Shown: in pieces, positions 1 through 60,063 of the stretch | How positions within the stretch are numbered: position 1 is the first letter of the stretch | Layout: each line of letters begins with the position of its first letter | Source: Candidatus Gottesmanbacteria bacterium | Lineage (GTDB): Bacteria > Patescibacteriota > Microgenomatia > 2-02-FULL-39-11 | DNA length: 60,063 nucleotides | NCBI GenBank assembly: GCA_016195685.1 | Contig: JACPZE010000026.1 | Span: 1 to 60,063, forward strand | Direction: 5' to 3' | The notes under the pieces: generated by a model | The model's input: the letters and a program-made list of their open reading frames with translations, nothing else | Told to the model about the DNA's origin: nothing | Databases searched by the model: none | Position numbers and translations under genes: made by a program

Positions 1-780
1 GGTAATTAGGTACATTCTACCGAAAATCGATTAAGATAAATAGTAGAATGGATCGCCGGAAATGTATATTTTGTAGATACTACCGTGCACGGGGCAATTC
101 TTTGGGTAGAATTTACTGCCCGAGATGCAAAAGGAGATATTCCTTTAAGAGAGCTGAAAGACTTGGAAAGATCATTGAATACTTTGCTTTGGAGATACCA
201 GCTAATAAAGCCAGCAAAGTATTGCACCTTAACTACAAGACCGTATACAGAGTCTACCAAAGACTCAGAGAGAAGATCGCTGGAAAAACCAAAGAAGAGT
301 TTAGAAAACTTTCTGGAGAGATTGAGATTGATGATGCCTACTTTGGTGGAAGAAGAAAGGGAAACAGAGGAAGAGCAGCTTCTGGAAAAACTCTTGTTCT
401 TGGCATGCTGGAGAGAGATGGAAGAGTATTTACCACTCTCCCAGAGAATCTCGAACTTGGACAAGTACTTGATGCCATTAGCAGGCATGCCGAGAAAGGC
501 AGTGTATTCTATACTGATCAATTTAGAAGCTACAAGTCCCTGTTTATCTATGGCAGACATCTGAGTCTTAATCATGCTGAGAAGTTTGCCAATGGGAGAG
601 TCCATATTAATGGTCTTGAAGGTTTCTGGTCCTTTGCAAAAGAGAGGATGCTTAAGTATCATGGGATATCTAAGAAACACTTTGCTCTTTACTTGAAGGA
701 ACTTGAGTTTCGATACAATCATAGAAAACAAGATTTAATAAAAATATTTACCGAATTATGGTAAAAAGTACCTAATTACC
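1..780 (+). mobile_element. IS1595-family insertion sequence
   Basis: 21-bp terminal inverted repeats, 19/21 identical (ggtaattaggtacattctacc at 1-21; reverse complement of 760-780 is ggtaattaggtactttttacc), enclosing one transposase ORF. Left flank and target duplication lie outside the window. Confidence 0.93.
48..764 (+). CDS. IS1595 (ISXO2-like) DDE transposase
   Basis: N-terminal CxxC..CxxC zinc finger; motifs EIDDAYFGG, YTDQFRSY, HINGLEGFWS, YLKELEFRYN. Stop codon falls inside the right TIR. Confidence 0.93.
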   Translation: MDRRKCIFCRYYRARGNSLGRIYCPRCKRRYSFKRAERLGKIIEYFALEIPANKASKVLHLNYKTVYRVYQRLREKIAGKTKEEFRKLSGEIEIDDAYFGGRRKGNRGRAASGKTLVLGMLERDGRVFTTLPENLELGQVLDAISRHAEKGSVFYTDQFRSYKSLFIYGRHLSLNHAEKFANGRVHINGLEGFWSFAKERMLKYHGISKKHFALYLKELEFRYNHRKQDLIKIFTELW

Positions 781-783
781 AGG

Positions 784-977
784 GTGAATATGTGACGGAG
801 GCGAAACCGTAAAAGTCAGCAACGAGTGTCGGAAACGGAGCTCGTCAGAAACAAGATTTTCTTACTGACGTGTCCCGATTTGATCGGGACATTTTTGTAA
901 GACGATAAATCAAGGTGGCACCACGAATAATTCGTCCTTGAGTATCCCCGCTTAGCGGGGAGAAAGGGGATTTTTTT
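784..977 (+). promoter_or_regulatory. T-box riboswitch (trp), stem I absent
   Basis: T-box aatcaaggTGGCaccacg (908-925); caagg 911-915 pairs with ccttg 936-940. Alternative terminator ends in T7 at 971-977, directly before the trpE ATG. S-turn-like GAA 786-788 / AGCA 818-821, F-box-like CTCGTCA 841-847, stem III 861-901. UGGC fits a G73 discriminator. No UGG specifier between the IS and the T-box. Confidence 0.85.
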
Positions 978-2342
978 ATGGATAATTTATTACCGAAAAT
1001 TAAATTAGGAAAATACCAGGAAGAGAAACTAGATTTATCTATTTCTGCTTTTGAGGCATTCAAAAGACTTTATCCTTATTTTAAGGATATATTTCTTTTG
1101 GAGTCACTAGGGGAGGAGGGGAAATTTAACAGATTTTCCTATATAGGATTTTCTCCGAAACTTATCATTTCGGCCAAAAATAAGGAATTGTTTATAAACG
1201 GAAAACTGATAAGTATTGAAAACCCGTACTTCTTTCTTTCAAAGTTAATGGAAAAATTCAAAAGCGCTGGGAATGGTTACTGTGGCGGCTTGGTAGGATT
1301 TTTCACTCATGAAGCTACGAAATACTTTGAACTTGCATTTACCGGGTACGAAAATTACGATTTTCCGGATTTCTTATGCGGATTTTTCTTGGATGGATTT
1401 CGTTTTGATAAAAAAACTAAGGAGGCCTTTTATTTCCATCACGGTGAATCAAGGCTTAAAAAGGTTTATCATCTTTTTCATAAGGAAGGCAAATTAGACA
1501 GCTTCCAGTTTGAGAAGCTGCAAAGTGCTAAAACAGAAAGTGACCATAAAGATATGGTTTTGAAGGCAAAAGAACATATAAAAAAGGGAGATATTTTTCA
1601 GGTTGTTTTAGCACTTAAGACTTTCTATAAAATTTCCGGGGACATAAGAAGGTTTTATGCGGTCCTTCGGCAAGTAAATCCAGCTCCGTACACTTTTTAT
1701 ATTAAATTTGGGGAAAGGATAGTAATTTCGGCTAGTCCTGAACTTCTTATCGGGGTAAAGGGAGATAAAATTGAGCATTTTGGAACACTGGCCGGAACAA
1801 TCAGACGTGGGGGAAACGATTTAGAGGATAATTTGCTGGCAGAGAAACTTTTAGGAGATGAGAAAGAGAAAGCAGAGCATATGATGTTGGTGGATTTAGC
1901 TCGAAACGATTTGGGTAGAATTTGTGAATTTGGAAGCGTCACGGTGGAAAAGCTATCAATAGTGAAAAAATACAGCCATGTACAGCATCTATATTCAGAA
2001 GTCAGGGGGAAACTCAAAAAGGGCGAGAATGCCTTTTCGGCTTTGGCTGCCTGTTTTCCGGCTGGTACTTTAACTGGTGCTCCCAAGATTGAGGCGATGA
2101 AAATAATAAAAAATCTGGAAAAAGAAGCAAGAGGTCCTTATGGTGGGGTGGGCGGATATTTTTCGCTAAATGGTGAGGCCATGCAGGCTATCACTATTCG
2201 TTCTATTTTTATTAATGGTAAGACTGCCTACACACAGACAGGTAGCGGAATTGTAGCTGATTCTGAACCAGAAAAAGAATATCAGGAGATTATAAATAAA
2301 CAAAAGGCAATTGAGGAGGCATTAAAACTCGCTAGTATATGA
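978..2342 (+). CDS. trpE: anthranilate synthase component I
   Basis: Chorismate-binding motifs GDIFQVVL, SPELL, EHMMLVDLARNDL, FPAGTLTGAPK; first gene of the trp operon. Confidence 0.92.
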   Translation: MDNLLPKIKLGKYQEEKLDLSISAFEAFKRLYPYFKDIFLLESLGEEGKFNRFSYIGFSPKLIISAKNKELFINGKLISIENPYFFLSKLMEKFKSAGNGYCGGLVGFFTHEATKYFELAFTGYENYDFPDFLCGFFLDGFRFDKKTKEAFYFHHGESRLKKVYHLFHKEGKLDSFQFEKLQSAKTESDHKDMVLKAKEHIKKGDIFQVVLALKTFYKISGDIRRFYAVLRQVNPAPYTFYIKFGERIVISASPELLIGVKGDKIEHFGTLAGTIRRGGNDLEDNLLAEKLLGDEKEKAEHMMLVDLARNDLGRICEFGSVTVEKLSIVKKYSHVQHLYSEVRGKLKKGENAFSALAACFPAGTLTGAPKIEAMKIIKNLEKEARGPYGGVGGYFSLNGEAMQAITIRSIFINGKTAYTQTGSGIVADSEPEKEYQEIINKQKAIEEALKLASI

Positions 2343-2917
2343 GAACACTTATTATTGATAACTATGATTCTTTTACTTATAACCTATACCAGTATATTGG
2401 GGAGTTGGGAGGAGAGCCTGATGTTGTGAGAAATGATCAATTAACGTTGCAAGATATTCAAACTAGAAAATATTCTCATATTGTTATTTCTCCGGGCCCG
2501 GGGGACCCTTCTGACGTGGCATATTTTGGAGTCTGCAAAGACGTAATTTTGACCTTTGGTAAAAATATACCTCTTTTGGGGGTATGTCTGGGGCATCAAG
2601 GGATAATTTATGCCTTGGGTGGCAAAGTCATAAGGGCTCCACTTATCAAGCATGGCAAAACTAGTGTAATCAAACATAACCAAAAAGAAATTTTTGAAAA
2701 TGTCAAAAACCCGCTAGTAGGTATGCGTTACCACTCACTGATTGGAGAAAAAGTGAGTCTGCCGGATAGTTTGGAGATAATCGCAATTTCAGCTGATGAC
2801 AAAGCTATTATGGGCGTTGCACATAAAAAATTCCCCATATTCGGAGTACAGTTTCATCCAGAATCGATAGGAACAGAAGAGGGAAAGAAAATTCTTACGA
2901 ATTTTCTATCAATATGA
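2339..2917 (+). CDS. trpG: anthranilate synthase component II (glutamine amidotransferase)
   Basis: IDNYDSFTYNL, SPGPG, GVCLGHQ, QFHPES. Confidence 0.93.
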   Translation: MRTLIIDNYDSFTYNLYQYIGELGGEPDVVRNDQLTLQDIQTRKYSHIVISPGPGDPSDVAYFGVCKDVILTFGKNIPLLGVCLGHQGIIYALGGKVIRAPLIKHGKTSVIKHNQKEIFENVKNPLVGMRYHSLIGEKVSLPDSLEIIAISADDKAIMGVAHKKFPIFGVQFHPESIGTEEGKKILTNFLSI

Positions 2918-3924
2918 TCAATATACTTCTGAACAAACTAATTGAAACAAAAGATTTAACACAAGAAGAAGCCATATGTTTGATGGAAGAAATCTTGGAG
3001 GGAAATCTTACTTCGGCCCAGATTGCAGCCATTCTTGTAGCTTTAAGAATGAAAGAAGAGATACCCGAGGAAATATTAGGATTTATCAAAGTTATGAGAA
3101 AACATATGGTGAAAATTAAAACTAAGGGGTTAGTGATAGATACTTGCGGTACGGGTGGGGATGGGAAGGGAACTTTTAATATCTCAACCGCAGTTGCTTT
3201 TGTGATTGTCGGAGCAGGTGTTTCAGTCGCCAAACACGGCAACAGAAATGCCAGTTCTGCCTGTGGCAGTGCGGATGTACTTGAAGCATTGGGAGTCAAC
3301 ATCAACTTGACGCCAAAAGAGGCAGAAAAGATGCTTTCAAAAACTAAATTTACCTTTTTATTTGCGCCTCTCTATCATCCAGCCATGAGACATGTTGGGG
3401 AAGTCAGAAAAGAGCTAAAAATAAGGACAGTTTTTAATTTCTTAGGCCCGTTTGCCAGTCCGGCGAGTGTCAGGCGGCAAATCATTGGCGTTCCAAATAT
3501 AAAACTAGCCGGGAAACTAGCTAAGGTTGCCTCAAATCTGAATTACGATCATTTATTGTTAGTAACAAGTGAGGATGGATTGGATGAGATAAGTCTATCT
3601 TCCCCAACGCATATTTTTGAAGTTAAGGGAAAACAAGTTAAAAAAATGATTATTAATGGAAAGGACTATGGATTTGAAAAGTCCTCACTTGTCGAAATTA
3701 AAGGGGGAGATGCAAAAAGGAATGCTGAAATAATCAAAGATATTATGAAAGGTAAGAATGGACCTTGTAAAGATATTATCGTTTTAAATAGTGCAGTAGG
3801 ACTTTATGTAGCAGGTAAGGTAAAAAATATTGGTGAGGGACTTAAATTTGCTCAAAAATCAATAGAAGAAGGAAATGCAAAAAAAGTATTGGCAATGGTT
3901 ATCAAATATTCACGATATCTATGA
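2914..3924 (+). CDS. trpD: anthranilate phosphoribosyltransferase
   Basis: DTCGTGGDG, TFNISTA, KHGNR, RTVFNFLGP, GLDEIS. Confidence 0.96.
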   Translation: MINILLNKLIETKDLTQEEAICLMEEILEGNLTSAQIAAILVALRMKEEIPEEILGFIKVMRKHMVKIKTKGLVIDTCGTGGDGKGTFNISTAVAFVIVGAGVSVAKHGNRNASSACGSADVLEALGVNINLTPKEAEKMLSKTKFTFLFAPLYHPAMRHVGEVRKELKIRTVFNFLGPFASPASVRRQIIGVPNIKLAGKLAKVASNLNYDHLLLVTSEDGLDEISLSSPTHIFEVKGKQVKKMIINGKDYGFEKSSLVEIKGGDAKRNAEIIKDIMKGKNGPCKDIIVLNSAVGLYVAGKVKNIGEGLKFAQKSIEEGNAKKVLAMVIKYSRYL

Positions 3925-4661
3925 AAAACAAACTTACACAGATACTGGACAATAAAATGAAAGAAGTTTCCCAGAAAAAGAAAAAAAGAGATTTCTTAGG
4001 GGCAATAACAAATCCCAAAATGGGAGATATTTCAATAATTGCTGAGATTAAACTTGCATCTCCGACTGCCGGTAAGTTAGGAGAAGAAAAAGATATAGAA
4101 AAACAGGTATTAATGTATGAAAAAAGTTATGCTGATGGGATTTCCGTAGTAGTCGACAAAAAATATTTTGACGGAGAGTTGGAATTTATCAAACAAATTA
4201 AAAATACAGTTTCTCTTCCGCTCCTAGCCAAGGATTTTATCATCGATCCTTATCAGATTTATGAAGCAAAACTTTACGGAGCTGACGCAATATTATTGAT
4301 AGCAAAGATATTGACCAAAAAGAAACTCCAGAAATTTGTCAAACATTGTTTTGATGCTGGGTTGGAACCGGTAGTTGAAGTACAGAATAAAAAAGAGTTG
4401 GAAAAAGTGTTGAATATTGGTACTAGGATTATTGCTGTGAACGCACGAGGTCTGTCAACTTTTAAGGTAGACGTAGACGGAGCATGTCAGCTGATCAAAA
4501 GTATTCCAAAAGAGTTTGTAAGTTTGGGTTTTTCAGGAGTCTTGGGGATAAATGAGGTAGAACAATATAAGAAAGCCGGTGCAAAAGGAATATTGGTGGG
4601 AATAACCCTAATGAAATCAAAAAATCCCGGAAAAGTTATAAAGGAGTTTAAAGGATTATGA
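3921..4661 (+). CDS. trpC: indole-3-glycerol phosphate synthase
   Basis: IIAEIKLASPT, LLAKDFIIDPYQI, GADAILLI, VNARGL. Confidence 0.93.
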   Translation: MKNKLTQILDNKMKEVSQKKKKRDFLGAITNPKMGDISIIAEIKLASPTAGKLGEEKDIEKQVLMYEKSYADGISVVVDKKYFDGELEFIKQIKNTVSLPLLAKDFIIDPYQIYEAKLYGADAILLIAKILTKKKLQKFVKHCFDAGLEPVVEVQNKKELEKVLNIGTRIIAVNARGLSTFKVDVDGACQLIKSIPKEFVSLGFSGVLGINEVEQYKKAGAKGILVGITLMKSKNPGKVIKEFKGL

Positions 4662-5278
4662 AAGTAAAAGTAAAAATTTGTGGTGTCAAGACATTGGAAG
4701 CTGCACAGGCTAGTATTAACGCGGGAGCTGACTTTTTGGGATTTAATTTTGTGCCGACTTCAAAACGTTTAATGAGTAATGGAATCGCCAAGCAAATTAT
4801 CGATGAGTTGCCAAAAACAATAGCAAAAGTTGGAGTATTTATGGATGCGGATATTTTGGAAATCCATAAATTAATTAATTACTTGAAACTTGATTATGTT
4901 CAGTTGCATGGCAATGAATCACCTAAATACGTTTCATCGGTGCAGGGAGCTGGAATAATAAAAACTATTTCATTACCTATTGAGTTTGATGTCGAAAAAA
5001 CAAAACAGAAAATGAAAAAATATCAAGTTGATTATTTTTTATTAGACAGAGAAGAACAGGGAAGGGGAAAAATGTTAGATTTAGATATGGTAAAGGAGTT
5101 AACTTCAGCCTTCCCCATCATTTTAGCTGGAGGATTAACAGTTGAAAATGTTTCTCAAACGGTTAAATTAGCTCATCCTCAAGTCGTAGATGTGGCCGGC
5201 GGAGTAGAGGCAAATGGGGCAAAAGATAAAGAAAGAATCACCGAATTTATAAAAAACGCTAAACTTTATGATATTTGA
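4658..5278 (+). CDS. trpF: phosphoribosylanthranilate isomerase
   Basis: [32 protein letters not shown]. Confidence 0.94.
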
Positions 5279-6518
5279 TTTTCATACCAAATACGATGGT
5301 GACGGTAAAGGACATTTCGGAGAATACGGTGGCAGATTTGCTCCGGAAATGCTTATACCTGCCTTGGAAGAATTAGAGGCAGCATATAAAAATGCTAAAA
5401 AAGATAAAAAATTTGAGCAGGAATTTTTAGAATTGCTTCATAGTTTCGCCGGCAGACCTACTCCTTTAACTTTTGCCAAAAATCTCACAAAGAAATTAAA
5501 CGGCGCCAAAATTTACTTCAAAAACGAAGGACTAAATATAACAGGCGCCCATAAAATTACACACTGTTTAGGTCAGGCGCTACTGGCAAAAAAAATGGAT
5601 AAAAAGAGGATAATCGCAGAAACTGGGGCGGGTCAGCACGGAGTAGCTGCCGCCACAGTGGCTGCTAAATTTGGGTTTTCCTGCACTGTATATATGGGGG
5701 AAGTGGATGTTGCCCGACAAAGACCAAACGTTTTCTGGATGCAGCAGCTGGGGGCGGAAGTGATACCGGTGAAATTTGGCAGCAGGACTCTTAAAGACGC
5801 AGTCAATGCAGCATTGAAAGATTGGATAACGAATGTAGAGAGTACACATTATTTACTCGGTTCTACTGTAGGCCCTCATCCGTTTCCAACCATCAATCGT
5901 GATTTTCAATCAGTGGTCGGAATGGAAGTTAAAGAACAGATTAAGAAATCAGAAGGAAGGCTGCCGGATTATCTGATAGCCTGTGTGGGAGGAGGTAGTA
6001 ACGCAATAGGACTTTTTTACAGATTTTTGAATGATGGAAAAGTGAAAATGATAGGTGTTGAAGCAGGAGGTAGAGGTGTAGAAAAGATAGGAGATCATGC
6101 CACCAGATTTTACGGCGGAGAAACAGGAGTGGTAGAGGGGTATAAATCCGTATTTTTGCAGGATGAGTATGGCAATTTAGCACTAACTCACAGTGTCTCG
6201 GCAGGGTTGGATTATCCAGGAATAGGTCCGCAACTGGCATATCTGAAAGAGCAAGGCAGGGCCGATTTTACATATGCAACGGATAAAGAAGTACTGGATG
6301 CGTTTAAACTATTAGCAAAAACTGAAGGAATAATTTGCGCTTTAGAATCAGCTCACGCAGTGGCGGGAGCGATAAAACTTGTACCTACACTTTCTAAAGA
6401 CAAGATAGTTGTAGTAAATCTTTCAGGAAGAGGGGATAAAGATATTTTCATAGTGGCCGAGGCACTAAAAGATAAAGAGTGGAGAGATTTTATAAGGAGT
6501 AAAGTGTATGAATATTAA
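5268..6518 (+). CDS. trpB: tryptophan synthase beta chain
   Basis: GAHKI (PLP lysine), [37 protein letters not shown]. Confidence 0.97.
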
Positions 6519-6522
6519 TTTA

Positions 6523-6677
6523 CGGGTCTTGCATATTATTAAAAATATAAATTTTTCAGACTCTGCAGCTCGCGCTCGGTATATCCCTTACCTTCTGTCC
6601 ATGTACCTTATTATTCTCACGCTCAATTGCAGAGATCTTCAAAATTTCTATTTTTAAACATGATCTCGCGTCACCCG
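6523..6677. repeat. nested palindromic element: family A arms enclosing a family B element
   Basis: Arms cgggtcttg...ctcgcgtcacccg match copies at 39642, 43540 and 55562; inner 6545-6647 matches 26745-26853. Confidence 0.85.
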
Positions 6678-6694
6678 CTATTAAAATAAATGTT

Positions 6695-7495
6695 ATGAAT
6701 GCTATAGAAAAAAAACTAATTCAATTAAAAAAAGAAAATAGATTAGGTCTTATAGCTCATGCAGTTTTGGGTTATCCGAATATGGAGAAAAGTTTAGAGA
6801 TTATAAATAGTTTAATTTCAAATGGCAGCGATTTTTTGGAATTGCAAATACCATTTTCTGATCCGGTAGCGGATGGGGAGACAATTATGAAAGCTTGCGA
6901 AGTAGCCTTGAAAAGCGGAATGAATACAGATGAGGCTTTTGAACTTGTTGGTAATTTAAGAAGGGCTGTTAACGTACCTATATTACTTATGGCTTATTAC
7001 AATACGATTTTTCGATACGGAATAAAGAGATTTTGCAAAAAAGCAAAAGATTTAAGAGTTTCTGGGATAATTGTTCCGGATATTCCACCTGAGGAAGAGA
7101 TAGCAGAGAAATTTATAACTACTTCCTTAGAATATGATATTTATCCGATCCGTGTAGTTTCACCCTCAAGTAGTATTAATAGGTTGGAAATCAATGCACG
7201 ATTTGCCAGAGGATTTGTATATTGTATAAGTCATTTTGGGGTTACTGGAACAAAGACAGTAGTTGACGATCGGCTTACAAGATATTTGCAAAGAGTTAAA
7301 CAAATTATGAAATTACCCGTTGCAGTAGGATTTGGACTTTCAAAAGCAGAGCAGATAGAAGCATTAAAAGGTGTTGCAGATATTGTAATCGTGGGAAGCG
7401 CAATTATCAAAAATTATAATGAGGGAGGAATAAAGCAAGTAAGCTCGTTTATAAAAAGTTTAAAAGAAAGTACAATGGGGAAAGGATATATATGA
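6695..7495 (+). CDS. trpA: tryptophan synthase alpha chain
   Basis: LELQIPFSDPVADGETI, LLMAYYN, IVPDIPPEE, VGFGLS, VGSAII. Confidence 0.96.
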   Translation: MNAIEKKLIQLKKENRLGLIAHAVLGYPNMEKSLEIINSLISNGSDFLELQIPFSDPVADGETIMKACEVALKSGMNTDEAFELVGNLRRAVNVPILLMAYYNTIFRYGIKRFCKKAKDLRVSGIIVPDIPPEEEIAEKFITTSLEYDIYPIRVVSPSSSINRLEINARFARGFVYCISHFGVTGTKTVVDDRLTRYLQRVKQIMKLPVAVGFGLSKAEQIEALKGVADIVIVGSAIIKNYNEGGIKQVSSFIKSLKESTMGKGYI

Positions 7496-8193
7496 GAGGA
7501 TTAGGAACAATTTTCAACGTTATTACTGTACTAATTGGTGGCAGCCTGGGACTTCTTATCGGTTCACGATTTAATAAAGACTTAAATAAAGCAGTGATAG
7601 GGGTAAATGGATTCGTATCAATGGTTATTGGTATTCAGATGGCGTTTACCTCAAAGAATATTTTGATTGTTTTAATAAGTTTGGCATTGGGAGTAATTAT
7701 CGGTGAAATTATTGATATTGAAGGGCGACTGCAGAGGTTTAGTCAACATATGGAAGATAAATTCGGCCGCGGTGAGGAAGGAAAATTTGCCAAAGGATTT
7801 CTGACTACAAGTATCCTTTTTTGTGTGGGGCCACTCACAATACTGGGTTCTTTACAGGACGGACTTACGGGTGATATTAAACTACTTGCAACCAAATCGA
7901 TCCTTGATGGTTTTTCTTCTATAGTATTTGCTTCTGCATTTGGAGTAGGAGTGATGTTTACCATAATAACAATTATAGTCGTGCAGGGGAGTCTTACTCT
8001 TCTTGCTGGTACATTGAGTGGAATACTGACACAAGCAGTAATTGCCGAACTGACCGGAGTTGGTGGTATCATGGTAATATCAATCGGTTTGGGACTGTTA
8101 GAGATAAAAAAATACAAGACTGCCAACATGTTACCGGCACTTTTGATTGCGCCGATAATAGTTATGTTATTAACTTATTTTAAATTTATATGA
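7492..8193 (+). CDS. DUF554-family multi-pass membrane protein
   Basis: GTIFNVITVLIGGSLG start, LFCVGPLTILGSLQDGL, KSILDGFSS; mostly hydrophobic helices. Confidence 0.85.
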   Translation: MRGLGTIFNVITVLIGGSLGLLIGSRFNKDLNKAVIGVNGFVSMVIGIQMAFTSKNILIVLISLALGVIIGEIIDIEGRLQRFSQHMEDKFGRGEEGKFAKGFLTTSILFCVGPLTILGSLQDGLTGDIKLLATKSILDGFSSIVFASAFGVGVMFTIITIIVVQGSLTLLAGTLSGILTQAVIAELTGVGGIMVISIGLGLLEIKKYKTANMLPALLIAPIIVMLLTYFKFI

Positions 8194-9704
8194 CAGATCC
8201 AAAAGTAAAAAAATACAGTGAGGAGTTGAAAAAGTTGGGCATTGAACACGAAATTTTGAAACATCCACAACTGGTTTCAGTTGAGGCGGTACAAAAATAT
8301 CTAGGATATGGTTTGGAAGATGCTGGAGCAACGCTCGTAATTAAGGTAGATGATAAGTTTATTGCCATAATTAGAAGGGGAGATACGAAATTAGATAATG
8401 AAAGAGTAAAAAAATATCTGGGTGTTGCCAATCTTCGAATGGCAAATGAAGAAGAATTTACAAAACTTACCGGAGTTCCAAGCGGTGCGGCTAGCGTCTA
8501 TATTCCCAGTTTGCCGACATATATAGACAAAAAAATCTTTGAAAAAGAATACATAAACGCAGGATCAGGAAGTCTTCTCTATACTTTCCGATACAAGACT
8601 AGTGATTTGAAAAAAATTCCAGGTATCAAAGTAGTTGATTTCACATCGATAGAATCAGAAAAGAAGAGTTCTTTAATTGATATAAAGGGAAAAAGGATTC
8701 TCTCTGGCATAACACCAAGTGGTGATGGCACTTTGCATATCGGTAATTACTTGGGAGCAGTAAAGCAGTTTATTGAATTTGCGAAAAATGGTGATTGTTA
8801 TCTTATGGTTGCGGATCTGCATGCGCTTACAACCATACAAAATAAAGCACAACTACAAAAGAATACGGAAACGTTGATCTTAAACGAACTTGCTTTATTA
8901 GGAAACCTTACAAATATCGTCTTTTTTAGACAATCTGATGTGCCGATGCACGCGGAGTTGACTTGGATCTTAAATAACGTTACTCCTCTGGGACTTTTAC
9001 GTCGCGCTCATGCATACAAAGATAAACTTTCAAAGGACGTGATGGAAGATGAAATAAACTTGGGGCTTTTTAATTACCCGATTCTTATGGCATCAGATAT
9101 ACTACTTTATAAACCAGATTTTGTACCTGTCGGGCGCGATCAGAAACAGCATATAGAAATCTGTCGGGATATTGCGGGAAGATTAAATAAGACATATAAA
9201 TCTGACGTTTTAAAACTTCCGAAACCATATATCCCGGAAGATGTAGCAGTAGTCATGGGTACTGATGGAAAGAGAAAAATGAGTAAATCTTTGGGGAATA
9301 TCATAAGTATATTTGATGATGAAATTGTAATAAAAAAACAAGTGATGAGTACTTATACGGATCCTACAAGAATTCATTCGAATGATCTGGGACATATAGA
9401 AGGGAATATGGTATTTGCATACCTTGATTTCTTTGGTGAAAAAAACAAAGTTTCAGAACTGAAAGATTTATACAAAGAGGGTAAAGTAGCGGATGTGGAA
9501 GTGAAAAATTATTTATTTGAGTCGTTGATGAAAACATTTAAAGATGCGCGAGTCCGATATCAGGAGCTTAAAAATAACCCACAAAAAGTTACAAAGATAT
9601 TATCGAATGGAGCAGATAGAGCTCGAGAGGTAGCTGGAAAAACCATGATGGAGGTGCGGGATGCGATAGGGTTGACCAATAATTACTCGTTCTTCAAATA
9701 TTAA
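8190..9704 (+). CDS. trpS: tryptophanyl-tRNA synthetase with N-terminal YbaK/ProX-like domain
   Basis: HIGN and KMSKS motifs, VPVGRDQKQH. The first ~150 aa resemble YbaK/INS-type editing domains (LRMANEEEF, TGVPSGA, NAGSGS). Confidence 0.92.
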   Translation: MTDPKVKKYSEELKKLGIEHEILKHPQLVSVEAVQKYLGYGLEDAGATLVIKVDDKFIAIIRRGDTKLDNERVKKYLGVANLRMANEEEFTKLTGVPSGAASVYIPSLPTYIDKKIFEKEYINAGSGSLLYTFRYKTSDLKKIPGIKVVDFTSIESEKKSSLIDIKGKRILSGITPSGDGTLHIGNYLGAVKQFIEFAKNGDCYLMVADLHALTTIQNKAQLQKNTETLILNELALLGNLTNIVFFRQSDVPMHAELTWILNNVTPLGLLRRAHAYKDKLSKDVMEDEINLGLFNYPILMASDILLYKPDFVPVGRDQKQHIEICRDIAGRLNKTYKSDVLKLPKPYIPEDVAVVMGTDGKRKMSKSLGNIISIFDDEIVIKKQVMSTYTDPTRIHSNDLGHIEGNMVFAYLDFFGEKNKVSELKDLYKEGKVADVEVKNYLFESLMKTFKDARVRYQELKNNPQKVTKILSNGADRAREVAGKTMMEVRDAIGLTNNYSFFKY

Positions 9705-9768
9705 TACCCATTTCACTTCGCTTGGTTGTCATAGGACTGGAAGTAATATATAATGAATCACTTTCGAC

Positions 9769-10104
9769 ATGAAAGATGTTATTTCTTTTCCTGATTTTGA
9801 CAAATTGGACTTAAGAGTGGGGAGAGTGGTAAGCGCTGAAAGAGTAGAGGGGTCAGACAATCTTATAAGATTATTAGTCGATCTGGGAAAAGAATACGGT
9901 GAGCGGAAAATATTTACCGGAATTGCCAAATGGTATAAACAATCACAGCTTAAAGGGAAGAAATTTGTTTTCCTTGTAAATCTAGCTCCAAAACAAATGA
10001 TGAAAGAGATGAGCGAAGGCATGATTTTATGCGCTGATTTCGACCCAAAAGCAGTTATCATACCGGTTGATAAGAAGATACCAGAGGGAGGAGTTGTTAG
10101 ATAA
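9769..10104 (+). CDS. stand-alone OB-fold tRNA-binding protein (Trbp111/CsaA/MetRS C-terminal-like)
   Basis: FPDFDKLDLRVGRV, VDLG, VNLAPKQMM..SEGMIL. Confidence 0.88.
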   Translation: MKDVISFPDFDKLDLRVGRVVSAERVEGSDNLIRLLVDLGKEYGERKIFTGIAKWYKQSQLKGKKFVFLVNLAPKQMMKEMSEGMILCADFDPKAVIIPVDKKIPEGGVVR

Positions 10105-10130
10105 TTGATCTAATTAACCTCATTTCTAAA

Positions 10131-12026
10131 ATGCCAAATAATAAAAAAGTGAATCCAAAAAACGGGTATCCCAAAAACCTTAAGAAAATCTTCGAGTTTA
10201 AGGTCAACCTGACCCCGAAAAATATATTCCTGTGGCTGATAATTGGTTTTATCATACTTCTCATGTTTGTAGGAAGCCGTGATGTAACTAAACTTTTCCC
10301 AGAGAAGTCTCTTTCTACTTTAGTAGGTGATATTAAAAGTGGACAGGTGAAAAAAGTAGAAGTGATGGATACCAAACTATTGGCAACGTATAAAGATGAT
10401 AAGATTTATTCTTCGCACAAAGAAGGGCAGGATTCTTTTGACAAAACACTTTCAAACTTTGGAGTAGATCCAAAATCTGTGGAAATTAAAGTGAACGATA
10501 CTTCCGGAGGGGCTCTTTGGTTAAATATTTTATCCAACGTACTTCCATTGGTTTTGATGGTCGGGTTTTTCCTTTTTCTTATAAGACAAGCCAGAGGCGC
10601 ACAAGATACTCTTTTTTCTTTTGGGCAGTCCAGGGCAAAACTTTTCTCAAAAGATACTCCAAAAGTAACTTTTGCAGACGTAGCGGGTGTGGACGAAGCC
10701 AAAATGGAATTATCAGAAGTAGTGGATTTTCTGAAAAACCCCCAAAAATACCAAGCACTGGGAGCCAGAACCCCCAAAGGAGTGTTATTGGTAGGTCCCA
10801 GTGGTACTGGAAAGACGCTTTTAGCAAGAGCACTGGCCGGAGAAGCAAAGGCGCCATTTTTCTCCATGGCAGGATCGGAATTTATGGAAATGTTGGTAGG
10901 AGTGGGTGCTTCCCGAGTACGTGATCTTTTCAATACTGCCAAGAAAAATTCTCCAGCTATTATCTTTATCGATGAAATAGATGCAATAGGAAGGATGAGA
11001 TCTGTAGGAGTGATGGGCGGTCATGATGAAAGAGAACAAACTTTAAACCAGATATTAGTAGAGATGGATGGGTTTACTCAAAGTGAAAATGTGATAGTCG
11101 TAGCAGCGACCAACAGAGGTGATTTACTTGATCCGGCTTTACTTCGTCCGGGCCGTTTCGATAGAAGAGTAGTTTTGGATCTTCCCGATATAGAAGGAAG
11201 AAAAGCGATTTTAAATATTCATGTGAAGGGGAAGCCAGTGGCGAAAGATGTGGATTGGGACAAAGTAGCCAAAAGAACAGTTGGTTTTTCTGGTGCGGAT
11301 CTTGCCAATATGTTAAATGAGGCAGCAATTTTGGCGGCTCGTAAAAACCAGACGGAAATACTGATGGAGGATATGGAAGAAGCAGCGACGAAAGTCAAAC
11401 TAGGACCGGAAAAAAAGAGGTTGCAAACCGATTTAGACCGCAAAATGACAGCTTATCATGAAGCTGGTCATGCCATCGTGACACACATACTTCCGAATAT
11501 GGATCCTGTGCATCGAATATCGATAGTCTCTAGGGGTATGGCTTTGGGTTTTACCCTTATTCCTCCACAAAAAGACAGAATCCATGAGACCCGTACCCAT
11601 CTGTTGGAAGAGATTGCTTCCATGTTGGGTGGTCGTGCGGCAGAAGAGTTAATTTTTAATGAAATGACATCCGGAGCATCAAATGACATAGATAAAGCGA
11701 CCATGGTAGCCCGTGAAATGGTAGTGGAGTTTGGTATGTCAACACTTGGGCCGATAAACTTTGGACCAACTATGGATACTACTGAGTGGGGAGGCAGGTA
11801 TTATAACGAAACTCAGGTTTCCCAAGAAATGCAAAGTAAAATTGACCGCGAAGTGAAATTAATAATAGATGATTGTTATAAAAAGGCACAATTAATATTA
11901 AAGAAATTCAAAAATAAACTTGATTTGGTAGCTGAAGCACTCATCAAAAGAGAAACTTTGGAGCGTGAAGATTTCGAAAAACTGATTGGCTACCCCAAAC
12001 CTGCAATAATTCTTGCAAAAGCATAA
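10131..12026 (+). CDS. ftsH: ATP-dependent zinc metalloprotease FtsH
   Basis: Two TM helices, Walker A GPSGTGKT, Walker [24 protein letters not shown]. Confidence 0.97.
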
Positions 12027-12064
12027 AGTACCCCAAAAGCAACTTATGCTAAAATAAACCAACA

Positions 12065-13006
12065 ATGAAACGGCTTGTTGTAATCGATGGTCATGCTATT
12101 TTACATCGTGCCTATCACGCTCTTCCGCCTCTTACCACCTCCAAGGGACTGATTGTCAATGCAGTTTACGGGTTCGCATCGATATTGCTTCGGGTTATTG
12201 AAAGTTTACAACCAACCCATCTGGTAGTTGCTTTTGATACCCCGGAGCCTACTTTTCGAAACAAGTTATTTAAAGATTATCAGATACAAAGGCCGAAAGT
12301 AGATGATGAATTCATTCCTCAAATAAATCTTGTAAAAAAACTTGTACAAGAGATGGGTATCCCCACTTTTGAAAAAGTAGGATATGAGGCAGATGACGTG
12401 ATCGGTACAATTGCGAAGAAAGCAAATGCTGATGAAGTGATTATCGTCACTGGGGATCGCGATATTTTGCAGTTAGTCGATGATAAAGTAGGGGTTTATA
12501 TGCCCGTGAAAGGAATATCTGAATCAAAGCTTTACAAGAAAGAAGAGGTAGAAGAAAAATTTGGAGTAAGTCCATCACAAATAATTGACTATAAGGCTTT
12601 GGTAGGGGATCAATCTGATAATTACCCGGGAGTAGCAGGAATAGGACCTAAAACCGCAAGTACTCTTTTACAACGATTTCAGACTCTTGAACAGATTTAT
12701 AAGAACAAAAAAGATATAGAAAGTGAAAAGGTAAAAAAAGCCCTGGATGACTATCTGAAATCAGCCCAGATGGCAAAAAAACTAGCGACGATTGTTACCG
12801 ATGTACCGCTTGAGTTTAATGTAGATGAATGTAAATTACCCAATCTTGATAAACCCAATATTCATAGATTGTTTGAAGAGTTTGAATTCAGAACTTTGAT
12901 AACTAGGTTATCAGGAAATAAAACACAATCCCGCCGCAGCGGGATCCACGATGCTGTAATCCCGATTAAATCAGGAACAGCATCGGGACAAACGTCTCTT
13001 TTCTAA
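12065..13006 (+). CDS. stand-alone 5'-3' exonuclease / flap endonuclease (PolA N-terminal domain)
   Basis: IDGHAILHRAYHA, YEADDVIG, TGDRD, GDQSDNYPGVAGIGPKTA; no polymerase domain; ends QTSLF. Confidence 0.92.
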   Translation: MKRLVVIDGHAILHRAYHALPPLTTSKGLIVNAVYGFASILLRVIESLQPTHLVVAFDTPEPTFRNKLFKDYQIQRPKVDDEFIPQINLVKKLVQEMGIPTFEKVGYEADDVIGTIAKKANADEVIIVTGDRDILQLVDDKVGVYMPVKGISESKLYKKEEVEEKFGVSPSQIIDYKALVGDQSDNYPGVAGIGPKTASTLLQRFQTLEQIYKNKKDIESEKVKKALDDYLKSAQMAKKLATIVTDVPLEFNVDECKLPNLDKPNIHRLFEEFEFRTLITRLSGNKTQSRRSGIHDAVIPIKSGTASGQTSLF

Positions 13007-13009
13007 TTT

Positions 13010-14134
13010 ATGAAAGTTGCTATTGTCCACGACTACATTAAAGAATATGGAGGGGCGGAGAGGGTATTGGAAGTTCTACACGAAATATGGCCAGAGGCAC
13101 CTGTCTATACCACTGTTTATCTTCCGCAATTCTTAGGTCCTCATATGGAAAGATTTAAAGGCTGGGATATAAGGACTTCCTGGATGCAAAATATCCCATA
13201 TGTCGGGAAACTGATTAGTCCGATTAGACTTGTTACTCCTTGGTATTTTGACAATATAGATTTCCGTCAGTTTGATGTAGTGATAGTTTCTGCCACAGGT
13301 GCTTATTTCCCAAATTTGATTGTAAGAGACCCTGATACTTTACATATCTGCTATTGCCATACTCCCCCTCGTTATCTTTATGGTTATCCGACTGCCAGAA
13401 ACTGGCAAAATAGTGTAATCGGTAGGATTGCAGCAGGATTTTTCAATCACTCACTTCGTCAATGGGATTTTGTTTCTTATCAAAGGCCGGATTATATTAT
13501 TGCTAATTCCTATGAAGTGAAGAGAAGAATCGAAAAGTTTTACAGAAGAGACGCAATGGTAATTTATCCGCCGGTTAATGCTGAGTCAAAAATCAAAAAT
13601 CAAAAATCAAAAGTCCCAGGCAAAAGTAAAAATTATTTCTTGGCTGGAGGTAGATTGGCGAGGGCAAAAAGGATTGATTTAGCTATTGAAGTATGTAATA
13701 GACTCAAGTTTCCACTGAAGGTTTTTGGCCGGGGTTTTGCTGACTATGATAGTGAGCTTAGGAGAATTGCCGGTCCGACGATAGAATTTTTAGGAGAAGT
13801 AAGTGAGCAAGAACTTTCTAAGTTATACGCTGGTGCAACAGCACTTATTTACCCGTCTGAACAAGAGGATTTTGGTATCATGCCGGTTGAGGCGATGACT
13901 TTTGGTACTCCTGTGATCGCGTTAAACCAAGGAGGAGTGAAGGAAACAGTGATAGATGGTAAAACCGGTGTGTTTTTTGATGAACCAACGGTTAAAAGCC
14001 TAATGGAAGCTATGAAACGATTCAACAAACAAATAATCATGAGTGAAAACTGTATAGAACAAGCGAAAAAATTCAGTAAAGAGAGATTCAAGAAAGAAAT
14101 TACTAATTTTGTTAATTCGAAAATTAAATTATAA
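13010..14134 (+). CDS. GT4 glycosyltransferase
   Basis: KVAIVHDY..GGAERVL, EDFGIMPVEAM. Confidence 0.9.
   Translation: MKVAIVHDYIKEYGGAERVLEVLHEIWPEAPVYTTVYLPQFLGPHMERFKGWDIRTSWMQNIPYVGKLISPIRLVTPWYFDNIDFRQFDVVIVSATGAYFPNLIVRDPDTLHICYCHTPPRYLYGYPTARNWQNSVIGRIAAGFFNHSLRQWDFVSYQRPDYIIANSYEVKRRIEKFYRRDAMVIYPPVNAESKIKNQKSKVPGKSKNYFLAGGRLARAKRIDLAIEVCNRLKFPLKVFGRGFADYDSELRRIAGPTIEFLGEVSEQELSKLYAGATALIYPSEQEDFGIMPVEAMTFGTPVIALNQGGVKETVIDGKTGVFFDEPTVKSLMEAMKRFNKQIIMSENCIEQAKKFSKERFKKEITNFVNSKIKL
13586..13613 (+). repeat. heptamer tandem array (tcaaaaa x3 + tcaaaag) inside the GT4 CDS
   Basis: Read directly; encodes SKIKNQKSK. Confidence 0.85.
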
Positions 14135-14164
14135 TTTACTGATCCCCGAAGTTAAAATTAATGT

Positions 14165-15001
14165 ATGCCTGAACTTCCAGAAGTTGAAACACTAAAAAAT
14201 CAGTTTTCCCATCTTTTGATCGGACAAAAGATAAAATCTATCGATATAAAATCTTTAAAATCCTTTCAGGGTGGTAAAGATAAAGTATTGGGACAAGTGA
14301 TAGCAGATGTGAACCGTTTTGCCAAGATACTGGTTTTATCTCTCTCTAATAATAGATATTTAGCTATACATCTCAAACTCACAGGGCAACTAATTTATAG
14401 AGGAAAAAAACAACCGAAAAAATTAAAAATATTTGAAACTGATCTTTTACAACTGCCAAACATCTATACAAGAGTTATTATAAATTTCCAAAGCGGGGAT
14501 AAATTATATTTCAATGATCAAAGAAAATTTGGCTGGGTTAAGGTAGTCGATGATCTTGCCAGTCTAGTCAAGAAATTGGGACCTGACCCGTTGGCAAAAC
14601 TGGATAAAAAAAAGTTTTATGAAATTATTCACGCGAGTCGTAAACCGATAAAAGTTCTTCTTATGGACCAGGAGAAAATAGGGGGAGTAGGGAATATCTA
14701 TGCGAATGACTCCCTTTTTTTGTCTAAAATAAATCCCAAGGTGAAAGCGGACCAACTATCAATTAATCAGGCTGCGAAATTATTTGGAAATTTAGTGCGG
14801 GTTTTAACAGAGGGTATAAAATGGAGAGGTTCTTCGCAGGATAATTTCCGTGATGCATATGGTGTAAAAGGTGAGAAACAGGACCATTTTTATGTATATG
14901 GTAAAAGTAAAGAGAAATGTATCAATGGTTGTGGAGGAATCATAACTAGAATAGAACTTGGTGGCAGGGGTACCTTTTACTGCCCGATATGCCAAAGGTA
15001 A
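14165..15001 (+). CDS. mutM: formamidopyrimidine-DNA glycosylase
   Basis: N-terminal PELPEVE, H2TH GVGNIYAND, C-terminal zinc finger ending CPICQ. Confidence 0.95.
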   Translation: MPELPEVETLKNQFSHLLIGQKIKSIDIKSLKSFQGGKDKVLGQVIADVNRFAKILVLSLSNNRYLAIHLKLTGQLIYRGKKQPKKLKIFETDLLQLPNIYTRVIINFQSGDKLYFNDQRKFGWVKVVDDLASLVKKLGPDPLAKLDKKKFYEIIHASRKPIKVLLMDQEKIGGVGNIYANDSLFLSKINPKVKADQLSINQAAKLFGNLVRVLTEGIKWRGSSQDNFRDAYGVKGEKQDHFYVYGKSKEKCINGCGGIITRIELGGRGTFYCPICQR

Positions 15002-15025
15002 GATTTCTGCTATAATACGCTGTAG

Positions 15026-15772
15026 ATGGATATATCCCAACCTATTGTCCAGACTTATGACAAGTCCTTCGGATTATCAAAGGATAAACCTCTTGTAATC
15101 TCCCTAGGCGGATCATTGGTTATTCCCAATAGCGGGATGGATACCAAATTTTTGGCACAATTCAATAATTTCATAAGACAAAAAATCGCCCAAGGATGGC
15201 GATTTTTTATAGTAGTTGGCGGAGGAGCGACTGCCCGCCATTATATAGAAGAAGCGCAGAAAATTGCAGGTCATATAACCGACTGGGATTTGGACTTTTT
15301 AGGTATCCATGCAACTCGTCTGAACGCGCATCTTATGAGAACTATCTTTCAGGATGTTGCACATCCTAGGATCATAGCCAATTACGAAAAAAAGATTACC
15401 CAACTGAAACAACCTTTGGTCATTGCAGCGGGATGGAAACCCGGTTTTTCTACAGACTATGATGCTGTTATATTGGCAAGAGATTACGGTGCTCAGGCTG
15501 TAATCAATATGTCCAATATCACCCAGGTTTTTGAAAAAGACCCCAAAAAATTTCCGGACGCCAGGCCTCTACACAATCTGACGTGGGAAGAATTTGAAAA
15601 GATTGTAGGAAATAAATGGAGTCCGGGGAGCAATCTCCCTTTTGATCCTGTAGCTACAAAGTTAGCTAAGGAACTGAAAATATCAGTATACGTGGTGGGC
15701 AGTGATTTGAATAATTTAGAAAATGTGATTGCAGGAAAAATTTTTCTCGGCACCGTTATTTCTCCTTCATGA
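15026..15772 (+). CDS. pyrH: UMP kinase (archaeal-type)
   Basis: VISLGGSL, VGGGATARHY, PGFSTDYDA, DPKKFPDA, PFDPVA. Confidence 0.88.
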   Translation: MDISQPIVQTYDKSFGLSKDKPLVISLGGSLVIPNSGMDTKFLAQFNNFIRQKIAQGWRFFIVVGGGATARHYIEEAQKIAGHITDWDLDFLGIHATRLNAHLMRTIFQDVAHPRIIANYEKKITQLKQPLVIAAGWKPGFSTDYDAVILARDYGAQAVINMSNITQVFEKDPKKFPDARPLHNLTWEEFEKIVGNKWSPGSNLPFDPVATKLAKELKISVYVVGSDLNNLENVIAGKIFLGTVISPS

Positions 15773-16875
15773 TTTTATCCAGTCTTTCTTTACAAAATTT
15801 TCGCAAGTTTCCCAAAAAAATTTTTCATTTTTCATCAAATCAAACGATCATTATAGGGCCAAATGGAATAGGAAAGACCAATATTCTTGAGGCGATTTTT
15901 CTACTGGCGACAGGCAGAAGTTTCCGGGCGGAAAATGACAGGGAGATGATCGAATTCGGTAAAGAAACAGGAAGAGTATCGGCCGGAGTAAATATATCGA
16001 CTGATGAGAATACCGATCTGGAAGTTTTATTGACGTCCGGAATGGTAATAGGAATAAAGACCCAACTAAAACAATATAAATTAAACGGAGTGCCCAAGCG
16101 GATGTCGGATTTTGTGGGAATCTTAAAAGTCGTACTTTTCTGGCCGCAGGATCTGGAACTCGTGACTGATTCTCCATCTGTAAGGCGCCATTATCTGGAT
16201 TTTGTTTTAATGCAGGTAGATAGAGAATACAGAAGAAATTTACATTCATATGAAAAAGGATTGCGACAGAGAAATAAAGTACTAGAAGCTATACGGGATA
16301 CCGGTGCGCATCATCATCAGTTACTCTTTTGGAATCAATTGCTTATAAAAAGCGGGGAGCATATTATAAAGAAAAGAGAGGAATATATAGATTATATTAA
16401 TAACCATCAACGATCCCCGGCCTCGCCCGGCACGGGGCGAGTAACCATCAACGATCAACAGCTGCGTTACCAATTATTTTATGATAAAAGTATTATTTCC
16501 CAAGACAGATTAGATCAATACAGTCGAGAAGAAGTGGCGTCGGCAAATACTCTGGTTGGACCACATAGGGACGATTTTAGTTTTTCTCTGAGTTCAACCC
16601 CTGGGATTGAGGCTAGAAATCTTTCACACTACGGAAGCAGGGGAGAGCAAAGACTAGGTATACTTTGGCTGAAATTGAGAGAATTGGCATATATTAAAGA
16701 AACAACAAGAGAGAAACCAATATTACTTTTGGATGATATATTTTCTGAACTGGATCATGAACGCAGGAAAATAATTTTTGATATTATTGGTAATCAACAA
16801 ACTATCATGACTACAACTGACTTACATCTTTTGGAAAAAGCCAAAATTGAAAATGCAAAGATGATAGAATTGTAA
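15769..16875 (+). CDS. recF: DNA replication/repair protein RecF
   Basis: LQNFR, Walker A GPNGIGKTN, GPHRDD, GSRGEQR, LLLDDIFSELD. Confidence 0.95.
   Translation: MILSSLSLQNFRKFPKKIFHFSSNQTIIIGPNGIGKTNILEAIFLLATGRSFRAENDREMIEFGKETGRVSAGVNISTDENTDLEVLLTSGMVIGIKTQLKQYKLNGVPKRMSDFVGILKVVLFWPQDLELVTDSPSVRRHYLDFVLMQVDREYRRNLHSYEKGLRQRNKVLEAIRDTGAHHHQLLFWNQLLIKSGEHIIKKREEYIDYINNHQRSPASPGTGRVTINDQQLRYQLFYDKSIISQDRLDQYSREEVASANTLVGPHRDDFSFSLSSTPGIEARNLSHYGSRGEQRLGILWLKLRELAYIKETTREKPILLLDDIFSELDHERRKIIFDIIGNQQTIMTTTDLHLLEKAKIENAKMIEL
16401..16463 (+). repeat. heptamer array interrupted by a GC hairpin, inside recF
   Basis: taaccatcaacgatc at 16401-16415 and 16442-16456 flanks ctcgccc-ggcacg-gggcgag. 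Confidence 0.8.
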
Positions 16876-16878
16876 GTG

Positions 16879-17044
16879 CGGGTCCTGATAATTATAAGCT
16901 CGCATATAAATTTTTCTAGCTTACAATATTACAGTATTCCGTTAGTGCGTTGCCATTCTTATTTTATCTAAGAATCTTATTAGTTGATCCTGATTTATTT
17001 ACTTGATTTAAGCGTCCCGTGTGTGCGCTTCAAAAAATTCATAT
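16879..17044. repeat. degenerate family A/B composite element
   Basis: cgggtcctg at 16879, atataaatttttc at 16904-16916, gcgtcccgt at 17012, cttcaaaaaattcatat at 17028-17044. Confidence 0.6.
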
Positions 17045-17077
17045 TGCTGCGCTTCTTAACTTGGTTATGTAATAATA

Positions 17078-17935
17078 ATGTATATGGACAACTTTCTTAA
17101 AAATATTTATCTTCCCTCCAAAGATTCCCACAAAGGACAAAATGGGAGATTACTTATCATTGGTGGGTCGCATCTTTTCCATAGTGCTTCTTTGTGGTCA
17201 CTTAAAGTAGCCAGTCGTATTGTAGATTTGGTACATTACTCTTCAATTCCCGAGAACAATAAAATTGTTCAAAAGTTAAAGGAAGAGTTCCGGGATGGGA
17301 TTGTTGTCCCACGTTCGGAGATCGATAATTACATCCAAGAGGACGATTGTATATTAATTGGCCCGGGGATGGTCCGGACAGAAAATCCGAAATCCGAAAT
17401 CCGAAATCCGAATTTAAATGAAATATTAGAAATAGAAGATGAAGGATTACAGACTTATTATCTGACAAAATATTTACTGCAAAAATATCCACAAAAGAGA
17501 TGGGTGATAGACGCAGGAGCCCTGCAAATGATGGAACCGGCTTGGATTCCGGCAAATGCTATTCTTACTCCCCATCATTTGGAATTTAAACGATTATTTG
17601 GTAGAGATTACACACCGCAATTAGTAGGTGAAGAAGCGAAAAAACATAATTGCATAATATTAGTTAAAGGAAAACAGGATATTGTTTGTTCGCCTAAAGA
17701 ATGTAAAACAATTAAAGGAGGAAATGCCGGTATGACAAAGGGAGGCACAGGAGATGTTCTTGCAGGTTTGGTTTCCGCACTTTATTGTAAGAACGATCCA
17801 TTTCTGTCCGCCACAGCGGCTTCTTATATCAACAAAAAAGCAGGAGAAGATTTATTCAAAAAGATGGGTTATTTTTTCAATGCCTCAGATTTGGCTGACC
17901 AGATTCCCCAGACGATGAATAAATTGCTTTTATGA
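17078..17935 (+). CDS. nnrD: NAD(P)H-hydrate dehydratase (YjeF C-terminal)
   Basis: HKGQNGRLLIIGGS, IGPG, VIDAGAL, LTPHHLEF, GGTGDVLAG. Confidence 0.9.
   Translation: MYMDNFLKNIYLPSKDSHKGQNGRLLIIGGSHLFHSASLWSLKVASRIVDLVHYSSIPENNKIVQKLKEEFRDGIVVPRSEIDNYIQEDDCILIGPGMVRTENPKSEIRNPNLNEILEIEDEGLQTYYLTKYLLQKYPQKRWVIDAGALQMMEPAWIPANAILTPHHLEFKRLFGRDYTPQLVGEEAKKHNCIILVKGKQDIVCSPKECKTIKGGNAGMTKGGTGDVLAGLVSALYCKNDPFLSATAASYINKKAGEDLFKKMGYFFNASDLADQIPQTMNKLLL
17383..17410 (+). repeat. heptamer tandem array (aaatccg x4) inside nnrD
   Basis: Four perfect copies; encodes NPKSEIRNP. Confidence 0.9.
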
Positions 17936-18462
17936 TAGAAAAACGAGCAATAATTCTCCATGCCTGGTATGAAAATCCTAATAGCCAATGGTATCAGTGG
18001 CTAAAAAAAGAGTTGGAAAAGAAAGATTATTCAATATTGATTCCGGATCTTCCAACTATGAATTCTGATTTACCGGATATGGAGAAAATGATTGAAAAAG
18101 TTAAAAGCTTGGTTGATGAAAATACCATAATTGCTGGTCACAGTTTAGGTGCTGTTTTAGCCTTAAGAATCGCGGAGAGAATAAAATATAAGAAAGCAAT
18201 TCTTGTGGCCGGATGGGATTTTAATGACCTTTGTGAAGAGCACCGATTATTTTGGAAAAATATGATAGATCATAAAAAGATTAAAAGTAACGTAAGAGAA
18301 ATTTATTGCTTATCATCTGGTAATGATATTTTTTTTACCGCCAATCAAACGGAGAATATGAGTAAGAGGTTGGGGGCAAAATTTATTCTTATTAAAGGTG
18401 CTGGACATTTTACAAGGAAAGATGGGATTACGGAAGTTCCTAAGATTCTTCAGTTTATCTAA
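17932..18462 (+). CDS. RBBP9/YdeN-family alpha/beta hydrolase
   Basis: GHSLG nucleophile elbow, S..D, GAGHF. Confidence 0.85.
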   Translation: MIEKRAIILHAWYENPNSQWYQWLKKELEKKDYSILIPDLPTMNSDLPDMEKMIEKVKSLVDENTIIAGHSLGAVLALRIAERIKYKKAILVAGWDFNDLCEEHRLFWKNMIDHKKIKSNVREIYCLSSGNDIFFTANQTENMSKRLGAKFILIKGAGHFTRKDGITEVPKILQFI

Positions 18463-19304
18463 AAGAAATTTAAAAGAATTATGCCGAGCACACAGAGAAG
18501 GGAACCAGCTAGTTTTTTGCTGATGTTTTTTCTTTCTCCAAGAAATAGTATTCCTATCAACACACTAGATAGTAAAAAAACAGTCGTAAAATTTACATTC
18601 GCTACAGCTATTTTGCTTCTTTGATAGGTCCAAAGAAGAAGATAAAATGCCGATACCGCAGTAAACCTAGAGAGTATTATTTTTTTCTTATATTTTCCAA
18701 AAATTGTTTTAATATCCTTATAAGTTTTGGGAATAAAAAGCAGTATAGAAACGATAAAAAAATCAAAAATAAAAACAAAGGATAAAGGATCAACGAGCGA
18801 TAGCGCAAGTTTTTGAAAAACAGCTGAAATGCCAAAAGATAAACCAACAACCAATGCTAAGAAGAGTCCAAAAGAGAGTCTGAGCTTTTTGCCTTCATAG
18901 AAAATGATTAATATGCCACAAATTATTGCCAAAAAACCGACAATATTGATCATATTTATTTTTTCGTGTAAAAATACTATTCCCGATGTGAAGGTGACAA
19001 GAAGACTTGATTGTAAAAGTATTGTGATGTTGGATATATCTTCAGTTTTGTAAGCTTTGATCAGAGATAAATTTCCAAGGAATGTGGCTAGAACAGCAAG
19101 AAAAATATATAAATAGACAATAGATAATTTAGGAAATGATCCAAATAATAGAAAAGGAATTAGAAAAAGTAGTCCGTTGAGTGAAAGCTGAAGAAAAAAA
19201 TAGGAGAAAGAAGAATATTTTTTTTCAGTTATACTTTTATTTATGCTTTCTGTAACTCCTGAGGAAATACCAGCAAGTATTGAGACAAAATAGACAAAAA
19301 TCAT
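18459..19304 (-). CDS. EamA/DMT-family transporter
   Basis: About 10 TM helices in two repeats. Reads on the minus strand (CAT at 19302-19304; stop at 18459-18461). Confidence 0.82.
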   Translation of the reverse strand: MIFVYFVSILAGISSGVTESINKSITEKKYSSFSYFFLQLSLNGLLFLIPFLLFGSFPKLSIVYLYIFLAVLATFLGNLSLIKAYKTEDISNITILLQSSLLVTFTSGIVFLHEKINMINIVGFLAIICGILIIFYEGKKLRLSFGLFLALVVGLSFGISAVFQKLALSLVDPLSFVFIFDFFIVSILLFIPKTYKDIKTIFGKYKKKIILSRFTAVSAFYLLLWTYQRSKIAVANVNFTTVFLLSSVLIGILFLGERKNISKKLAGSLLCVLGIILLNFF

Positions 19305-19564
19305 TCATCCAGCCTTTCAACGATCTTGGTTAATTGGTAGGTGATAATTACTGCAAGGATAGTAATAAGGATTGCGTAGATAAGAAGTGAGATAACACCG
19401 CTACCAACTGAAAGATATTTTTTCACATATTCGTTCACGAATTCCTGTATTACATTATTCCAAGCCAAAGCGGCAACCAGTCCAAAACCTGATGTGGTCA
19501 AAGTAATCATTTGCTTCACAATTGCCGTATGAAGTTTTCTTTCGCTTGGATTTTTGTCCGCCAT
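19301..19564 (-). CDS. DUF5654-family small membrane protein
   Basis: TSGFGLVAALAWNNVIQ motif; two TM helices. Confidence 0.8.
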   Translation of the reverse strand: MADKNPSERKLHTAIVKQMITLTTSGFGLVAALAWNNVIQEFVNEYVKKYLSVGSGVISLLIYAILITILAVIITYQLTKIVERLDE

Positions 19565-19583
19565 AATGAGATAATTATACCAA

Positions 19584-20633
19584 ATGTACTCTCCAAAATT
19601 TTCAATTACGAATAAAATCCTAAAAAATATTGGCCTGATTGAGGCCTCCCGGGAAGTGATTATGAATGCCCCGCTTGTGCCTGCTTATGAAAAGAAGTTT
19701 CGGGAGGAAGCAATTGTAAGGACAGTCCATCATGGTACTCATATCGAAGGAAATGAATTAAATATTACGGAAGCCTCAGCTGTACTAAAAGGTGAACAAA
19801 TCGTCGGCCGTGATCGGGATATACAAGAGGTCATAAATTATAGAAATGTCATAAATTTTTTGGATTTTGTGGCGACAGGGGAGGTGTCACAGGGGAAAAT
19901 TACTGAAGCAGTGGTGAAGAAGATTCACGCTCTGACGGTCGATAAATTATTACCTGATGAACAATGCGGTGAGTATCGCAAGACGCAGGTTGTAGTAAAA
20001 AATTCAATCACAGGTGAAATTACTTTTCGTCCTCCGCCGGCTATTGAAGTACCTTATCAGGTGTCGGACTTTTTAGAGTGGATAAATAGCCTCAAAAAGG
20101 ATGAGATGCATCCAGTCCTTGCAGCCGGTATCACTCATTATGAACTTGTCAAAATCCATCCTTTTGTCGATGGAAACGGTAGGATGGCTCGTGCCACGGC
20201 TACTTTGGTTCTATTTTTGGAGAATTATGATATAAAAAAGTTTTTTTCTCTTGAGGAGTATTACGATAAAGATGCTTCTCGTTACTACGAAGCGCTCAAA
20301 TCAGCTTCCGGTGGTGATTTGAGTCACTGGACGGAATATTTTACCGAAGGCTTAGCAATTGAAATTACACGTGTAAAAGAAAAGGTATTGCGTCTTTCTA
20401 CAGATGTACATCTGAAAGAAAAGCTGGGTGGAAAGCAGGTATTTTTAACCGAGAGGCAGATTGCGATAATGGAATATATCCAAAGAGTGGGATATCTGAA
20501 TAATGAAGGTTTTACAGATCTTTTCCCTAAAATATCAGAGGATACAGTGCTTCGTGATCTTCATGATCTTTTGCAAAAAGGAATTATCAAAAAAGAGGGA
20601 AGGACAAAGGCAGCTAGGTATAGGTTAAGGTAA
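19584..20633 (+). CDS. Fic-domain protein with C-terminal winged HTH
   Basis: Fic motif HPFVDGNGRMAR; N-terminal GTHIEGN resembles the inhibitory helix motif; C-terminal SEDTVLRDLHDL. Confidence 0.92.
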   Translation: MYSPKFSITNKILKNIGLIEASREVIMNAPLVPAYEKKFREEAIVRTVHHGTHIEGNELNITEASAVLKGEQIVGRDRDIQEVINYRNVINFLDFVATGEVSQGKITEAVVKKIHALTVDKLLPDEQCGEYRKTQVVVKNSITGEITFRPPPAIEVPYQVSDFLEWINSLKKDEMHPVLAAGITHYELVKIHPFVDGNGRMARATATLVLFLENYDIKKFFSLEEYYDKDASRYYEALKSASGGDLSHWTEYFTEGLAIEITRVKEKVLRLSTDVHLKEKLGGKQVFLTERQIAIMEYIQRVGYLNNEGFTDLFPKISEDTVLRDLHDLLQKGIIKKEGRTKAARYRLR

Positions 20634-20634
20634 T

Positions 20635-22407
20635 ATGATTTTTAAACGACTTTCTGAATATTTAGGGAAACTTGAAGAAACCACTCTTCGCAACAAAATC
20701 ACACAGATTCTAGCGGAACTTTTCCATGAATCCACCCCGGATGAGATAGGAAAACTTTGCTATCTGTTGCAAGGGAGGGTAGCGCCACTTTTTACCGCAA
20801 TAGAATTCGGCATGGCTGACAAAATGATGATAAAAGCGATAACGTATGGAATGGGAGTTGAAGATGGAAGGGTATTAAAAGTATTTCAGGAGGAAGGAGA
20901 TTTGGGGAAAGCGGTGGAAAAAATCAAAAACCAAAAATCAACAACCAAAAATACATATAAAAAATTAAATATTAATAAAGTCTATGAAATTTTATATCAA
21001 GTTGCTACATCAGGTGGATCTGGTTCCCAGGATAAAAAAATTACTCTTCTTGGTAATTTATTACACGATGTAGATGCTCTCTCTGCACGATACATAGTTC
21101 GGATTACTCTAGCCAAACTGCGTATGGGATTTTCTGACATGACAATACTGGATAGTCTTTCCTGGATGATTAAAGGCTCCAAACAATTAAGACCGGAGAT
21201 AGAGAGAGCTTATAACGTCCGCCCTGATTTGGGTTTTATAAGTGAAACCGTGCAGAAACATGGTATCGAAGGGCTAAAATCTACAGAACCTAAAGTAGGT
21301 ATCCCCATACTTATGGCAAGAGCTGAGAGGATGGCAAACAGCGAAGATATAATATTAAAAATTGGCAAATGTGCTATCGAACCCAAATACGACGGGTTTC
21401 GTCTGCAAATCCATTACGACGGAAAAGATGTCAAATTATTTTCCCGAAATTTGGAAAATGTTACAAATATGTATCCGGATATAATTAAAGGCATAAAAAA
21501 ACAAATTCACAAGCCGGCAGTTATTGAGGGAGAGGCGATAGGAATAAATTTAAAAACAGGTGAATATCTGCCTTTTCAAGAAACAGTTCAGAGAAAGAGG
21601 AAATATGACGTTGAACTAAAAGCCAAAGAAATCCCTCTTCATCTTTTTGCTTTTGATTGTTTGATTGTAGGTAGAGAAAATTTGTTGGTTAAATCTTACG
21701 TTGAAAGAAGAAATTATTTGGAAAAGTTGATAGGTAAAGGAGAGACAGTGTATATAGCCCAGTTGGAAGTTGTTTCTAACCCAATTAGACTTGAGGAATT
21801 ATTTCAGGATGCGGTTACAAGAGGGATTGAAGGTGTGATGGCAAAAAAGCTCGAAGGAATTTATCGTGCTGGAGCAAGGGATTTTAACTGGATAAAATAC
21901 AAAAGAAGTTATTCCGGTAAACTTGCCGATACTATAGATGCAGTAGTGATGGGTTATGACTTGGGGCAGGGGAAAAGGTCCGGATTTGGGATAGGAGATT
22001 TTCTGATTGGAGTATATGATGAAAAACAGGATAAATTTGGTACTGTCACAAAAATTGGTACGGGTCTCACAGATGAGGAGTGGAGGGAAATAAAAATAAG
22101 AAGTGACAAATTAAAAGTCAAAACCCAGCCCAAAAATTATGAAGTGGATAAAATCATGAGTTGTGACATCTGGATTACACCTCAGATTGTGGTAGAGATA
22201 AGAGCTGATGAGATTACCCGTTCGCCTGTACATACAGCAGGAAGAGTTATGGGCCCGTCTGAATCTGGAAATTCCAAAGAGGTAAAAGTCGCAGGTTTTG
22301 CTCTGAGATTTCCCCGTCTTGAAAAGTTTCGAGACGACAAAAAGCCACAAGATGCAACAACCCTATCTGAAGTTGAAAAGATGTATAAACTGCAAGAGAA
22401 GAAATGA
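20635..22407 (+). CDS. ATP-dependent DNA ligase (archaeal-type)
   Basis: N-terminal DNA-binding domain, KYDGFR, EGE, FAFD, EGVMAK, WIKYK, LRFPR. Confidence 0.93.
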   Translation: MIFKRLSEYLGKLEETTLRNKITQILAELFHESTPDEIGKLCYLLQGRVAPLFTAIEFGMADKMMIKAITYGMGVEDGRVLKVFQEEGDLGKAVEKIKNQKSTTKNTYKKLNINKVYEILYQVATSGGSGSQDKKITLLGNLLHDVDALSARYIVRITLAKLRMGFSDMTILDSLSWMIKGSKQLRPEIERAYNVRPDLGFISETVQKHGIEGLKSTEPKVGIPILMARAERMANSEDIILKIGKCAIEPKYDGFRLQIHYDGKDVKLFSRNLENVTNMYPDIIKGIKKQIHKPAVIEGEAIGINLKTGEYLPFQETVQRKRKYDVELKAKEIPLHLFAFDCLIVGRENLLVKSYVERRNYLEKLIGKGETVYIAQLEVVSNPIRLEELFQDAVTRGIEGVMAKKLEGIYRAGARDFNWIKYKRSYSGKLADTIDAVVMGYDLGQGKRSGFGIGDFLIGVYDEKQDKFGTVTKIGTGLTDEEWREIKIRSDKLKVKTQPKNYEVDKIMSCDIWITPQIVVEIRADEITRSPVHTAGRVMGPSESGNSKEVKVAGFALRFPRLEKFRDDKKPQDATTLSEVEKMYKLQEKK

Positions 22408-23108
22408 AAATTTCAGTTGTCATTCCAGCTTATAACGAAGAGAAATATATTGCGAAAACCCTTGAATCGGTTAAAAATGCTGATAGGGATGATAATCCAG
22501 TGGAAATACTAGTTATAGATGGAGGGTCGGGAGATAAAACTGCAGAAATAGCCAAAAAATTTGGCGCCAAGGTAGTAGTAATTCCTCACCGTGGGATAGG
22601 TTTTGCTCGTCAGAAAGGTATAGAAAATGCATCAGGAGAAATAATCATCTATACCGATGCAGACTCAATAGTCCCATATGATTGGATGAAAGTACACGTT
22701 GATGCTTTATTAAAATCTGATGTCGTATTATCCTACGGGCCATTCAAAGTAAAAGACGGTAGTTTTGCCTATAAATTGTTCATCAATTATTTACAATATT
22801 ACGGATGGTTTATAACACATTATATTTTCAATACGATACTCTCTGTAGGTCAAAATACAGCTTTTTGGAGGGAAAAGGCACTGTTCGTAGGAGGATATGA
22901 CACTAAATTAGGAATAATGGAAGATATAGACTTTTCCCAAAGGTTGTCTAAGCAAGGTAAGGCGATATATCATCCAAACCTTATAGTTTACGCTTCAGGC
23001 AGAAGATCCAAAGAGGGATGGAGATTTTTTACCCGTACCGCATTGATCTCAATAAAATATTTTTTATTTGGCGATAAAAATTTGGGGGGTTTTCCCGATT
23101 TCCGCTGA
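22404..23108 (+). CDS. GT2 glycosyltransferase
   Basis: ISVVIPAYNEE, DGGSGD, TDAD, EDIDF. Confidence 0.9.
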   Translation: MKISVVIPAYNEEKYIAKTLESVKNADRDDNPVEILVIDGGSGDKTAEIAKKFGAKVVVIPHRGIGFARQKGIENASGEIIIYTDADSIVPYDWMKVHVDALLKSDVVLSYGPFKVKDGSFAYKLFINYLQYYGWFITHYIFNTILSVGQNTAFWREKALFVGGYDTKLGIMEDIDFSQRLSKQGKAIYHPNLIVYASGRRSKEGWRFFTRTALISIKYFLFGDKNLGGFPDFR

Positions 23109-23153
23109 ATTTTCTATATTCTCTTCCCTGTGATATGATTTAAACCAAATTTA

Positions 23154-24416
23154 ATGGCAAAAGTACTATTTTTCCCAGCTGGTGTAGGTCTTGCGCATGT
23201 TGGTAGAACTATTGAAGTGGCACATGCTTTACAAAAAGAAAACATTGATATCATATTTGGAGCAGGATGTGATGCTCCGGCTATTTTAGAAAAAGAAAAA
23301 TTACCGTATGAGATTATTCCGGAATTTGATCGTTCTACTTATGATAACAAAATTAAGCAGAATAATTGGTCAATCTATACCATCCGACTAATCAATAAAT
23401 TTGTTAAAAAAGAAGTGGAATTAGTTCGAAGTTATAAACCGGACTTGATTGTCAATGATGTAAGACTGACAGCAAAAATTACCTCAATTCTTACAGGTAT
23501 TCCTCTGGTATCCATAACCAATGTAGATGCATCAAAGTACTATGATTACTCCAAAATCAGAATGCCTTACAAAACTTATTTAGGTAAATTTTTACCGCCA
23601 AGAGTCCTATCATTTTTTGAGAAAGAAAAAGGTCAAAAAGTTTTAAGGAAAGTAAGTTTCAAGTTTTTGCAAACATTATTTTTACGTGAGCTTTTTAAAT
23701 TCAATATAATTCTTGGCAGGTATGGGAGAAGGCCATTTATTGATCCATTTGATCTTTTGACGGGGGATCTGACAATTCTCACTGATATACCACAATTTAG
23801 GCCTATTAGAAAGCTTCCTGAAAGCTTTAAACTAGTGGGCCCAATTTTTTGGAAAGGCGTCAAAAAATTACCCAAGTGGAGTACCGAAATCGATTCTAAA
23901 AAGAAAATTATCTACGTGACGGCTTCCGGTACGGGAGATAAAGATTTATTTATAAATATTTTAAAATATCTCAAAGATACTTCTTATACGGTTATCGCAA
24001 CATGTGGTAATACTTTGTCACAAAAAGAAGTAAAAATAAAAAATCCAAGACTGTTTTTGACAGATTATTTGCCGGGAGAGTGGATCATGAAACGAGCGGA
24101 TTTAGTAATATTTCCAGGCGGAAATGCTACAGCCTATCAGGCTCTTAGTTTTGGAGTACCACAAATAGGTACCCCCCTTCATCTGGATCAGGAGGACAAT
24201 ATGAATCAGTTAGTTCGGCTCGAAACTGGCATTATGTTAAATCCGAGAAAAGATTTTAATCGCAAAGTTCTTATAAATTCCGTAGAACATATTATGAGAA
24301 ATAAATCTTACAGAGATAATGCATTAAAGATAAGTAGGGAAATGAAGAAATATCATGGAGCAAAACAGGCGGCAAAAGAAATAATAAATTTTCTAAGGAT
24401 TCGTTCGTCCCGCTAA
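23154..24416 (+). CDS. GT-B glycosyltransferase (GT1/GT28-like)
   Basis: GVGLAHVGR, FPGGNATAYQALSFGVP, HLDQ. Confidence 0.8.
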   Translation: MAKVLFFPAGVGLAHVGRTIEVAHALQKENIDIIFGAGCDAPAILEKEKLPYEIIPEFDRSTYDNKIKQNNWSIYTIRLINKFVKKEVELVRSYKPDLIVNDVRLTAKITSILTGIPLVSITNVDASKYYDYSKIRMPYKTYLGKFLPPRVLSFFEKEKGQKVLRKVSFKFLQTLFLRELFKFNIILGRYGRRPFIDPFDLLTGDLTILTDIPQFRPIRKLPESFKLVGPIFWKGVKKLPKWSTEIDSKKKIIYVTASGTGDKDLFINILKYLKDTSYTVIATCGNTLSQKEVKIKNPRLFLTDYLPGEWIMKRADLVIFPGGNATAYQALSFGVPQIGTPLHLDQEDNMNQLVRLETGIMLNPRKDFNRKVLINSVEHIMRNKSYRDNALKISREMKKYHGAKQAAKEIINFLRIRSSR

Positions 24417-24478
24417 GCGGGACGACTACGGCCCTTTGTGCCACGCCGATATATTCAAACGATTATCGGATGCGGCCT
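24393..24478 (+). repeat. two-hairpin dispersed element (family E), copy 1
   Basis: Aligns along its length with the reverse complement of 51855-51939; supplies the last codons and stop of the GT-B gene. Confidence 0.8.
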
Positions 24479-24544
24479 AAGCAGTAAAAATATACATTAA
24501 TTCAGTACTGTTTATGGTAAAATAATTAAGTTTTTTCAAATTAC

Positions 24545-25354
24545 ATGAAGCCGTTTTTTTCAATAATAATTCCTACCCTTAATGAAGGAAAATATTTACC
24601 TACGATTCTTCAATCTCTAGCTAAACAGACGTTCAAGAATTTTGAACTTATCTTGGTAGACGGATACTCCAAAGACAAGACACTGGAAGTATTTAACAGT
24701 TTCAAGAATCGATTGCCTTTTTCAGTTTCTATTTTAAGTGACAAAACCAATGTGGGACTTCAGAGAAATATCGGTGCAGATAAGGCGAGGGGAAGTTATC
24801 TAATCTTCTTTGATGCAGATGTAGAGATAGGCCCTACATTTCTTGAAGAAATACATGTGCAAGCGATAAAAAAACCATTTCTGCTGGCTACGACCTGGAT
24901 GACTGCGGACAGTAAAAACCCTGTTGATCAGTTGATGGTGAAATTAGCTAACTTCGGATGGGAGATAGCAAAAAGCGTGAACCAACCATTTTTGGGTGGA
25001 TTTAACGTAATCATAAAAACTGAAACTTTTAAGATTTTAAAAGGTTTTCGTGAGGATTTAACTATCGGTGAAGATCGTGATTTAGCTAAACGCGCTCTTG
25101 CGAATAATATTGAATTGGCGATTTTAACTGAACCGAAATTAGTAGTTTCTCTTCGCCGATTTCGCTCAGAAGGAACATTAGAGGTATTACGCAAATATAC
25201 AAAAGCAGAAGTTTATGCATTTATAAATGGGCCTATCACAACTCAACTGTTTGATTACCCCATGGGTGGGCATGTACATAACAAAAAAAGAAAAAATAGT
25301 AGTTTTAAATCTTTGAAAAAAATTATAAAAAAATTCAATAAACTATTATCATAA
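24545..25354 (+). CDS. GT2 glycosyltransferase
   Basis: FSIIIPTLNE, DGYSKD, FFDAD, GEDRDL. Confidence 0.9.
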   Translation: MKPFFSIIIPTLNEGKYLPTILQSLAKQTFKNFELILVDGYSKDKTLEVFNSFKNRLPFSVSILSDKTNVGLQRNIGADKARGSYLIFFDADVEIGPTFLEEIHVQAIKKPFLLATTWMTADSKNPVDQLMVKLANFGWEIAKSVNQPFLGGFNVIIKTETFKILKGFREDLTIGEDRDLAKRALANNIELAILTEPKLVVSLRRFRSEGTLEVLRKYTKAEVYAFINGPITTQLFDYPMGGHVHNKKRKNSSFKSLKKIIKKFNKLLS

Positions 25355-25357
25355 ACT

Positions 25358-26725
25358 ATGCAAGTAATAACTGATCTGCAAATCCATTCCAAATATTCCA
25401 GAGCGGTTTCTCCACAGATGACAATCCCCTTTATATGGCAGTGGGCCAAAAGAAAAGGAATAGGACTTATGGCTACCGGTGATTGGACTCATCCTTTGTG
25501 GAATAGGGAGATCAAGGCAAATTTGGAGGAAACAGGGAATGGACTACTTAAATTAAAAAACAATGAAACAATGAAACAATGGAACAATGGAGAGATGGGT
25601 CCGTTATTTCTCCTAGCGACAGAAATCTCAAGCATTTATTCCCAAGGTGGGAAGGGCAGGAGAATCCATACCCTTATCTGGGCGCCCACTCTTGATACTG
25701 CTGATAAAATCAACAAAGAGCTTATAAGACGCGGTGCCAATCTGTATTCCGACGGGCGTCCAATAATAGGACTTAGTAGTATCCAGGTGGCAGAGTTAGT
25801 TTTCTCAATTGACCCCAAATGTTTAATAATTCCTGCTCATGCCTGGACACCCTGGTTTTCTATGTATGGTAGCCAATCCGGATTTGACTCGATAGATGAA
25901 TGTTACGGCCAATTTGGAGAAAATATCTATGCAATTGAGACAGGATTATCGAGTGATCCTTCTATGAATTGGAGGATAAAAGAGTTGGATAATAGAAGTA
26001 TTGTTTCTTTTTCTGACGCACATTCTGGTCCAAAGCTGGGTAGGGAAGCAACAGTTTTTGAATTGCCAGAATTAAGTTATAAAAACATACGGGAAGCAAT
26101 CATGAAGCCTGGCATGGATAATTCACAAATTTCCCAGGGAGCAAAAATTGCATTTACGACAGAGTTTTATCCGGAGGAAGGTAAATATCATTACACAGGG
26201 CACAGAGATTGCGGAGTAAAACAAACGCCTGTTGAAACGAAACAAAAAGGCACAACCTGTCCAGTTTGCGGTAGAAAACTTACCGTTGGAGTGATGCATA
26301 GAGTAGAGGAATTATCAGGAAGAAGCGAGGAAGATTTAAAACTTAAAACTTCCGAAATAGCAGGAACAAAACTGAAAGGCATTGTTTCAGCTTTGTTTCC
26401 AAATAGACCCGCCTTTATCAAACTTGTTCCCTTACAAGAAATAATAGCCGAAGTATTTGGAAGCTTACCAACGACACAGAAGACTCAAGATGAGTATAAT
26501 AAGTTGGTTGATAATTTCGGCAGCGAATTTAAGATTTTACTGGAAACTTCTCTTGAGGATATAACTAAAATATCAGGACCCAAAATCGCAGATGCCCTTC
26601 ACAAGGTACGCATAGGGGATATATTTATCGACCCAGGATACGATGGAGTGTTTGGGAAAGTGAAAATTTGGAGTGAAGAAAAAAAAGAAGAGGATTCACA
26701 GAAAGAGCAGATGAGTTTATTTTAA
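25358..26725 (+). CDS. endonuclease Q-family PHP protein
   Basis: DLQIHSKYSRA, TGDWTHP, HAWTPW, SDAHS, zinc ribbon HRDCG..CPVCG; ends QMSLF. Confidence 0.85.
   Translation: MQVITDLQIHSKYSRAVSPQMTIPFIWQWAKRKGIGLMATGDWTHPLWNREIKANLEETGNGLLKLKNNETMKQWNNGEMGPLFLLATEISSIYSQGGKGRRIHTLIWAPTLDTADKINKELIRRGANLYSDGRPIIGLSSIQVAELVFSIDPKCLIIPAHAWTPWFSMYGSQSGFDSIDECYGQFGENIYAIETGLSSDPSMNWRIKELDNRSIVSFSDAHSGPKLGREATVFELPELSYKNIREAIMKPGMDNSQISQGAKIAFTTEFYPEEGKYHYTGHRDCGVKQTPVETKQKGTTCPVCGRKLTVGVMHRVEELSGRSEEDLKLKTSEIAGTKLKGIVSALFPNRPAFIKLVPLQEIIAEVFGSLPTTQKTQDEYNKLVDNFGSEFKILLETSLEDITKISGPKIADALHKVRIGDIFIDPGYDGVFGKVKIWSEEKKEEDSQKEQMSLF
25561..25592 (+). repeat. octamer tandem array inside the EndoQ CDS
   Basis: caatgaaa caatgaaa caatggaa caatggag; encodes NNETMKQWNNGE. 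Confidence 0.8.
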
Positions 26726-26744
26726 TCTATTTATAAATAACAGA

Positions 26745-26853
26745 ATATAAATTTTTCAGACTCTGCAGCTTCCTTCGTCGCTTTTGCTCCTCAGGACAAG
26801 CGCGTTTACCCTGAGTTTTACGAAGGGCTCAATTGCAAAGGTCTTCAAAATTT
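26745..26853. repeat. family B palindromic element carrying an inverted pair of family C REP-like units
   Basis: Left arm 26/26 and right arm 25/27 identical to 6545-6647; the cargo differs. Confidence 0.88.
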
Positions 26854-26894
26854 ATATTTCTTGTTAAAATGAGCGCGAATCATTCATAGATTTT

Positions 26895-27860
26895 ATGTTA
26901 ACGATTAAAGAAATAAAGTTAGAAGATCATCTCTCTTGGGATGATTTAATTAAAGAAAGCAGTACCGCAACTTTTTTCCAGACAAAAGAGTGGTTAACGC
27001 TTTGGGTTAAGCATTGGTGCAAAAGCGGTGAAGTAGTGATATATGGTGTATTTGATAAGTATGAGTTGATCGGTATCGCCCCTTTTCATATCAGCGATAA
27101 AATTAATATATTAGGAGTCCCTGATCCATCTCTTGGTGGTTCTTTAAGCGATTTTGGAGATATTATCGCTAAGATTTCTTATGAGAAAATTATATGGCAA
27201 TCAATTTTAGCTAAACTCAACACTCATCCGTCAGCTGGCGGATCAAAACTCAAAACTGAACTGAATTATATAAGAGAGGAATCGCCAAGTCTTAAGATAC
27301 TTAGGGAATTAGGAGGACAGATAGAAAATATGGAAGTATCTCCATTTATAGATCTGCCAAAAACGTGGGATGAATATATGTCTTCACTTACTCGGCATGA
27401 TAGGCATGAAATTAGAAGAAAAACAAGAAAAATAGAAGAGGAGAATATCACAAAAATCTGCGATGAAATTAATCCTCAAAATATCAATGACTTTTTCAGA
27501 CTTATGGTTTCCTCAAAGGAAAAGAAAAGTGATTTCTTATCTTCCAAGATGAGAGTTTTCTTAAGCGAAATGATAATACAACTGGAACAGAAAAAACTTT
27601 TGACCTTGTGTTTTTTAAAGTATGAAAACGTAAATATTGCAGCAATCCTTTTATTATTCCAAAAAGATGAAGTGTTATTGTATAATTCCGGTTTTGAGAA
27701 GAAATACTCCTATCTTTCACCTGGACTTATATTAAATATTTATGCTATAAAACAAGCAATTGAAGAGAGGAAAAGTAGATTTGATTTCTTACGCGGAGGA
27801 GAAAAATATAAATACGATTTGGGAGGCAAAAATAGGAAGCTATATAAAGTCACTTTTTGA
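26895..27860 (+). CDS. GNAT-family protein (BcsL/FemAB-like)
   Basis: ATFFQTKEWL..W, LYNSGF..KY..LSPG, FDFLRGGEKYK. Confidence 0.82.
   Translation: MLTIKEIKLEDHLSWDDLIKESSTATFFQTKEWLTLWVKHWCKSGEVVIYGVFDKYELIGIAPFHISDKINILGVPDPSLGGSLSDFGDIIAKISYEKIIWQSILAKLNTHPSAGGSKLKTELNYIREESPSLKILRELGGQIENMEVSPFIDLPKTWDEYMSSLTRHDRHEIRRKTRKIEEENITKICDEINPQNINDFFRLMVSSKEKKSDFLSSKMRVFLSEMIIQLEQKKLLTLCFLKYENVNIAAILLLFQKDEVLLYNSGFEKKYSYLSPGLILNIYAIKQAIEERKSRFDFLRGGEKYKYDLGGKNRKLYKVTF
27214..27260 (+). repeat. heptamer array interrupted by an atccgtcagctggcggat hairpin, inside the GNAT CDS
   Basis: aaactca acactca [hairpin 27226-27243] aaaactc aaaactg; encodes KLNTHPSAGGSKLKTE. Confidence 0.75.
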
Positions 27861-28606
27861 TTTTTATGGATAAAAAAATTCTTGCAGTGTTTGCCCATCC
27901 GGATGATGAAGCTTTTGGTCCCGGAGGAACTCTTGCTCGATATGCAGCAGAAGGTACAGAGATTCATATTCTGACTGCAACGCGTGGCGAGGCAGGTTTG
28001 TGGGATGAAAACTCAAAACTCAAATCTCAAAACTCAAATCTAAAAATACACAATATTAGAGAAAAAGAATTACTTAATTCCGCAAAAATATTAGGAATAA
28101 AGAAAGTAGAATTCTTGGATTTTGTCGATGGGACGCTTTCTAACTCTATCTATCACAAGCTAGCAGATAAAATTATTCAAAAAATAGATGATTTTAAACC
28201 TCAAGTGATACTTACAACAGAAAGGTTAGGGATTTCGGGTCATCTTGATCATATCGCTGTTTCTATGACTACGACATATGCATACCTTCATTCCAAATAT
28301 GCCGCTAACAAACTTTATTACGACTGTTTGACAAAAGACAGAAGGACGAAAGATCTGAATGATTATTTTGTCTATTTCCCCGAAGGATACGACAAAGAAG
28401 ATGTCACTACCGTCATAGATTTCACTCCTTACTGGGATAAAAAAGAAGCCGCTATGAAATGTCATCAAAGCCAATTCCATGACGTGAGAAGGATATTAAA
28501 AAGATGGGAAGGACGAGAAAGGACAGATCATTTCATACTTCAATTCCATAGAGGTATAAACGTGCAACTTCCAGAAACTGATCTTTTTGCTGGAATTACT
28601 CATTGA
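27857..28606 (+). CDS. PIG-L family deacetylase (MshB/BshB-like)
   Basis: AHPDDE, TRGEAG, GHLDH, HQSQ. Confidence 0.9.
   Translation: MIFMDKKILAVFAHPDDEAFGPGGTLARYAAEGTEIHILTATRGEAGLWDENSKLKSQNSNLKIHNIREKELLNSAKILGIKKVEFLDFVDGTLSNSIYHKLADKIIQKIDDFKPQVILTTERLGISGHLDHIAVSMTTTYAYLHSKYAANKLYYDCLTKDRRTKDLNDYFVYFPEGYDKEDVTTVIDFTPYWDKKEAAMKCHQSQFHDVRRILKRWEGRERTDHFILQFHRGINVQLPETDLFAGITH
28008..28042 (+). repeat. heptamer tandem array (aaa(a/t)ctc x5) inside the PIG-L CDS
   Basis: aaaactc aaaactc aaatctc aaaactc aaatcta; encodes NSKLKSQNSNLK. Confidence 0.85.
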
Positions 28607-28657
28607 CTAAAAAAATCCAGGAGTGTTATTCTGAAATAAGAGAGTGGGTGATATTTT

Positions 28658-29005
28658 ATGGTAGATACAACAGGAAATAATGAAAAAATGATGGGAGCAG
28701 TTGCTTATCTTGTGGGTCCGCTGACCGGTATTTTACTGCTTGTGACAGAAAAGAAAAATGCTTTTGTAAGATTTCATGCTATGCAGTCTACTTTGGTTTC
28801 AGGAGGTTTCATACTGTTATATGTTGTGTTAGCAATTATACCAATCATAGGGTGGCTGATACTTACTATACTTTCGTTTATTATGCCTTTGTTATCATTT
28901 ATACTCTGGATAGTTCTCATGTGGAAGGCATATAGTGGTGAAAAATATAAACTACCTTATTTTGGTGATTTAGCTGAAAAACAACTGGAGAAATTGGGAA
29001 AATAA
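28658..29005 (+). CDS. DUF4870-like membrane protein
   Basis: AVAYL, FVRFHAMQS, KAYSGEKYKLP; three TM helices. Confidence 0.8.
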   Translation: MVDTTGNNEKMMGAVAYLVGPLTGILLLVTEKKNAFVRFHAMQSTLVSGGFILLYVVLAIIPIIGWLILTILSFIMPLLSFILWIVLMWKAYSGEKYKLPYFGDLAEKQLEKLGK

Positions 29006-29643
29006 TGTTTCAAAACAGAGAAGAAGCAGGGAAATTATTAGCGGCTGAACTTTCCAAGTATAAAAATAATCAAGATGCGGTTGTGTTGGCTATTCCCAGA
29101 GGTGGAGTAGTAGTTGGTAGACAAATAGCAGATAAATTATCTCTTCCTTTAATACTTGCTGTTGTAAAGAAAATAGGAGCCCCAGGAAATCCTGAATTAG
29201 CAATTGGCGCCTTAGCTCCATCTAATACAAAATTTATAGATTGGGATTTAGTATTTCGCAGCAATGTTGGACAAGACTATTTGGATGCAGAATTGGATGC
29301 AAAAAGAAATGAGATAGAAGAAAGGGTGCAAAAGTTCAAAATCCGCAATCTTAAATCCGTCATCCGAAACAAAAAAATCATAATATTAACAGATGATGGA
29401 ATTGCCACCGGTGCAACTACTCGAGCAGCAATTAATTACATAAAAATAATAACCAAAAACCAAGAAACAATAGCCAAAATCATATTAGCCATTCCGGTAA
29501 TTGCCAAAGAAACATATGATAAAATAAAAAAAGAAGTGAACAAAATCTTTGCTTTAGAAATCCCTCAATCATTTAATGCAGTAGGGCAGTTTTACAAGGA
29601 ATTTCCACAGGTCTCTGATGAGGAGGTAATGGAACTTTTATGA
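29005..29643 (+). CDS. type I phosphoribosyltransferase-family protein
   Basis: FQNREEAG, LAIPRGGV, DDGIATGAT, AVGQFY..F.QVSDEEV. Confidence 0.88.
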   Translation: MFQNREEAGKLLAAELSKYKNNQDAVVLAIPRGGVVVGRQIADKLSLPLILAVVKKIGAPGNPELAIGALAPSNTKFIDWDLVFRSNVGQDYLDAELDAKRNEIEERVQKFKIRNLKSVIRNKKIIILTDDGIATGATTRAAINYIKIITKNQETIAKIILAIPVIAKETYDKIKKEVNKIFALEIPQSFNAVGQFYKEFPQVSDEEVMELL

Positions 29644-30239
29644 AACTAATAGTAGGCTTAGGCAATCCCGGTCCCAAATTTGAGTACACAAGACATAATA
29701 TAGGTTTCATGGTAGCTGAGCGATTGGTAAAGGATAAATTCTCACTCTTACCATCACTTAAAGCTTGGAAAATGGAGAAAAGATATCCTGCGGAAGTGTG
29801 CAAAAAAGATGAACTAGTAGTTATAAAACCCCAAACCTATATGAATCTGTCGGGACTTGCGGTAAAAAGGGTTATGGATTTTTTCAAAATAAACATTGAT
29901 GACCTTTGGGTAATCCACGATGATATTGATTTGCCGATTGGGAAAATAAGGATAAGAAAAGGAGGAGCATCAGCAGGACATCATGGGATTGATTCAATTA
30001 TCAAAAATCTCAACAGAGATGACTTCGTCCGTTTCAGATTGGGAATAGGTCGAGGCAAACTTGATAAACCCCATGGTGAAGGACATAACTTACACCGTCA
30101 TGAAGTGGAAAAATTTGTAGTTTCACCATTTCGTGACAATGAAGGGGGAGAAGTGAAGAAACTGATAAAAAATGCGGTTACCGCTCTAGAAATAGCTTCG
30201 GATAAAGGAATTCATGCAGCAATGAACAGATTTAATTAG
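29640..30239 (+). CDS. pth: peptidyl-tRNA hydrolase
   Basis: LIVGLGNPG, TRHNIGF, KPQTYMNLSG, HDDIDL, GGASAGHHG. Confidence 0.96.
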   Translation: MKLIVGLGNPGPKFEYTRHNIGFMVAERLVKDKFSLLPSLKAWKMEKRYPAEVCKKDELVVIKPQTYMNLSGLAVKRVMDFFKINIDDLWVIHDDIDLPIGKIRIRKGGASAGHHGIDSIIKNLNRDDFVRFRLGIGRGKLDKPHGEGHNLHRHEVEKFVVSPFRDNEGGEVKKLIKNAVTALEIASDKGIHAAMNRFN

Positions 30240-30885
30240 GAAGATGTTTTTTTAAGGTTATAAAAGGAACAAATATTTTTTGTTTCGAAAGTACCTTTAG
30301 CATTGAAGTTAATACCACATAAGAAATAGAGATCCCTGCTGCCATAAGTGTTCTTTCGATTATTACCTGAGGAATCAAAGTAAGCCAAATTGTTTTGGAT
30401 AGTCCAAAAGCCCAAACCCACAAGGCTCCACCAACTGCATGGGCGGTAAATGTAGCCCCTAAACTTCTTGCAAAAATATTTTTATGAAAGAAATGGGCAG
30501 CAACTGGGATAAGCCAAAACATAGAAAACTGCCATGCGCTTCGGCCGATGGGATTAATGTTAAAAGCAATGATTGCAAGTATTGGGACTATAACATTGAA
30601 AGTCCGTTTTTTCGCAAAGTAAGCAACAGCAAAAAGGGTGGGGAAGAGTCTTATAATTCCTCCGATATCAAACTTGGATCCATGAACTAAGTAATTAATT
30701 CCCTGCATTAGAAATACTGAAATTACTCCGGGTAATGTACCTAAAAATGCTCCTGCAGTGGGAGCAAAGAAATCAAAAAGAGTAAATTTTACATTTGACC
30801 CAAGAAGACGGGTGAAGGGGATTTGTAAAGCAATAAGACCGAGGATAGTAAAAATGGAAACAAAAATAAGTTGTTGTTTTTTCAT
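30232..30885 (-). CDS. probable ECF-type S-component membrane protein
   Basis: About 6 TM helices in ~215 aa, with an S-component-like FTLFDFFAPTAGAFLG pattern. Start taken at MKKQQL; substrate unknown. Confidence 0.55.
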   Translation of the reverse strand: MKKQQLIFVSIFTILGLIALQIPFTRLLGSNVKFTLFDFFAPTAGAFLGTLPGVISVFLMQGINYLVHGSKFDIGGIIRLFPTLFAVAYFAKKRTFNVIVPILAIIAFNINPIGRSAWQFSMFWLIPVAAHFFHKNIFARSLGATFTAHAVGGALWVWAFGLSKTIWLTLIPQVIIERTLMAAGISISYVVLTSMLKVLSKQKIFVPFITLKKHLPN

Positions 30886-30966
30886 TTTCCCCATTTTAGC
30901 AAATACTTGCAACCTGTCAACCCCAAAATTCTATTATTGACAGCAATCGGCTATAATGCAAACGAA

Positions 30967-32289
30967 ATGATCAAAACGTTTCCAAATGCGGTCAAATTCT
31001 TGGAAAAATATATTCCCACTCCAGATAAAAAACATCCGGGAGAGTTGGGGCTGAAAAGAATGGAATATTTAATGGAATTGTTGGGTAATCCGCAGTTAAA
31101 ATATCCAACAATTCATGTAGGCGGAACATCGGGTAAAGGATCGACATCTACCTTTATTGCTTCAATGTTAGCCACCAAATATAAAGTCGGGCTGACTACT
31201 TCTCCACATTTGGTGAAGATAAATGAACGGATTAAACTGAATGGAATGGATATAACGGATACGGATTTTGTTAGATTAATTAATAAAATAAAACCACTTG
31301 TAGAAAAAATAGAGAAGAATAAATTAGGTGCGCCTAGTTATTGGGAAATCGTCACTGCAATAACATTTTTATATTTTGATCGACAAAAAGTAGATATTGC
31401 CATAATCGAAGTAGGACTAGGAGGTAAATTTGATGCGTCAAATGTGATTAAACCGGTAGTTGCAGTAATCACCAATGTGGGACTCGATCATACTGATATT
31501 CTTGGAGATACCGTTGAGAAAATTGCCAGAGAAAAAGCAGGAATTATTAAGCAGGGTATAAAAGTCGTTTCAGCCGCTAGGCAACAATCAGTAATAAAAA
31601 TTATTGAAGAAAAATGTAAGAAAGAGAAAGCAAAGTTATCTCTTCTTCACGGAGATTTTTCATATAAAGTTGAAAAGTTGACAGAGTCTGGGATTATCTT
31701 TGATTATTTCGGCAAATTGAAGCCGAAAAACTTAAAAATTTCCCTTTTAGGAGAACATCAAATCGAAAATGCCGCATTGGCGATAAGAGCAATTGAACAT
31801 TTAACATTTAACAATCAACAATTAACAATTGACAATATACGAAAAGGACTTTTGTCTGCTTATATTCCTGGGCGATTAGAGATTATTCAAAAAAAGCCGT
31901 TAGTTGTGTTAGATGGTGCGCATAATCCGGATAAAGTGAGAGCGTTGGTAGCCTCAATTAAGAAGATTTTTCCCGGAAAAAAAATTATTGCTATTATAGC
32001 CATCAAAAATGACAAAAATGCCAGAGAAATGCTCACTCAATTATTAAAGATAAGTCATAAAGTCATATTTACCAAATTCCAATTGACTGCAGATATCGGC
32101 ATTATCAACTCCTATGATCCAGAAGAGTTACTCAAGATATCTCAAACGATTGATAAAAAGAAACAGATGATGATTATTAAAAATGCCCAAAAAGCTCTTG
32201 AAAAAGTGATAAAATCTGCAAAATCAGATGATGTGATTTTAATTACAGGATCGTTATACTTAGTAGGAGAGATAAAAAGAGAGTATTAA
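30967..32289 (+). CDS. folC: folylpolyglutamate synthase / dihydrofolate synthase
   Basis: HVGGTSGKGS, TSPHL..INERI, EVGLGGKFDASN, DGAHNP, TGSLYLVG. Start moved to ATG 30967, 9 nt after TATAAT. Confidence 0.93.
   Translation: MIKTFPNAVKFLEKYIPTPDKKHPGELGLKRMEYLMELLGNPQLKYPTIHVGGTSGKGSTSTFIASMLATKYKVGLTTSPHLVKINERIKLNGMDITDTDFVRLINKIKPLVEKIEKNKLGAPSYWEIVTAITFLYFDRQKVDIAIIEVGLGGKFDASNVIKPVVAVITNVGLDHTDILGDTVEKIAREKAGIIKQGIKVVSAARQQSVIKIIEEKCKKEKAKLSLLHGDFSYKVEKLTESGIIFDYFGKLKPKNLKISLLGEHQIENAALAIRAIEHLTFNNQQLTIDNIRKGLLSAYIPGRLEIIQKKPLVVLDGAHNPDKVRALVASIKKIFPGKKIIAIIAIKNDKNAREMLTQLLKISHKVIFTKFQLTADIGIINSYDPEELLKISQTIDKKKQMMIIKNAQKALEKVIKSAKSDDVILITGSLYLVGEIKREY
31794..31835 (+). repeat. heptamer tandem array (6 degenerate t(t/c/g)aaca(a/t) units) inside folC
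   Basis: tgaacat ttaacat ttaacaa tcaacaa ttaacaa ttgacaa = 42 nt; encodes EHLTFNNQQLTIDN. Confidence 0.85.
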
Positions 32290-32305
32290 GTAATAAGTAT
32301 CAAGT

Positions 32306-32638
32306 ATGAAAAAAATAACTCAATCTTCTTCCATGCAAAAAGTAGGGGATGTCTTGGTGAAATTTAATCCTTTGGAGGATAAATACATTTCCCGTGAGTT
32401 TCAATCATATGGGTATTATCTGTCTGAGACGCTAAATGATCTAAAACATAGAGGTATCTATATGAGATTGGCCAAAACTATGCCCCGGGCTCTTTTGGAA
32501 AAAGCTTTATCCTATGTAAAGGATGCAAAAGTAACGAGAAAAGGGGCTCTTTTTATGTGGAAGTTAAAAGAACTTGGAGCATGGCCGAAAAAGGAAAAAC
32601 TTACCAAAAGAAAGCAAGTAGAAGATATACCTTTTTAA
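32306..32638 (+). CDS. hypothetical helical basic protein ending EDIPF
   Basis: 110-aa ORF in the same direction as folC; no family recognised with certainty. Confidence 0.75.
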   Translation: MKKITQSSSMQKVGDVLVKFNPLEDKYISREFQSYGYYLSETLNDLKHRGIYMRLAKTMPRALLEKALSYVKDAKVTRKGALFMWKLKELGAWPKKEKLTKRKQVEDIPF

Positions 32639-32793
32639 CTCCTCATTTACACTCTCTATCCTTATCTATTATGCTAAGGAGACGGGTCTAAATAACATAC
32701 TCATATTATTTAGATTGCGCTCCTTTGTGGCGCAAGGCAATAAGTAACATGGACTTACATTATTTACGTCAGCGCCCTAAATAGACAGGTATT

Positions 32794-33066
32794 ATGAACA
32801 AACGGGCCCATATTTTTATAAGAGGAGATGTCGTTGGAGTAGGATTCCGCTCCTGGATAGCGTCAAACGCAAAGGAATTAAAACTCACGGGCTGGGTAAA
32901 AAATGCTGACCAAAGATTGGTTGAAGCAGTTATTGAAGGGTCAGAGGAAAACGTGAAGCAAATGGTTGAGCGGTGCAATGATGGTCCTGAAGTGGCATGG
33001 GTGGAGAAAGTAGATGTGCAATGGGAAGAAGTAACAGATGAATTTGAAGGGTTTGAGGTAGAATGA
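32794..33066 (+). CDS. acyP: acylphosphatase
   Basis: GDVVGVGFR, GWVKN, VEAVIEG. Confidence 0.92.
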   Translation: MNKRAHIFIRGDVVGVGFRSWIASNAKELKLTGWVKNADQRLVEAVIEGSEENVKQMVERCNDGPEVAWVEKVDVQWEEVTDEFEGFEVE

Positions 33067-33070
33067 GAAC

Positions 33071-33124
33071 CAGCCTCGATATCGAATTATCTCGGGTCCT
33101 GTCACCCGTTGGTATCTTCGGCTG
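33071..33124. repeat. hairpin whose apex is the joined family A arms (empty-site form)
   Basis: cgggtcctgtcacccg at 33093-33108 inside a cagcc...ggctg stem. Confidence 0.7.
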
Positions 33125-33133
33125 CTTTGATAC

Positions 33134-33817
33134 TTGATACCCTATGATAAACGTGTTTACAATATAATTGTGAAGCATCAGGTTTTCATAGTCTGGTTTA
33201 TCATTTTCCTCGCTTGGGCATTTTATCGGGCCAATTTTTTCTTTCCTGAAGGAGTAGATGAATTTCTCATAAAGCCACTTATATTTGTTCTTCCCGTACT
33301 CTACGTTGTTTTAATCCGTGAAAAAAAGAAACTAGGTGATCTTGGGTTATTGCCAAAACAAAAAGATCTTTTTGTAGATCTTTATATTGGAGTAGTAATA
33401 GGAGTTTTATTTGCTCTTGAAGGTCTTTTGGTAAATTATCTGAAGTATTCAAGATTTTCTTTCTCTCCGATTATGGCGAGTAGGATCAGCGGGGGATTAG
33501 GATGGTTTTTTCTTCTGAATATGGCTACATCACTTTGGGAAGAGATTTTAGGTCGGGGTTATCTTTACCAAAGACTTTATAAATTAAGCAATAATCAGTT
33601 TGGAGCCGCTTTTACATCCAGTTTTCTGTTTCTTCTTCTTCATGTGCCGATACTTTTTACTAGACTTCATTTAACCGATACTTCTTTGATAGTTTATCCT
33701 CTTTCAATTTTAATCTTGGGGATTACAAATAGTTATATTTTTACCCTACGCAAATCATTAACACTTCCCATTCTCATCCATACCTTCTGGAATATGACTG
33801 TGGCGCTTTATTTATAA
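33134..33817 (+). CDS. CPBP (Abi/CAAX) intramembrane metalloprotease
   Basis: EEILGRG, FLLLH, HTFWN. Confidence 0.9.
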   Translation: MIPYDKRVYNIIVKHQVFIVWFIIFLAWAFYRANFFFPEGVDEFLIKPLIFVLPVLYVVLIREKKKLGDLGLLPKQKDLFVDLYIGVVIGVLFALEGLLVNYLKYSRFSFSPIMASRISGGLGWFFLLNMATSLWEEILGRGYLYQRLYKLSNNQFGAAFTSSFLFLLLHVPILFTRLHLTDTSLIVYPLSILILGITNSYIFTLRKSLTLPILIHTFWNMTVALYL

Positions 33818-33845
33818 TGTTATTCAGCGTATAATCTGAGTAAAG

Positions 33846-33899
33846 ATGAATCTGTGGACGATATTTTTAACAGGACTTCTTACAGGCGGACTGACTTAG
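33846..33899 (+). pseudogene. 5' remnant of a DsbD/TauE-cupredoxin paralog
   Basis: Encodes MNLWTIFLTGLLTGGLT*; the gene at 36176 begins MNLWTVFFTGLFTGGLT. Confidence 0.85.
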
Positions 33900-33916
33900 G
33901 CGCCAGGTGGAATCTA

Positions 33917-33954
33917 TTGACTTGAATAGAATATTGGTACTACAATATGTAGTA
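33917..33954 (+). promoter_or_regulatory. sigma70-type promoter with a BlaI/CopY-type operator
   Basis: TTGACT-18-TACAAT; palindrome TACTAC-AATAT-GTAGTA at 33938-33954 overlaps the -10 and the ATG. Confidence 0.8.
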
Positions 33955-34334
33955 TGAAAGCGAAATCTCTTGGAGAGCTTGAACAGCAGATAATGGATAT
34001 TGTATGGGAATACAAGCATTGTTCAGCACGAGATATTTTAAATAGATTAGAAACTGAAAAAAAACTTGCCTATACAACTATTGCTACTATTCTTCATCGG
34101 CTACATGGTAAAGGACTTGTTGAGAGAAAAGGAGATGGGCTAGCATATATTTATTCTCCTAAACTTACAAAAGAATCCTACAGTAAAAATCTTGCGCAGT
34201 CATTTTTAAAGAAATTCATCCACTCGTTTGGTGACGTCGCTATTGCTTCATTTGCTGCAAGTATAGATCGACTTCCTAAGGGAAAACGTGAATATTTTCT
34301 TACGCTCTTAGAAAAATATGATAAAACCAAATAA
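33954..34334 (+). CDS. BlaI/MecI/CopY-family repressor
   Basis: LGELEQQIMDIVW, LAYTTIATILHRL..KG, YIYSP; no CopY C-terminal CxC. Confidence 0.92.
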   Translation: MKAKSLGELEQQIMDIVWEYKHCSARDILNRLETEKKLAYTTIATILHRLHGKGLVERKGDGLAYIYSPKLTKESYSKNLAQSFLKKFIHSFGDVAIASFAASIDRLPKGKREYFLTLLEKYDKTK

Positions 34335-35310
34335 AAATCTACTTACATTTTTAAGTCTGGCACTTTTCTTAGGTTTAAGCGTTTTTACAGCATCACAAAG
34401 GATTTTACCTTTACTTCTAGAACATAGCGTTTATTATTGCCAAACTTTTATTCACTCTCTGTCTCTGCGTATACCCCATCAAATAGGACTTATTATTCCA
34501 ATACTACTTGCAGTATTGGTATCGGTCGCAGCAATGAAATTCTTTATCATTTATATCCAAACATATCGATTAAGAAAGAAATTGATTGCAAAATCTAAAT
34601 CACAAAAAGATTTTTCAGATCTTCTTAAAAAGTTAGGACTTGCCAATCAAGCATATCTTGTTAAAAGTGATAAACCCTTTGCTTTCTGTTTCGGGATTCG
34701 CAGACCTAAGATTTATGTATCAACAGCTACTGTTTCCCTCATGAACGAGGCAGAATTGGAAGCAATTTTACTTCATGAGAAGTATCATCTGGATAATAAA
34801 GATACTCTCACTATGTTGCTGGCCTCCATTTGTCAATCGCTTTTTCCTTTTTTCCCACTTATCTCGGATCTTTTACGAAATTTCCGAATTGAGCGAGAAA
34901 TTGCCGCAGATCAAGAAGCAATACGTAAACTTGGTGATTCAGAAGTGCTTATTTCTGTACTGAAAAAGTTTCTTACCGCGCCTTCGATTGCTATTGCTAC
35001 TGCACCAGCAATTGCTGATTTTGATACCTTAGAATTACGGATTAAGGCGCTTGTAAAACATGATTTTTATTTTAGAAAGTTTCGCATGGTTAACATAATT
35101 CTTAGTATAATTGCAGTGGTAACACTTAGTACTTTGATATTAGTGCCTGTACATGCAGTAGAACTTCATGCTGATAATCAGGATGTGATGATGGTTTGCC
35201 TACAAGGGGATGCATGTTCAGCATGGTGTAAAGACCATAACACGGTAAAACCATATTCTCAAATACAGAATGCTTCATATCCGTATACTCCTGTGGCACC
35301 TCGGATGTAA
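34318..35310 (+). CDS. M56-family (BlaR1-like) membrane metallopeptidase with a Cys-rich C-terminus
   Basis: PFAFCFG..RPKIYVS, HEKYH, EIAAD; ends CLQGDACSAWC; no penicillin-binding domain. Confidence 0.88.
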   Translation: MIKPNKNLLTFLSLALFLGLSVFTASQRILPLLLEHSVYYCQTFIHSLSLRIPHQIGLIIPILLAVLVSVAAMKFFIIYIQTYRLRKKLIAKSKSQKDFSDLLKKLGLANQAYLVKSDKPFAFCFGIRRPKIYVSTATVSLMNEAELEAILLHEKYHLDNKDTLTMLLASICQSLFPFFPLISDLLRNFRIEREIAADQEAIRKLGDSEVLISVLKKFLTAPSIAIATAPAIADFDTLELRIKALVKHDFYFRKFRMVNIILSIIAVVTLSTLILVPVHAVELHADNQDVMMVCLQGDACSAWCKDHNTVKPYSQIQNASYPYTPVAPRM

Positions 35311-35318
35311 TTTGACAC

Positions 35319-35358
35319 TTGACAAAACAAGCAAATCTCTACTACATTAAGTAGTAGA
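35319..35358 (+). promoter_or_regulatory. second promoter/operator of the same type, upstream of dsbA
   Basis: TTGACA-18-TACATT; palindrome TCTACTAC-ATTAA-GTAGTAGA at 35338-35358. Confidence 0.82.
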
Positions 35359-35395
35359 TATTATTTATTAGGGCGAAGTTAAGGAGACATTTCCT

Positions 35396-36166
35396 ATGTT
35401 AGAAGAAACAAAAAGTACAAGCAATTTCAATATGACAACTATCCTTATTGGTCTTCTTATCGTTGCTTCTTTTGTACTCGGGTCCTTGTGGACAAAAGTG
35501 CAAGTGTTAGAAAAAGGAAATGCAGCAGTTCCCAGCGCACAAGTGGGTACTGTGGGAAAAAACGCAGGTACAGGTGCAGCAGTAGCTCAACAACCTCCAC
35601 CTGCTCAGCAAGCTACTAAAAAGCCTGAACTTACAAGCGATGATCGTATACGGGGAAATAAAAATGCGAAGATTGCTCTCATTGAATATTCTGATTACGA
35701 ATGTCCATTCTGTAAACGGTTTCATCCCACTATGCAGCAAGTCATGAAAGAGTATGGCGATAAAGTGAAATGGGTCTATCGAGATTTTCCCTTAAACTTT
35801 CACCAAAATGCTCAGAAAGAAGCAGAGGGAGGTCGATGTATAAATGAACTGGGAGGCAATGATGCATTCTGGAAATACACTGATGCTATTTTTGACCGCA
35901 CCACCTCAAACGGTACAGGGTTTGCGCTTGATAAACTTGGACCACTTGCAGCTGAAGTGGGTGTAAATCAGGCAAAGTTTCAATCTTGTCTTGACTCTGG
36001 TAAATACACTAAAGCAGTACAAGATCAAGAAGCATTGGGATCATCAGAAGGCGTGACAGGTACACCGGGAACGATTATACTCACTGCCAACGGTGATACG
36101 CAGCTTATACCTGGCGCATTGCCTTTTGAGCAAGTGAAGCCAATGATTGATAAAGCATTACAATAA
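35396..36166 (+). CDS. membrane-anchored DsbA-family oxidoreductase
   Basis: N-terminal TM helix, EYSDYECPFC, YRDFPL, GVTGTP cis-Pro loop. Confidence 0.9.
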   Translation: MLEETKSTSNFNMTTILIGLLIVASFVLGSLWTKVQVLEKGNAAVPSAQVGTVGKNAGTGAAVAQQPPPAQQATKKPELTSDDRIRGNKNAKIALIEYSDYECPFCKRFHPTMQQVMKEYGDKVKWVYRDFPLNFHQNAQKEAEGGRCINELGGNDAFWKYTDAIFDRTTSNGTGFALDKLGPLAAEVGVNQAKFQSCLDSGKYTKAVQDQEALGSSEGVTGTPGTIILTANGDTQLIPGALPFEQVKPMIDKALQ

Positions 36167-36175
36167 GAAGTATCT

Positions 36176-37219
36176 ATGAATTTGTGGACAGTTTTCTTTA
36201 CAGGACTTTTTACTGGTGGTTTAACCTGTCTTGCTGTACAGGGAGGACTCTTGGCGGCAACATTAGCCCAGCGTGAAGAGCAACGACTGGAGAGTGAAAC
36301 AAAAAAAACTGGCAACGCACTTCCCATTCTTTTCTTTTTAGGAGCAAAACTCATCGCCTATACCATTTTAGGATTTCTTCTTGGAGGCTTAGGTTCAGTG
36401 TTCCAATTATCACTTACTGCATCAATAATTATGCAATTTGCAGTGATTATCTTCATGTTTGGTACAGCCGGAAATCTTCTCAACCTTCACCCAATCTTTC
36501 GCTACTTTGTGATCCAGCCTCCACGATTTTTAACTCGGTTAGTACGTGACCAGTCAAAAAGTAACGATTTTTTTGCTCCAGCCCTTCTAGGAGCGTTTAC
36601 CGTATTTATTCCCTGCGGTACAACACAAGCGATGATGGCGCTTGCCATAGCATCTGGTAAGCCAATACTTGGCGCTCTTATTCTGTTTATTTTCATTTTG
36701 GGAACTTCACCTATCTTTTTTATCTTAGGATATTTTACGACGAAACTGGGAGATGCGATGCACCAAAGATTTGTAAGGATTGCAGCATATGCAATTATCC
36801 TTATTGCTTTATTTAATTTAGATGGAGCACTCGCTCTTTCTGGAAGCCCTTTTACCTTTAAAGGGACATTTACTGACGTCTATTGCACAATCTCATGGTG
36901 TGATAATTCTATAGCATATGCAGCAAGCGGCCAAGCTGCTGGAGCTACGACTCAAGAAGCAACCATTAATATCGAATCGTCCGGATATAATCCTGCTCAA
37001 CTTGCAATAAAAGCAGGGTCTCAAGTTACTTTGAAACTCGTTAATACTGGCGGCGGTGGTTGTACATCAGCTTTCACGATACCAAGCTTAGGTATAAGAA
37101 AAATTGTTCCTATAGGCAGTTCAGATACAGTAACTTTTACAGCGCCAAATGAGCCAGGAGGAGAACTAGCATTTATGTGTAGTATGGGAATGTTTAGAGG
37201 TAAACTGAAATTGGTTTAA
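36176..37219 (+). CDS. DsbD/CcdA-like (TauE/SafE) membrane protein with a C-terminal cupredoxin domain
   Basis: TM cysteines GGLTCLAVQGG and FIPCG; C-terminal GGCT..MCSMGMFRG. Confidence 0.85.
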   Translation: MNLWTVFFTGLFTGGLTCLAVQGGLLAATLAQREEQRLESETKKTGNALPILFFLGAKLIAYTILGFLLGGLGSVFQLSLTASIIMQFAVIIFMFGTAGNLLNLHPIFRYFVIQPPRFLTRLVRDQSKSNDFFAPALLGAFTVFIPCGTTQAMMALAIASGKPILGALILFIFILGTSPIFFILGYFTTKLGDAMHQRFVRIAAYAIILIALFNLDGALALSGSPFTFKGTFTDVYCTISWCDNSIAYAASGQAAGATTQEATINIESSGYNPAQLAIKAGSQVTLKLVNTGGGGCTSAFTIPSLGIRKIVPIGSSDTVTFTAPNEPGGELAFMCSMGMFRGKLKLV

Positions 37220-37227
37220 ATGATTAT

Positions 37228-37455
37228 ATGACAACACAAAAAAAACTTCTTAAAATAAATGGTATGCACTGCACTAGTTGTGCTATGAATATAGACGGTG
37301 AGCTTGAAGATACAAAAGGAGTTATCCAGTCAAATACAAACTACGCAAAACAGGTAACAGAAGTAGAATTTGAGGTAGGTAAGATAAATCACGAGAAAAT
37401 AATAGAGATTATTGAAACTGTTGGATACGAAGCGAAACTCATAGATGAAAAATGA
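37228..37455 (+). CDS. CopZ-like heavy-metal chaperone
   Basis: GMHCTSC HMA motif. Confidence 0.9.
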   Translation: MTTQKKLLKINGMHCTSCAMNIDGELEDTKGVIQSNTNYAKQVTEVEFEVGKINHEKIIEIIETVGYEAKLIDEK

Positions 37456-38150
37456 ATGCGCAGGTGAAAAAATTACTAATTCTTACGGGATTACTCCTCG
37501 TTACTCTCGTGGTTGGTTACTTTATAATTGCCCCAGTACAAGTTCTAGAGCGCATAATTCATCCACAAGCTAGAAATAAATTTCAGACAATAGTAGATAA
37601 AATACCGACACAAGCTGGAAAAGCCTTATTTCTTCGGCAAAGCAATAACTTAACAAGAGCGGTTGATCCTGAGCTTGTTGACTTAGATAGTCAAATTATT
37701 TCATGTAACCCAGATGTGACAGGACTTTTCTCGAGTAATCCCACCATTGGTGGCAGTTGTCTTGCAGGGTCAACGACACTTCAGACAACAAAAGGCATGT
37801 ATTTAGGAGGACAGTGCTGTGGTGCTTTAACAGACACGAAAGAATATCATCAGCATTTAGAAGCACTACAAAAGTATAAAAATATTCCTGATATAGTGCT
37901 TGATCCTTATAAAACACCCATAACTCTTGCAAAAAAATGGATCGATTATGATAACCAAACTACACTCAGTGATAAAGATCAGCAAATATATAAACAAGCA
38001 CTTACAGTTTCTCATGAAGGGCCATGCTGTTGTAAATGTTGGCATTACTACGTCAATGAAGGCATTGCCAAGAAACTGATTAAGGATTATGGCTATTCTG
38101 CCCAACAAGTAGCTGATTTTTGGGATGTTTCAGATATTTGCGGGGTATAA
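37452..38150 (+). CDS. membrane-anchored Cys-rich hypothetical protein
   Basis: N-terminal TM helix; GGQCCG, HEGPCCCKCWH, terminal DICG. Confidence 0.8.
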   Translation: MNAQVKKLLILTGLLLVTLVVGYFIIAPVQVLERIIHPQARNKFQTIVDKIPTQAGKALFLRQSNNLTRAVDPELVDLDSQIISCNPDVTGLFSSNPTIGGSCLAGSTTLQTTKGMYLGGQCCGALTDTKEYHQHLEALQKYKNIPDIVLDPYKTPITLAKKWIDYDNQTTLSDKDQQIYKQALTVSHEGPCCCKCWHYYVNEGIAKKLIKDYGYSAQQVADFWDVSDICGV

Positions 38151-38214
38151 GATTTATATGTCATTATGAAGTATAACTGGATGGTTAACGAACGTTGATA
38201 CTATTGCTCGTAAG

Positions 38215-38280
38215 ACTCCGGGTCAATTGACATTTATGTGCGGGATGGGCATGTATAAAGGCAGGATACATATCATTTAA
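38215..38280 (+). pseudogene. 3' remnant of a cupredoxin-tailed gene
   Basis: Startless frame TPGQLTFMCGMGMYKGRIHII*, homologous to the end of the 36176 protein (GELAFMCSMGMFRGKLKLV*). Confidence 0.8.
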
Positions 38281-38282
38281 TT

Positions 38283-38504
38283 ATGCTCAAGAAATCTGTT
38301 TTTAAAATCAGCGGTATGCATTGCAATACTTGTTCTTTAAATATAGATTGGGAATTGGAAGAAACAGATGGGGTAAAGGAAGTAAAGACAAGCTATGCAG
38401 CTCAAAAAACAGAGTTGACATTTGACGACGACTTAATATCTTCAAAGAAAATTATAGAGATTATAAAAAAGACCGGTTACGAAGCTAATTTAATTAAAGA
38501 ATAG
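38283..38504 (+). CDS. second CopZ-like chaperone
   Basis: GMHCNTC HMA motif. Confidence 0.9.
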   Translation: MLKKSVFKISGMHCNTCSLNIDWELEETDGVKEVKTSYAAQKTELTFDDDLISSKKIIEIIKKTGYEANLIKE

Positions 38505-38515
38505 TAGTTCTTAAA

Positions 38516-39223
38516 TTAGAAGTCATTGGGATTCAATGGTGCGTAATTTCCCAAAGAATCTTTACACCGCAGTTCCTTACGAATATCCTGTGGACATTTA
38601 CCATCACCTCCACCGGTAAAGCCTCCGGAAGGAGAACAAAAATAAGTGCCATCTAATCTATATAATGGGTGCATTTGATCGCAACATGGTACTTGGTTAC
38701 GGAAATATAATTTCTCATTGTTATAGGTACATTCTTTTGATCCTCCCCAAAGAATAGATTTTAAAGCAAGAAGCATGCCTATTAAGACAAAGATAAAAAA
38801 AGTAATCAATGCCTTTACTGTACTTTTGATAAGTCTTCTGAGAGCTAATCCTCGTTTTTCGTTGTTTTTGATAAAGAAAACAAATGAGAATACGCAGAAG
38901 ATTAATTCGATAATGAACCAGTTGATTACGCAAAGAAGAAAAAAGACAATATATGTACTTTGATGAAGAAGACCTGATAATTGTCCTATTTCTTTTATTA
39001 TTGAAGATGAAAACCATATAATCCAAAAGACCGTGAGCACGATGAATATGATCAATGTTTTTTTGAGTCTTTTTATCAGAGAAAATTCTTCTTTCTTGAT
39101 TTTCGAGTAAATGAAGTGAAATATTCCAAAAAATATCTCTATAAATGACCAATTCCACAAAAATATAAGTGGGAAGAGGAAAATTCCTAACAAGATATCC
39201 ATCATGTCCAGTCTATTGCTCAA
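38516..39223 (-). CDS. hypothetical membrane protein with a Cys-rich C-terminal domain
   Basis: About 4 TM helices, then a tail with six Cys. Confidence 0.7.
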   Translation of the reverse strand: MSNRLDMMDILLGIFLFPLIFLWNWSFIEIFFGIFHFIYSKIKKEEFSLIKRLKKTLIIFIVLTVFWIIWFSSSIIKEIGQLSGLLHQSTYIVFFLLCVINWFIIELIFCVFSFVFFIKNNEKRGLALRRLIKSTVKALITFFIFVLIGMLLALKSILWGGSKECTYNNEKLYFRNQVPCCDQMHPLYRLDGTYFCSPSGGFTGGGDGKCPQDIRKELRCKDSLGNYAPLNPNDF

Positions 39224-39262
39224 GACTAATAATGTAAAGCTTTTGAAGATTAAAATGGAAGT

Positions 39263-41632
39263 CTAAACTTTCGATCTTTTCAGAAGTAGGGAATTAGATA
39301 CTACTGATATTGAAGAAGTAGCCATCGCAAGAGAAGCAAACATAGGATTTAAAAGTATTCCCCAGATAGGATAAAGGATTCCCATTGCTATAGGAATAAG
39401 TACTACATTATAAGCAAAAGCCCAAAATAGATTGAATTTAATAGTTCGCATAGTTTTTTTGGAAAGATTTATCGCTATAGCTACGGATTTCAATTCTTTA
39501 TTTATAAGTGTAATATCCGCCGCCTCGATAGCTACATCAGTCCCGCTACCCATGGCAATTCCTACATCGGCGGAAGCAAGTGCAGGTGCATCATTTATAC
39601 CGTCACCGACAAAAGCAATTACATTTTTAGATTTTAATTTACGGGTCCTGCCGCTCAGGTATCCCAAGCGACGATACATCTCCGCTTGGGACCCCTCCTT
39701 CGCGTCACCCGTAGTTAAAATTATTGTTTTATCTCTTAAATTCTGCACGATTTTCTCTTTCTCCTGAGGTAAAACTTCAGCAAAAACCTTATCTTTATCT
39801 ATTCCTGCAAGTTTTCCTATAGCTTGGGCTGTTTGAGTATTGTCTCCTGTGACCATATAAACATCGATTTTCATCTTCTTGAGTGTATTTACGGCCTCTC
39901 TTGCATCGGGTTTAAGAGTATCGGCTATAGCAAAGAGAGCAACATTTTTCTTATTGATAGCTACATAGGCTAAAGTTTTTCCTTCTTTAGCCCACAGATT
40001 TGCTTTTTTATCCAGTTCACTGCAACGCATGACTTTTTCCTTTTCCATAAGCTTCTTATTACCCACAAGAATATTGACTCCATCTGCCCTTCCTTGTATT
40101 CCATGTCCTTCAATTGCATAAACTTTATCAGTTTTTAATTCCCTGGCTTTATTTTTTAAATATTCAATGATAGCAAAAGATAATGAGTGCTCTGAGTGTT
40201 TTTCCAGAGAATAGATTAATGAAGAAATATAATCGTGAATTGATAAATTATTAGGGATATTAATACCTAAGTCAGTCCCAACATCATCAAGCTTTTCCAT
40301 GAAAGAGAAATCAGTGACTTTGGGTTTTCCGGATGTCAAAGTACCGGTTTTGTCAAAAATAACAGCGTTTATCTTATGTGCAAGTTCCAGACTTTCAGCA
40401 TCTTTAATAAGTATTCCATGTTGGGCACCTAATCCTGTTCCTACCATAATTGCAGTAGGGGTAGCCAGACCCATCGCACAGGGACAGGCAATGATCAAAA
40501 CTGCAATAGCATTAAGCATGGCAAATAGAAAAACAGGTGTTGGACCAAAAATGTACCATACAACGAAAGTAAAAATGGCCAGCATAATCACAATTGGTAC
40601 AAAGTAAGAAGATATTATATCTGCAATTCGTTGTATTGGCGCTTTACTTCCTTGGGCTTCTTGGACGAGCTTAATTATCTGGGCGAGCATGGTGTCGCTT
40701 CCGATTTTAGTTGCCTTGAAAGTAAAAGAGCCTGTTTTATTGATAGTTGCCCCAATTACGTTATCTTCTTTACCTTTCTCAACGGGAATACTTTCTCCGG
40801 TAACCATGGATTCATCGATCGATGATTGGCCTTCAATAATAATTCCGTCAACTGGAATTTTTTCTCCGGGACGAACGCGGATCAAATCTCCGATCATAAC
40901 TTCTTCTATCGGAATATCAATTTCTTTACCGTTTCGAATTACTCGAGCTGTTTTTGCCTGAAGGCCTATCAATTTCTTAATCGCTTCAGATGTTCCGGCT
41001 TTTGCCCGCGCTTCTAAATATCGGCCCAAGAGTATTAGAGAGATTATGATGGTGGCTACGTCGAAGTAGGGAAGGGGTTCTATACCGGTATTTTTTATAA
41101 ACTGTGGTAAAAAAGTTACAAATACCGAGTATCCATAGGCTACAGTAGTACCGAAGGCAACCAATGTATCCATGTTGGCAGTTCGATGACGTAGGGCTGG
41201 AATTGTAGCGCGGTAAAAGATGGAGCCGATCCAAAACTGGACAGGAGTAGCCAAAAATAATTGGAAGTAGAAATTTTTTAGGATAAATGGTGCAGTATCC
41301 ATGAGTCCCGGGAAGCTGCCCCAAAGTATAAGTCCTCCAATAATCAGGCTGAAAATTACTTTATCCCGTAATTCAATTAATTCCTTTTTCTTTTCTAACT
41401 CTTCCGAAGACTTATTATTTTCTTCAGCTAGTATCGCTTTATAACCGACATTCACAACTGCCGTTTCCAGATCAATATCTTTGACTTTTTGAGGATCGAT
41501 AGTAACTGTAGCTTTCTCGGTAGCTAGATTGACGTTGGCATCTGTGACACCAGCTACTCTCCCTAAGGATTTCTCCAATACTCTAACGCACGATGCGCAA
41601 TGCATGCCTTTGATGGTAAAAATTTTTTTCAC
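39263..41632 (-). CDS. copA: P1B-type copper-translocating ATPase carrying a repeat-derived insertion
   Basis: GMHCASC, TGES, CPC, DKTGT, GDGIND, YN; ~30-aa insert before NVIAFVGDG. Confidence 0.95.
39642..39711. repeat. family A palindromic element in frame inside copA
   Basis: 62/70 identical to the intergenic copy at 43540-43609. Confidence 0.92.
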
Positions 41633-41639
41633 ATTCGCT

Positions 41640-41683
41640 CCCTTCGTTCCTCAGGATAAACCCTTCGGTTGCTCAGTGTAAAC
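41640..41683. repeat. two tandem family C REP-like units
   Basis: cccttcgttcctcaggataaac then cccttcggttgctcagtgtaaac. Confidence 0.75.
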
Positions 41684-41689
41684 ATATTT

Positions 41690-42043
41690 TTATTTAACAA
41701 TAATTTTTCCATGAAACATACTCATACCGCAGGAGAAGGGGAACGTACCAGTTGATTTAGGCGTTATGACAACGCTTACTTTTTCATTCAGCGGCAGATA
41801 TTTTTTAATCTTAAACTCCGGTAAAATTACTTCCTCAAGACAAGAATTCTGGTCTTTTCTTATAAAATTTAGAGTCGTGGCTTGGTTTTGTTTCAATGCT
41901 ATATTGGAAGGATTATATCCGCCGTCAACTGTAATATCTATTTCATCTTTTGCCTCTACAGCTTCCTCTTTTTTGCCAAAGAAAAACCAGTAGGTGAAAA
42001 TTACTCCAATCAAACCGGTTATTATAACGATGAATTTATCCAT
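41690..42043 (-). CDS. membrane-anchored cupredoxin (CupA-like)
   Basis: TM helix, GGYNP, SCLEEV, FSCGMSM. Confidence 0.88.
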   Translation of the reverse strand: MDKFIVIITGLIGVIFTYWFFFGKKEEAVEAKDEIDITVDGGYNPSNIALKQNQATTLNFIRKDQNSCLEEVILPEFKIKKYLPLNEKVSVVITPKSTGTFPFSCGMSMFHGKIIVK

Positions 42044-42308
42044 TTTTTTGCGATTTTTTAAATACTGCCATCACTTCATCTATGACTTCTTTTGAGTTTC
42101 CCTTCTTGATGGCATCAACGACACATGTATTTAAATGATTATTAAGAACCAATGAATCAATTTCCTTCAGCGCAGCTTCTACCGCTTGTAGTTGATGAAG
42201 TACATCTATACAGTAAACATCTCTCTCTACCATTTCCCGGACTTTTTTCAGATGTCCTTCGGTGATCTGCAGTCTTCTGATAATTGATGATCTATTACCA
42301 TTTCTCAT
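42036..42308 (-). CDS. csoR: CsoR-family copper-sensing repressor
   Basis: RLQITEGHL, YCIDVLHQ, NHLNTCV (Cys-His-Cys ligands). Confidence 0.9.
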   Translation of the reverse strand: MRNGNRSSIIRRLQITEGHLKKVREMVERDVYCIDVLHQLQAVEAALKEIDSLVLNNHLNTCVVDAIKKGNSKEVIDEVMAVFKKSQKNG

Positions 42309-42312
42309 CTTA

Positions 42313-42366
42313 TATCCCCTAGGGGGGGATAGGGATAATATAACAGAGTCAACAACCGGATGTCAA
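42313..42366 (-). promoter_or_regulatory. csoR-cupA-copA promoter with a CsoR-type operator
   Basis: Minus-strand TTGACA-18-TATATT; G/C-tract palindrome TATCCCC-TAGGG-GGGGATA at 42313-42331. Confidence 0.78.
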
Positions 42367-42400
42367 GTATATACTTTATGCTTTATACTGAAAGTGAGAG

Positions 42401-42715
42401 ATGAATTATCTTATCTGGTTATTTATTTTCGTTTGGATCCCTACAATAGTTCTTTGGACATTTAAATTCCCACTACTTTGGAGATACAAAAAAACCCTTC
42501 TTTATGCCATGATTTTTGCTGTTGTATTTAGTTTCCCCTGGGATGTTATCGCTATACATCTCCGTATCTGGTACTTCCCGAATGGGAAAAATCTAGGAAT
42601 AAAAATATTTGAAGTGCCTTTGGAGGAATTGTTATTTATGATGACGGTGACATTATTGATAGGTTCAATCACCATATTACTTAAATATAAAAAGGACTAT
42701 AAAAGAGGGGATTAA
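42401..42715 (+). CDS. lycopene-cyclase-domain membrane protein (CrtYc/d-like)
   Basis: PWDVIAI..RIWYF..LGIKI..VPLEELLF. Confidence 0.8.
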   Translation: MNYLIWLFIFVWIPTIVLWTFKFPLLWRYKKTLLYAMIFAVVFSFPWDVIAIHLRIWYFPNGKNLGIKIFEVPLEELLFMMTVTLLIGSITILLKYKKDYKRGD

Positions 42716-42717
42716 TA

Positions 42718-43122
42718 ATGGTGAATATACAATTTGCATATCTTATATCTATAATGATTTTTGCCGGATTTCCATTAATACTGGAAATAATTTTTGGATA
42801 TCATTTGATTAAACAATTTTTGAGAAAATTGTTTGTTCCAATTATTATTGCTTTAATTCTTACCCCAATTTTGGAAAATGTAGCTTTCTTTTTAGACGTA
42901 TGGCATTTTAATCCTGAGAGAAATTTAAAAATAGTAATATTTGGGGATGTTTTGGAGACTTATATTTTTGCAGTTTTGGTTTTATCGGCAGTTTATTTTG
43001 CTGTCTGTTCCTGGACTTTTTATGAAGATAGGGGTAAACCGATTATAAGAACGAGTCTTTATGATTTATTCCATGGGACTTATGCGATTTGGAGAAAAAA
43101 TAAGACTTCAAAATGTAAATAA
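42718..43122 (+). CDS. second, degenerate lycopene-cyclase-domain membrane protein
   Basis: Same topology (LENVAF..DVWHFNP..LKI..DVLETYIF); PxEE motif altered. Confidence 0.55.
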   Translation: MVNIQFAYLISIMIFAGFPLILEIIFGYHLIKQFLRKLFVPIIIALILTPILENVAFFLDVWHFNPERNLKIVIFGDVLETYIFAVLVLSAVYFAVCSWTFYEDRGKPIIRTSLYDLFHGTYAIWRKNKTSKCK

Positions 43123-43191
43123 CTACTTTTCAAAAGGATCATTTTCTGATAATATTCAATTATGAATTCAATAAAGTAAAAGAGGGATTAT

Positions 43192-43515
43192 ATGTCAGAC
43201 GTTACAGTTACTGATTCCACATTTGATACAGAAGTCGTTAAATCCACTACACCAGTATTAGTTGATTTCTGGGCAGTTTGGTGCGGACCATGCCGTATGC
43301 AGGATCCGATTCTTGAAGAAATTATAAAAGAGTACAAGGGGAAAGTGAAAATTACGAAGTTAAATGTAGATGAGAATCCACAGTCAGCAGCAAAATATGG
43401 AGTTATGAGTATCCCCACATTGCTACTTTTCAAAAATGGAGAGATAGTCAAACAGATGATAGGGGTGCAGAGTAAAGAGACGTTGGTAGAGGAATTTAAA
43501 AAAGTTGTGAGTTAA
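43192..43515 (+). CDS. trxA: thioredoxin
   Basis: [17 protein letters not shown]. Confidence 0.96.
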
Positions 43516-43539
43516 TATTTAAGCTCGCATTATGATTTA

Positions 43540-43609
43540 CGGGTCCTGCCGCTCGGGTATCCCATACTACGATACATCTCCGTCTGGGATCCCTCCCTCG
43601 CGTCACCCG
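43540..43609. repeat. family A palindromic element (intergenic), followed by a degenerate heptamer run at 43627-43680
   Basis: 62/70 identical to the copA copy. Confidence 0.92.
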
Positions 43610-43682
43610 TTGTTAAAACTAATGTTTGAAAATTAAGCATTGTAAATTCATTAAAAATTGAAAATTTAAAATTAAAAATTGT

Positions 43683-44630
43683 GTGAATATGTACGACATA
43701 ATTATTCTCGGTTCCGGCCCTGCAGGACTCACTGCTGGAATTTATGCAATACGGGCGGGGCATAAAACTCTGCTTATTCCCGGCATCCGCTGGGGTGGGC
43801 AACTCATGTTGACAACACTGGTTGAAAACTATCCTGGATTTGTAGATGGTATCCAAGGACCAGATCTGATGATGGATATGCGTAAACAGGCAGAAAGGCT
43901 TGGAGTAGAGTTTTTGAATACTGATTTTACCCAGGCAGATTTTTCATCAAAACCCTTTAAAATTACTGCAGATGGGAAAGTTTATGAGGCAAAGTCGGTG
44001 ATTATCGCCACCGGTGCAGACAGTATTTGGTTAAATATCCCAGGTGAGATGCAACTGAGGGGAAGAGGAGTATCTACTTGTGCTGTATGCGATGCGTTTT
44101 TCTTCAAAGGGCGCGATACAGTGGTTGTAGGAGGAGGGGACAGCGCTATGGAAGATGCATTGGTCCTCTCTAAGGTAGCAAAATCGGTAACCATAATTCA
44201 CAGGCGTGATAAATTCCGCGCCTCCAAAGCGATGCAGGATAGAGTTTTTAAAGAAGCAAAAATTAAAGTTTTATGGAATAAAACAGTCATCAAATATATA
44301 GGTACGGATCATGTTGCCGGAATAATTTTAAAGGATATTCAAACAGGCAAAGAGGAAGAATTTAAAACAGATGGAGTATTTTTAGCAATTGGACATAAAC
44401 CCAATACGGAAAAGTTTGTGGGGTTAGAATTGGATAGTAAAGGATATATAGTCAGAAAAGAAATAAAAGATGAGTCAGGACTCCTGGGGTATAGAACGGG
44501 AACGAGTGTTCCTGGTGTATTTGTGGGGGGAGACGTACATGATTACCGTTACAAACAGGCGATTACAGCAGCAGGTTTTGGCTGCATGGCGGCTCTAGAC
44601 GCGGACCGATGGCTCCAGGAAAATAAATAA
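43683..44630 (+). CDS. trxB: thioredoxin reductase
   Basis: GSGPAG, CAVCD, GGGDSA, GDV..Y.QAITAAG; ATG at 43689 is the likely start. Confidence 0.95.
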   Translation: MNMYDIIILGSGPAGLTAGIYAIRAGHKTLLIPGIRWGGQLMLTTLVENYPGFVDGIQGPDLMMDMRKQAERLGVEFLNTDFTQADFSSKPFKITADGKVYEAKSVIIATGADSIWLNIPGEMQLRGRGVSTCAVCDAFFFKGRDTVVVGGGDSAMEDALVLSKVAKSVTIIHRRDKFRASKAMQDRVFKEAKIKVLWNKTVIKYIGTDHVAGIILKDIQTGKEEEFKTDGVFLAIGHKPNTEKFVGLELDSKGYIVRKEIKDESGLLGYRTGTSVPGVFVGGDVHDYRYKQAITAAGFGCMAALDADRWLQENK

Positions 44631-44650
44631 TCTTCTTCATAAACATGTAG

Positions 44651-44679
44651 TTGACAAAGCATTTTAAATGTTTTAATAT
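44651..44679 (+). promoter_or_regulatory. sigma70-type promoter
   Basis: TTGACA-17-TAATAT. Confidence 0.65.
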
Positions 44680-44685
44680 AAGTGA

Positions 44686-44763
44686 TGTATATCACACAAA
44701 GTTGTGTGAACAAGACTGAGAAGTCTTCCAACGGTCTGAGGAGACCAGAGGGAGATTTTTTTT
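44686..44763 (+). ncRNA. candidate structured RNA: three hairpins, twin UGAG(A/G)A loops, alternative terminator
   Basis: tcacaca-aagt-tgtgtga, agac-tgagaa-gtct, ggtc-tgagga-gacc; gtcttcc can instead pair with gggagat ahead of T8. Confidence 0.5.
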
Positions 44764-44823
44764 ATGCAATTTGGTATGTATTTAAAGAAATTTTTTCGCA
44801 TCGTACTTTGGATTCTTTTTTAA
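44764..44823 (+). CDS. candidate 19-aa small ORF MQFGMYLKKFFRIVLWILF
   Basis: ATG follows GAGGGAG plus a T tract; may be a relic or not translated. Confidence 0.3.
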   Translation: MQFGMYLKKFFRIVLWILF

Positions 44824-44870
44824 GAAATAAATGTCTTCTTCTGTCCTAAGACTGTCTTTTCTATTGGTCG

Positions 44871-44899
44871 TTGACCATTAAATCTAAAGTTGCTAAACT
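44871..44899 (+). promoter_or_regulatory. promoter of the ser operon
   Basis: TTGACC-17-TAAACT with extended -10 TG. Confidence 0.75.
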
Positions 44900-44905
44900 A
44901 GTGGA

Positions 44906-45119
44906 CAAATTATAAAGACGTATAATACCGAATTCCATCGGTAGAGTCGCTTTACGAAAATCCCGCTCAGCGGGAATTAAGTAAAGCCGGGTATTCCCGT
45001 TACAGAAGAAATAAGAAAGTAATCAGAAATAACTGATTATTTAATTTAGGTGGTACCACGGAAGATAACTTTCGTCCTGAAATTCCGAGTTTTATCGTCG
45101 GAAAGTAAGGACTTTTTTT
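44906..45119 (+). promoter_or_regulatory. T-box riboswitch (ser) with an ultrashort stem I
   Basis: T-box aatttaggTGGTaccacg 45043-45060 with 3' strand ttcgtcct; AGTA 44980-44983; F-box CCCGTTA 44996-45002; hairpin taccga-atTCCa-tcggta 44926-44943; terminator gtcct...aggac plus T7 abutting the ATG. Confidence 0.87.
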
Positions 45120-47009
45120 ATGGATAAAACATATTTCATCATCGATTTTGACAGTACTTTTGTACAGGTAGAGACGCTGGAAGTTTTAGCAGAAGTTGCT
45201 CTTTTGAAAAACCCGAAGAGAGATTTCATATTGGAAAAAATAAGAAAGATAACAGAGCAGGGGATGAATGGTAAGATCAGTTACGAGAAATCATTGGGAG
45301 AAAGGTTGAAATTATTTCAAGCCAGCCAAAAAAATGTGGATGATCTGGTAAAGATATTGAAAAAGAAGATCACTCCATCCATAACGCGCAATAAAGAGTT
45401 TTTCAAAAAATATAAAGACAAGATATATATCATTTCCGGCGGATTTAAGGAATACATGGTACCACTTTTTAAAACTTTCAAGATAGAAAAAGATCATATT
45501 TTGGCTAATAATTTTATTTTTGACAAAAAAGGTTACATCGTGGGTGTTGATAAAAAAAATCCCCTGTCTCATGCCAGAGGCAAAGCGGCAATAATAAAGT
45601 CATTGCAGCTTAAAGGTAAAATTTATGTGATCGGTGATGGCTACACAGATTATGAAATCAAAAAAGCAGGACTCGCAGATAAATTTTTTGTCTTTCACGA
45701 AAATGTGAAAAGAGAAGCTGTAATCGGTAAGGCAGATCATCTTTTGCCGAACTTCGATGAATTTTTGTACCAGTTGGATTTGCCAAGGGCGTATTCTTAT
45801 CCCAAAAGTAAAATAAAAGTATTATTGTTGGAAAATATCCATAAAAATGCTTTTGAAATATTTCAAAAGGAAGGATATCAAGTGGAGTCACTAACTGGCT
45901 CTTTTGACGAGGAAGAACTAATAAGGAAACTCCAAGATGTAAATATAGTCGGCATAGGATCCAGAACGCAGATTAGCAAAAAAGTGATAGAGGAGGTTCC
46001 TAGACTTCTATCTGTAGCAAGATTTGGAATAGGAGTAAATAACATAGATCTGAAAACCTGTGCTGGGGCTGGTGTTGCGGTATTTAACGCACCATATAGT
46101 AATACTCGCAGTGTGGTGGAATTAGCATTGGGTGAGATAATCATGCTTTACAGGCGTGTTTTTGAAAAAAGCGATAAGCTACATCGCGGAATTTGGGATA
46201 AATCCGCCAAAAATTGTCATGAATTGAGAGGTAAGAAACTTGGTATCGTGGGTTATGGAAACATCGGGTCACAAATTTCTGTACTAGCTGAGATGCTGGG
46301 AATGGAGGTATATTTTTATGATATTTTGGAGAGATTGCCTCTTGGAAAAGCAATAGTCTGTACTTCTTTAAATGAGCTTTTGCGAATTTCAGATGTCATA
46401 AGTATCCATGTAGATGGTAGACGTGAAAACACAAACCTTATTGGCGAGAAAGAATTTAAGTTTATGAAAGATGGAGTCTTGTTTATAAATACCAGCCGGG
46501 GGTCGGTAGTAGATTTAGAGGCATTAGCGAAGTTTGTAAAAAGTGGCAAAGTGTTGGGTGTTGCATTGGATGTTTTCCCCAAAGAACCCAAAAGTAACGA
46601 TGAGAAGTTTGTCTCGATAATCCAAGGGTTGCCGAATGTTATACTCACGCCTCATATAGGCGGCAGATCAGAGGAAGCCCAGGCAGATATGGGTAAGTTT
46701 GTGCCAGAGAAAGTTATAAGTTTTATCAACACTGGTAATACTACATTGAGTCTTAATTTTCCCAACTTGCAACTGCCGCAGCTTAGAAACGCCCATAGAC
46801 TTATACATATACATCATAACGTGCCGGGAGTTTTGGCAAAGATAAACAATGTTTTAGCTGCGAATAAGATTAATATCGAGGGGCAGTACTTAAAAACTAA
46901 TGAGGAGATAGGATATGTGATTACCGATGTCGATAAGTCCTACGACAAGGATGTTTTACAAAAATTACGCCAGATTCCCGAAACAATCAAATTCAGGGTT
47001 TTATATTGA
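45120..47009 (+). CDS. serA: phosphoglycerate dehydrogenase with an N-terminal HAD phosphatase (SerB-SerA-ACT fusion)
   Basis: DFDST, ISGG and GDGYTD HAD motifs; GYGNIG, NTSRG, TPHIGG; C-terminal ACT domain HHNVPGVL. Confidence 0.92.
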   Translation: MDKTYFIIDFDSTFVQVETLEVLAEVALLKNPKRDFILEKIRKITEQGMNGKISYEKSLGERLKLFQASQKNVDDLVKILKKKITPSITRNKEFFKKYKDKIYIISGGFKEYMVPLFKTFKIEKDHILANNFIFDKKGYIVGVDKKNPLSHARGKAAIIKSLQLKGKIYVIGDGYTDYEIKKAGLADKFFVFHENVKREAVIGKADHLLPNFDEFLYQLDLPRAYSYPKSKIKVLLLENIHKNAFEIFQKEGYQVESLTGSFDEEELIRKLQDVNIVGIGSRTQISKKVIEEVPRLLSVARFGIGVNNIDLKTCAGAGVAVFNAPYSNTRSVVELALGEIIMLYRRVFEKSDKLHRGIWDKSAKNCHELRGKKLGIVGYGNIGSQISVLAEMLGMEVYFYDILERLPLGKAIVCTSLNELLRISDVISIHVDGRRENTNLIGEKEFKFMKDGVLFINTSRGSVVDLEALAKFVKSGKVLGVALDVFPKEPKSNDEKFVSIIQGLPNVILTPHIGGRSEEAQADMGKFVPEKVISFINTGNTTLSLNFPNLQLPQLRNAHRLIHIHHNVPGVLAKINNVLAANKINIEGQYLKTNEEIGYVITDVDKSYDKDVLQKLRQIPETIKFRVLY

Positions 47010-47010
47010 A

Positions 47011-48087
47011 ATGAAAAATATATTTTTCACTCCAGGACCGACGCAGTTGTATCCTACCGTCGCCAGGCACCTTCAAAAGGCCATAAAGGAGGATATCGCC
47101 TCTATATCTCATCGAGGAGAGAAATTCCATGAAATTTATGATGATACTCAGAACGCTTTGAGGAAATTGTTAAAAATCCCAAAAGACTTCCAAATTTTCC
47201 TTCTTTCATCCGGCACGGAAGCGATGGAGCGGATTATAGAAAATACAGTTGGAGAAAGTAGTCTTCATCTTGTCGGCGGTGAATTTTCCAAAAGATTTTA
47301 TGAAACAGCGAATTTTCTACACAAAAAAGCCGAAAAAGTCGAGGTTGCCCCCGGGCTAGGATTTGATTTTGGTCAAATTGATATCGGCAGGCAAGTAGAA
47401 TTGGTTTGCTTTACCCATAACGAGACAAGTACAGGTGTAGCATTGCCGATGAATGAAATATATGGGATTAAAAAAAGATTTCCAGACAAACTGATTGCGC
47501 TGGATACCGTATCCTCATCTCCATACGTAGATGTAGATTTTGGATATGTTGATCTGTGTTTCTTTTCCGTACAGAAAGGATTTGGTTTGCCAGCCGGTTT
47601 GGGAATAGTGATAGTAAGCCCGACAGCAATGAAAATAAACGAGAGTCTGGAGCGGAAAAATTATATGGTAGGTACTTATCATAGTTTCGGTGAACTTTTA
47701 AAATATAGCGAGAAATTTGAAACTCCTGAAACGCCGAATGTCTTGGCAATTTATCTATTGGGGAAAGTAGCCCAGGATATGCTCAAAATAGGTATACAAA
47801 AGATAAGAAAGAATACCAAAGAGAAAGCCGATCTTTTGTATAATTTTTTCGAAAAACAAGAAGGATTTAGGCCATTTGTGAAAGAGAAGAAATATCGCTC
47901 AAATACTGTGATCGTAGTGGAGACGGATAATGATTCATCGGTGTTTATAGAAAAGTTGAAAAAGAGAGGGCTGGTAGTAGGGAATGGCTATAAGGATTTT
48001 AAAAACAAGCAGTTGCGTATCGCTAATTTCCCGGCACATTCAACAACTGATGTAAAAAGATTGATAAGAGAAATTAAAAATATATAA
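47011..48087 (+). CDS. serC: class V aminotransferase, probable phosphoserine aminotransferase
   Basis: FFTPGP, HNETSTG, DTVSS, SVQKGFG (PLP Lys), TPETP; lies between serA and serS. Start taken at ATG 47011. Confidence 0.82.
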   Translation: MKNIFFTPGPTQLYPTVARHLQKAIKEDIASISHRGEKFHEIYDDTQNALRKLLKIPKDFQIFLLSSGTEAMERIIENTVGESSLHLVGGEFSKRFYETANFLHKKAEKVEVAPGLGFDFGQIDIGRQVELVCFTHNETSTGVALPMNEIYGIKKRFPDKLIALDTVSSSPYVDVDFGYVDLCFFSVQKGFGLPAGLGIVIVSPTAMKINESLERKNYMVGTYHSFGELLKYSEKFETPETPNVLAIYLLGKVAQDMLKIGIQKIRKNTKEKADLLYNFFEKQEGFRPFVKEKKYRSNTVIVVETDNDSSVFIEKLKKRGLVVGNGYKDFKNKQLRIANFPAHSTTDVKRLIREIKNI

Positions 48088-48094
48088 TAAAACT

Positions 48095-49366
48095 ATGCTA
48101 GATATAAAATTTATACGGGAAAACTTAGAGCTTGTCAAAAAGGCAGCTGAAGATAAAAATCGCGAAGTGGATTGGGAGAAATTATTAGTGCTTGATGAGA
48201 AGAGGCGGAAATTGATTGTTGATATTGAAAGCTTACGCGCACAGCGGAATAAATGGTCAGATCTTAAACCACCAAATTTGAAAACAGGATTGACAGAGGG
48301 AAATAAAATCAGAGAGCAAGGAAAGAAATTAAAAGAGGAGATAAAAAAGTTAGAAGAAGAATTAAGTAGTGTTGAGAAAGAATTTACTACATTGATGCTC
48401 TTAGTACCCAATGTGCCCGATAAGAGCGTTCCAATAGGAAAAGATGCATCAGGAAACAAAGAAGTGAAGCAGTGGGGGGAAGTACCGAAGTTTGATTTCA
48501 AGCCTCTTGATCACATTGAGCTTGGTAAAAAATTGGATCTCATAGATTTTGAGCGAGGAGTGAAAGTGGGAGGATTTCGGACTTATTTTCTGAAAAATGA
48601 GGCAGCGCTTTTGGAAATCGCCGTATTAACATATGCATACCAAAAGTTAGCTAAAAAAGGATACATTCCGCTAGTTGCCCCATCACTAGTTCGTGGATTT
48701 ACTCTTTTTGGCAACGGCCAGTTTCCATGGGGTAGGGAAGAAGTTTATCATCTTGAAAAAGATGATATGTATATTGCAGGTACAGCTGAAGTCCCTGTGA
48801 CTGCTTATTTTGCCAATGAAATTTTAAACGAAAAAGAAATGCCTAAAAAATTTGTGGCATTTTCCCCTTGTTTCAGACGAGAAGCCGGAAGTTACGGGAA
48901 AGATACGAAAGGGCTTTACAGATTACATCAGTTTAACAAAGTAGAGCAGGTGATTATTACCACCAATGATTACGAAAATTCATTAAAACTCCACGAAGAA
49001 TTATTGGAAAACTCTGAAGAAGTTTTGCAGGATCTGAAGCTTCCTCACAGAGTGATGCTGATGTGTACTGGAGATATGGGTGAGCCTCAGGTGAAAAAAT
49101 ATGATGTAGAAACCTGGATGCCGGGAAGAAACGCATATGGTGAGACGATGTCTAATTCTTTCATGGGTGATTTCCAGGCGCGCAGATTAAACATTCGCTA
49201 CAAATCATCAGACGGTACTACTAAAGTTGCTCACACATTAAACAATACCGCCGTCGCCTCACCCCGAATTCTTATTGCCATCCTCGAAAATTATCAGCAA
49301 GCAGACGGCTCGGTAGTAGTGCCGGAAGTTTTACGGGACTTTGTGGGAGAAGAAGTAATAAAATAA
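48095..49366 (+). CDS. serS: seryl-tRNA synthetase
   Basis: MLDIKFIREN, GTAEVP, FRREAGSYG, HQFNKVEQ, HTLNNT. Confidence 0.97.
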   Translation: MLDIKFIRENLELVKKAAEDKNREVDWEKLLVLDEKRRKLIVDIESLRAQRNKWSDLKPPNLKTGLTEGNKIREQGKKLKEEIKKLEEELSSVEKEFTTLMLLVPNVPDKSVPIGKDASGNKEVKQWGEVPKFDFKPLDHIELGKKLDLIDFERGVKVGGFRTYFLKNEAALLEIAVLTYAYQKLAKKGYIPLVAPSLVRGFTLFGNGQFPWGREEVYHLEKDDMYIAGTAEVPVTAYFANEILNEKEMPKKFVAFSPCFRREAGSYGKDTKGLYRLHQFNKVEQVIITTNDYENSLKLHEELLENSEEVLQDLKLPHRVMLMCTGDMGEPQVKKYDVETWMPGRNAYGETMSNSFMGDFQARRLNIRYKSSDGTTKVAHTLNNTAVASPRILIAILENYQQADGSVVVPEVLRDFVGEEVIK

Positions 49367-49419
49367 TTCGAATCAAGCCATAATCAACCCCAGGGGTTAA
49401 AAACTGGCTGCGAGATATT

Positions 49420-50358
49420 TCATACAACAAGTGGAAGACTGGAAGGTCCAGCCGGAAGCACATGGCTGAAAGCCAGTTTTACTGCATGATTTTGCTCCAA
49501 TATCCTTTGCATTCCAGCCGGGTCGTTTAATAAATCGGCTATTGGCTGCATTCGACCGGCTGTGTATACTGTATGCGTTATGGCGTTAATATTATTTACC
49601 AATACTGGGTTTTTTGGGTTTCCACTCCCGTCAGGGGCAAGCGCATCCATCATTACTTCCCAGTCAATTGGAAGCCTGCCGCACATTCCAACCAGTCTTC
49701 CTAAGCCACCTAAAAGTGGATATTCATGTCTTTTCAGGACAATCTCTCTTTCGCCAATGTCCTGCGGGATGCCTGGGAGTTCAAGTCTCGTTTCAGGTTT
49801 AGGAAACAATCCAAACGCCACGATAAGATGAGGTAGACTGTTTCTGTCTTGGGGAGGAAGGTGTGAGATCCTATCTTGAATCAACGCATAAGCATCAGAA
49901 TACGCATCCTGGCTTCCTGCCATTATAGGAACAATGATATTAGAGATATCTCTATATTTTCCGTTTGAACCCATATGCTGCATCGCCTCAGCAGCATTTT
50001 CAAATACCGCATCGCAGACACCAAGATTTTTTGCAGTTTCACGCCGCCAGCCGGATTGTTCTATGCCAATTACAGGAAAACCGTAGTGATTGGCGATAAT
50101 AGCTAGGGGTAAACCGGTTGCGCCAAGACCCATAATAACCATAACGTTTTTATTGCCTTCACCTTTATATCCTCTTTCTTTCAATCCATTTATTATTCTC
50201 CAGAGATTTCCTAGACTTTCACATCTGTTTAGATCGCTAAAATAATTAAGCATCCGTTCATCTTCAACTACATGCCCAATTGCCGATGCTTCAACGTTAG
50301 CTACATTTGATCCGTAGCCGGGTAAGTGATAGGTAAAAATAGTTTCATCATGCGCCAC
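49420..50358 (-). CDS. C-terminal part of a split medium-chain dehydrogenase/reductase
   Basis: Rossmann motif VIMGLGATG, GIEQSGWRRETAKNLG; begins with a GTG 11 nt inside the upstream ORF. Confidence 0.7.
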   Translation of the reverse strand: MAHDETIFTYHLPGYGSNVANVEASAIGHVVEDERMLNYFSDLNRCESLGNLWRIINGLKERGYKGEGNKNVMVIMGLGATGLPLAIIANHYGFPVIGIEQSGWRRETAKNLGVCDAVFENAAEAMQHMGSNGKYRDISNIIVPIMAGSQDAYSDAYALIQDRISHLPPQDRNSLPHLIVAFGLFPKPETRLELPGIPQDIGEREIVLKRHEYPLLGGLGRLVGMCGRLPIDWEVMMDALAPDGSGNPKNPVLVNNINAITHTVYTAGRMQPIADLLNDPAGMQRILEQNHAVKLAFSHVLPAGPSSLPLVV

Positions 50359-50905
50359 GGGCTACTCTGGGTGTGACACCGGCTACAATAGTGTCGCAAC
50401 CAAGTGGAGCACATTGAGCATAGGAATCTGTATGGTATTCCAAATCGCCATCTTTCACTATAAAATGGTTTCCTGAAGCGTGCGAGTCCAAAATTACAAG
50501 TTTTTTATGCAATCTATTGGGAACATCTCCTCCCACACTTACAGCTACGCCATACCCTTCGTGAATAGTAACGACATCAGCAACATCTTCCCGTCTGCCT
50601 GCTTTAAACTCTTGGACTATACTAAGATCAGTATTACATACGCTGTTACCAAGCATAAAAAGAGTGACCTGATTGTCAAAAGGACGGCTAATAAATACCT
50701 GGTTCACAACCATTTGTCTTGGACCAAAACTGCTGAATTTGACAGCAGGGGACATTCCGAGAAATTCTGCGGTTACTAAACTATGTCGGCCTGAAAGATC
50801 AAAATCCGGCTGAGAATTGGCTCTTAAATGAGAAAGAACTTGTTGAACTGTACGGGCCTGTTTCCCGTCAAAAAAAACATCATGAAGTCGATTTGGCAAC
50901 TGCAC
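50348..50905 (-). CDS. N-terminal GroES-like part of the split MDR
   Basis: Catalytic-zinc motifs VCNTDL and HEGYGVAVSVG; ends in tandem TGA TGA. Confidence 0.7.
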   Translation of the reverse strand: MQLPNRLHDVFFDGKQARTVQQVLSHLRANSQPDFDLSGRHSLVTAEFLGMSPAVKFSSFGPRQMVVNQVFISRPFDNQVTLFMLGNSVCNTDLSIVQEFKAGRREDVADVVTIHEGYGVAVSVGGDVPNRLHKKLVILDSHASGNHFIVKDGDLEYHTDSYAQCAPLGCDTIVAGVTPRVARGA

Positions 50906-51061
50906 CCATATTCCAGGTCCAGACCGGTTCTCGGCATAATAGCTGATCTTGCGTGATATGTTCTTGTTTCTGCAATCATCGTCGTTAGCTGATTAGGGCA
51001 AGTATTGTCAGCGCGAATAATATACCCGAATTAGGAGATAAAGTCAAAAAGGTGAAAATCA

Positions 51062-51090
51062 TTGACATCAATGCATCATGATGCTATGAT
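51062..51090 (+). promoter_or_regulatory. vapBC promoter with a palindromic operator
   Basis: TTGACA-17-TATGAT; perfect palindrome GCATCATGATGC at 51073-51084; ATG 8 nt after the -10. Confidence 0.8.
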
Positions 51091-51098
51091 GATGCCAT

Positions 51099-51356
51099 AT
51101 GGACACAATTCGAACCACTATTAGTCTCCCTGTAGATTTACATGAAGAATTAAGACTGCTTTCCATCAAGAAAAAAAAGTCCCTTGGAGATCTTATTGAA
51201 GAGAAATTCAGGGGTAAAAAGAAAAAATCAAAGAAAATAAGTATTTCGGAGCAAATTAAAAAAGATTTTGCACTTTTTGATGCAACCGCCAGGTCATCTG
51301 TAAAATATGATGCTGTCCGCGCTGTAAGAGAGGATAGAGATAGGGATAATGCTTAG
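51099..51356 (+). CDS. VapB-like antitoxin (ribbon-helix-helix N-terminus)
   Basis: RTTISLPVDLHEELR; overlaps the PIN gene. Confidence 0.75.
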   Translation: MDTIRTTISLPVDLHEELRLLSIKKKKSLGDLIEEKFRGKKKKSKKISISEQIKKDFALFDATARSSVKYDAVRAVREDRDRDNA

Positions 51357-51783
51357 AATCATCATAGATGCAAGTGTCGTTTTGAAGTGGATTCCAGGGG
51401 AGGATGAAGAATTGGTTTCGGAGGCAAGACAAATATATGAAATGATGATGGATGATAAGTTGGAAGTTTATGCTCCCACTTTTTTGTTAATTGAGGTACT
51501 AAATATTTTGACTAGGAAAAGAAAAGCAAAATCTTCGTTAGTCAAAAAAGATATTAAACTACTAAGTGGCGGTAAAATAAAACTGGTAGATTTGAATGAT
51601 TATAATTTTAATGGAATAGTAGAATTAATATATAAATACAAGCTGACTGCCTACGACGGGCTTTATTGTTATCTAGCCAAAGTGAAGAACTGTAAACTTC
51701 TAACTGCAGATAAACAACTACTTAAGCTTCACGATTTAACAATTGATATAGGTCGTTTTTTGAAACTAATGAAATCCAATTAG
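51349..51783 (+). CDS. VapC-like PIN-domain toxin
   Basis: IIIDASV, EVLN, YDGLY, LLTAD. Confidence 0.88.
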   Translation: MLRIIIDASVVLKWIPGEDEELVSEARQIYEMMMDDKLEVYAPTFLLIEVLNILTRKRKAKSSLVKKDIKLLSGGKIKLVDLNDYNFNGIVELIYKYKLTAYDGLYCYLAKVKNCKLLTADKQLLKLHDLTIDIGRFLKLMKSN

Positions 51784-51854
51784 ATGAAACCTGAATTTAA
51801 ACCATCTTGACTTTCCCTATAGGATCTTTAATATATGATAAGATGAGAGTGTTT

Positions 51855-51939
51855 GGGCCGCACACGAAAAATATTGAAAATTCGGTGCGGCACAAAGAGC
51901 CGTAATTGTCCCGTTTAACGAGACAAACGAGCTCTTAGC
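51855..51939 (-). repeat. two-hairpin dispersed element (family E), copy 2
   Basis: Reverse-complement homolog of 24393-24478 with compensatory base changes; lies in the 5' UTR of the PP-loop gene. Confidence 0.8.
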
Positions 51940-51944
51940 AAAGC

Positions 51945-53324
51945 ATGAGTTTGAAAAACGGTCATATATACATATATAGGACTATCACTAGAAACGGAAT
52001 CCAAATCGATGTAGGCAGAAAATCATACGATATAAGTTATCCTACTCACATCTGGCAACTGTTCCCCGAAGTTTATCGCCAAACATTTGCTGACTCCCTG
52101 ACTTATTTTATGACTATGCATTTGGCACTTCTAAATAGTCATAAGATAGTTTATGATTTTCCACCACCTCCCACAGAACCGTTTTTCCTAAAGGGTCTTC
52201 TTAATTCTCTTCCAGAGACAGTACTTACAGATGAGAAGAAAACGGTGAAGATGAGTGATTTGGTAAAACTTTTATATAACAGCCAATACCGGACAGAGTT
52301 TGTGGGAAGGCCCAGATATGCCAGGTTTAAAAACGTGAACAGGAATAGTTGGACCCGCTCGATAATCCCTTTTTCCTTCGGTAAAGATTCACTTTTGACT
52401 TTTGCACTCTCACAAGAACTCGGGATAAAGCCTTATCCAGTATTTTTCCGTGAACCGAGACAACCTTTTGAAAATCGGCATAAAACTAGGTTGGCAGAGA
52501 GATTCTTTGATGAGTTTGACGTGGATGTGAACTTTTTCCCGCTCTCTGCCGGATGGCTGAGGCAAGTGGAAGATAAGTATTGGGGATGGGATCTTCTTCT
52601 TACACAATATACATTACTTCTAATCCCTTTTATATTTGGTATGAGGAGTCGTTATCTTTTTTGGGCACATGAACAAAGTTGTAATGAGACATTCATGGAC
52701 AAAGAAGGATTTATCGTAAATCCTGTATATGAACAGAGTGCCAATTGGTTGCTTATGTCCAACGCCACAGCCAGGATGCTCGGATGTAACGCGATATTTG
52801 CCTCACTTATCGAGCCTATTCATGAATTAGCAATTATGAAAATACTACACTCACGTTATCCTGAGATAGGTAAATACCAGTTATCATGTTTCGGAGACGA
52901 AGAAGTCGCCAAAAACAAGCGCTGGTGCGGAATTTGTTCTAAGTGTGCAAGGATGTACATATTCCTTTTAGCATTGGGTATATCTCCCAAGAGAGTGGGT
53001 TTTACTACAAACATGCTTACCCGGAGAAAGAAATATCTTTTTGCCGTATTTCCTGAAAGAAAAAGCAGGATGGACAGTGCTTTTGATCAAAGTAGCGCGG
53101 CTCGTGAGGAACAACTTTTGGCTTTTACCATGGCAACAAGAAGAGGAATGAAAGGAGATCTTATTTCCGAATTTAAGAAACATTATTATAAAGAAGGCAG
53201 AAAAAGGGAAAATAAACTCCGGGAGAAATATTTCGGCATCCATACCTCTAATTCCTTGACATATGAACTGAAGAAGCCCTTACTTTCTATCTTTGAAGAT
53301 GAGCTACGGGGAATGAGGAGGTAG
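51945..53324 (+). CDS. PP-loop (AANH) protein, MurL-like
   Basis: SFGKDS PP-loop, HEQS..VNPVYEQS, SC...WCGICSKC zinc motif. Confidence 0.6.
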   Translation: MSLKNGHIYIYRTITRNGIQIDVGRKSYDISYPTHIWQLFPEVYRQTFADSLTYFMTMHLALLNSHKIVYDFPPPPTEPFFLKGLLNSLPETVLTDEKKTVKMSDLVKLLYNSQYRTEFVGRPRYARFKNVNRNSWTRSIIPFSFGKDSLLTFALSQELGIKPYPVFFREPRQPFENRHKTRLAERFFDEFDVDVNFFPLSAGWLRQVEDKYWGWDLLLTQYTLLLIPFIFGMRSRYLFWAHEQSCNETFMDKEGFIVNPVYEQSANWLLMSNATARMLGCNAIFASLIEPIHELAIMKILHSRYPEIGKYQLSCFGDEEVAKNKRWCGICSKCARMYIFLLALGISPKRVGFTTNMLTRRKKYLFAVFPERKSRMDSAFDQSSAAREEQLLAFTMATRRGMKGDLISEFKKHYYKEGRKRENKLREKYFGIHTSNSLTYELKKPLLSIFEDELRGMRR

Positions 53325-53343
53325 TTAATTCTAGGTAAATCAA

Positions 53344-54840
53344 TCAGACTAAGGTAGGTACAACTCGCATAAAATTTTGTTGGGGATTTTCAATAGTATT
53401 TTTAGAAATCATCTGCTTATAATCTCCAAAGGTTGCTATAAGTTTACTTATAGAAAATCCCGCCGCCGCCGATGGTTCAACACCTTCTGTCACAGCAGTG
53501 TATAAAATCGGATTATTAAATTGTCCTACCAAAGCAAGTACGTTTAAAAGTACAGCACTTAGATCGCTGGCATGCATAAGTGAACCTCGTACAGGATGAC
53601 TTTTCATCGCTTCTTTAGCCTCTTTTTTATCATGAGTTGCATTTTCTCCTGCAAGGTAAGATTGTTCGCCTGTTCTAGTAGTGAAAATTGTTGGAACAAG
53701 GATGGATAATCCAAGCATTGCTGCCGCAGCTAAATCCATACCAGCTTCCTGAAATTTGACCGCAATTGATCCTCCCACTGCAGATGAGACAAGCCCGGTA
53801 CTGATTGCTTTCTTATATTTTCGCATAAGAATACTGCCTAGTTCTTTTAGTTTTTCTGAACGAGGTTGACCTTCTTTTACGTCAACCCAGGCAGCAGAAG
53901 CATTCGTAGCTAAATCTGCAATAACGATAGGAATAACCCTTTTTACTGCTTCCAAAAGCGCATTTCCAGAATTTTCTAACCCTGCCTGGGAAAGAATCAA
54001 AGCAACTCCTGCCGAGATACCAAGAGCTACTGTTGCCATTTGGACATCACCCTTCACCGCCTCTAATGTATGCTGCCATATCGCGTAATACTTTACTAAG
54101 TGCTTATCGATTAGTGAGCTTAACTCGTTATTCAAGGTAGTAGTTTGCTCGTTTGCTTCTGAGGATATAATTCTACATTTTATAAGATGACCAGAACCTG
54201 CTCGTATAAGATTAATATCTTCTTTTATGGTTTCGTCATCCTGTTCTTTTACTAAAACTTCTGGCTGTCCATTTTGTTCATGGTAAATTTCTCTAATCGC
54301 TCTATTTGTGTCTCCTTTATAATAATCGACTACCCGATGAAGAGCATTGAGCATATCTGGTGGCAGACGAGTTTCTTTAAGGAATACAAGATATCCATCT
54401 CTTTTCATAATCTGATGGACGTCATTAATGAGTTTTTCACCTCCAAGTCCTAAAACGATTTGCAACTCAATAGGAAGACTTTTCGCTTTCTCAAAAGAAT
54501 CTATAATAGTGATTTCTGTAGAATCTAATATTTTTTTAGCACCTTCTCCTACCGGAGTGTTATGATTGCGGCTTAGAGTATCAAAGAGATTCAAAAGCCC
54601 TTCTTTTCCTTTTGCCAAATTAAACCAATAATGGTTTTTATCATTTTTAAGAAATTTATCAATACCCTGACAAAATTTTTCACCTTCTTGTTTAGAAAAA
54701 AGTGGTAGATCACAGCATGCCTTAGCGAAACCAGAGATAAGTGGTCGGTTTAATGTAGTCCATCCGAATTCTTTATCTAAAATTTGATTAGAATTCAGAT
54801 CGACTCTAGGTTTTGGTTCTTCGGATGTCATCATATACAC
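53344..54840 (-). CDS. orphan 498-aa protein with a hydrophobic helical C-terminal half
   Basis: Long open frame; no family recognised. Confidence 0.75.
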   Translation of the reverse strand: MYMMTSEEPKPRVDLNSNQILDKEFGWTTLNRPLISGFAKACCDLPLFSKQEGEKFCQGIDKFLKNDKNHYWFNLAKGKEGLLNLFDTLSRNHNTPVGEGAKKILDSTEITIIDSFEKAKSLPIELQIVLGLGGEKLINDVHQIMKRDGYLVFLKETRLPPDMLNALHRVVDYYKGDTNRAIREIYHEQNGQPEVLVKEQDDETIKEDINLIRAGSGHLIKCRIISSEANEQTTTLNNELSSLIDKHLVKYYAIWQHTLEAVKGDVQMATVALGISAGVALILSQAGLENSGNALLEAVKRVIPIVIADLATNASAAWVDVKEGQPRSEKLKELGSILMRKYKKAISTGLVSSAVGGSIAVKFQEAGMDLAAAAMLGLSILVPTIFTTRTGEQSYLAGENATHDKKEAKEAMKSHPVRGSLMHASDLSAVLLNVLALVGQFNNPILYTAVTEGVEPSAAAGFSISKLIATFGDYKQMISKNTIENPQQNFMRVVPTLV

Positions 54841-54903
54841 TTGTATTACAGTAATGGGAAATCTCTACTATTTATATTCCTTTTTATTCTATAATAACAC
54901 CAG

Positions 54904-55968
54904 ATGACATATGATCTTATAATTATCGGTGCTGGTCCCGCAGGGTTAACGGCTTCTATCTACGCTTCTTGTTATCACCTTTTACATATAGTTATTGGTA
55001 GGGAATTAGGAGGACAACTTCAATTGGCTCCAGATATCTTAAATTATCCGGGTTTTGAAAAAATTTCCGGCAAAGAATTGACGGAAAGAATAATAAATCA
55101 ATTAAAAAAACGTGGAGGTGAATTAACTATTGGTTCTGTAGTTAAAATAAAAAGTAATAATGGTTTATTTGAAATAGAAATACAGGAGGGGAATAAATAC
55201 CAAGCAAAAGCCATTATTTTGGCTACAGGTACCGAGAGAAGGAAGCTAAACGTGCCTGGAGAAGGGGAATATACCTCTAAAGGAGTCCATTACTGCGCTA
55301 CGTGTGAAAAGTTTGACTATGAAGGGAAAGTTTGTGGAGTAGTAGGAGGGGCAAATAGTGCCGTACAGGCTGCTGTTGAACTCTCCCAAGCAGCAAGTAA
55401 GGTATACATTATATATAGGGGTACACAGCTTCGGGGAGATGCGGTATGGCTAGAACAGGTGGAGAAACACCCAAATATCGAGGCTATTTATAATACTGTT
55501 GTGACTGAGATTATAGGAGATGGAGAGAAGGTGACGGGAGTAAAAATAAAATCTACATCTGCGGGTCCTGCCGCTCGCGTATCCCAAGGTGACGCTTCAA
55601 GTCGCTCGCCTCAGGCGAGCTCTCCCAACGGTAGCGCATCACTTGGGAGTTCCTCGCTCGCGTCACCCACTGATAACTTGTTACAACTTGATAAGTTATT
55701 TATAGAAATAGGTGGAGTACCGGGGACAGCATTAGTGATACCTTTGGGAGTAGAAGTGGATCCGGGGGGATTTATAATAACTGATCAGAAATTAGCCACG
55801 AATGTGCCAGGAATTTTTGCAGCAGGAGACTTAGTGACTTTTGGTTATAATCTCGAGCAAATCTCATCTGCGGTAGGACTGGGAGCCCGTTCTGCTGCTT
55901 CTGCTTTTGCCTATCTTAAAGGCGACAAAGCCCCAACTGTCTGGGGAGGGAGTCAGATAAAAAGATAA
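54904..55968 (+). CDS. second thioredoxin reductase-like flavoprotein carrying a repeat-derived insertion
   Basis: GAGPAG, CATCE, GGANSA, FAAGD; Ser/Ala/Pro-rich insert SAGPAARVSQGD...SLASP. Confidence 0.9.
   Translation: MTYDLIIIGAGPAGLTASIYASCYHLLHIVIGRELGGQLQLAPDILNYPGFEKISGKELTERIINQLKKRGGELTIGSVVKIKSNNGLFEIEIQEGNKYQAKAIILATGTERRKLNVPGEGEYTSKGVHYCATCEKFDYEGKVCGVVGGANSAVQAAVELSQAASKVYIIYRGTQLRGDAVWLEQVEKHPNIEAIYNTVVTEIIGDGEKVTGVKIKSTSAGPAARVSQGDASSRSPQASSPNGSASLGSSSLASPTDNLLQLDKLFIEIGGVPGTALVIPLGVEVDPGGFIITDQKLATNVPGIFAAGDLVTFGYNLEQISSAVGLGARSAASAFAYLKGDKAPTVWGGSQIKR
55562..55668. repeat. family A element with expanded cargo, in frame inside the second trxB
   Basis: Same arms as 39642 and 43540; 57-nt centre that contains a gctcgc-ctcag-gcgagc hairpin. 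Confidence 0.9.
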
Positions 55969-57027
55969 TTAAATCAGCTTTTCCTGTAGATCCTTTTTCT
56001 TTTGGGGTTTACCCTGAGCGGAGTCGAAGGGAATATTTAGATGCTGGTAAGCTTTTTCTGTGGCTTCTCTTCCGCGAGGTGTGCGTTTGAGAAATCCTAT
56101 TTGCATAAGATATGGTTCGATAACTTCTTCCAAAGTTCCGATATCTTCGGATAATGTAGCAGCAAGAGTTTCTATCCCTACGGGTCCCCCTTCATGTTTT
56201 TCGATCAGTGCCTTCAGTAATCTTCTGTCTGAGTCATCCAATCCCATATGGTCTATTTCCAAAAGTCCAAAAGCATCTCGTAAAACCTGTTCGTCTACGT
56301 CTTTTTTGTTTTTCACTTCAGCAAAATCGCGGGCGCGTTTGAGAAGTTTCAAAGCGATTCTTGGTGTTCCACGGGCACGTTTGGAGAGAGAGATAAGGGA
56401 AGGGGATTGGATTTGGATCTTTAATTTCTTTGCCCCATTTTCAATAATTTTTTCTAACTCTTTTGGTCCGTAGAAATTAAGCCTTTGAATTATTCCAAAC
56501 CTGTCTCGAAGCGGAGCAGACATAAGTCCTATTCGGGTAGTAGCACCGACAAGGGTAAATTTTGGCAGATCCAACCTCAAAGTGCGGGCAGAAGGTCCTT
56601 TTCCAATCACGATATCCAGAGCAAAATCTTCCATGGCAGGGTATAAAGTTTCTTCTACTACTTTATTTAAGCGGTGTATTTCGTCGATAAAAAGAATATC
56701 TCCCGGTTCAAGATTGGTTAGTATCGAAGCTAGATCACCGGATCTTTCTATTGCCGGACCTGACGTAATGCGTATATTTACTCCTATTTCTTTTGCAATA
56801 AGATGGGCAAGGGTAGTTTTTCCCAATCCCGGAGGTCCATAAAGAAGTATATGCTCGATAGGTTCTTTTCTTTTCTTCGCAGCAGTAAGGGCTACATGGA
56901 GAGATTGCTTCACTTTTTCCTGACCATGGAATTCATTCCATTCAGACGCTCTTAAAGAAATGAAAAGTTTTTCCTCTTCTGGAGTTTCTGTAGAATTTGT
57001 TGATTTAATGTTTTTTACTTCTGCCAT
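55969..57027 (-). CDS. ruvB: Holliday junction helicase RuvB
   Basis: GPPGLGKTT, FIDEIHR, GATTR, RGTPRIA, RTPRGR. Confidence 0.97.
   Translation of the reverse strand: MAEVKNIKSTNSTETPEEEKLFISLRASEWNEFHGQEKVKQSLHVALTAAKKRKEPIEHILLYGPPGLGKTTLAHLIAKEIGVNIRITSGPAIERSGDLASILTNLEPGDILFIDEIHRLNKVVEETLYPAMEDFALDIVIGKGPSARTLRLDLPKFTLVGATTRIGLMSAPLRDRFGIIQRLNFYGPKELEKIIENGAKKLKIQIQSPSLISLSKRARGTPRIALKLLKRARDFAEVKNKKDVDEQVLRDAFGLLEIDHMGLDDSDRRLLKALIEKHEGGPVGIETLAATLSEDIGTLEEVIEPYLMQIGFLKRTPRGREATEKAYQHLNIPFDSAQGKPQKKKDLQEKLI
56007..56031 (-). repeat. family C REP-like unit in frame in the RuvB C-terminus
   Basis: cccttcgactccgctcagggtaaac; encodes PFDSAQGK. Confidence 0.8.
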
Positions 57028-57035
57028 AAGTTAAT

Positions 57036-57413
57036 TTATTTTTTCGAGATCTTCCGATAAACGACTTTAATAAATATAGATAAACCAGAACAAGTGATTA
57101 AATAGAAAATAAAATTGAGGAAAATAGCGAGATAATCATCACCCAGGATCATGCTAAATAATTCTTCATTAATATATGGAATAGGATATGTTGGAAAAGT
57201 AGTTCGTCCGCCAAAAATATCTTTTGTTCTGGTGTTTAGAGGAAATCCATAGAATGTCATCGGTGGAGGGCATACACCAGAAATCCCATTATCATAATAG
57301 CATTTTTGGGGGTTTCCAGTATAAATACTGATATTATTGGTGATTATAGTTAATCCCAAAGATATAAGGAAGATTACAAGTATTTTCTTCAATGAAAAAT
57401 GTTTTAAAATCAT
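57036..57413 (-). CDS. hypothetical small membrane protein between ruvA and ruvB
   Basis: Two TM helices around a loop containing C-x8-C. Confidence 0.65.
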   Translation of the reverse strand: MILKHFSLKKILVIFLISLGLTIITNNISIYTGNPQKCYYDNGISGVCPPPMTFYGFPLNTRTKDIFGGRTTFPTYPIPYINEELFSMILGDDYLAIFLNFIFYLITCSGLSIFIKVVYRKISKK

Positions 57414-57422
57414 ATTTTATTA

Positions 57423-57998
57423 TTACTTCTTCCCAAGATATTTCAGTGCTGATTTAATTTTTGTAGATGTATCTCCCTCAATATCTTTTATAAACTTCAG
57501 TGCGTCTTTGGCTTCGCTTTGCGAAAATCCAAAAGTTTTTAGTGCTTCAATGATTTCCTTCGATTCACTGCCTTCGGCGGTCAAATCCAAGTCAGCAAGA
57601 GAACCAAGTTTAGACCGCAGTTCTATAATTATTTTTTGTGCATTTTTTCTGCCCAGACGGGGGACAGTGGTGAAAAAATCCACGTCACCTTTCACAATTG
57701 CTTCTTTAATTTTGGCCAGTTTGCCATTGGAAAATATATTTAGAGCAGTTTTCGGACCAATCCCAGATACTCCCAAGAAAAGTTCAAACATAGCGAGGTC
57801 TTCTTGTGTGGGGAAGCCATATAAATCCAATGCATCTTCTTTTACGTGAGTATGGATAAAAAGAGAAGCGGGTTTATCTAAAAGTGCCGATGTAATAATA
57901 TCGGCAGGTACAAATACTTTGTAACCTACTCCATTTATTACAATAATGAGATTGTTAACGCCTTTAAATTTTAAAATGCCTTCAAGGTAAGAAATCAT
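57423..57998 (-). CDS. ruvA: Holliday junction DNA-binding protein RuvA
   Basis: MISYLEG, GVGY, VSGIGPKTA, VPRLGRKNAQKI. Confidence 0.96.
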   Translation of the reverse strand: MISYLEGILKFKGVNNLIIVINGVGYKVFVPADIITSALLDKPASLFIHTHVKEDALDLYGFPTQEDLAMFELFLGVSGIGPKTALNIFSNGKLAKIKEAIVKGDVDFFTTVPRLGRKNAQKIIIELRSKLGSLADLDLTAEGSESKEIIEALKTFGFSQSEAKDALKFIKDIEGDTSTKIKSALKYLGKK

Positions 57999-58501
57999 GA
58001 TTGGAAATTTGTATGCAGTATACTGCTTTTCATCTTATATGAAAAGCAATGAGTGAGAGCTATAGCTGCAGCATCTGCTACATCATCCGGGGTGAGGATT
58101 TTTGGCAAATTCAAAATGGTTTTTACCATCTGCTGAATTTGATTTTTATCCGCCCTGCCATAACCCGTCAGGGCCATTTTCACCTGCAGGGGAGTGTATT
58201 CTATGATGGGAATTTTTTGTTGTGATAGCGCCAACTGTACTACCCCGCGTGCTTGGCCGACTATGAGAGCAGTTTTGGCATTTGTGTTGAAAAACAAACT
58301 TTCCAAAGAAGCTGCATCTAACTTTTCTTTCTTGATAAGTCTACTTAGGTTTTCAGAGAGCATTTCCAATCTTTCTGCGGTAGAACTCTTTGAAGTAGAA
58401 GTGAAAGCTCCACTTGATAGTAGTTTTACTTTGCCTTTTTCCTCAGAAACAATTGCCCAACCTGCTATGGCAATTCCTGGATCAATCCCAAGTACGATCA
58501 T
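57995..58501 (-). CDS. ruvC: Holliday junction resolvase RuvC
   Basis: LGIDPG, ESLFF, GYGRADK, DDVADAAAIA. Confidence 0.96.
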   Translation of the reverse strand: MIVLGIDPGIAIAGWAIVSEEKGKVKLLSSGAFTSTSKSSTAERLEMLSENLSRLIKKEKLDAASLESLFFNTNAKTALIVGQARGVVQLALSQQKIPIIEYTPLQVKMALTGYGRADKNQIQQMVKTILNLPKILTPDDVADAAAIALTHCFSYKMKSSILHTNFQS

Positions 58502-58566
58502 ACAAAGGGATTATAGCATGCAAATAAGATGGTATTTTTATTGGGGAAAAATATATAATTAAGTAA

Positions 58567-59427
58567 ATGAATTGGCAATCAGCACTTATTCTAAGTATAG
58601 TTTTTGCTGTAATCAGAGGCTTTTTGGAAAAGAAATTGGTAGCAAAAGTCCCACCTTTTCTCACATTTTTCTACGTGGTTTTCTGGAGTACGATCATTTT
58701 TCTTATCTTTTATTTTATCCGACATTTCAGCTTGCCAGTTGTCTATCCTGAAATGATGCTTCTGGGTATTCTTTTCGCTTTTGGCTATGGTAGCTTTCTT
58801 GAAGCGATGAAGATAAACCTTTCACAATCTGTGATTGCTGCTTCTTTTTACTTATTAATACCTTTAGTTCTCTCAGTTTTTTATCTTTCTGAATGGAAGT
58901 TATTTGATCCAATGACATTAGTTGGTCAAAAGAACATTATCGGTATTCTACTGACATTCGTCTCTATGTATATGTTTGTCAAACAAGATAAAAAGAAAGG
59001 AATAATAAACAATAAATGGTTATTTTTTATGATTGTAGATGTAATTTTAGTTGGTATAGGTACTTTTTGGGGAAAAACGTTTATAGACAGTCATGGCCCG
59101 CTCGAGACCCTTATATCACAATCTCTGGGTGGATTGCCTGTATTGTTTATCATAAATGTATTAAAAAAAGAAAATTTTAAAATAGGCAATTTTAATCAAA
59201 TACTGGCTGTAATTGATGGATTAGTAATCGTAGGAACTGTTACTTTTTTCTATGTAGCGTTAAAAAACGGTCCTCTATCAGTGGTCTTACCAATACAGAC
59301 ACTGGTAATTACTATAGCGATAACTTTAGTAGGTCTTTTTGCTTTTAAAGAAGCACAAAATATGACAAGAAGGAAAATTGCCGGGATGGTATTGGGGATA
59401 TTAGGAGTAGTACTACTTATGATTTGA
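58567..59427 (+). CDS. EamA/DMT-family transporter
   Basis: About 10 TM helices in two repeats; GPLSVVLP. Confidence 0.8.
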   Translation: MNWQSALILSIVFAVIRGFLEKKLVAKVPPFLTFFYVVFWSTIIFLIFYFIRHFSLPVVYPEMMLLGILFAFGYGSFLEAMKINLSQSVIAASFYLLIPLVLSVFYLSEWKLFDPMTLVGQKNIIGILLTFVSMYMFVKQDKKKGIINNKWLFFMIVDVILVGIGTFWGKTFIDSHGPLETLISQSLGGLPVLFIINVLKKENFKIGNFNQILAVIDGLVIVGTVTFFYVALKNGPLSVVLPIQTLVITIAITLVGLFAFKEAQNMTRRKIAGMVLGILGVVLLMI

Positions 59428-59942
59428 TTATGACAACAACCGACAACCAAAATGAAATATTTGATATCGTGGATGAGGATGATAATGTGGTGGGACAAGC
59501 AAAGAGGGGAGAAGTGCATAAAGATAAAAATTTAATCCACAGGAGTATCGGGGTGGCGGTATTTAACGGTAAAGGAGAATTATTTTTGCAAAAAAGAAGT
59601 ATGACTAAAGATACAGAACCAGAAAAATGGACTATATCTTGTTCCGGACATGTAAATTCCGCTGACACGTACGCAAATACTGCAAGAAGAGAATTGCAAG
59701 AGGAATTAGGAGTAGATTTGGTAATTAAACCATTTGCCAAATATATCTGCCGTGCACCACACGAAACGGAAATGGTGATGCTATTTAAAGCTTATTGTGA
59801 AGGTCCTTTTCAATTACATCTTCAGGAAATCAGCGAGGGTAAATTTATTACCCGAATACAGTTGAAAACGCTCGTCACATCGAAAGAAATAGAGTTGAGT
59901 TTTATGGGAAAATTAGCTCTTGAGAAGTTGGGATGGTTATAG
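59424..59942 (+). CDS. NUDIX hydrolase (IPP-isomerase type 1-like)
   Basis: DIVDEDD, HRSIGV, LQKRS..K..P.KW, SGHV..ARRELQEELG. Confidence 0.82.
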   Translation: MIMTTTDNQNEIFDIVDEDDNVVGQAKRGEVHKDKNLIHRSIGVAVFNGKGELFLQKRSMTKDTEPEKWTISCSGHVNSADTYANTARRELQEELGVDLVIKPFAKYICRAPHETEMVMLFKAYCEGPFQLHLQEISEGKFITRIQLKTLVTSKEIELSFMGKLALEKLGWL

Positions 59943-59954
59943 TATAGAAAATAT

Positions 59955-60063
59955 ATGAGTCGTAAGGTATCGTACAAACCTAACCTTGATGGGATGCGTG
60001 CAGATATAATAGTAGTAGGAGGGGGAGCGGCTGGGTTTGGAGTTGTCGCCGCTTTGGAAAAAA
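59955..60063 (+). CDS. FAD-dependent oxidoreductase, 5' part only
   Basis: DIIVVGGGAAG dinucleotide-binding motif; runs off the window. Confidence 0.7.
   Translation, partial: MSRKVSYKPNLDGMRADIIVVGGGAAGFGVVAALEK

Follow-up and report, generated by a model that had tools for sequence, protein, structure and literature searches.

The closest described counterparts of the leader analysed here are the actinobacterial ileS T-boxes (Mycobacterium tuberculosis, Nocardia farcinica; “class II” in TBDB), in which stem I consists of a basal K-turn and few base pairs (PMC7583486). According to a review, tRNA binding by such short-stem-I T-boxes requires stem II as well as the K-turn (PMC7583486), and in TBDB the stem I of transcriptional T-boxes is described as longer than that of translational T-boxes (PMC7778990). 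The trp leader at the start of the window, i.e., the whole stretch of 60,063 nt analysed here, belongs, in its IS-free form and with its relatives, to a set of leaders which have in common with the ileS T-boxes the basal K-turn with few base pairs, a specifier located in the terminal loop and followed by a purine, and the lack of a distal platform for the tRNA elbow. Also shared is the predicted succession of a stem II with S-turn, a stem IIA/B with a CGUCA-type F-box, a stem III and a UGGN bulge. Unlike the ileS T-boxes, which work with a pure sequestrator, the leaders described here end in an intrinsic terminator and U-run, by which the ribosome-binding site is covered as well. Their specifiers are UGG and UCC instead of AUC, their hosts are uncultured groundwater bacteria instead of Actinobacteria, and stem I is joined to stem II by a linker of varying length (6–45 nt), sometimes with an extra hairpin.

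With the canonical family (Rfam RF00230), including the Trp T-boxes of Firmicutes, these leaders share the T-box sequence and the competition between antiterminator and terminator. The UGG/UGGC logic for tRNA-Trp and the position ahead of trpE are likewise as in Firmicute Trp T-boxes. In contrast to canonical RF00230 leaders, stem I is shortened and the score is below the threshold.

The second component of the locus is a mobile element. IS1016-subgroup elements are exemplified by ISApl4, which is 712 bp long with 14-bp inverted repeats and 8-bp A/T-rich duplications; A/T-rich 8-mers are the preferred targets of this type (PMC12561309). The element in the window resembles ISApl4-type elements in its size (780 bp), the single transposase of ~240 aa with the same catalytic signature, the perfect terminal repeats (13 bp) and the presence of many copies per genome, but its site here, AGGGTGAA, is not A/T-rich. 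Insertion sequences in regulatory regions can switch operons on or off, as is known for IS1 and IS5 at the bgl operon of Escherichia coli. As there, a mobile element in a 5′ regulatory region would create a heritable, segregating expression variant at the trp locus; unlike there, the predicted effect is a loss of induction, with a riboswitch split between its two tRNA-contacting modules. A literature search by title or abstract found no paper on an IS in a trp T-box.

The IS element, the T-box remnant and the trp operon

Positions 1–780 of the window are a complete insertion sequence of the IS1595 family, similar to the IS1016 subgroup and lying on the forward strand. It is bounded by perfect inverted repeats of 13 nt, GGTAATTAGGTAC at 1–13 and its exact reverse complement at 768–780 on the reverse strand. 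This repeat occurs just twice in the whole window, at the two IS ends (0.06 occurrences expected by chance), and the inverted repeat can be followed over 37 nt with 78% complementarity. An intact gene for a transposase of 238 aa (48–764, forward) has the same orientation as the trp operon. The protein matches Pfam DDE_Tnp_IS1595 (PF12762; E 4e-31) and NCBIfam transpos_IS1595 (NF033547; E 1.6e-42, 145.8 bits at a cut-off of 75). Its catalytic signature, EIDDAYFG-(52)-VFYTDQFRSY-(23)-HINGLEGFWSFAK-(14)-LYLKELEFRYN, agrees with the signature quoted for the IS1016 subgroup (PMC12561309). The element thus combines a DDE transposase of the subgroup signature with short repeats bounding a length in the range of ~0.7–1.1 kb.

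We used public contigs (Logan) from the runs SRR12113410, SRR12113414 and SRR12113415 and sister runs, labelled X1–X4 and X20. Across five runs, the IS had a depth of 27–37x compared with 4–8x for the trp locus; from this ratio of ~5–6 it follows that the IS is multicopy, with roughly 5–6 copies per genome equivalent. Together with its GC content (38.7%, similar to the 37.4% in the rest of the window), this depth ratio identifies the IS as a multicopy resident of the population. At least three distinct right-flank continuations (TAATTGC..., TAATTCT... and A..) exist among the copies, as expected for an element present several times. In most copies from three of the five runs, the reading frame is split by an additional A behind base 206, and the resident copies include a variant with an intact transposase gene. 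The IS repeat was found in 0 of the 162 loci compared, and exact-protein look-ups of the transposase and of TrpE matched no record.

To the right of the IS, positions 781–977 are the 3′ two-thirds of a T-box ahead of the trp operon. The first eight bases of this flank, AGGGTGAA (781–788, forward), are a candidate right copy of an 8-bp target duplication. Stem II (784–823) begins 3 nt past the IS, with an S-turn-like GAA (786–788) opposite AGCA (818–821), a helix 791–796/815–821 and the apical sequence GGAGGCGAAACCG. According to the fold, a stem IIA/B-like hairpin (822–845) with an F-box-like CGUCA (843–847) follows, together spanning 822–847, and then a stem III (855–911) with an inner GC-rich hairpin (870–892). 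The antiterminator (910–941), also placed by a high-posterior Rfam alignment, consists of A1 (910–915/936–941), the bulge UGGCACC (916–922) and A2 (923–927/931–935). Here the T-box sequence AAGGUGGCACCACG is found at 912–925, with the 7-nt bulge between A1 and A2. The intrinsic terminator (934–971) and its U-run (971–977) together occupy 934–977, with a folding energy of −20.1 kcal/mol in isolation. Part of the terminator coincides with the antiterminator's 3′ strand (A1, 936–941), so that the two structures are mutually exclusive. A Shine-Dalgarno-like AAAGGGG lies within the 3′ strand of the terminator, and the U-run adjoins the ATG at 978. All features from stem II to the U-run lie on the forward strand. 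The fold of 781–980 has a z-score of −4.1, and none of 200 shuffled sequences was as stable.

This anatomy bears out a first, sequence-only reading of the locus, which had described stem II 3 nt after the IS, followed by IIA/B, stem III, antiterminator and terminator; the motifs it had cited are present as g784 t785 G786 A787 A788 and AGCAAC (818–823). Comparison among relatives supports the same elements. Across four leaders the stem II block AAUAUGnnnCGGAGGCGAAACCGUnAAAGnCnGnAAC hardly varies; in the four that were aligned, GUCA is the same throughout, and three of them have the full CGUCA. GAA/AGCA, the helix 791–796/815–821 and CGUCA are therefore present and conserved, with the S-turn geometry and the pseudoknot pairing being putative. 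The F-box of Nocardia farcinica ileS is CCGUCA (PMC7583486).

As the sequence-only reading had also noticed, the stretch from 781 to the T-box bulge contains neither a stem I nor a UGG codon; within the window, stem I is not contiguous with the remainder of the T-box. Aligned to Rfam RF00230, the trp leader scored 32 bits, where the gathering score is 93 (E 1.5e-5, 401 nt searched). To supply a “stem I”, the model forced in IS bases 746–771 with non-canonical pairs and placed UAU as the codon after GAA 786–788. Comparison ruled this out, as the GAA belongs to stem II. By the same comparison, the actual specifier is the UGG of a hairpin further upstream, and the UGGC in the bulge fits tRNA-Trp. 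The UGGC motif is complementary to the 3′ GCCA end given by the G73 discriminator of bacterial tRNA-Trp.

Downstream, Pfam matches delineate the forward-strand genes trpE (978–2342), trpG (2339–2917), trpD (2914–3924), trpC (3921–4661), trpF (4658–5278), trpB (5268–6518) and trpA (6695–7495). They are followed by a DUF554 membrane protein (7492–8193, Pfam) and a tryptophanyl-tRNA synthetase (TrpRS; 8190–9704) with an N-terminal YbaK/ProX-type editing domain (Pfam; TIGR00233 trpS, 286 bits at a cut-off of 177), both also on the forward strand. We assign the DUF554 gene and trpS to the trp operon because their start codons overlap the stop codons of the respective upstream genes.

The IS-free allele and its stem I

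An IS-free allele, which the sequence-only reading had suggested looking for, exists in the same population; ahead of the insertion point, it has a stem I that includes a UGG specifier. It was recovered from contigs of X1, X2 and X20. The X2 contig (702 nt) is identical to the window over 587 nt from position 780 rightwards and has 115 other bases to the left; for the X20 contig (499 nt) these lengths are 362 nt and 137 bases. The left parts of both end with ...AGCAAGCCCCGCACCAGAGAAAGCTCGGTA. An X1 contig of 135 nt overlaps the left end of the X2/X20 sequences by 24 nt, at a depth of 6.8 compared with 6.6 for trp. Leftwards it continues with 38 nt that have a single mismatch to the stem I segment TTAGAAAACCTATGATCCGGATGGTTGGAACCGGGGAG of a related leader, L081, back to TTGACAATTATGGTATGATATATAACAAAG.

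The IS-free leader is arranged in the order of a promoter-like TTGACA..TATGAT, a K-turn with a 5-bp stem I, a linker of ~45 nt and then ...GGUAC immediately followed by AGGGUGAAUAUG, the sequence after ...GGUAC joining the window at 780/781. The terminal loop of stem I, AUGGUUGGAA, carries UGG-A. At the insertion point the allele reads ...GCTCGGTAC directly followed by AGGGTGAATATG, with AGGGTGAA in a single copy; the empty-site sequence is ...CCAGAGAAAGCTCGGTAC continued by AGGGTGAATATGTGACGG, and the stem I/promoter region includes TTGACAATTATGG.... The stem I sequence has no other occurrence in the window. The allele was seen in every informative public run, at full locus depth in X1 and unbroken into trpE in X2 and X20.

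Six related trpE leaders (L081, L161, L082, L005, L086 and L099) all have a stem I upstream of the same stem II block. The TrpE associated with L081 is 67% identical to that of the window. In these six relatives and in the IS-free allele, stem I is truncated to stems of 5–7 bp that hold the UGG in loops of 6–10 nt. The Rfam model aligns the L081 segment AACCUAUGAUCCGG...CCGGGGAGGU to the K-turn and the base of stem I, with 8 nt replacing 74 model positions. A homologue search with the N-terminus of TrpE yielded no same-species fragments; the relatives it found had at most 61% identity, one of them providing leader L161. Look-ups of TrpG and TrpF returned short Logan contigs without the leader and nothing else.

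These comparisons bear on a leader that is stem-I-less by nature or degenerate, with the IS merely lying upstream. Such a leader would explain why stem I is missing to the right of the IS and why Rfam scored 32 bits. It is contradicted by the K-turn and UGG hairpin in the IS-free allele of the same population, by the stem I in all six related leaders and in a Ser T-box of the same genome (see below), and by the Rfam alignment of L081. We therefore rejected a naturally stem-I-less T-box as exceedingly improbable. Related IS-free loci lacking stem I were also what the sequence-only reading had named as speaking against its interpretation. Its statement that the IS sits where stem I should be holds insofar as the IS separates the decoding hairpin from stem II; stem I is not replaced, however, and should remain to the left of the IS, which is positioned in the linker of roughly 7 nt before stem II.

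Origin and predicted consequences of the IS–trp junction

We lean, with modest confidence, towards the multicopy IS1016-like element (780 bp) having truly inserted into the trp T-box leader without being fixed, as a minority or sample-specific allele. The main competitor is an assembly artefact, with misassembly also named by the sequence-only reading as refuting its interpretation; here all cells would have an intact T-box, the assembler or chimeric reads would have linked a contig end to the multicopy IS or carried it on into the IS, and no knock-out would exist. Several observations speak for it and against the insertion: the first base of the contig is also that of the IS, which places the contig end in a repeat and leaves the left flank and the target duplication out of view, the IS-free allele is at full depth and present in every informative public run, and the IS–trp junction was in no Logan contig of X1–X4 or X20, although junctions of other IS copies were kept there. 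A junction-centred search of the runs (96 nt) likewise gave at most three of six sampled words in any run. Moreover, the target AGGGTGAA is atypical in being non-A/T-rich, whereas the right flanks of two other IS copies begin with TAATT, and a 60-kb contig at 4–8x per run would suggest a co-assembly, where the assembler could have taken a minor or spurious edge. Against an artefact, the IS end has a single base (C780) in common with the empty site, so the junction cannot come from a shared k-mer and a de Bruijn join would need real junction reads. The break lies exactly at the IS terminus, as in a true insertion, the trp contig of X1 also begins exactly at 781, and the IS is resident at ~5–6 copies, including the variant with intact transposase. 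Any estimate of allele frequency is soft, because contigs at a depth of 4–8x show presence, not absence. Weighing these points, we regard an artefact as possible but doubtful. Contigs with the left flank of the IS were obtained from X2 (328 nt), X3 (362 nt) and X20 (60, 40 and 35 nt); the two long ones are probably other copies, because the IS-free trp contigs all break 115–137 nt upstream.

A real insertion could also rewire the operon instead of silencing it, by transposase read-through or by an outward or hybrid promoter, resulting in constitutive expression of trp and trpS. The transposase gene points at the operon, the 16 nt from its end to that of the IS contain no terminator, and there is a weak promoter-like site at 633–662. 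Yet promoter-like sites were no more frequent than in shuffled sequences (27 found, 31 expected), with none at the IS end, where neither the scan nor inspection by eye revealed an outward promoter. In addition, the complete terminator (934–977) still lies between IS and trpE, and the antiterminator is not expected to be stabilised when stem I is missing. We consider rewiring improbable, and the IS-derived control of trp that the sequence-only reading had offered as one outcome is unsupported, as no outward promoter in the IS exceeded chance; the reversible switch that it had also suggested likewise found no support.

For the favoured insertion, the following course can be proposed. The native leader would start from its promoter and form the K-turn and 5-bp stem I, whose loop AUGGUUGGAA would present UGG-A to tRNA-Trp. 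After the linker of ~45 nt, stem II with its S-turn, IIA/B, stem III and the UGGC bulge as discriminator would follow, and the terminator would also bury the ribosome-binding site. The IS would have landed between ...GGUAC and AGGGUGAA, 3 nt ahead of stem II, and the predicted left junction reads ...GCTCGGTACAGGGTGAA followed by GGTAATTAGGTACATTC, where the IS starts with GGTAATTAGG. In short-stem-I T-boxes, the K-turn-positioned stem II is expected to clamp the codon–anticodon duplex; with this clamp needed and a translated insert of 780 nt between stem I and stem II, tRNA docking should be abolished. Whether started at the native or at the transposase promoter, transcription would then stop at the terminator 934–977, leaving a tRNA-blind trpEGDCFBA-DUF554-trpS operon with low basal expression. 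The cost of such an operon would fit the rarity of the IS allele. As trpS lies behind the same terminator, full locking-off might kill a cell that has no other TrpRS. Thus, the proposal that the sensor was cut off from the switch and the operon turned off is retained for the split in the allele of the window and its predicted locked-off leader, but it would apply at best to a minority or sample-specific variant. At most, the knock-out of the trp T-box by the IS is such a variant, and biologically an ordinary one.

If the IS allele is real, it would be a natural knock-out that separates the short stem I from stem II, the modules that dock to hold the tRNA anticodon, and hence a ready-made negative control for the workings of the minimal T-box design. 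It would also show IS activity creating a regulatory polymorphism in an uncultured bacterium with a small genome, in which losing control over tryptophan synthesis and TrpRS has a clear ecological meaning. If it is an artefact, the practical lesson is that contig ends stopping in a multicopy IS call for read support before they are taken as insertions.

Terminator-type T-boxes with a short stem I

The more durable by-product of this analysis is the set of Trp T-boxes, and one Ser T-box, that combine a very short stem I with terminator output and score below the Rfam threshold. At the gathering threshold, Rfam gave no match in the window or in nine relatives. In RF00230 scores, the intact L081 reached 47.6 bits and L161 35.5 bits, and all leaders of this type fell between 32 and 69, compared with the gathering score of 93. 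They remain below it because ~74 model positions of stem I are reduced to ~8 nt, and short-stem-I T-boxes with a terminator are probably missed in metagenome annotation. The literature search found no paper joining T-boxes with Patescibacteria or the Candidate Phyla Radiation. The host is probably an uncultured, Patescibacteria-like groundwater bacterium.

Tentatively, the trp and ser leaders of the window and the trp leaders of the relatives might represent an undescribed, Rfam-invisible class of terminator-type T-boxes in uncultured Patescibacteria-like groundwater bacteria, with a K-turn, ~5 bp and the codon in the terminal loop. Coupled to this, and under the same doubt, the IS allele might be a real, segregating “split T-box” that toggles tryptophan synthesis and the supply of TrpRS between a tRNA-responsive and a locked-off state. 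A GC-rich hairpin followed by 5–7 U is present in the leader of the window and in the relatives, in place of a terminator-free, translational-only design. A dual output mode is possible, with a Shine-Dalgarno-like sequence also located inside the terminator hairpin.

The intact Ser T-box of the same genome (44,912–45,125, forward strand; RF00230 69.2 bits, E 6e-15) has a short stem I with UCC-A in its loop, which reads GAC-GUAUAA-UACCGA-AUUCCA-UCGGUA-GA-GUC. Its fold has a z-score of −5.5, and it lies ahead of a serA-like gene in a cluster ending with serS.

The IS1595 element and the adjoining trp T-box

Window bases 1–780 comprise a complete insertion sequence (IS). Its 13 nt terminal inverted repeat, GGTAATTAGGTAC, lies at 1–13 and, inverted, at 768–780, has no other occurrence in the window (0.06 expected by chance) and extends imperfectly to 37 nt. 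The sole ORF between the repeats (48–764, + strand) encodes a transposase of 238 amino acids, assigned to Pfam DDE_Tnp_IS1595 (E 4e-31) and, above the cut-off, to NCBIfam transpos_IS1595. Its catalytic signature matches the IS1016-subgroup signature of ISApl4, with almost identical spacing (PMC12561309). The element agrees with IS1595/IS1016 in its transposase, in its size and terminal repeats, and in having several copies with different flanks; window base 1 is IS base 1, and the sequence to its left lies outside the window. The GC content of the element is similar to that of the genome. In five of five groundwater-metagenome runs from one study (X1, X2, X3, X4 and X20, read as Logan contigs) its depth was ~5–6 times that of the trp locus (4–8x); the element is multicopy and resident in the population.

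The IS copy assembled from X2, X3 and X4 carries one extra A after base 206 (206/207), giving 781 nt and a frameshift after codon 53 that splits the transposase. The intact 238-amino-acid ORF of the 780 nt form is present in the window copy and in an X20 contig, and the X1 contigs break at 206/207. Copies could thus be mostly inactivated, or the A-run could be slippery. Runs from other groundwater studies (X5–X12, 2015–2024) contained ~7–14% of the sampled words of window 600–1600, about the share of the IS in this query, which suggests near-identical copies in groundwater metagenomes of several independent studies.

To the right of the element, the segment 781–977 folds far more stably than shuffled sequences (z = -4.1). 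Stem II (784–823, with GAA 786–788 opposite AGCA 818–821) is followed by a IIA/B-like hairpin ending in an F-box-like CGUCA (843–847), by stem III (855–911) and by an antiterminator with the canonical 7 nt bulge UGGCACC (916–922). The overlapping terminator (934–971) ends in a U-run (971–977) that adjoins the trpE ATG at 978. UGGC is the expected partner of tRNAs whose discriminator base is G73, among them bacterial tRNA-Trp. Neither stem I nor a UGG codon was found in the leader right of the IS. The Rfam T-box model scores the leader at 32 bits against a gathering score of 93, and in the alignment IS bases with mismatched pairs take the stem I slot. Its discriminator and terminator mark the leader as a T-box; in the assembled form it lacks stem I and scores under the Rfam threshold. 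The sequence-only reading, an IS adjoining a T-box that lacks stem I, proved right to the base.

Short stem I in related leaders and in the Ser T-box

A TrpE scan of GTDB species representatives returned no close relative; the best matches, including Patescibacteria and other MAGs, reached ~47% identity. Together with the habitat and with gene content such as a UMP kinase of archaeal type and an ATP-dependent DNA ligase, these nearest TrpE relatives give indirect grounds for a tentative assignment of the organism as Patescibacteria-like. Intact related leaders were drawn from metagenome contigs and one ENA contig (L081, L082, L161, L005, L086 and L099; the L081 TrpE is 67% identical to that of the window). 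All six have a promoter-like region followed by a hairpin of 5–7 bp with UGG in a 6–10 nt loop (core GGUUGGA). A linker of variable length follows, in some with an extra hairpin, and then a near-invariant stem II block, AAUAUGnnnCGGAGGCGAAACCGU..AAAGnCnGnAAC, which begins at window 787. The stem I sequence varies with its pairing kept (UCCGG/CCGGG, GUCCGGA/UCCGGAU, UUCGG/CCGGA, GGGAUC/GAUCCU). In L081 the Rfam model places AACCUAUGAUCCGG...CCGGGGAGGU, at high posterior probability, on its K-turn (GA motif) and its first stem I helix, with 8 nt in place of 74 model positions.

The window itself holds a second, intact T-box (Ser; 44912–45125, + strand) with a very short stem I, carrying UCC-A in a 6 nt loop. 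It precedes a serA-like gene (45120–47009) in a cluster ending with serS (48095–49366) and, judged by its sequence, is a control for the short stem I design within the same genome. With 69 bits against the gathering score of 93, it would be missed by standard annotation. Rfam scores of these minimal-stem-I Trp and Ser T-boxes range from 32 to 69 bits, every one below the gathering score. The short-stem-I architecture is shared with actinobacterial ileS T-boxes, whereas terminator output is a trait of the leaders described here. In short-stem-I T-boxes, tRNA binding needs stem II and the K-turn (PMC7583486), and TBDB ascribes a long stem I to transcriptional T-boxes (PMC7778990). The searched literature contained no paper connecting T-boxes with Patescibacteria or CPR. 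Insertion of an IS into a leader is commonplace; the less ordinary by-product is a family of terminator-type Trp and Ser T-boxes whose stem I is minimal, each sub-threshold in Rfam and carried by uncultured groundwater bacteria.

A Shine-Dalgarno-like purine run lies inside the terminator 3′ strand of the window (934–980) and of all six related leaders. The U-run abuts the start codon in the window, L081 and L082, ends 0–3 nt before it in L005, L086 and L099, and ~20 nt before it in L161. Given this placement, the hairpin could block transcription and translation initiation alike. Contigs of X1–X3 and X20 aligning to L081:999–1130 or window 796–899 represent more leaders of the short-stem-I class from other organisms or genes (e.g., ...GGTACGGAGCCGAAACCGTAAAAAGACCGG..., ...AAAAGTATGTGACGGGGACAAAGC...), so the design is probably common in the sampled community. 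The more distant L083 (trpE 49% identical) lacks a T-box; in its place, at 1035–1110, a small leader ORF, MQRMIRASQNWWGLVSS..., contains tandem Trp codons and is followed by a terminator-like hairpin, an arrangement that looks like classical leader-peptide attenuation.

The IS-free allele and the status of the insertion

A 702 nt contig of X2 is identical to the window over 780–1366 and has 115 differing bases on its left; a 499 nt contig of X20 likewise matches, with 137 differing bases. Both left parts end ...AGCAAGCCCCGCACCAGAGAAAGCTCGGTA. Aligning the runs to L081 at 80% likeness gave a 135 nt contig of X1 (depth 6.8 vs 6.6 for trp). It matches the L081 stem I segment TTAGAAAACCTATGATCCGGATGGTTGGAACCGGGGAG with one mismatch, with TTGACAATTATGGTATGATATATAACAAAG in front of this segment and CTTCACAGCAAGCCCCGCACCAGAGAAAGC... 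behind it; the latter shares 24 nt with the X2/X20 end. The empty site, readable almost in full, thus comprises a promoter-like element, a K-turn and UGG hairpin, a linker of ~45 nt and ...GCUCGGUAC|AGGGUGAAUAUG. The IS lies 3 nt 5′ of stem II, we infer in the linker after the likely K-turn stem 3′ strand (GGU). With its single AGGGTGAA, the empty site looks ancestral rather than an excision scar. IS-free alleles with stem I and UGG, which the sequence-only reading named as a check, exist in the same population and in relatives.

On balance, we lean towards a real insertion, present as a minority or sample-specific allele. That the IS-trp junction is an assembly artefact is less likely, although several observations point that way. 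Among the five runs, no contig spans the junction, while junctions of other IS copies persist; Logan contigs at 4–8x depth are evidence of presence, not of absence. In an index search centred on the junction, no run contained over half of the 6 sampled words. The depth of the IS-free allele in X1 matches that of the whole locus, and in X2 and X20 this allele is continuous. Other copies, seen as loose ends at window 780 in X3, X4 and X20, have A/T-rich right flanks sharing TAATT (TAATTGCTTATT... or TAATTCTATTTT...), and IS1016-type elements prefer A/T-rich 8-mers as targets (PMC12561309); the trp copy continues with AGGGTGAA, a target that is not A/T-rich. However, only a single base is common to the IS end and the empty site, so a k-mer assembler would need junction reads to join them, and the break coincides exactly with the terminus of an element that is itself resident and multicopy. 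Moreover, the X1 trp contig begins exactly at 781, a start that we could not attribute to chance alone; the X1 IS-free contig ends at ~799. The X3 leader contig starts at 791, directly behind an Illumina adapter (TCCCTACACGACGCTCTTCCGATCT).

Predicted effect on the trp operon

The leader precedes trpE, G, D, C, F, B and A, a DUF554 membrane protein gene and the TrpRS gene; overlapping start and stop codons place the last three in one operon. In the IS allele, RNA started at the native or transposase promoter would meet stem II only beyond 780 nt of translated insert, and the short stem I could not be placed against the S-turn of stem II. As a result, tRNA-Trp would not be held and the antiterminator not stabilised, leaving the terminator as default with the ribosome-binding site buried in the same hairpin. 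The operon, including TrpRS, should then lose its tRNA response, as predicted from PMC7583486, and be expressed at a low level. This TrpRS gene is the only one seen in the window; such low, unresponsive expression could plausibly account for the rarity of the allele. The suggestion of IS-derived control found no backing, as no outward promoter scored above chance.

In TrpRS (8190–9704, + strand), encoded by the last gene of the operon, an aminoacyl-tRNA editing domain of the YbaK/ProX type occupies the N-terminal part (Pfam tRNA_edit, residues 25–142), ahead of tRNA-synt_1b (169–451). Such a fusion seems atypical of bacterial TrpRS; the literature titles retrieved concerned only eukaryotic-parasite or general aminoacyl-tRNA synthetases. 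Between trpB and trpA lies a gap of 176 nt (6519–6694), in an operon whose genes otherwise overlap tightly; scans of it for + strand promoters, terminators and RNA families were negative.

Follow-up and report, generated by a model that had tools for sequence, protein, structure and literature searches.

The trpB–trpA junction and its composite insert

The window, that is, the whole stretch of 60,063 nt analysed from contig JACPZE010000026.1 of a Candidatus Gottesmanbacteria bacterium, carries trpB and trpA in succession on the + strand. The trpB gene (5268–6518, 416 aa), assigned from its ORF, a Pfam PALP match and the comparison of its tail with relatives, ends with TAA at 6516–6518, and trpA (6695–7495, 266 aa), assigned from its ORF and a Pfam Trp_syntA match, now starts 176 nt past this stop. 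The heptamer TATGAAT is found on the same strand at 6507–6513 and again at 6694–6700, 187 nt apart from start to start as read directly from the sequence. The left copy, read as Tyr-Glu in the tail of TrpB, contains an ATG (6508–6510) that comes 8 nt after AAGGAG (6494–6499), and positions 6695–6700 of the right copy are trpA codons 1–2 (Met-Asn), which are kept as ATGAAY in all relatives compared. From the first ATG, an orphan ORF of 49 codons (6508–6657, + strand) traverses the DNA between the heptamers and stops 37 nt 5′ of the trpA ATG; no Pfam family matched its 49-aa product. The heptamer pair, the AAGGAG–ATG distance, the 49-codon frame opened by a stranded ATG and the 187-nt spacing had all been reported in a preliminary description of this DNA, and all were confirmed.

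The same description had regarded AAGGAG as a Shine-Dalgarno motif orphaned together with this ATG, an assignment that found no support. The motif (6494–6499, + strand) supplies the codons for Arg-Ser (A-AGG-AGT) in the TrpB tail, a position at which the insert-free relatives read AAAAAG or AAAAAA; since it encodes Arg-Ser and is missing in those relatives, AAGGAG is probably not a ribosome-binding site, stranded or otherwise. SD-like motifs of any sort precede only 14 of the 54 window genes, so that a trpA start without an obvious SD is normal in this genome, and the 25 nt before the trpA ATG indeed contain no purine-rich motif, as had been pointed out. A promoter and terminator scan of 6300–6900 gave no + strand prediction, which leaves unsupported the idea that the insert brings a promoter or ends transcription, and none of the RNA runs contains the trpB–trpA locus.

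The DNA between the heptamers consists of two repeat families, an outer hairpin, here called A, and an inner palindrome, B, which lies in the loop of A. From 5′ to 3′ on the + strand, A comprises an AT-rich left end ATATTAATTTAC (6512–6523; family consensus ATTATAATTTAC), delimited by position-wise conservation over 22 copies, a left arm GGGTCTTGC (6524–6532), which is a shortened form of GGGTCCTGCCGCTCnnGTATCCC, and an AT-rich loop segment ATATTATTA (6533–6541). The B-family palindrome follows at 6542–6655, with terminal inverted repeats of ~24 nt and a strict two-copy match over 6544–6653. Beyond B come a second AT-rich loop segment AAACATGAT (6656–6664), the right arm CTCGCGTCACCC (6665–6676) and the AT-rich right end GCTATTAAAATAAATGTT (6677–6694; consensus GTWGTTAAAATTAAKGT), the final T of which may be flank and which is also given as GCTATTAAAATAAATGT(T); all three same-genome copies terminate in TGTT. 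The dinucleotide AT at 6512–6513 is either part of the element or an invariant 5′ flank, and the first heptamer also ends with it. The stretch from 6512 or 6514 to 6693 or 6694 is a composite insert of this anatomy, and we consider it mobile, its way of insertion being reconstructed from relatives and from other copies.

The left end of A (6512–6523) harbours the present trpB stop TAA, and the last one to two sense codons of trpB also lie within the inserted element now. Contigs of four independent runs in Logan all break inside the B repeat and none covers the entire insert, so that continuity over 6543–6583 depends on the assembly of the window. The TTAAA found on both sides of B (6539–6543 and 6654–6658) was considered as a 5-nt duplication and rejected, as other B copies end in AG...CT without a flanking repeat; the pair is there because palindromic A/T-rich ends yield it.

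Insert-free relatives and the ancestral junction

In four insert-free relatives (L036, L037, L038 and L039), trpB and trpA overlap by 4–14 nt at TATGAAY, at the same spot. This agrees with the earlier proposal that a repeat element split a formerly coupled junction, and the composite repeat was very probably inserted into a trpB–trpA junction at which the two genes had overlapped. Six relatives are without the spacer, L002 and L003 having unrelated inserts in its place; the same junction is occupied by three different inserts in three related lineages. The AAAAT around the L003 insert was also tried as a 5-nt duplication and dismissed, since keeping both copies gives the TrpB tail KNKIKYERY*, one codon shorter than the KNKINKYERY* of L039. 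Contigs of four groundwater runs were searched for insert-free strain variants at 90% and 80% likeness, and no joint skipping the insert was found among them, only other repeat copies. The best TrpA match besides the window's own copy is 76% identical. The ancestral junction is reconstructed rather than seen, because TrpA identity is no higher than 74% even with the nearest relative that lacks the insert.

Pure coincidence is an unlikely explanation of the heptamer pair. TATGAAT is unremarkable in frequency in the window (15 sites on both strands vs 19 expected), and the DNA, AT-rich as it is, has low complexity; both points speak for chance, or for an ancestral spacer that relatives lost by deletion between the repeats. 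However, when left flanks were paired with the right flanks of other family copies as a null, an exact repeat of at least 7 nt near the ends was found in only 1.4% of pairings (4.8% for at least 6 nt). The spacer is moreover made of two dispersed repeat families, and there are the relatives without it, two of which have unrelated inserts in its place. Since both heptamers are homologous to, and align with, the junction sequence of relatives, the flanking repeat can be explained without chance, and we consider coincidence and an ancestral spacer, taken together, extremely improbable.

The preliminary description had interpreted the pair as a 7-bp target duplication and had proposed an alignment with close relatives as the check, with a direct overlap and one TATGAAT as the expected ancestral state. 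The flanking repeat is real and the direct overlap was found, whereas the ancestor with a single TATGAAT was not recovered. Three of the four insert-free relatives already have tandem hexamers at the junction (L036, ATGAAT-ATGAAT; L038, ATGATT-ATGAAT; L039, ATAAAT-ATGAAC), L036 keeping both ATGAAT copies, so that the origin of the pair by duplication becomes doubtful and the proposed check, once run on relatives, reverses the argument that it was meant to support. Judged from these alignments, the left TATGAAT could be either the first tandem hexamer of L036, L038 and L039 or the left copy of a target duplication.

Reconstructed joins were compared with the relatives. Dropping 6514–6694, which presumes no duplication, gives 0 gap columns against L036, L038 and L039, and a distance of 10 nt from a shared Lys codon to the trpA ATG, the same as in these three. 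Keeping a single heptamer requires a 6-nt gap against the same relatives and matches L037 alone, with a 2-nt gap; the top pairwise score of this single-copy join was 40.5 (with L037) and that of the no-duplication join 38 (with L038), and AGTAAAGT is common to the window and L037. In a TrpA neighbour-joining tree, for which no support values were computed, the window is placed weakly beside L038 and L002, and L037 branches outside the group of the window and the other junction relatives; the TrpA relatives P0007 and P0009 are basal to the group.

We therefore favor, with confidence slightly above even in the account as a whole, a composite insert between inherited tandem hexamers, made without duplication. 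The ancestor would already have had, at the overlap, the two hexamers in tandem that L036 has (ATGAAT-ATGAAT), giving x-Glu-Tyr-Glu in the trpB frame, with ...GTGTATGAATATGAATGCT as the implied two-hexamer junction, and the element would have been inserted between the hexamers, immediately 3′ of AT, with no target DNA being duplicated. The TATGAAT pair would then be largely inherited, and its seventh matching base, T6694, would be the element's final base. The insert occupies the short overlap of the dispensable trpB tail with the trpA start. Its consequences can be read from the sequence: trpB terminates at the TAA in the element's left end, trpA has retained its own ATG and lost the overlap coupling, and the upstream in-frame ATG is stranded at the head of an ORF running through the hairpins. 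The genes survive insertion because the element supplies its own stop codon and the downstream start is left intact. Several points tell against this account: the heptamers are identical at 7/7 positions, like a recent duplication would be; the no-duplication join requires an extinct trpB stop TAT-TGA (compare L039), and hence a trpA codon 4 that was once ATT and is now ATA; and the AT at −12/−11 of A, which is near-invariant (21/22 and 20/22 copies), could be element rather than flank, which would shift all joins.

A true target-site duplication, by which staggered cuts would have duplicated 4–7 nt at one ancestral TATGAAT in the overlap, appears possible but rather unlikely. By the ends that the family defines, the duplicated sequence would be ATGA or TATGA and at most seven nucleotides long, and the implied empty site, ...AAAGTGTATGAATGCT..., would have one heptamer. 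Such an origin would be in line with the 7/7 flanking repeat abutting the element ends, with the good alignment of the single-copy join with L037, and with the architecture that this join shares with L039, a trpB stop TAT-TGA inside trpA, if codon 4 was once ATT. It is contradicted by the two hexamers already present in L036, L038 and L039 and the gap that a single-copy join needs against them, and AT 6512–6513 falls together with the near-invariant AT of the family's left end, so that a duplication could be seven nucleotides long at most. Where the target itself is a short tandem repeat, a neat flanking repeat at a single copy does not prove target duplication.

Insertion without duplication might also have taken place with other boundaries or another ancestor than those of the favored account, which we hold to be improbable. 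The element would then span −12 to +18 and the ancestor would read GTG-TAT-GAA-TGA with an ATGA-ATGA tandem (tail KVYE*), or integration would be microhomology-mediated and independent of a transposase, the element's terminal bases (AT at the left, T at the right) coinciding with target bases. Dropping 6512–6694 indeed yields the TrpB tail YE* and an ATGA stop/start overlap like that of L037, and the 12-mer ATATTAATTTAC also forms the left end of the L040 copy, where it lies beside an unrelated flank. Nevertheless, the alignment of this join has a gap of 2 nt with each of L036, L038 and L039 and one of 6 nt with L037, and a left edge at −12 leads to a poor reconstruction of the GT4–fpg site described below, with a 9-codon read-through.

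The A and B families and their flanks at other sites

Five copies of A, all on the + strand, and two copies of B were found in the window. A collapsed "shell" copy of A (14128–14164, + strand), with both AT-rich ends intact and the core cut to 12 nt, separates a GT4 glycosyltransferase gene from fpg. Its left end contains the stop TAA of the former, and the ATG of fpg comes directly after it; a full A copy occupies the same site in L042 and L043. Another copy (39631–39728, + strand) lies in the gene of the P-type ATPase CopA (39263–41632, minus strand) where translation runs through it in frame, in the antisense direction to the element's + strand, and gives an insert of ~32 aa just before the GDGINDAP motif, where most of 40 aligned homologues have no insert. 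The copy at 43529–43626 (+ strand) is intergenic, upstream of a trxB-like gene, and one of another subfamily, with a 106-nt core and different ends (55558–55670, + strand), sits in frame and in sense inside a second trxB-like gene (54904–55968) and accounts for a TrxB insert of ~38 aa. The second B copy (26742–26861, + strand) is intergenic and outside any A element, and the B palindrome also occurs as a stand-alone homologous copy in L040. The A core was matched in 11 contigs of GTDB and in 21 from metagenomes, with Gottesmanbacteria and Saccharibacteria MAGs among its carriers, and read depth on it was ~10–25x that of single-copy flanks in four runs.

Elements measure 97–182 nt in size, and the cores of full A copies range from 66 to 179 nt, apart from the one 12-nt collapsed shell, with an apical module that is freely exchangeable and in one case is another palindrome. 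A is a hairpin with a stem maintained through compensatory changes: two pairs covary (GC, AU, CG), 99.5% of cells are paired, and the observed covariation score was reached by none of 500 shuffles. The inverted repeats are TAC-GGGT/ACCC-GTA and ATTTTAA/TTAAAAT, but the final 5–6 nt at the right end pair with nothing on the left side. Folds gave z = −6.3 and −5.5 for simple A copies and z = −4.1 for the window's other B copy (26742–26861). The whole window gave no Rfam match at the gathering threshold and the two element regions none up to E = 5, so that identity with a known structured RNA was set aside for the window and both regions on the basis of these covariance models. A Pfam scan of the window ORFs detected no transposase or RAYT domain, and a literature search, extended to the core sequence itself, brought up no account of these repeats. 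A looks like a new MITE/RPE-like family.

The preliminary description had seen in the 7-bp repeat the best sign that the palindromes move, and had expected a tabulation of flanking repeats to reveal a 7-nt footprint. A and B do occur as dispersed copies elsewhere, but a consistent 5- or 7-nt flanking repeat is absent from the 23 non-redundant A copies. A fixed-geometry flank test over 21 copies gave p = 0.26, and p = 0.57 when the trp copy was removed; nothing exceeded the null among the 17 copies from other genomes in fixed geometry, which argues against target duplication. Some support for duplication comes from a weak enrichment of flank matches when offsets of 0–2 are allowed (p about 0.05–0.06, trp copy included), with matches of at least 4/5 in 6/23 copies vs 9% under the null, and from flank repeats of at least 6 nt in 4/21 copies vs 4.8%. 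The simple CopA copy of the same genome also matches at 4/5 flank bases in trp-site geometry. For B, a flanking repeat was absent in 3 copies. Loose ends did not yield flanks for other same-genome copies, as their consensus blends several copies and a left flank cannot be matched to its right one.

The GT4–fpg and CopA sites provide joins that can be compared with insert-free forms. At GT4–fpg, where A is present in the window and in L042 and L043 and absent in L044, a join at −10/+17 without duplication gives a GCC-TGA stop identical to that of L044, and no duplication is seen there even though both genomes compared conserve these flanks, which are coding. In CopA, a 96-nt insert without duplication leaves an 11-residue loop, like P0124 and P0127, whereas the trp-type spacing (core + 34 nt = 102 nt) leaves a 9-residue loop; several insert-free homologues among the 40 aligned have 10–11 residues. 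The repeat spacing of core + 34 nt at the trp site vs the core + 28 to 31 nt that fits the CopA insert likewise disfavors a target duplication. From these sequences, joins without duplication fit the insert-free forms at both sites better than a duplication of trp size.

Resemblance to known repeat systems

Bacterial MITEs (Correia/NEMIS, ERIC, RUP, BOX) may sit in operons, be co-transcribed, nest and alter the expression of neighbours (PMC10969869). Like these, A is small (<~500 bp), multi-copy, dispersed and free of a transposase; it has inverted repeats that do not take in the last 5–6 nt of its right end. MITEs are defined by a target duplication of fixed length and by a partner IS that has the same ends. 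In contrast, no fixed-length duplication was found at A copies, Pfam identified no transposase among the window ORFs, and the outermost A ends are not mutual inverted copies, B being the one with clear TIRs of ~24 nt.

REP/BIME elements with RAYT, as well as IS200/IS605-derived elements, are structure-dependent hairpins that make no target duplication and have a short fixed flank motif and a strand bias. The covarying stem of A, the near-invariant AT just 5′, the lack of a consistent duplication and the + strand orientation of 5/5 window copies resemble these features. This is a resemblance, the strand bias coming from five copies and the 60-kb window containing no Y1 (HUH) transposase, and A differs from REP/BIME in being one long hairpin formed from both ends, rather than a hairpin per end. 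Our results raise the tentative possibility, which we rate as unlikely, that A inserts strand-specifically 3′ of AT without target duplication, by a REP/RAYT- or IS200/IS605-like single-strand route or an undescribed one, as a structure-constrained element that spread across Patescibacteria (Gottesmanbacteria, Saccharibacteria) with interchangeable apical modules, palindromes among them, and with same-site occupancy by a near-identical core. The element can occupy one site, with a near-identical core, in genomes between which the flanking proteins share only 60% identity; if the proposal is true, this would imply either a hairpin function under selection, at gene junctions for instance, or homing to specific sites.

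In these tiny genomes, small hairpin repeats have repeatedly entered the surface loops of housekeeping enzymes and operon junctions with translational coupling. With its invariant arms, compensatory stem, exchangeable tips and distribution shared between CPR phyla, the A family can serve as a marker in studies of mobile elements of uncultured bacteria, and it is also a cause of annotation errors, such as split or extended ORFs, and of assembly breaks.

Rickettsia palindromic elements (RPEs) are short palindromes found between genes and in frame within unrelated housekeeping genes, to which they add a peptide segment (PMC10969869). A is likewise a short (about 100–150 bp) palindromic non-coding repeat of a small genome, with in-frame copies in CopA and TrxB. 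Its host is, however, a groundwater Patescibacteria/Microgenomates-like bacterium and not Rickettsia, so that A is likened to RPEs by description, as an analogue and not a member, and A differs from them in its almost invariant arms, covarying stem pairs and exchangeable apical module. More in-frame A copies were found in L013, L014, L015 and L027/L035, and each of the five in-frame copies that were measured (those of L015, L027, L035, L040 and the window's CopA) has a core length of 2 mod 3.

The insert between trpB and trpA

According to the ORF list, trpB (5268-6518, Pfam PALP) and trpA (6695-7495, Pfam Trp_syntA) are separated by a 176-nt spacer composed of two repeat families, an outer hairpin element (A) and an inner palindrome in its loop (B). 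The heptamer TATGAAT occurs at 6507-6513 and again at 6694-6700, and AAGGAG (6494-6499) is followed 8 nt further on by an ATG, from which a 49-codon ORF without a Pfam match (6508-6657) ends 37 nt upstream of trpA; the preliminary description had recorded the heptamers, AAGGAG, the ATG, the length of the ORF and the trpA start correctly. The present trpB stop (TAA, 6516-6518) lies in the AT-rich left end of A, two codons into the element, and a TAA at the equivalent element position also terminates the glycosyltransferase gene (GT4) upstream of fpg as well as upstream genes in L025 and L004. The trpA ATG is retained immediately 3' of the right end of the element, and a scan of the insert turned up nothing resembling a promoter or a terminator on its + strand. 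Downstream of the trp genes (7492-9704) are a DUF554 membrane protein gene and a tryptophanyl-tRNA synthetase with an N-terminal YbaK-type aminoacyl-tRNA editing domain, a fusion also present in relatives L003 and L039.

Contigs of seven relatives (TrpA 64-76% identical by BLAST) were compared at this junction. Four are insert-free, with trpB and trpA overlapping in each: L036 (...AATGAATATGAATAAG, TrpB tail NEYE-stop), L037 (...AGTAAAGTATGAATACA, KV-stop, ATGA overlap), L038 (...AATGATTATGAATAGT, NDYE-stop) and L039 (...AATAAATATGAACGCTATTGA, NKYERY-stop). Therefore, a repeat element did split a coupled junction in the window, as had been proposed, and both window heptamers are counterparts of the junction sequence in relatives. 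L002 and L003 carry unrelated inserts at the same junction, one of 159 nt (1787-1945) with inverted ends ATGAGC...GCTCAT and one of 75 nt made of small hairpins (3926-4000), respectively, and three independent insertions at one junction suggest a tolerated site. Both of these inserts hold the small hairpin GTCATyCTGr...yCAGrATC, which is probably yet another repeat family.

The proposed orphaned Shine-Dalgarno (SD)-ATG pair is half supported, in that the ATG is indeed stranded but the evidence does not back a stranded SD. AAGGAG encodes Arg-Ser in the TrpB tail and is found only in the window and L002, both insert-bearing, whereas the four insert-free relatives, where an SD would still be at work, read AAAAAG or AAAAAA there. 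The working trpA ATG was also rightly said to have no obvious SD; SD-like motifs are scarce, however, in the likely genes of the window (14 of 54, about a quarter), so that trpA without one is normal here. TATAAT lies 6-10 nt upstream of the ATG in several genes (e.g. 15026, 54904, 57995, 48095, 58567), a placement suggestive of mRNAs with very short leaders or none.

Origin of the flanking heptamers

TATGAAT itself is not rare in the window (15 sites against 19 expected), and exact flanking repeats of at least 7 nt by the element ends arise in only 1.4% of mismatched flank pairs. The preliminary description named two results that would refute a duplication. The first, retention of both ATGAAT copies in insert-free relatives, is seen in part, with an exact tandem only in L036 (ATGAAT-ATGAAT) and variants in L038 (ATGATT-ATGAAT) and L039 (ATAAAT-ATGAAC). 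When four candidate ancestral joins were aligned to the relatives, the join lacking 6514-6694, in which both copies are kept, gave no gap column against L036, L038 and L039 and the same 10-nt interval between the shared Lys codon and the start codon of trpA, while the single-copy join left a 6-nt gap against these three and fitted only L037, with a 2-nt gap. In a neighbour-joining tree of TrpA, the window falls weakly, without support values, beside L038 and L002, and L037 lies outside the group formed by the window together with the remaining relatives compared at the junction.

We somewhat favour the reading that the TATGAAT pair is an inherited tandem, into which the element inserted without duplication. 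A true target duplication of 4-7 nt is a possible but clearly less probable origin; it would account for heptamers matching at 7/7 positions, for the good fit of the single-copy join to L037 and its L039-like architecture, and for the flanks of the A copy in CopA, which match at 4/5 bases. Other element boundaries or chance take up the remainder. The second named result, other copies lacking 7-nt flanking repeats, is borne out. With A ends set by position-wise conservation over 22 copies, fixed-end flanks matched no better than shuffled pairings (p = 0.26, or 0.57 when the trp copy is left out), and a weak excess appeared when offsets of 0-2 were allowed (p about 0.05-0.06). AT 6512-6513 stands at the same place as the AT preceding TATAATTTAC in 20-21 of the 22 copies, and T6694 agrees with the terminal T of all three same-genome A copies; of the seven bases in the repeat, no more than 4-5 are unambiguous flank.

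Two further sites can be compared with filled or empty homologues. At the GT4-fpg junction, a collapsed A copy (14128-14164) has full-copy orthologues in L042 and L043, and L044 is insert-free with an 8-nt gene overlap; a join at -10 and +17, with no duplication, yields the same GCC-TGA stop as in L044. In CopA, the remaining loop is 11 residues long, matching homologues P0124 and P0127, if the insert measures 96 nt with no duplication, and 9 residues long if it follows the spacing of the trp repeat (core + 34 nt = 102 nt); the latter falls short of the 10-11 counted in several insert-free members of the 40-homologue alignment. Of the claim that the element inserted at the coupled trpA start and duplicated 7 bp, the insertion stands, but the 7-bp footprint does not.

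Structure and distribution of the repeat families

The left arm of A is GGGTCCTGCCGCTCnnGTATCCC and the right arm CCCTCn'n'TCGCGTCACCC, with AT-rich ends in this subfamily (left ATTATAATTTAC, right GTWGTTAAAATTAAKGT) and a freely variable middle, the core measuring 66-179 nt in the full copies collected. Simple copies fold into a single long hairpin (z = -6.3, -5.5), in which two variable stem positions covary (AG/CT, GA/TC, GC/GC, GG/CC, AA/TT), with 99.5% of cells paired and the observed score reached by none of 500 shuffles. Across the 22 copies (alignment A1), compensatory changes recur at these two positions and the adjoining unpaired stretches are invariant, a pattern that would be expected of a hairpin recognised as structure.

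The window holds five A copies, every one on the + strand: the short-armed copy with B in its loop (6512), the 37-nt shell at 14128-14164, which keeps both AT-rich ends exactly and has lost its core, an intergenic copy (43529-43626) and two in-frame copies. The latter lie antisense to the element in the CopA gene (39631-39728 within 39263-41632, minus strand) and, from another subfamily, in sense in a trxB-like gene (55558-55670 within 54904-55968), lengthening the proteins by ~32 and ~38 residues, respectively. The + orientation holds regardless of host gene direction, and GC skew is positive across nearly the whole window; uniform orientation may reflect a strand-specific insertion bias, five copies being too few for a test. 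B is a separate palindrome, with copies at 6542-6655 and 26742-26861 and a stand-alone copy in L040.

The full copy at GT4-fpg in L042 (1398-1500) accompanies an Fpg only 60% identical, and insert-free L044 (1480-1510) is another relative at 60%; this occupancy means either that the insert is old and its ends have been conserved or that a single site was used repeatedly. In CopA P0121 (60% identical), an A-type element (L040, 1887-1987 on the minus strand of the locus) occupies the exact codon position of the window copy; its arms have diverged and its middle differs, and other CopA homologues at similar distance have no A-type element there. The loop, which precedes GDGINDAP, holds other, unrelated inserts in 9 of the 40 CPR homologues aligned. 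The A core is also present in 21 metagenome contigs and in MAGs labelled Gottesmanbacteria, Saccharibacteria and 'Gammaproteobacteria'. In those of uncultured 'Gammaproteobacteria' (L006, L010, L012, L005, L013; ~41% G+C), the core has longer inverted ends (GAGTTTCGCG...CGCGAAACTC), and these MAGs are either mislabelled or point to a phylum-crossing family.

Known systems and host

REP/RAYT and IS200/IS605-derived elements resemble A, a likeness rather than an established membership: A probably inserts without duplication, has a nearly invariant dinucleotide at its flank and a covarying stem, and keeps to one strand in all five window copies. A is also generally like bacterial MITEs but, having no fixed target duplication, does not belong among them. 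Pfam found no transposase partner among the window ORFs, Rfam had no match for A or B, and no paper describing either family was found. In behaviour, A comes nearest to Rickettsia palindromic elements, small palindromes that occur in intergenic regions and in frame within housekeeping genes (PMC10969869). A and B look like new small palindromic mobile repeats of a known kind; the trp locus itself is modest, and the notable features are those of the family: its stem covaries, its tips are exchangeable, it occupies the same site in distant genomes, and some of its copies are in frame.

The host is a candidate-phyla-radiation bacterium; window G+C is ~37%, and its TrpA is nearest to proteins of Gottesmanbacteria, Roizmanbacteria and 'Patescibacteria group' bacteria. 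Contigs near-identical to the window occur in four groundwater metagenome runs (X1-X4), and in each of the four the Logan contigs end inside the B repeat (6543-6583). The same samples contain at least three further B-like copies and a second composite of A with B. A/B repeats break up assemblies of this organism.

Follow-up and report, generated by a model that had tools for sequence, protein, structure and literature searches.

The window, the whole stretch of 60,063 nucleotides from Candidatus Gottesmanbacteria that was analysed, contains six occurrences of the left arm CGGGTCYTG, compared with 0.29 expected. These start at 6523, 16879, 33093, 39642, 43540 and 55562, all on the + strand, as listed in an earlier sequence-only reading of this DNA, and the right-arm sequences GTCACCCG and CTCGCGTCACCC were located where that reading had put the right ends. 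We refer to this repeat as family A. A covariance model of family A, run over the window, revealed no additional copies.

Two sites carry a short form. Their 70-nt GC-rich cores (39642-39711 and 43540-43609) are 62/70 identical, as previously described; the true unit, by way of correction, is 99 nt (39631..39729 and 43529..43627, both + strand, 86/99 identical), because the AT-rich outer arms belong to it. The first unit lies inside the gene for the copper P-type ATPase CopA (39263..41632, − strand), antisense to it, and the second is intergenic, between a thioredoxin gene (43192..43515) and the first trxB (43683..44630). The long-form core at 55562..55669 (+ strand, 108 nt or 36 codons) has the same arms around the longer centre and inner hairpin that had been claimed for it, and is placed sense and in frame in the gene for a second, thioredoxin-reductase-like TrxB (54904..55968, + strand).

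A composite of nested layers lies between trpB and trpA (6512..6694, + strand). Its outermost layers are AT arms, followed by the family A outer arms CGGGTCTTG (6523-6531) and CTCGCGTCACCCG (6665-6677); within these are family B arms (6544-6653) and then an A-like inner piece, CGCGCTCGGTATATCCC, so that the A arms do enclose a family B element (6523-6677), as had been proposed. A second family B copy (26744..26859, + strand) has no A arms and is bordered by A-like AT arms; in a relative, an in-frame TrxB insert is homologous to the centre of this copy. Two further sites are reduced. The intergenic 16-mer at 33093..33108 (+ strand) consists of CGGGTCCTG joined to TCACCCG, reads exactly CGGGTCCTGTCACCCG, as expected for arms free of cargo, and retains helices P1 and P2 only, its interior being lost. 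The copy described as degenerate is a solo 9-nt left arm CGGGTCCTG (16879..16887, + strand) directly past the stop codon of a recF-like ORF, with nothing more of the element there and no right arm downstream.

Structure and distribution of family A

At least 31 distinct family A copies of 68-166 nt, with unrelated flanks, were found on about 25 contigs from independent assemblies of Gottesmanbacteria, Saccharibacteria/Saccharimonadales and JGI metagenomes; the hosts are Microgenomates or Saccharibacteria. These 31 copies bear out the idea of a palindromic family that is dispersed and non-autonomous. Between its fixed arms at least four different centres occur: short, long, family B and, in a relative, 'AKASAGKPA'. 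None of the collected copies was seen to have a long gene-carrying centre.

The invariant ends are asymmetric: CGGGTCCTGCCGCTC-NN-GTATCCCA … TGGGA-n-CCCTC-N'N'-TCGCGTCACCCG. They form a chassis of ~25 nt per end. When single-stranded, this chassis folds up as a rod in which conserved internal loops lie between five short helices, and it closes a variable apical module. The ends are complementary (CGGGT/ACCCG, plus the AT arms in many copies), and the arms are not mutual inverted copies, the left reading CCTGCCGCTC versus GACGCGAAGG for the reverse complement of the right. The dinucleotides NN and N'N', of which there are five types, are Watson-Crick complementary in 25/27 copies (GC/GC in the window TrxB copy). 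Over 31 copies, 87.6% of cells were paired and the covariation score was 0.186, compared with 0.082 in shuffles, none of 500 of which reached it; slid controls were far lower. Long forms not found via the DNA pattern showed extra compensatory pairs in P3, P5 and the inner hairpin, and the unpaired loop bases are invariant. Hairpin folding z-scores of the CopA copy were −4.6 and −7.0 for the two strands. Rfam covariance models, those of small ribozymes included, gave no match in the window at gathering thresholds, and chance-level matches only (E of 1.5 or more) around two family A copies.

On balance, we consider it somewhat probable that family A is a GC-rich, hairpin-forming, non-autonomous mobile element of Patescibacteria (CPR) that behaves like the Rickettsia palindromic elements. 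The layered modules of the sequence-only reading are also present: one core is found bare, in AT-rich arms, or in AT arms plus a further outer CGAGTTTCGCG palindrome. A distinctly unlikely alternative is an ordinary double-strand MITE in which the AT-rich outer arms would be the true terminal inverted repeats for a DDE transposase, and the A core and family B internal cargo. About 15 copies in contigs of 36-37% GC do share the AT arms CATwATTATAATTTA ... TwGTTAAAATTAATGTA, similar arms border the family B copy that stands alone at 26744, and a DDE (IS66/Mutator-like) transposase ORF lies 3 kb from one family A copy, in contig L035. However, at least 11 copies, including the window TrxB copy, are GC cores without AT arms, with unrelated flanks, from genomes with 41-52% GC; invariance and covariation are seen in the GC chassis and not in the AT arms; and target-site duplication is not visible at the AT ends.

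Family A copies within protein-coding genes

Both the CopA and the second TrxB ORFs are open across the element, in agreement with the earlier claim of in-frame copies. Family A host genes encode CopA, TrxB, two glycosyltransferases, an FAD oxidoreductase, and RarA-like and Maf-like proteins. No in-gene copy contains a stop codon or breaks the frame, though centre lengths differ widely. Sense copies read GPAA(R/Q)VS, and antisense copies, present in roughly equal numbers, use the sole stop-free antisense frame, GDAxEG... (4/4). An intron or intein reading was rejected, since the in-gene copies are all stop-free and in frame, the antisense ones in the single open frame.

The CopA copy is placed just ahead of the GDGIND motif and, as a correction to the earlier description, is antisense to the gene; it is translated into 33 residues. 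The TGD-to-GDGIND spacing is 82 aa in the window CopA versus 47 aa in most orthologs, which have no insert, making this loop 35 aa longer. In the closest CopA relative (77% identity), this position holds a different element. For the glycosyltransferase hosting a family A copy in contig L037, an insert-free homolog exists in the window.

In the window TrxB, the insert encodes AGPAARVSQ...SSLASP and falls in a beta-hairpin loop. In the AlphaFold model, residues 223-255 have pLDDT <50 and no secondary structure, and are flanked by two strands, in a fold that is modelled with confidence elsewhere; the insert is thus predicted to be a disordered surface loop. The same site is occupied in orthologs at 74-86% amino acid identity, and the window copy is therefore old or repeatedly renewed. 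Sharing of inserts among orthologs had been named as a sign of ancient features, and this holds in part for TrxB; most orthologs, in contrast, lack the insert. That the element arose as an artefact of assembly, or belongs to the proteins as an ancient native feature, is scarcely credible: the shared insert of some TrxB orthologs is the one observation in its favor, and against it the element is present in NCBI, ENA, JGI and Logan assemblies from different samples, the insert is absent in most orthologs, and the same DNA is also intergenic and in both orientations.

Among the TrxB orthologs, which were found by protein homology and not by the DNA pattern, the element arms are 87-94% identical. 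Four-fold sites in the host gene are saturated, at 29-44% identity, and identity at codon positions 1+2 is 82-91%. By our own count, 18/21 four-fold positions of the left arm are conserved, which argues for constraint on the nucleotides and not on the peptide. Such conservation of the arms requires purifying selection, gene conversion by other copies, or re-insertion time and again. It is not what a selfish insert in passive decay should show, and it therefore counts against the mobile-element explanation that we prefer.

The same data favor a rather unlikely alternative, in which the chassis is a functional structured motif under purifying selection in place (a DNA site for a host protein, or an mRNA segment), its spread being ancient and its mobility secondary. 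Besides the contrast between arms and four-fold sites and the conserved positions of the left arm, the NN type is GC in 4/5 TrxB orthologs (the set being the window, three unascertained relatives and contig L022, which reads GT/GC), and this speaks against wholesale conversion. The centres keep their hairpins by compensatory change (GCTCGCC/GGCGAGC versus CCCCGAC/GTCGGGG) with conserved junction bases, and several family A centres hold C(TTCG)G-type loops on the + strand. Nevertheless, the element is lost or degraded in many TrxB orthologs of similar divergence, the similar numbers of sense and antisense copies argue against an mRNA role, and no Rfam family matches. In addition, the L022 TrxB centre is, by our reading, ~90% identical to a copy at an unrelated locus (L014:9006-9112), which points to an exchange or re-insertion in recent times and not to static conservation.

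Decay, orientation and mobilization

Graded remnants were observed at the orthologous TrxB site in relatives: CGGGTCCTGCCGC/CGCACCCG, CAGGTCCTG/TCGCATCTGG, and the left arm alone. Remnants that break after CCGC, in contig L040, and after GTATC, in contig L041, are likewise symmetric. Because of these remnants, the 16-nt copy at 33093-33108 is best read as a symmetric internal deletion and not as the virgin landing pad that the sequence-only reading had made of it.

In that earlier model, which we regard as very unlikely, the small hairpin CGGGTCCTG^TCACCCG is a target whose tip receives swappable inner modules by homing. In its favor, the break falls exactly behind CGGGTCYTG in four sequences (P0146/L039 and, in the window, 33093, 6523 and 16879), several cargos occur within the same outer arms, the core lies at the dyad of three different outer palindromes, and orthologous TrxB sites carry different centre subtypes. 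However, the model requires the 16-mer to pre-exist at every site, including many unrelated genes; the L040 and L041 remnants break elsewhere, symmetrically, as hairpin-mediated deletion predicts; and only one exact empty copy was present in ~350 kb of sequence. The wider proposal that hairpins serve as landing sites was not supported either: the pile-up of elements in certain loops is explained at least equally well if only those loops are permissive, and the sole clean filled/empty pair, which belongs to another family, records insertion into a tandem octamer repeat and not into a hairpin.

The + strand of the element lies on the G-rich strand at 22/25 loci, and in 27/32 copies with host genes excluded; the bias includes copies antisense to the host gene, and replication and the direction of neighboring genes are not cleanly separable as its source on short contigs. 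Within the window, GC skew is positive in 11/12 five-kb bins and all six copies are on the + strand. No direct repeat indicative of target-site duplication was present beside the core or the AT-armed composite in ~30 copies, as judged without a near-identical empty site. Single-strand transposition by IS200/IS605 shows lagging-strand-template bias (PMC5027513, PMC6006769), and the suggestion of an HUH/Y1 enzyme fits both the strand bias and the absent target duplication. An IS200/IS605-type mechanism would also require a conserved tetranucleotide 5' of the element; none was found (left flanks CACG, AATG, CCAG, AGAA, TCCA, TTTA and others), which counts against it.

As stated earlier, the window contains no mobilizing enzyme, there being no transposase among the 27 ORFs scanned. 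A motif scan of the 288 kb of collected sequence gave no Y1/HUH motifs and no TnpA, or RAYT gene flanked by repeats, and the collected contigs contained no autonomous insertion sequence with family A ends. The failure to find a mobilizing gene in this material weighs against the mobile-element explanation.

Under the mobile-element explanation, the folded chassis would be a cis-acting site for a trans-acting factor encoded elsewhere in the genome; recognition of the folded single strand by such a factor is our best guess. The factor would copy or move the element without target duplication and with a preferred orientation to replication. Insertions in genes would survive only if the frame is kept and a surface loop tolerates the extra peptide, and the same few loops would therefore gather many different elements. 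Copies would then decay by symmetric internal deletions across the hairpin, giving rise to the 16-nt 'empty' copy, while apical modules may be exchanged or acquired by nested insertion or by recombination through shared arms.

Comparison with known systems

Like classical MITEs, family A has terminal inverted repeats, but no target-site duplication is visible. REP sequences and REPINs are extragenic palindromes of 20-40 nt with a GTAG or CGTC tag, often in near-identical inverted pairs; family A does not consist of two near-identical inverted REPs, has no GTAG tag, and is frequent inside genes. The palindrome-associated elements derived from IS200/IS605 and the REP/REPIN-RAYT systems use single-strand HUH/Y1 transposition (PMC5027513, PMC6006769, PMC3733652). 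Recognition of an imperfect single-stranded hairpin would explain the conserved mismatches and compensatory pairs of family A, as well as its absent target duplication and lagging-strand-template bias. Unlike IS200/IS605, however, family A is one long asymmetric hairpin without separate left-end and right-end hairpins, and has no conserved target tetra- or pentanucleotide, which in IS200/IS605 lies 5' of the insertion and matches a guide at the foot of the hairpin.

Integron attC sites conserve structure and hardly any sequence apart from R'' RYYYAAC and R' GTTRRRY, and are found within cassette arrays beside the integrase, intI. Family A resembles them in its folded single strand, which at the base combines conserved paired boxes with unpaired spacers and extrahelical bases, and at the tip ends in a variable structure whose length differs greatly; it differs in its ends (CGGGTCC and GTCACCCG), its highly conserved sequence, and its dispersed, intragenic occurrence. 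An unlikely reading that builds on this resemblance is that the chassis is a new structure-specific site for single-strand recombination or processing, attC-like in architecture, dispersed and sequence-conserved, and kept intact in situ by a dedicated CPR enzyme that renews or swaps the apical module. If so, the hairpins resident in genes would act as docking sites over long periods, and core enzymes would keep having their loops rewritten.

In-frame fusions can also arise from Coxiella QMITEs and other intragenic bacterial MITEs, which are small repeats without autonomy (PMC5896051, PMC10969869). Family A shares their small size, lack of autonomy and in-frame position in genes; QMITEs have ordinary terminal inverted repeats and a far less rigid structure. 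They are not known to occur as many families in shared loops of orthologous enzymes. The mobile GC clusters of yeast mitochondria are GC-rich palindromes in an AT-rich genome, sometimes in frame, nested or composite; family A is alike in these sequence features, but it is unrelated in host and sequence to the GC clusters, which are also far shorter. Coding palindromes of organelles have been described (PMC6649704).

The closest parallel, already drawn in the sequence-only reading and in our judgement apt, is with the Rickettsia palindromic elements, short palindromic repeats often in frame in unrelated housekeeping genes (PMC10969869). Both are dispersed palindromes of ~100-150 nt in small genomes, without a known transposase, found in frame at surface positions of unrelated housekeeping proteins, and conserved in some orthologs while decaying in others. 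The Rickettsia elements were reportedly studied by Ogata et al. (2000) and Amiri et al. (2002). The likeness is one of kind and not of sequence comparison: family A is hosted by Patescibacteria instead of Rickettsia, is rich in GC within an AT-rich genome, and has an invariant asymmetric chassis, a hypervariable, always-paired dinucleotide, and swappable apical parts and outer layers. Family A probably extends mobile DNA of the Rickettsia palindromic element type to a new host group, with an unusually rigid structure.

Copies of family A in the window and in other assemblies

Family A is a GC-rich hairpin element with fixed, asymmetric ends (the chassis, or arms) and a variable tip. The window has six occurrences of its left-arm 9-mer CGGGTCYTG, every one on the + strand, where 0.29 would be expected, and the right-arm motifs stand where the sequence-only reading had placed them. 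The sequence bears out the description of each site: a 16-nt copy at 33093 (CGGGTCCTGTCACCCG), two 70-nt copies at 39642 and 43540 (62/70 identical to each other), a 108-nt copy with an inner hairpin at 55562, a 155-nt copy at 6523 with the palindromic repeat family B as its interior (other copy at 26744), and a bare left arm at 16879, all on the + strand. The finding is real, and its summary as fixed arms with swappable cargo is accurate, the copies having common ends, several tips and several outer shells. The two short copies are units of 99 nt rather than 70 nt (39631-39729 and 43529-43627, 86/99 identical), because the AT-rich outer arms are part of the unit. The elements are 64-66% GC in a window of 37% GC. 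A covariance model made from the short copies found nothing further in the window; its 3' side was one column off at three pairs, and it was used for searching only, the pair counts below referring to the corrected structure. The composite element (6512-6694) occupies the short spacer between trpB (5268..6518) and trpA (6695..7495), two genes that are usually tightly coupled.

The best named relatives of the window CopA and TrxB belong to Candidatus Gottesmanbacteria and other Microgenomates (60-77% identity). Scans with the exact left-arm pattern recovered family A from Gottesmanbacteria MAGs (L002, L003, L010; L-numbers denote DNA loci or contigs from other assemblies), Saccharibacteria/Saccharimonadales MAGs (L005, L007), many JGI/ENA metagenome contigs, and two MAGs labelled 'uncultured Gammaproteobacteria' (L001, L006 and L008, CAYIFB01...; L009, CAZFNL01...). 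This label is probably wrong; for one of the two MAGs it is doubtful because the contig of L001 also encodes a TrxB (P0128) 69% identical to that of the window. The total is 31 distinct copies, so the concern that no further copies might exist fell away, and assembly chimeras are ruled out because independent assemblies carry the element.

Matches in L004, L021 and L033 were rejected as chance matches in GC-rich genomes, lacking a right arm. The left-arm pattern had no match in viral contigs, and the sole right-arm match there (L038) was discarded as chance in GC-rich DNA. Searches with the insert peptides gave no candidate for the antisense CopA peptide, and one low-complexity match for the sense TrxB peptide among 1.8 billion representatives. 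These peptides are too short and too biased for counting in-frame copies.

Fold and modular anatomy

All copies share the ends 5'-CGGGTCCTGCCGCTC-NN-GTATCCCA ... TGGGA-(1-3 nt)-CCCTC-N'N'-TCGCGTCACCCG-3', where NN and N'N' are facing dinucleotides. As a single strand they form the helices P1 (CGGG/CCCG), P2 (TG/CA), P3 (CGC/GCG), P4 (NNG/CN'N') and P5 (TCCCA.../...TGGGA), and the unpaired bases between these helices are invariant (TCC; C and T; TC and TC; TA and CCCCT). Neither arm is an inverted copy of the other, and the asymmetry between them is conserved too. Full complementarity of NN and N'N' is seen in 25 of 27 copies, with the types AG/CT, GG/CC, GA/TC, GC/GC and GT/AC. Over the 31 copies, 87.6% of cells are paired as in the named structure, with a covariation score of 0.186 versus 0.082 in shuffles, none of 500 shuffles reaching the observed value; the covariation collapses once the pairing partners are slid. 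The informative columns are NN, P5 and the right arm, because the search pattern fixed the left arm except NN. Copies found via protein homology show compensatory changes in P3 (G-C to A-T), P5 and the inner hairpin P6. Assigning the strand from wobble pairs was abandoned, since the fixed left arm biases pattern-found copies; a hand count in the copies not found by pattern gave 7 G-T versus 5 A-C pairs, which is uninformative on strand.

Both tip and shell are modular. The short-form tip carries the conserved loop CGATACATCTCCG, and the long-form tip has conserved junction motifs (ACGCTTCAA.TCG ... CTCAAGGCCAGTGAAGC) enclosing a covarying hairpin. Other centres are family B and an AT-rich 100-nt piece (L030). 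In the first TrxB loop of P0155 (L047:1501-2616; P-numbers denote ortholog proteins), the family A outer arms CGGGTCCCGCC ... TCACTCGCGTCACCCG surround a 42-nt centre, the 'AKASAGKPA' piece, which encodes FAKASAGKPAFINS. On the outside, the core is bare in L003, L009, L010, L018, L028, L037 and the window TrxB copy; AT-rich arms (CATwATTATAATTTA / TwGTTAAAATTAATGTA) surround it in about 15 copies; L001, L006, L008 and L025 add to these a further palindrome (CGAGTTTCGCG...CGCGAAACTCG); and the Saccharimonadales copies (L005, L007) have a different outer hairpin.

In-frame insertion, hot-spot loops and probable decay

As the sequence-only reading had it, open frames span the elements in the window genes for CopA (39263..41632, - strand) and the second TrxB (54904..55968, + strand). 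Open frames elsewhere contain family A in two putative family-4-like glycosyltransferases (L009, L037), a putative FAD oxidoreductase (L010), a putative RarA-like ATPase (L028), a putative Maf-like protein (L035) and a TrxB (L022), these names being read from the sequences rather than from database matches. Sense copies encode GPAA(R/Q)VS..., and antisense copies encode GDA(K/S/E)EG..., the sole stop-free antisense frame; all four antisense copies use it, with a chance probability of about 1 in 81. We infer from this frame conservation that the inserts are translated. Family A also fails the test for a removed intervening sequence, since every in-gene copy keeps the frame. Most of the 120 CopA orthologs have 47 aa from TGD to GDGIND, whereas the window CopA has 82 aa. 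The AlphaFold model of the window TrxB (mean pLDDT 83) gives residues 223-255 pLDDT <50 and no secondary structure, and places them between strands 210-217 and 259-261.

The same loops hold many other inserts. Across Microgenomates lineages, the CopA loop before GDGIND contains at least six unrelated insert families (orthologs P0002-P0120): in the closest relative (77% identity, GCA_040960315.1) it is occupied by an unrelated GC-rich palindrome, in other orthologs by an AT-rich palindrome encoding ESRIKNQ...HNSKFILHNS, and in further ones by the 5-aa TTTYKLKPK piece. TrxB orthologs (P0122-P0240) range from 311 to 427 aa, with at least eight unrelated insert families in two loops, both of which contain family A peptides. 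One companion, family C, is an in-frame hairpin (CCCG-N6-CGGGATCCACGATGCTGT...) found in the window at 12924-12965, within the ORF of a 5'-3' exonuclease (12065..13006). It provides the one clean filled/empty pair, a 60-nt insert in TrxB P0126 (L043) versus P0124 (L042), in which the target is a tandem octamer repeat (ACAATGAA|ACAATGGA; junction ambiguity 0-2 nt) and not a hairpin. The proposal that hairpins serve as landing sites for other hairpins is therefore not borne out by this pair, and the pile-up of inserts is explained at least as well by these being the sole tolerant loops in compact genomes as by attraction to hairpins.

Related repeats were seen elsewhere in the window. At 25560-25596 (ORF 25358..26725) lies the tandem octamer repeat ACAATGAA/ACAATGGA, which in the right frame would encode NNETMKQWNN, the repeat that fills the TrxB loops of many relatives. 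The family B copy at 26744 is bracketed by AT arms resembling those of family A, and its centre (26771-26830) is homologous to an in-frame TrxB insert, …LRRFAPQGKP…RVYPEQLRRAQKAS… (e.g., L045:10273-10480), which occupies the first hot-spot loop of relatives' TrxB. A GC-rich hairpin (CCCGGCCTCGCCCGGCACGGGGCGAG) at 16397-16466 is in frame in a recF-like ORF (15769..16875) and has a perfect direct repeat of 14 nt (AACCATCAACGATC) at its flanks; it resembles an insertion that duplicated its target, or else a duplication by slippage.

The 16-mer at 33093 had been taken for an empty landing site, a reading that is probably wrong. At the TrxB element position, L040 and L039 contain the remnants CGGGTCCTGCCGC|CGCACCCG and CAGGTCCTG|TCGCATCTGG, and L041 keeps a left arm, with the left junction of the full L022 copy, ahead of a deletion. 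These remnants form a decay series, with roughly symmetrical loss of the interior about the dyad. Replication slipping across a hairpin is expected to delete the interior symmetrically, a form of palindrome instability. The window 16-mer, which consists of P1 and P2 only, fits this series and probably belongs with it. An alternative, in which the 16-mer is a landing pad for inner modules, is kept because four sequences break exactly after CGGGTCYTG (33093, 6523, 16879 and L039); with the graded remnants at the TrxB site set beside these breaks, we consider it improbable and favor decay.

The arms themselves are unusually stable. Three TrxB orthologs found by whole-protein homology, independently of the DNA pattern (P0122/L044, P0127/L045, P0135/L046), all contain a long-form family A whose codon position, orientation and NN type (GC/GC) agree with those of the window TrxB copy. 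Relative to the window, their host trxB genes are 29-44% identical at four-fold degenerate sites (saturated) and 82-91% at codon positions 1+2; the element arms (2 x 27 nt) are 87-94% identical to those of the window TrxB copy. By hand count, 18 of 21 four-fold positions inside the left arm are unchanged, which places the constraint on nucleotides rather than peptide. Length and sequence vary among the centres, yet frame and hairpins are kept. Such arm conservation beside saturated synonymous sites would not be expected of a passively decaying insert. Three explanations remain: purifying selection in situ, which the constant NN type among the TrxB orthologs favors; gene conversion from other copies; and re-insertion, or replacement of the module, occurring repeatedly where a copy already resides. 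One or other of the last two is favored by the L022 centre, which is near-identical to a copy elsewhere, at the unrelated locus L014:9006-9112.

Proposed mode of movement and relation to known elements

Inspection of the core and composite ends revealed no target-site duplication or direct repeats, and the 5' flanks share no common motif. Orientation was scored against GC skew, ORF picking on short contigs being unreliable. With the element written as +, flanking skew is positive in 22 of 25 loci, and per copy, with host genes excluded, in 27 of 32, including copies antisense to the host gene. Within the window, all six copies are + and the skew is positive for 11 of the 12 five-kb bins. The written strand would therefore lie on the lagging-strand template, although replication and gene direction are confounded on short contigs. 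IS200/IS605 single-strand transposition shows this same bias towards the lagging-strand template (PMC5027513, PMC6006769). We propose that a trans-acting factor may recognize the folded chassis in single-stranded DNA.

The window contains no mobilizing enzyme, as had been claimed: no transposase was present among the 27 ORFs scanned, and 288 kb of scanned DNA contained no Y1/HUH or RAYT motifs or other transposase. L035 has, at about 3001-3993 (- strand), a DDE transposase-like ORF with weak IS66/Mutator Pfam matches; a family A copy is 3 kb away, and nothing seen there links the two. No copy has a gene as cargo, and nothing recurs among the neighbor genes across loci apart from host-gene families and translations of the element itself.

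The genomes of CPR bacteria are tiny and packed with genes, few mobile elements are on record for them, and the literature searched (one paper collection) held no description of palindromic or MITE-like repeats in these bacteria. Time and again, family A and at least half a dozen companion families have lengthened the same surface loops in core enzymes. Such inserts would help account for the odd variation in length among CPR proteins and supply a ready source of new peptide loops. The nucleotide-conserved, covarying chassis offers a handle on the long-open question of how elements like the Rickettsia palindromic element (RPE) move and why some of them last; a specific partner acting in trans is predicted, traceable by co-occurrence across genomes.

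Rfam returned nothing meaningful for the whole window at gathering thresholds, or for two copies at E up to 10. Family A fails the defining tests of REP/REPIN elements (extragenic; symmetric inverted pairs), of IS200/IS605 derivatives (target motif, the conserved tetranucleotide being absent; separate end hairpins) and of attC sites (R boxes; cassette arrays). The RPE combines a pattern of proliferation and decay with in-frame, surface insertions and no known transposase (PMC10969869). The RPE is the closest known kind, being alike in size, in inserting in frame and at surface positions, in having no known transposase, and in its proliferation and decay. The initial interpretation, in which a modular, RPE-like palindrome is mobile and adds loops of peptide, thus holds in kind, its empty landing site excepted. 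Family A differs from the RPE in its host group, in being GC-rich, and in its rigid asymmetric chassis, hypervariable paired dinucleotide, and modular tips and shells.

Follow-up and report, generated by a model that had tools for sequence, protein, structure and literature searches.

Nested palindromic repeats with constant arms and two alternative cores in a Gottesmanbacteria-type genome

The window analysed here is a stretch of 60,063 nucleotides from the genome of an uncultivated groundwater bacterium of Gottesmanbacteria type, in the candidate phyla radiation (CPR); we call this genome G000, and its relatives G001, G012 and so on. The window holds two copies of family B, a set of ~110-base hairpin-forming repeats whose two arms are constant and whose core is one or other of two unrelated sequences, together with short repeats of families A, C and D. 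The first copy (B1) lies within a family A shell between trpB and trpA, and the second (B2) lies between a 455-aa gene without a name and a GNAT (Acetyltransf_6) gene. The features are as follows:

6507..6513, plus strand: left copy of TATGAAT, a 7-bp direct repeat on either side of the A(B1) composite; includes the end of trpB
6514..6693, plus strand: family A shell around B1, with A-left TTTACGGGTCTTGC at 6519-6532 and A-right GTCACCCGCTATTAAA at 6670-6685
6540..6655, plus strand: B1 copy, with left arm 6545-6570, 50-nt core 6571-6620, right arm 6621-6647 and a few paired flanking bases
6694..6700, plus strand: right copy of TATGAAT; supplies the trpA start codon
16897..17054, plus strand: family D copy
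26742..26861, plus strand: B2 copy, with left arm 26745-26770, core 26771-26826 and right arm 26827-26853; inverted termini reach AGAATAT...ATATTTCT
26771..26826, plus strand: core 2, an inverted C-unit doublet (left unit ~26771-26801, right unit ~26802-26826)
39631..39729, plus strand: canonical family A copy, with the same shell as at 6519-6685 and the usual 52-nt core
41641..41660, minus strand: C unit
43529..43627, plus strand: canonical family A copy
55557..55676, plus strand: family A copy with an enlarged core (90 nt)
56008..56030, plus strand: single C unit

The left arm (ATATAAATTTTTCAGACTCTGCAGCT) is identical at 26 of 26 positions between 6545-6570 and 26745-26770, and the right arm at 25 of 27 between 6621-6647 and 26827-26853, the same counts that an earlier note on this DNA had given. 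Local alignment of the left arm with the reverse complement of the right gave a score of 23 (shuffle mean 10.7; 0 of 2000 shuffles scored as high), which bears out that note's description of the arms as imperfect inverted repeats and gives family B the terminal inverted repeats of a MITE. Both window copies fold as long hairpins (z ~ -4.8); 17 arm pairs of the stem are nearly invariant, compensatory changes occur at two pairs, and the family B hairpin has been kept up over time. The interiors, 50 and 56 nt long, are unrelated, as had also been claimed, the alignment of core 1 with core 2 giving a score of 12 where shuffles average 12.5 (p=0.67). A search for tRNAs and tmRNAs found nothing, and a search of Rfam at gathering and E-value thresholds gave no family match, its sole result being a chance plant miRNA (E=0.52).

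Across this genome and its relatives, the census of family B comprises 8 copies in 3 genomes, with two core types only. B1 (core 50-51 nt) has four copies in G000 and one each in G001 and G012, and B2 (core 56 nt) consists of the window copy at 26745 and one copy in G012. The core lengths over the eight copies are 50, 50, 50, 50, 50 and 51 nt for B1 and 56 and 56 nt for B2, and the junctions are the same in 8 of 8 (...CA(G/A)(C/T)T, core, (G/A)CTCAA...); a genome-wide check of arm pairs, which the note had proposed, thus finds the boundaries of its supposed cargo constant. Beyond the copy at 6545, core 1 recurs in five further copies (C8:31080, C7:24389-24491 on the minus strand and C14:9783-9885 in G000, and one each in G001 and G012), and is not one-off cargo; its motif TCCAT is invariant. 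A small reverse-strand ORF in core 1 (ATGGA...) was rejected, as its length and sequence vary between copies, and the B copies have no coding capacity. Core 1 homology spans three genera, with B1 copies from different genera 82-90% identical, and core 2 homology spans two. Within the taxonomic family, 4 of 21 genomes carry family B, and G000 itself has five copies plus one diverged, weakly B-like copy at C20:30648-30750. Apart from chance matches, a scan of genome contigs with the left arm found only G001 and G012, and a JGI metagenome scan with the right arm gave 0 matches; left-arm matches in Desulfocapsa, SAR86 and Helicobacter are chance ones inside coding sequence.

Core 2 is made of an inverted pair of family C units, which the note had recognised at 26771-26826. 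The C unit measures 25-30 nt (...CCTTCG-N-CTCAGGRYAAR / YTTACCCTGAG-N-CGAAGG), and G000 contains 12 strict units against 0-2 in shuffles. Units occur in 36 of the 294 genera of the class, and the halves of core 2 match 40 of 401 class genomes at 83-100% identity over 22-51 nt. C doublets are free-standing on C71 of G012 and C38 of G000; elsewhere they fill family A shells (C24:3122, C25:1734 and C25:30722) and a family D shell (C30:1447-1528), and in the B2, D2 and C25:30722 shells they follow directly after AGCT.

These data bear on the note's proposal that cargo is exchanged at a fixed point, in a cassette- or spacer-like architecture and not by simple decay. Under ordinary MITE decay, the interiors would be diverged forms of one sequence and their sharp boundaries only apparent, and the diverged copy on C20 might be read in this way, as might the interiors of family D, which diverge gradually while their termini are conserved. 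However, the reading is already contradicted by the constant junctions, by a score between the two cores that lies at the shuffle mean, by the conservation of each core across genera and by the recognition of core 2 as a doublet of another repeat; we regard decay as very improbable, and this part of the proposal holds. The cassette- or spacer-like part does not: two cores are found among eight copies in three genomes, each is conserved across genera, and core 2 is a resident repeat. An adaptive array (CRISPR, TIGR or integron-like), whose interiors would be acquired spacers or cassettes, resembles family B only superficially, in that conserved flanks enclose a middle that varies. It is contradicted by the census, and the B copies are dispersed singletons in unrelated gene contexts, with no arrays and with arms that are inverted, not direct; one copy is translated within dinB. 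A search of phages and plasmids with both B elements, which the note had suggested for the cargos, matched neither core, and left-arm matches in viral contigs are chance ones inside coding sequence. We give the array reading almost no credence.

The spacer between trpB and trpA consists entirely of the A(B1) composite insertion. At this site G007 and G009 are empty, with the trpB stop overlapping the trpA start, and TATGAAT is present as a single copy at the unoccupied junction in G009 (AAAATATGAATACG) and in G007. When the A copies were searched systematically for direct repeats at their flanks, this was the one convincing case, and stand-alone B copies have no clear target-site duplication on either side. 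G000 holds ~25 family A copies, and among 24 copies a single shell surrounds at least six core types. The sequence at 16904-17044, which had been taken for a decayed third copy of B, is missed by a B profile at E<=10 and belongs to family D, a separate ~158-nt family whose four full-length copies are 82-91% identical. B and D have only their terminal ~13-16 nt in common, (C)ATATAAATTTTTC / AAAAWTTYATAT, with the terminal ATATAAATTTTT; the terminus ATATRAATTTTT is found in B1, B2 and D alike. D shells in G012 and on C30 of G000 hold other cores, and nested insertion with no replacement occurs in D shells (L104 in G012, C39 in G000, and L107 versus L108). A second JGI metagenome scan, made with the D terminus, yielded two D1-type copies only. 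Since A and D also keep their shells around alternative cores, fixed shells with alternative cores constitute a general nested-hairpin architecture in families A, B and D; as in BIME and BOX mosaics, each of the three shells encloses a C doublet in some copies and a different core in others.

An orthologous site inside dinB is occupied by B1 in G000 and by B2 in G012. The G000 DinB is a protein of 432 aa in which B1 is read in frame just after the SVDEAYLD motif, making it 54 residues longer there than its orthologues in G004, G007, G009 and G010, which have no insert, and with its IMS domains intact; this is an RPE-like in-frame insertion into an otherwise intact conserved gene. The G012 dinB is a remnant or pseudogene, with B2 at the equivalent position. 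Among 5.8 billion proteins, the only DinB homologue with the insert was the G000 protein itself. The arms of the G012 B2 and the G000 B1 at this site agree at 25 of 27 and 30 of 32 positions, and TTTTTCGG was found in these two copies only. The left arm of the B2 copy at 26745, by comparison, matches that of the B1 copy at 6545 at 27 of 27 positions and that of the G012 B2 at only 20 of 27. Judged by these sequences, arms track genome and locus and not core type. Because the dinB orthologs hold B1 in G000 and B2 in G012, the core appears to have been replaced in place between constant arms, but rarely, with one orthologous pair documenting the swap; to this extent the exchange at a fixed point that the note had proposed is upheld. 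There is weak evidence that in-frame stops were lost from the dinB copy, weak in that stops would fall in register in the C7 and C8 copies alone, and not in those at 6545 and in G001. The slot at 26745 is empty in G008 and G010 and is occupied by a different palindrome in G012, so that presence and absence are seen at three sites (trpB/trpA, the 26745 slot and dinB).

The orientation of the elements matches GC skew in 27 of 32 cases and does not follow gene strand: skew and strand disagree in seven cases, and orientation equals skew in 7 of 7. All eight B copies agree with the sign of the skew. Such a signature is reported for IS200/IS605 elements, which target the lagging strand (PMC6006769). 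Y1 transposases are present in 239 of 401 class genomes and 16 of 21 family genomes, including G012 and G001, but a search of G000 for Y1_Tnp (PF01797), DDE_Tnp_1, DDE_3 and rve gave no match. The sequences that match the ATATRAATTTTT terminus are all short elements, and the terminus is absent from three G012 transposase contigs. A candidate RAYT beside a C unit in G392 was rejected, as the repeats on either side of this Y1 gene are its own and of another kind (GGGACGGTCC).

A dedicated core exchange would make the B, D and A shells reusable landing pads, with a strand- and structure-specific HUH/Y1-type enzyme (IS200/IS605, REP-RAYT) swapping cores at one junction of the extruded hairpin during replication. 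If true, such exchange would in effect be a non-coding cassette system in miniature and would jointly explain the constant junctions, the different elements in one slot of sister genera (as with the other palindrome in the 26745 slot of G012) and the orientation by GC skew; the C doublets right after AGCT and the Y1 genes of the class and family also fit. We nevertheless consider it unlikely, since G000 has no Y1 transposase, the single Y1 gene examined near a C unit has repeats of its own, B has two core types only, the 7-bp trpB/trpA duplication is unexpected for HUH transposition, and neither an excision product nor an empty shell was seen. A host-functional hairpin, a structured element of RNA or DNA that might stabilise mRNA, mark a site of processing or bind a protein, would have a functional basal stem, an apex free to vary and copies made by duplication. 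The conserved stem with its two compensatory pairs, the identity between genera, the invariant TCCAT and the four copies that are co-directional with genes, left arm first (three intergenic and one in dinB), would accord with such a role. Yet orientation goes with GC skew and not gene strand, two copies lie in dinB, one of them in coding sequence and the other in a pseudogene, most relatives have empty sites, only 4 of 21 family genomes carry any copy, the neighbouring genes are unrelated and Rfam has no match, which together leave a host function quite doubtful.

With a little better than even confidence, we favour the reading of family B as a new, mosaic nested palindromic repeat (REPIN/BIME/MITE/RPE-like), that is, selfish DNA of a broadly known kind. 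Family B would be a low-copy, non-autonomous element with two ~27-32-nt inverted arms around a core, like a REPIN or a foldback MITE, and would be mosaic because these genomes build repeats as nested shells, in which small palindromes may enter or replace the hairpin centre and the composite may then spread. B1, with its 50-nt asymmetric core, and B2, in which two C units, REP-like and found across the class, form an inverted doublet, would be two old subfamilies with like arms, B2 probably stemming from one original replacement. Where arms and cores later came to disagree, as in the dinB swap, the cause may be rare recombination or gene conversion via the shared arms or, alternatively, re-insertion at the hairpin centre, and mobility would need an enzyme in trans, not now detectable in G000. 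Several points count against this explanation. The families and contigs searched contained no autonomous partner, and no related autonomous element with the same termini, as expected of a MITE, was found; the sole clean duplication (TATGAAT) lies at the edges of the A(B1) composite and not of B itself. The identity of 82-90% between B1 copies of different genera, if neutral, requires continued mobility, transfer or selection. Arms of ~27-32 nt are short for RecA-type gene conversion, a GC-skew orientation bias is not expected of a symmetric cut-and-paste MITE, and a single orthologous pair shows the swap.

In REPINs and REP/BIME mosaics, inverted doublets of short units make a long hairpin with a less constrained spacer, motifs are combined as mosaics, and the hairpin is kept by compensatory change (Bertels & Rainey 2011, PMC3116915; Ton-Hoang et al. 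2012, PMC3333891; Nunvar et al. 2010, PMC2817692). Family B is likewise a mosaic inverted-doublet hairpin with compensatory changes, and its core 2 is in turn a REP-like doublet in inverted arrangement. B and the C doublet both take the doublet-hairpin form of a REPIN; the many Y1 transposases of the class recall the REP-RAYT setting. Unlike REPINs, which number tens to hundreds, B is very low in copy (5 per genome, with 1 diverged copy, ~12 strict C units and ~25 A copies in G000), and unlike REPs its arms are AT-rich and are not GC-rich REP hairpins themselves. RAYT genes are typically flanked by REPs, whereas G000 has no RAYT (no PF01797 match), and B or C units were not seen on the flanks of any RAYT.

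Some MITE families have common terminal inverted repeats around unrelated interiors, and nested MITEs exist. B and D are similar in their conserved termini, unrelated interiors, nesting, presence or absence in relatives and non-coding nature, but B has no partner insertion sequence or clear target duplication, and its orientation is biased to GC skew, a bias that cut-and-paste MITEs usually lack. Rickettsia palindromic elements (RPE) reportedly lie in frame in housekeeping genes and are translated as an extra loop, as the B1 palindrome is in DinB with its 54 added residues; the B sequence is unrelated, the phylum is different, only one of five G000 copies is intragenic, and RPEs have not, to our knowledge, been described as having fixed arms with alternative cores. 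Nostoc small dispersed repeats (SDR) are tiny repeats inside repeats and mini-transposons, with no known transposase, and in this they resemble B and C, very small repeats embedded in others for which no transposase was found. The attC site of integrons is an imperfect inverted repeat with a variable centre and undergoes recombination as folded single-stranded DNA; by inspection the likeness is superficial, as B has no cassette array, gene cargo or GTTRRRY core. CRISPR and TIGR arrays differ from family B, with its inverted arms, single copies and cores that match no phage or plasmid.

The small genomes of CPR bacteria are mostly described as containing little mobile DNA; G000 carries several interlocking families of tiny hairpins, without any of the four transposase families tested. 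REP hairpins are preferred insertion targets (Tobes & Pareja 2006, PMC1525189), and in small dimorphic variable segments related genomes carry one or other of two short segments at a single locus, for which replacement or an insertion hot spot was proposed (Touzain et al. 2010, PMC2884548). B palindromes are similar as landing sites and in having one locus with two alternatives, but the incomers in those systems are full insertion sequences or unspecified segments, whereas here target and incomer are both tiny non-coding hairpins. Family B offers a clean, small case in which a hairpin core appears replaceable at an orthologous site while the arms stay, and such an element can persist, translated, inside the gene of a DNA-repair polymerase. 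The link between orientation and GC skew is a testable lead to a single-strand, replication-linked mechanism. The elements also lengthen intergenic regions, split the overlapping trpB/trpA junction and add spurious protein loops, which is relevant to annotators of CPR genomes.

The two family B copies in the window, at 6545 and 26745, have the arms described in the earlier note: the left arms are identical at 26/26 positions and the right arms at 25/27, and the arms are inverted repeats of each other (left against the reverse complement of right, 0/2000 shuffles score as well). Their interiors of 50 and 56 nt were confirmed to be unrelated, with a similarity equal to the shuffle mean (p=0.67), and that of the 26745 copy is indeed an inverted pair, CCTTCG-N-CTCAGGRYAAR and its mirror YTTACCCTGAG-N-CGAAGG. 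Long hairpin folds are predicted for both copies (z ~ -4.8), and the hairpin of family B is maintained, the pairing between its arms comprising 17 nearly invariant pairs and 2 pairs with compensatory changes. We also observed that 6-bp palindromes crowd both the left arm at 6545-6570 (AAATTT, CTGCAG) and the right arm at 6621-6647 (CAATTG, AGATCT, AAATTT).

We searched the whole host genome, G000, with a family B profile, and then its relatives. The host is a CPR/Microgenomatia-type bacterium with an assembly of 1.19 Mb in 46 contigs (36% G+C; the window is contig C32), and genomes in the class span 0.5-1.8 Mb. The relatives carrying the element were deposited as Candidatus Gottesmanbacteria.

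Copies of family B, with core 1 (B1) or core 2 (B2)
C32:6545, G000: B1, interior homologous to 6571-6620
C8:31080, G000: B1, interior homologous to 6571-6620
C7:24389-24491, minus strand, G000: B1, interior homologous to 6571-6620
C14:9783-9885, G000, inside dinB: B1, interior homologous to 6571-6620
C32:26745, G000: B2, the single copy with the other interior
C20:30648, G000: diverged weak copy from the profile search
G001: one B1 copy
G012: one B1 and one B2 copy
G017: a family B remnant

When we aligned the eight good copies, the arm/core junctions were identical in all of them, with core lengths of 50, 50, 50, 50, 50 and 51 nt for B1 and 56 and 56 nt for B2. Together with interiors no more alike than shuffles, these constant junctions bear out the proposal that the window copies differ by replacement at a fixed point, without decay. 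The accompanying idea of a cassette- or spacer-like architecture does not hold, as there are only two cores, each conserved across genera, neither matches phages or plasmids, and core 2 is a resident repeat. Its halves, the REP-like C units, match 40 of 401 class genomes (36 of 294 genera) at 83-100% identity over 22-51 nt. The doublets stand alone on G012:C71 and G000:C38, lie between tRNA genes in G041, and fill family A shells at C24:3122, C25:1734 and C25:30722 and a family D shell at C30:1447-1528. This distribution indicates a resident REP-like repeat and not foreign cargo. Motifs like CCCTGAGC...CGAAGGG are widespread in uncultivated bacteria, and a C-unit-like GTTTACCCTGAGCTTGCCGAAGGG lies on a viral (IMG/VR) contig (L120, 12110-12145). 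Single C units at G000 C18:20281-20302, C20:77947-77976 and C25:15839-15866 (minus strand) terminate in CGAAGGGAGGTGA, and an ATG follows after 5-8 nt, so that the 3' end of the unit overlaps GGAGG and is positioned like the ribosome-binding site of the downstream ORF.

A fixed shell around alternative cores is a general architecture, seen in families A, B and D. The family A shell, CGGGTCCTGC...GTCACCCG, holds at least six core types across 24 copies, and encloses B1 at 6519-6685 and C8:31050. The element at 16897-17054, previously taken for a decayed third copy of family B, was missed by the B profile and is instead one of four full copies of the ~158-nt family D; further D copies occur in G012 and a metagenome, and ATATRAATTTTT and its mirror, at the very ends, are all that D has in common with B. 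Within D shells lie the D1 core, a C doublet, D1 remains together with an A-like element, or hairpins of other kinds. The contents of D and A shells thus show both nested inserts with nothing lost and cores replaced entirely. Two D-shell copies in G012, L107 (C139) and L108 (C188), have the same composite core and differ by one ~25-nt segment, TGGTTCGGCTTCGCTCACCACAGGG, present in L107 only, which is a nested micro-insertion or deletion. In the window, a stop codon (16873-16875) is directly followed by a lone remnant of a family A left arm, GTGCGGGTCCTG, at 16876-16896. This remnant abuts the D copy, and the same flank recurs in degenerate form beside the D copy on C14. Repeats also bracket nadA (G000 C8:29904-31190, L005 325-1610), with a D copy at its 3' end and a family A shell enclosing B1 in the divergent nadA-nadB promoter region. 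Another family A copy, at C14:3804-3874, lies immediately upstream of sequence translating to ...LLGDGEMAEGSVWEA, which we take to be transketolase/DXS-like; a long plus-strand ORF spans this copy, which may thus be another in-frame intragenic one.

Evidence for core replacement in place comes from the arms and from dinB. The sequence of B arms tracks genome and locus, not core type: the left arm of the B2 copy at 26745 is 27/27 identical to that of the B1 copy at 6545, but only 20/27 to that of the B2 copy in G012. In G000 a 432-aa ORF reads through the B1 copy within dinB with IMS domains intact, and an insert of 54 residues follows SVDEAYLDLSF relative to DinB of G004, G007, G009 and G010; the site is empty in four genera. 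A truncated dinB remnant in G012 carries B arms with core 2 at the position matching the G000 insertion. The two dinB copies agree in the 12 nt upstream and in carrying TTTTTCGG, an arm variant found in no other B copy; arm identity between them is 25/27 and 30/32. On these alignments, the simplest reading is that a single ancestral insertion later had its core exchanged in one of the lineages; as each core has a length of 2 mod 3, the reading frame downstream is the same. A dedicated mechanism of hairpin-core exchange is the interesting reading, though we consider it improbable. B1 and B2 are old subfamilies with shared arms, and family B joins the mosaic palindromic repeats as a new, low-copy member that works like a REPIN or foldback MITE, its dinB copy working like an RPE. 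Our literature search found no published descriptions of such elements in CPR bacteria.

Occupied and empty sites elsewhere also bear on mobility. The slot of 26745 is empty in G008 and G010, and in G012 (L083 555-665, C178) the slot orthologous to window 26726-26894 holds an unrelated palindrome, GATTCGCTGAGGTCGGCCATGAC...GCATGACCTCCCCGCGAATC; GCGAATCATTCATAGATYTTATG downstream of the slot is conserved in both G000 and G012. At the trpB/trpA junction, the genes overlap (ATGA) in G007 and G009, and G000 has a 180-nt composite of a family A shell around B1, with TATGAAT on both sides. The junction in G013 (L089 2740-2850, C32) has short tandem-like repeats, ACCTAATTAACCTAATTGACCTAATTT... and TTAGAAATTAGAATAATTAGAAATT, and no hairpin element.

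For the A, B and D elements across the whole G000 genome, orientation accords with the local GC-skew sign in 27/32 cases (p=1e-4); where the flanking ORFs are co-directional, it accords with their strand in only 14/24. Where skew and gene strand conflict (7 cases), the element follows skew in 7/7. The skew sign fits the orientation of all eight B copies, although the fit is marginal for one, and the window elements are all on the plus strand (8/8), two of them between minus-strand genes.

Copies in the window, plus strand
6523, 39642, 43540, 55562: family A
6545, 26745: family B
16897: family D

Orientation tied to skew has been reported for IS200/IS605 elements, which target the lagging strand (PMC6006769), and here it suggests that a process of that type, linked to replication and specific to one strand, is at work. 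Y1 transposases are common in the class (239 of 401 genomes, 16 of 21 in the family). Against such a process, G000 has no match to Y1 (nor to DDE_Tnp_1, DDE_3 or rve, the four families searched), and the trpB/trpA site has a 7-bp duplication resembling a DDE-type footprint. A Y1 gene adjoining a C unit in G392, considered as the C-unit enzyme, was rejected because it has its own, different flanking repeats. The B and D families also occur in G012, whose assembly is much more fragmented and has 10 Y1_Tnp, 3 DDE_Tnp_1, 1 DDE_3 and 4 rve matches.
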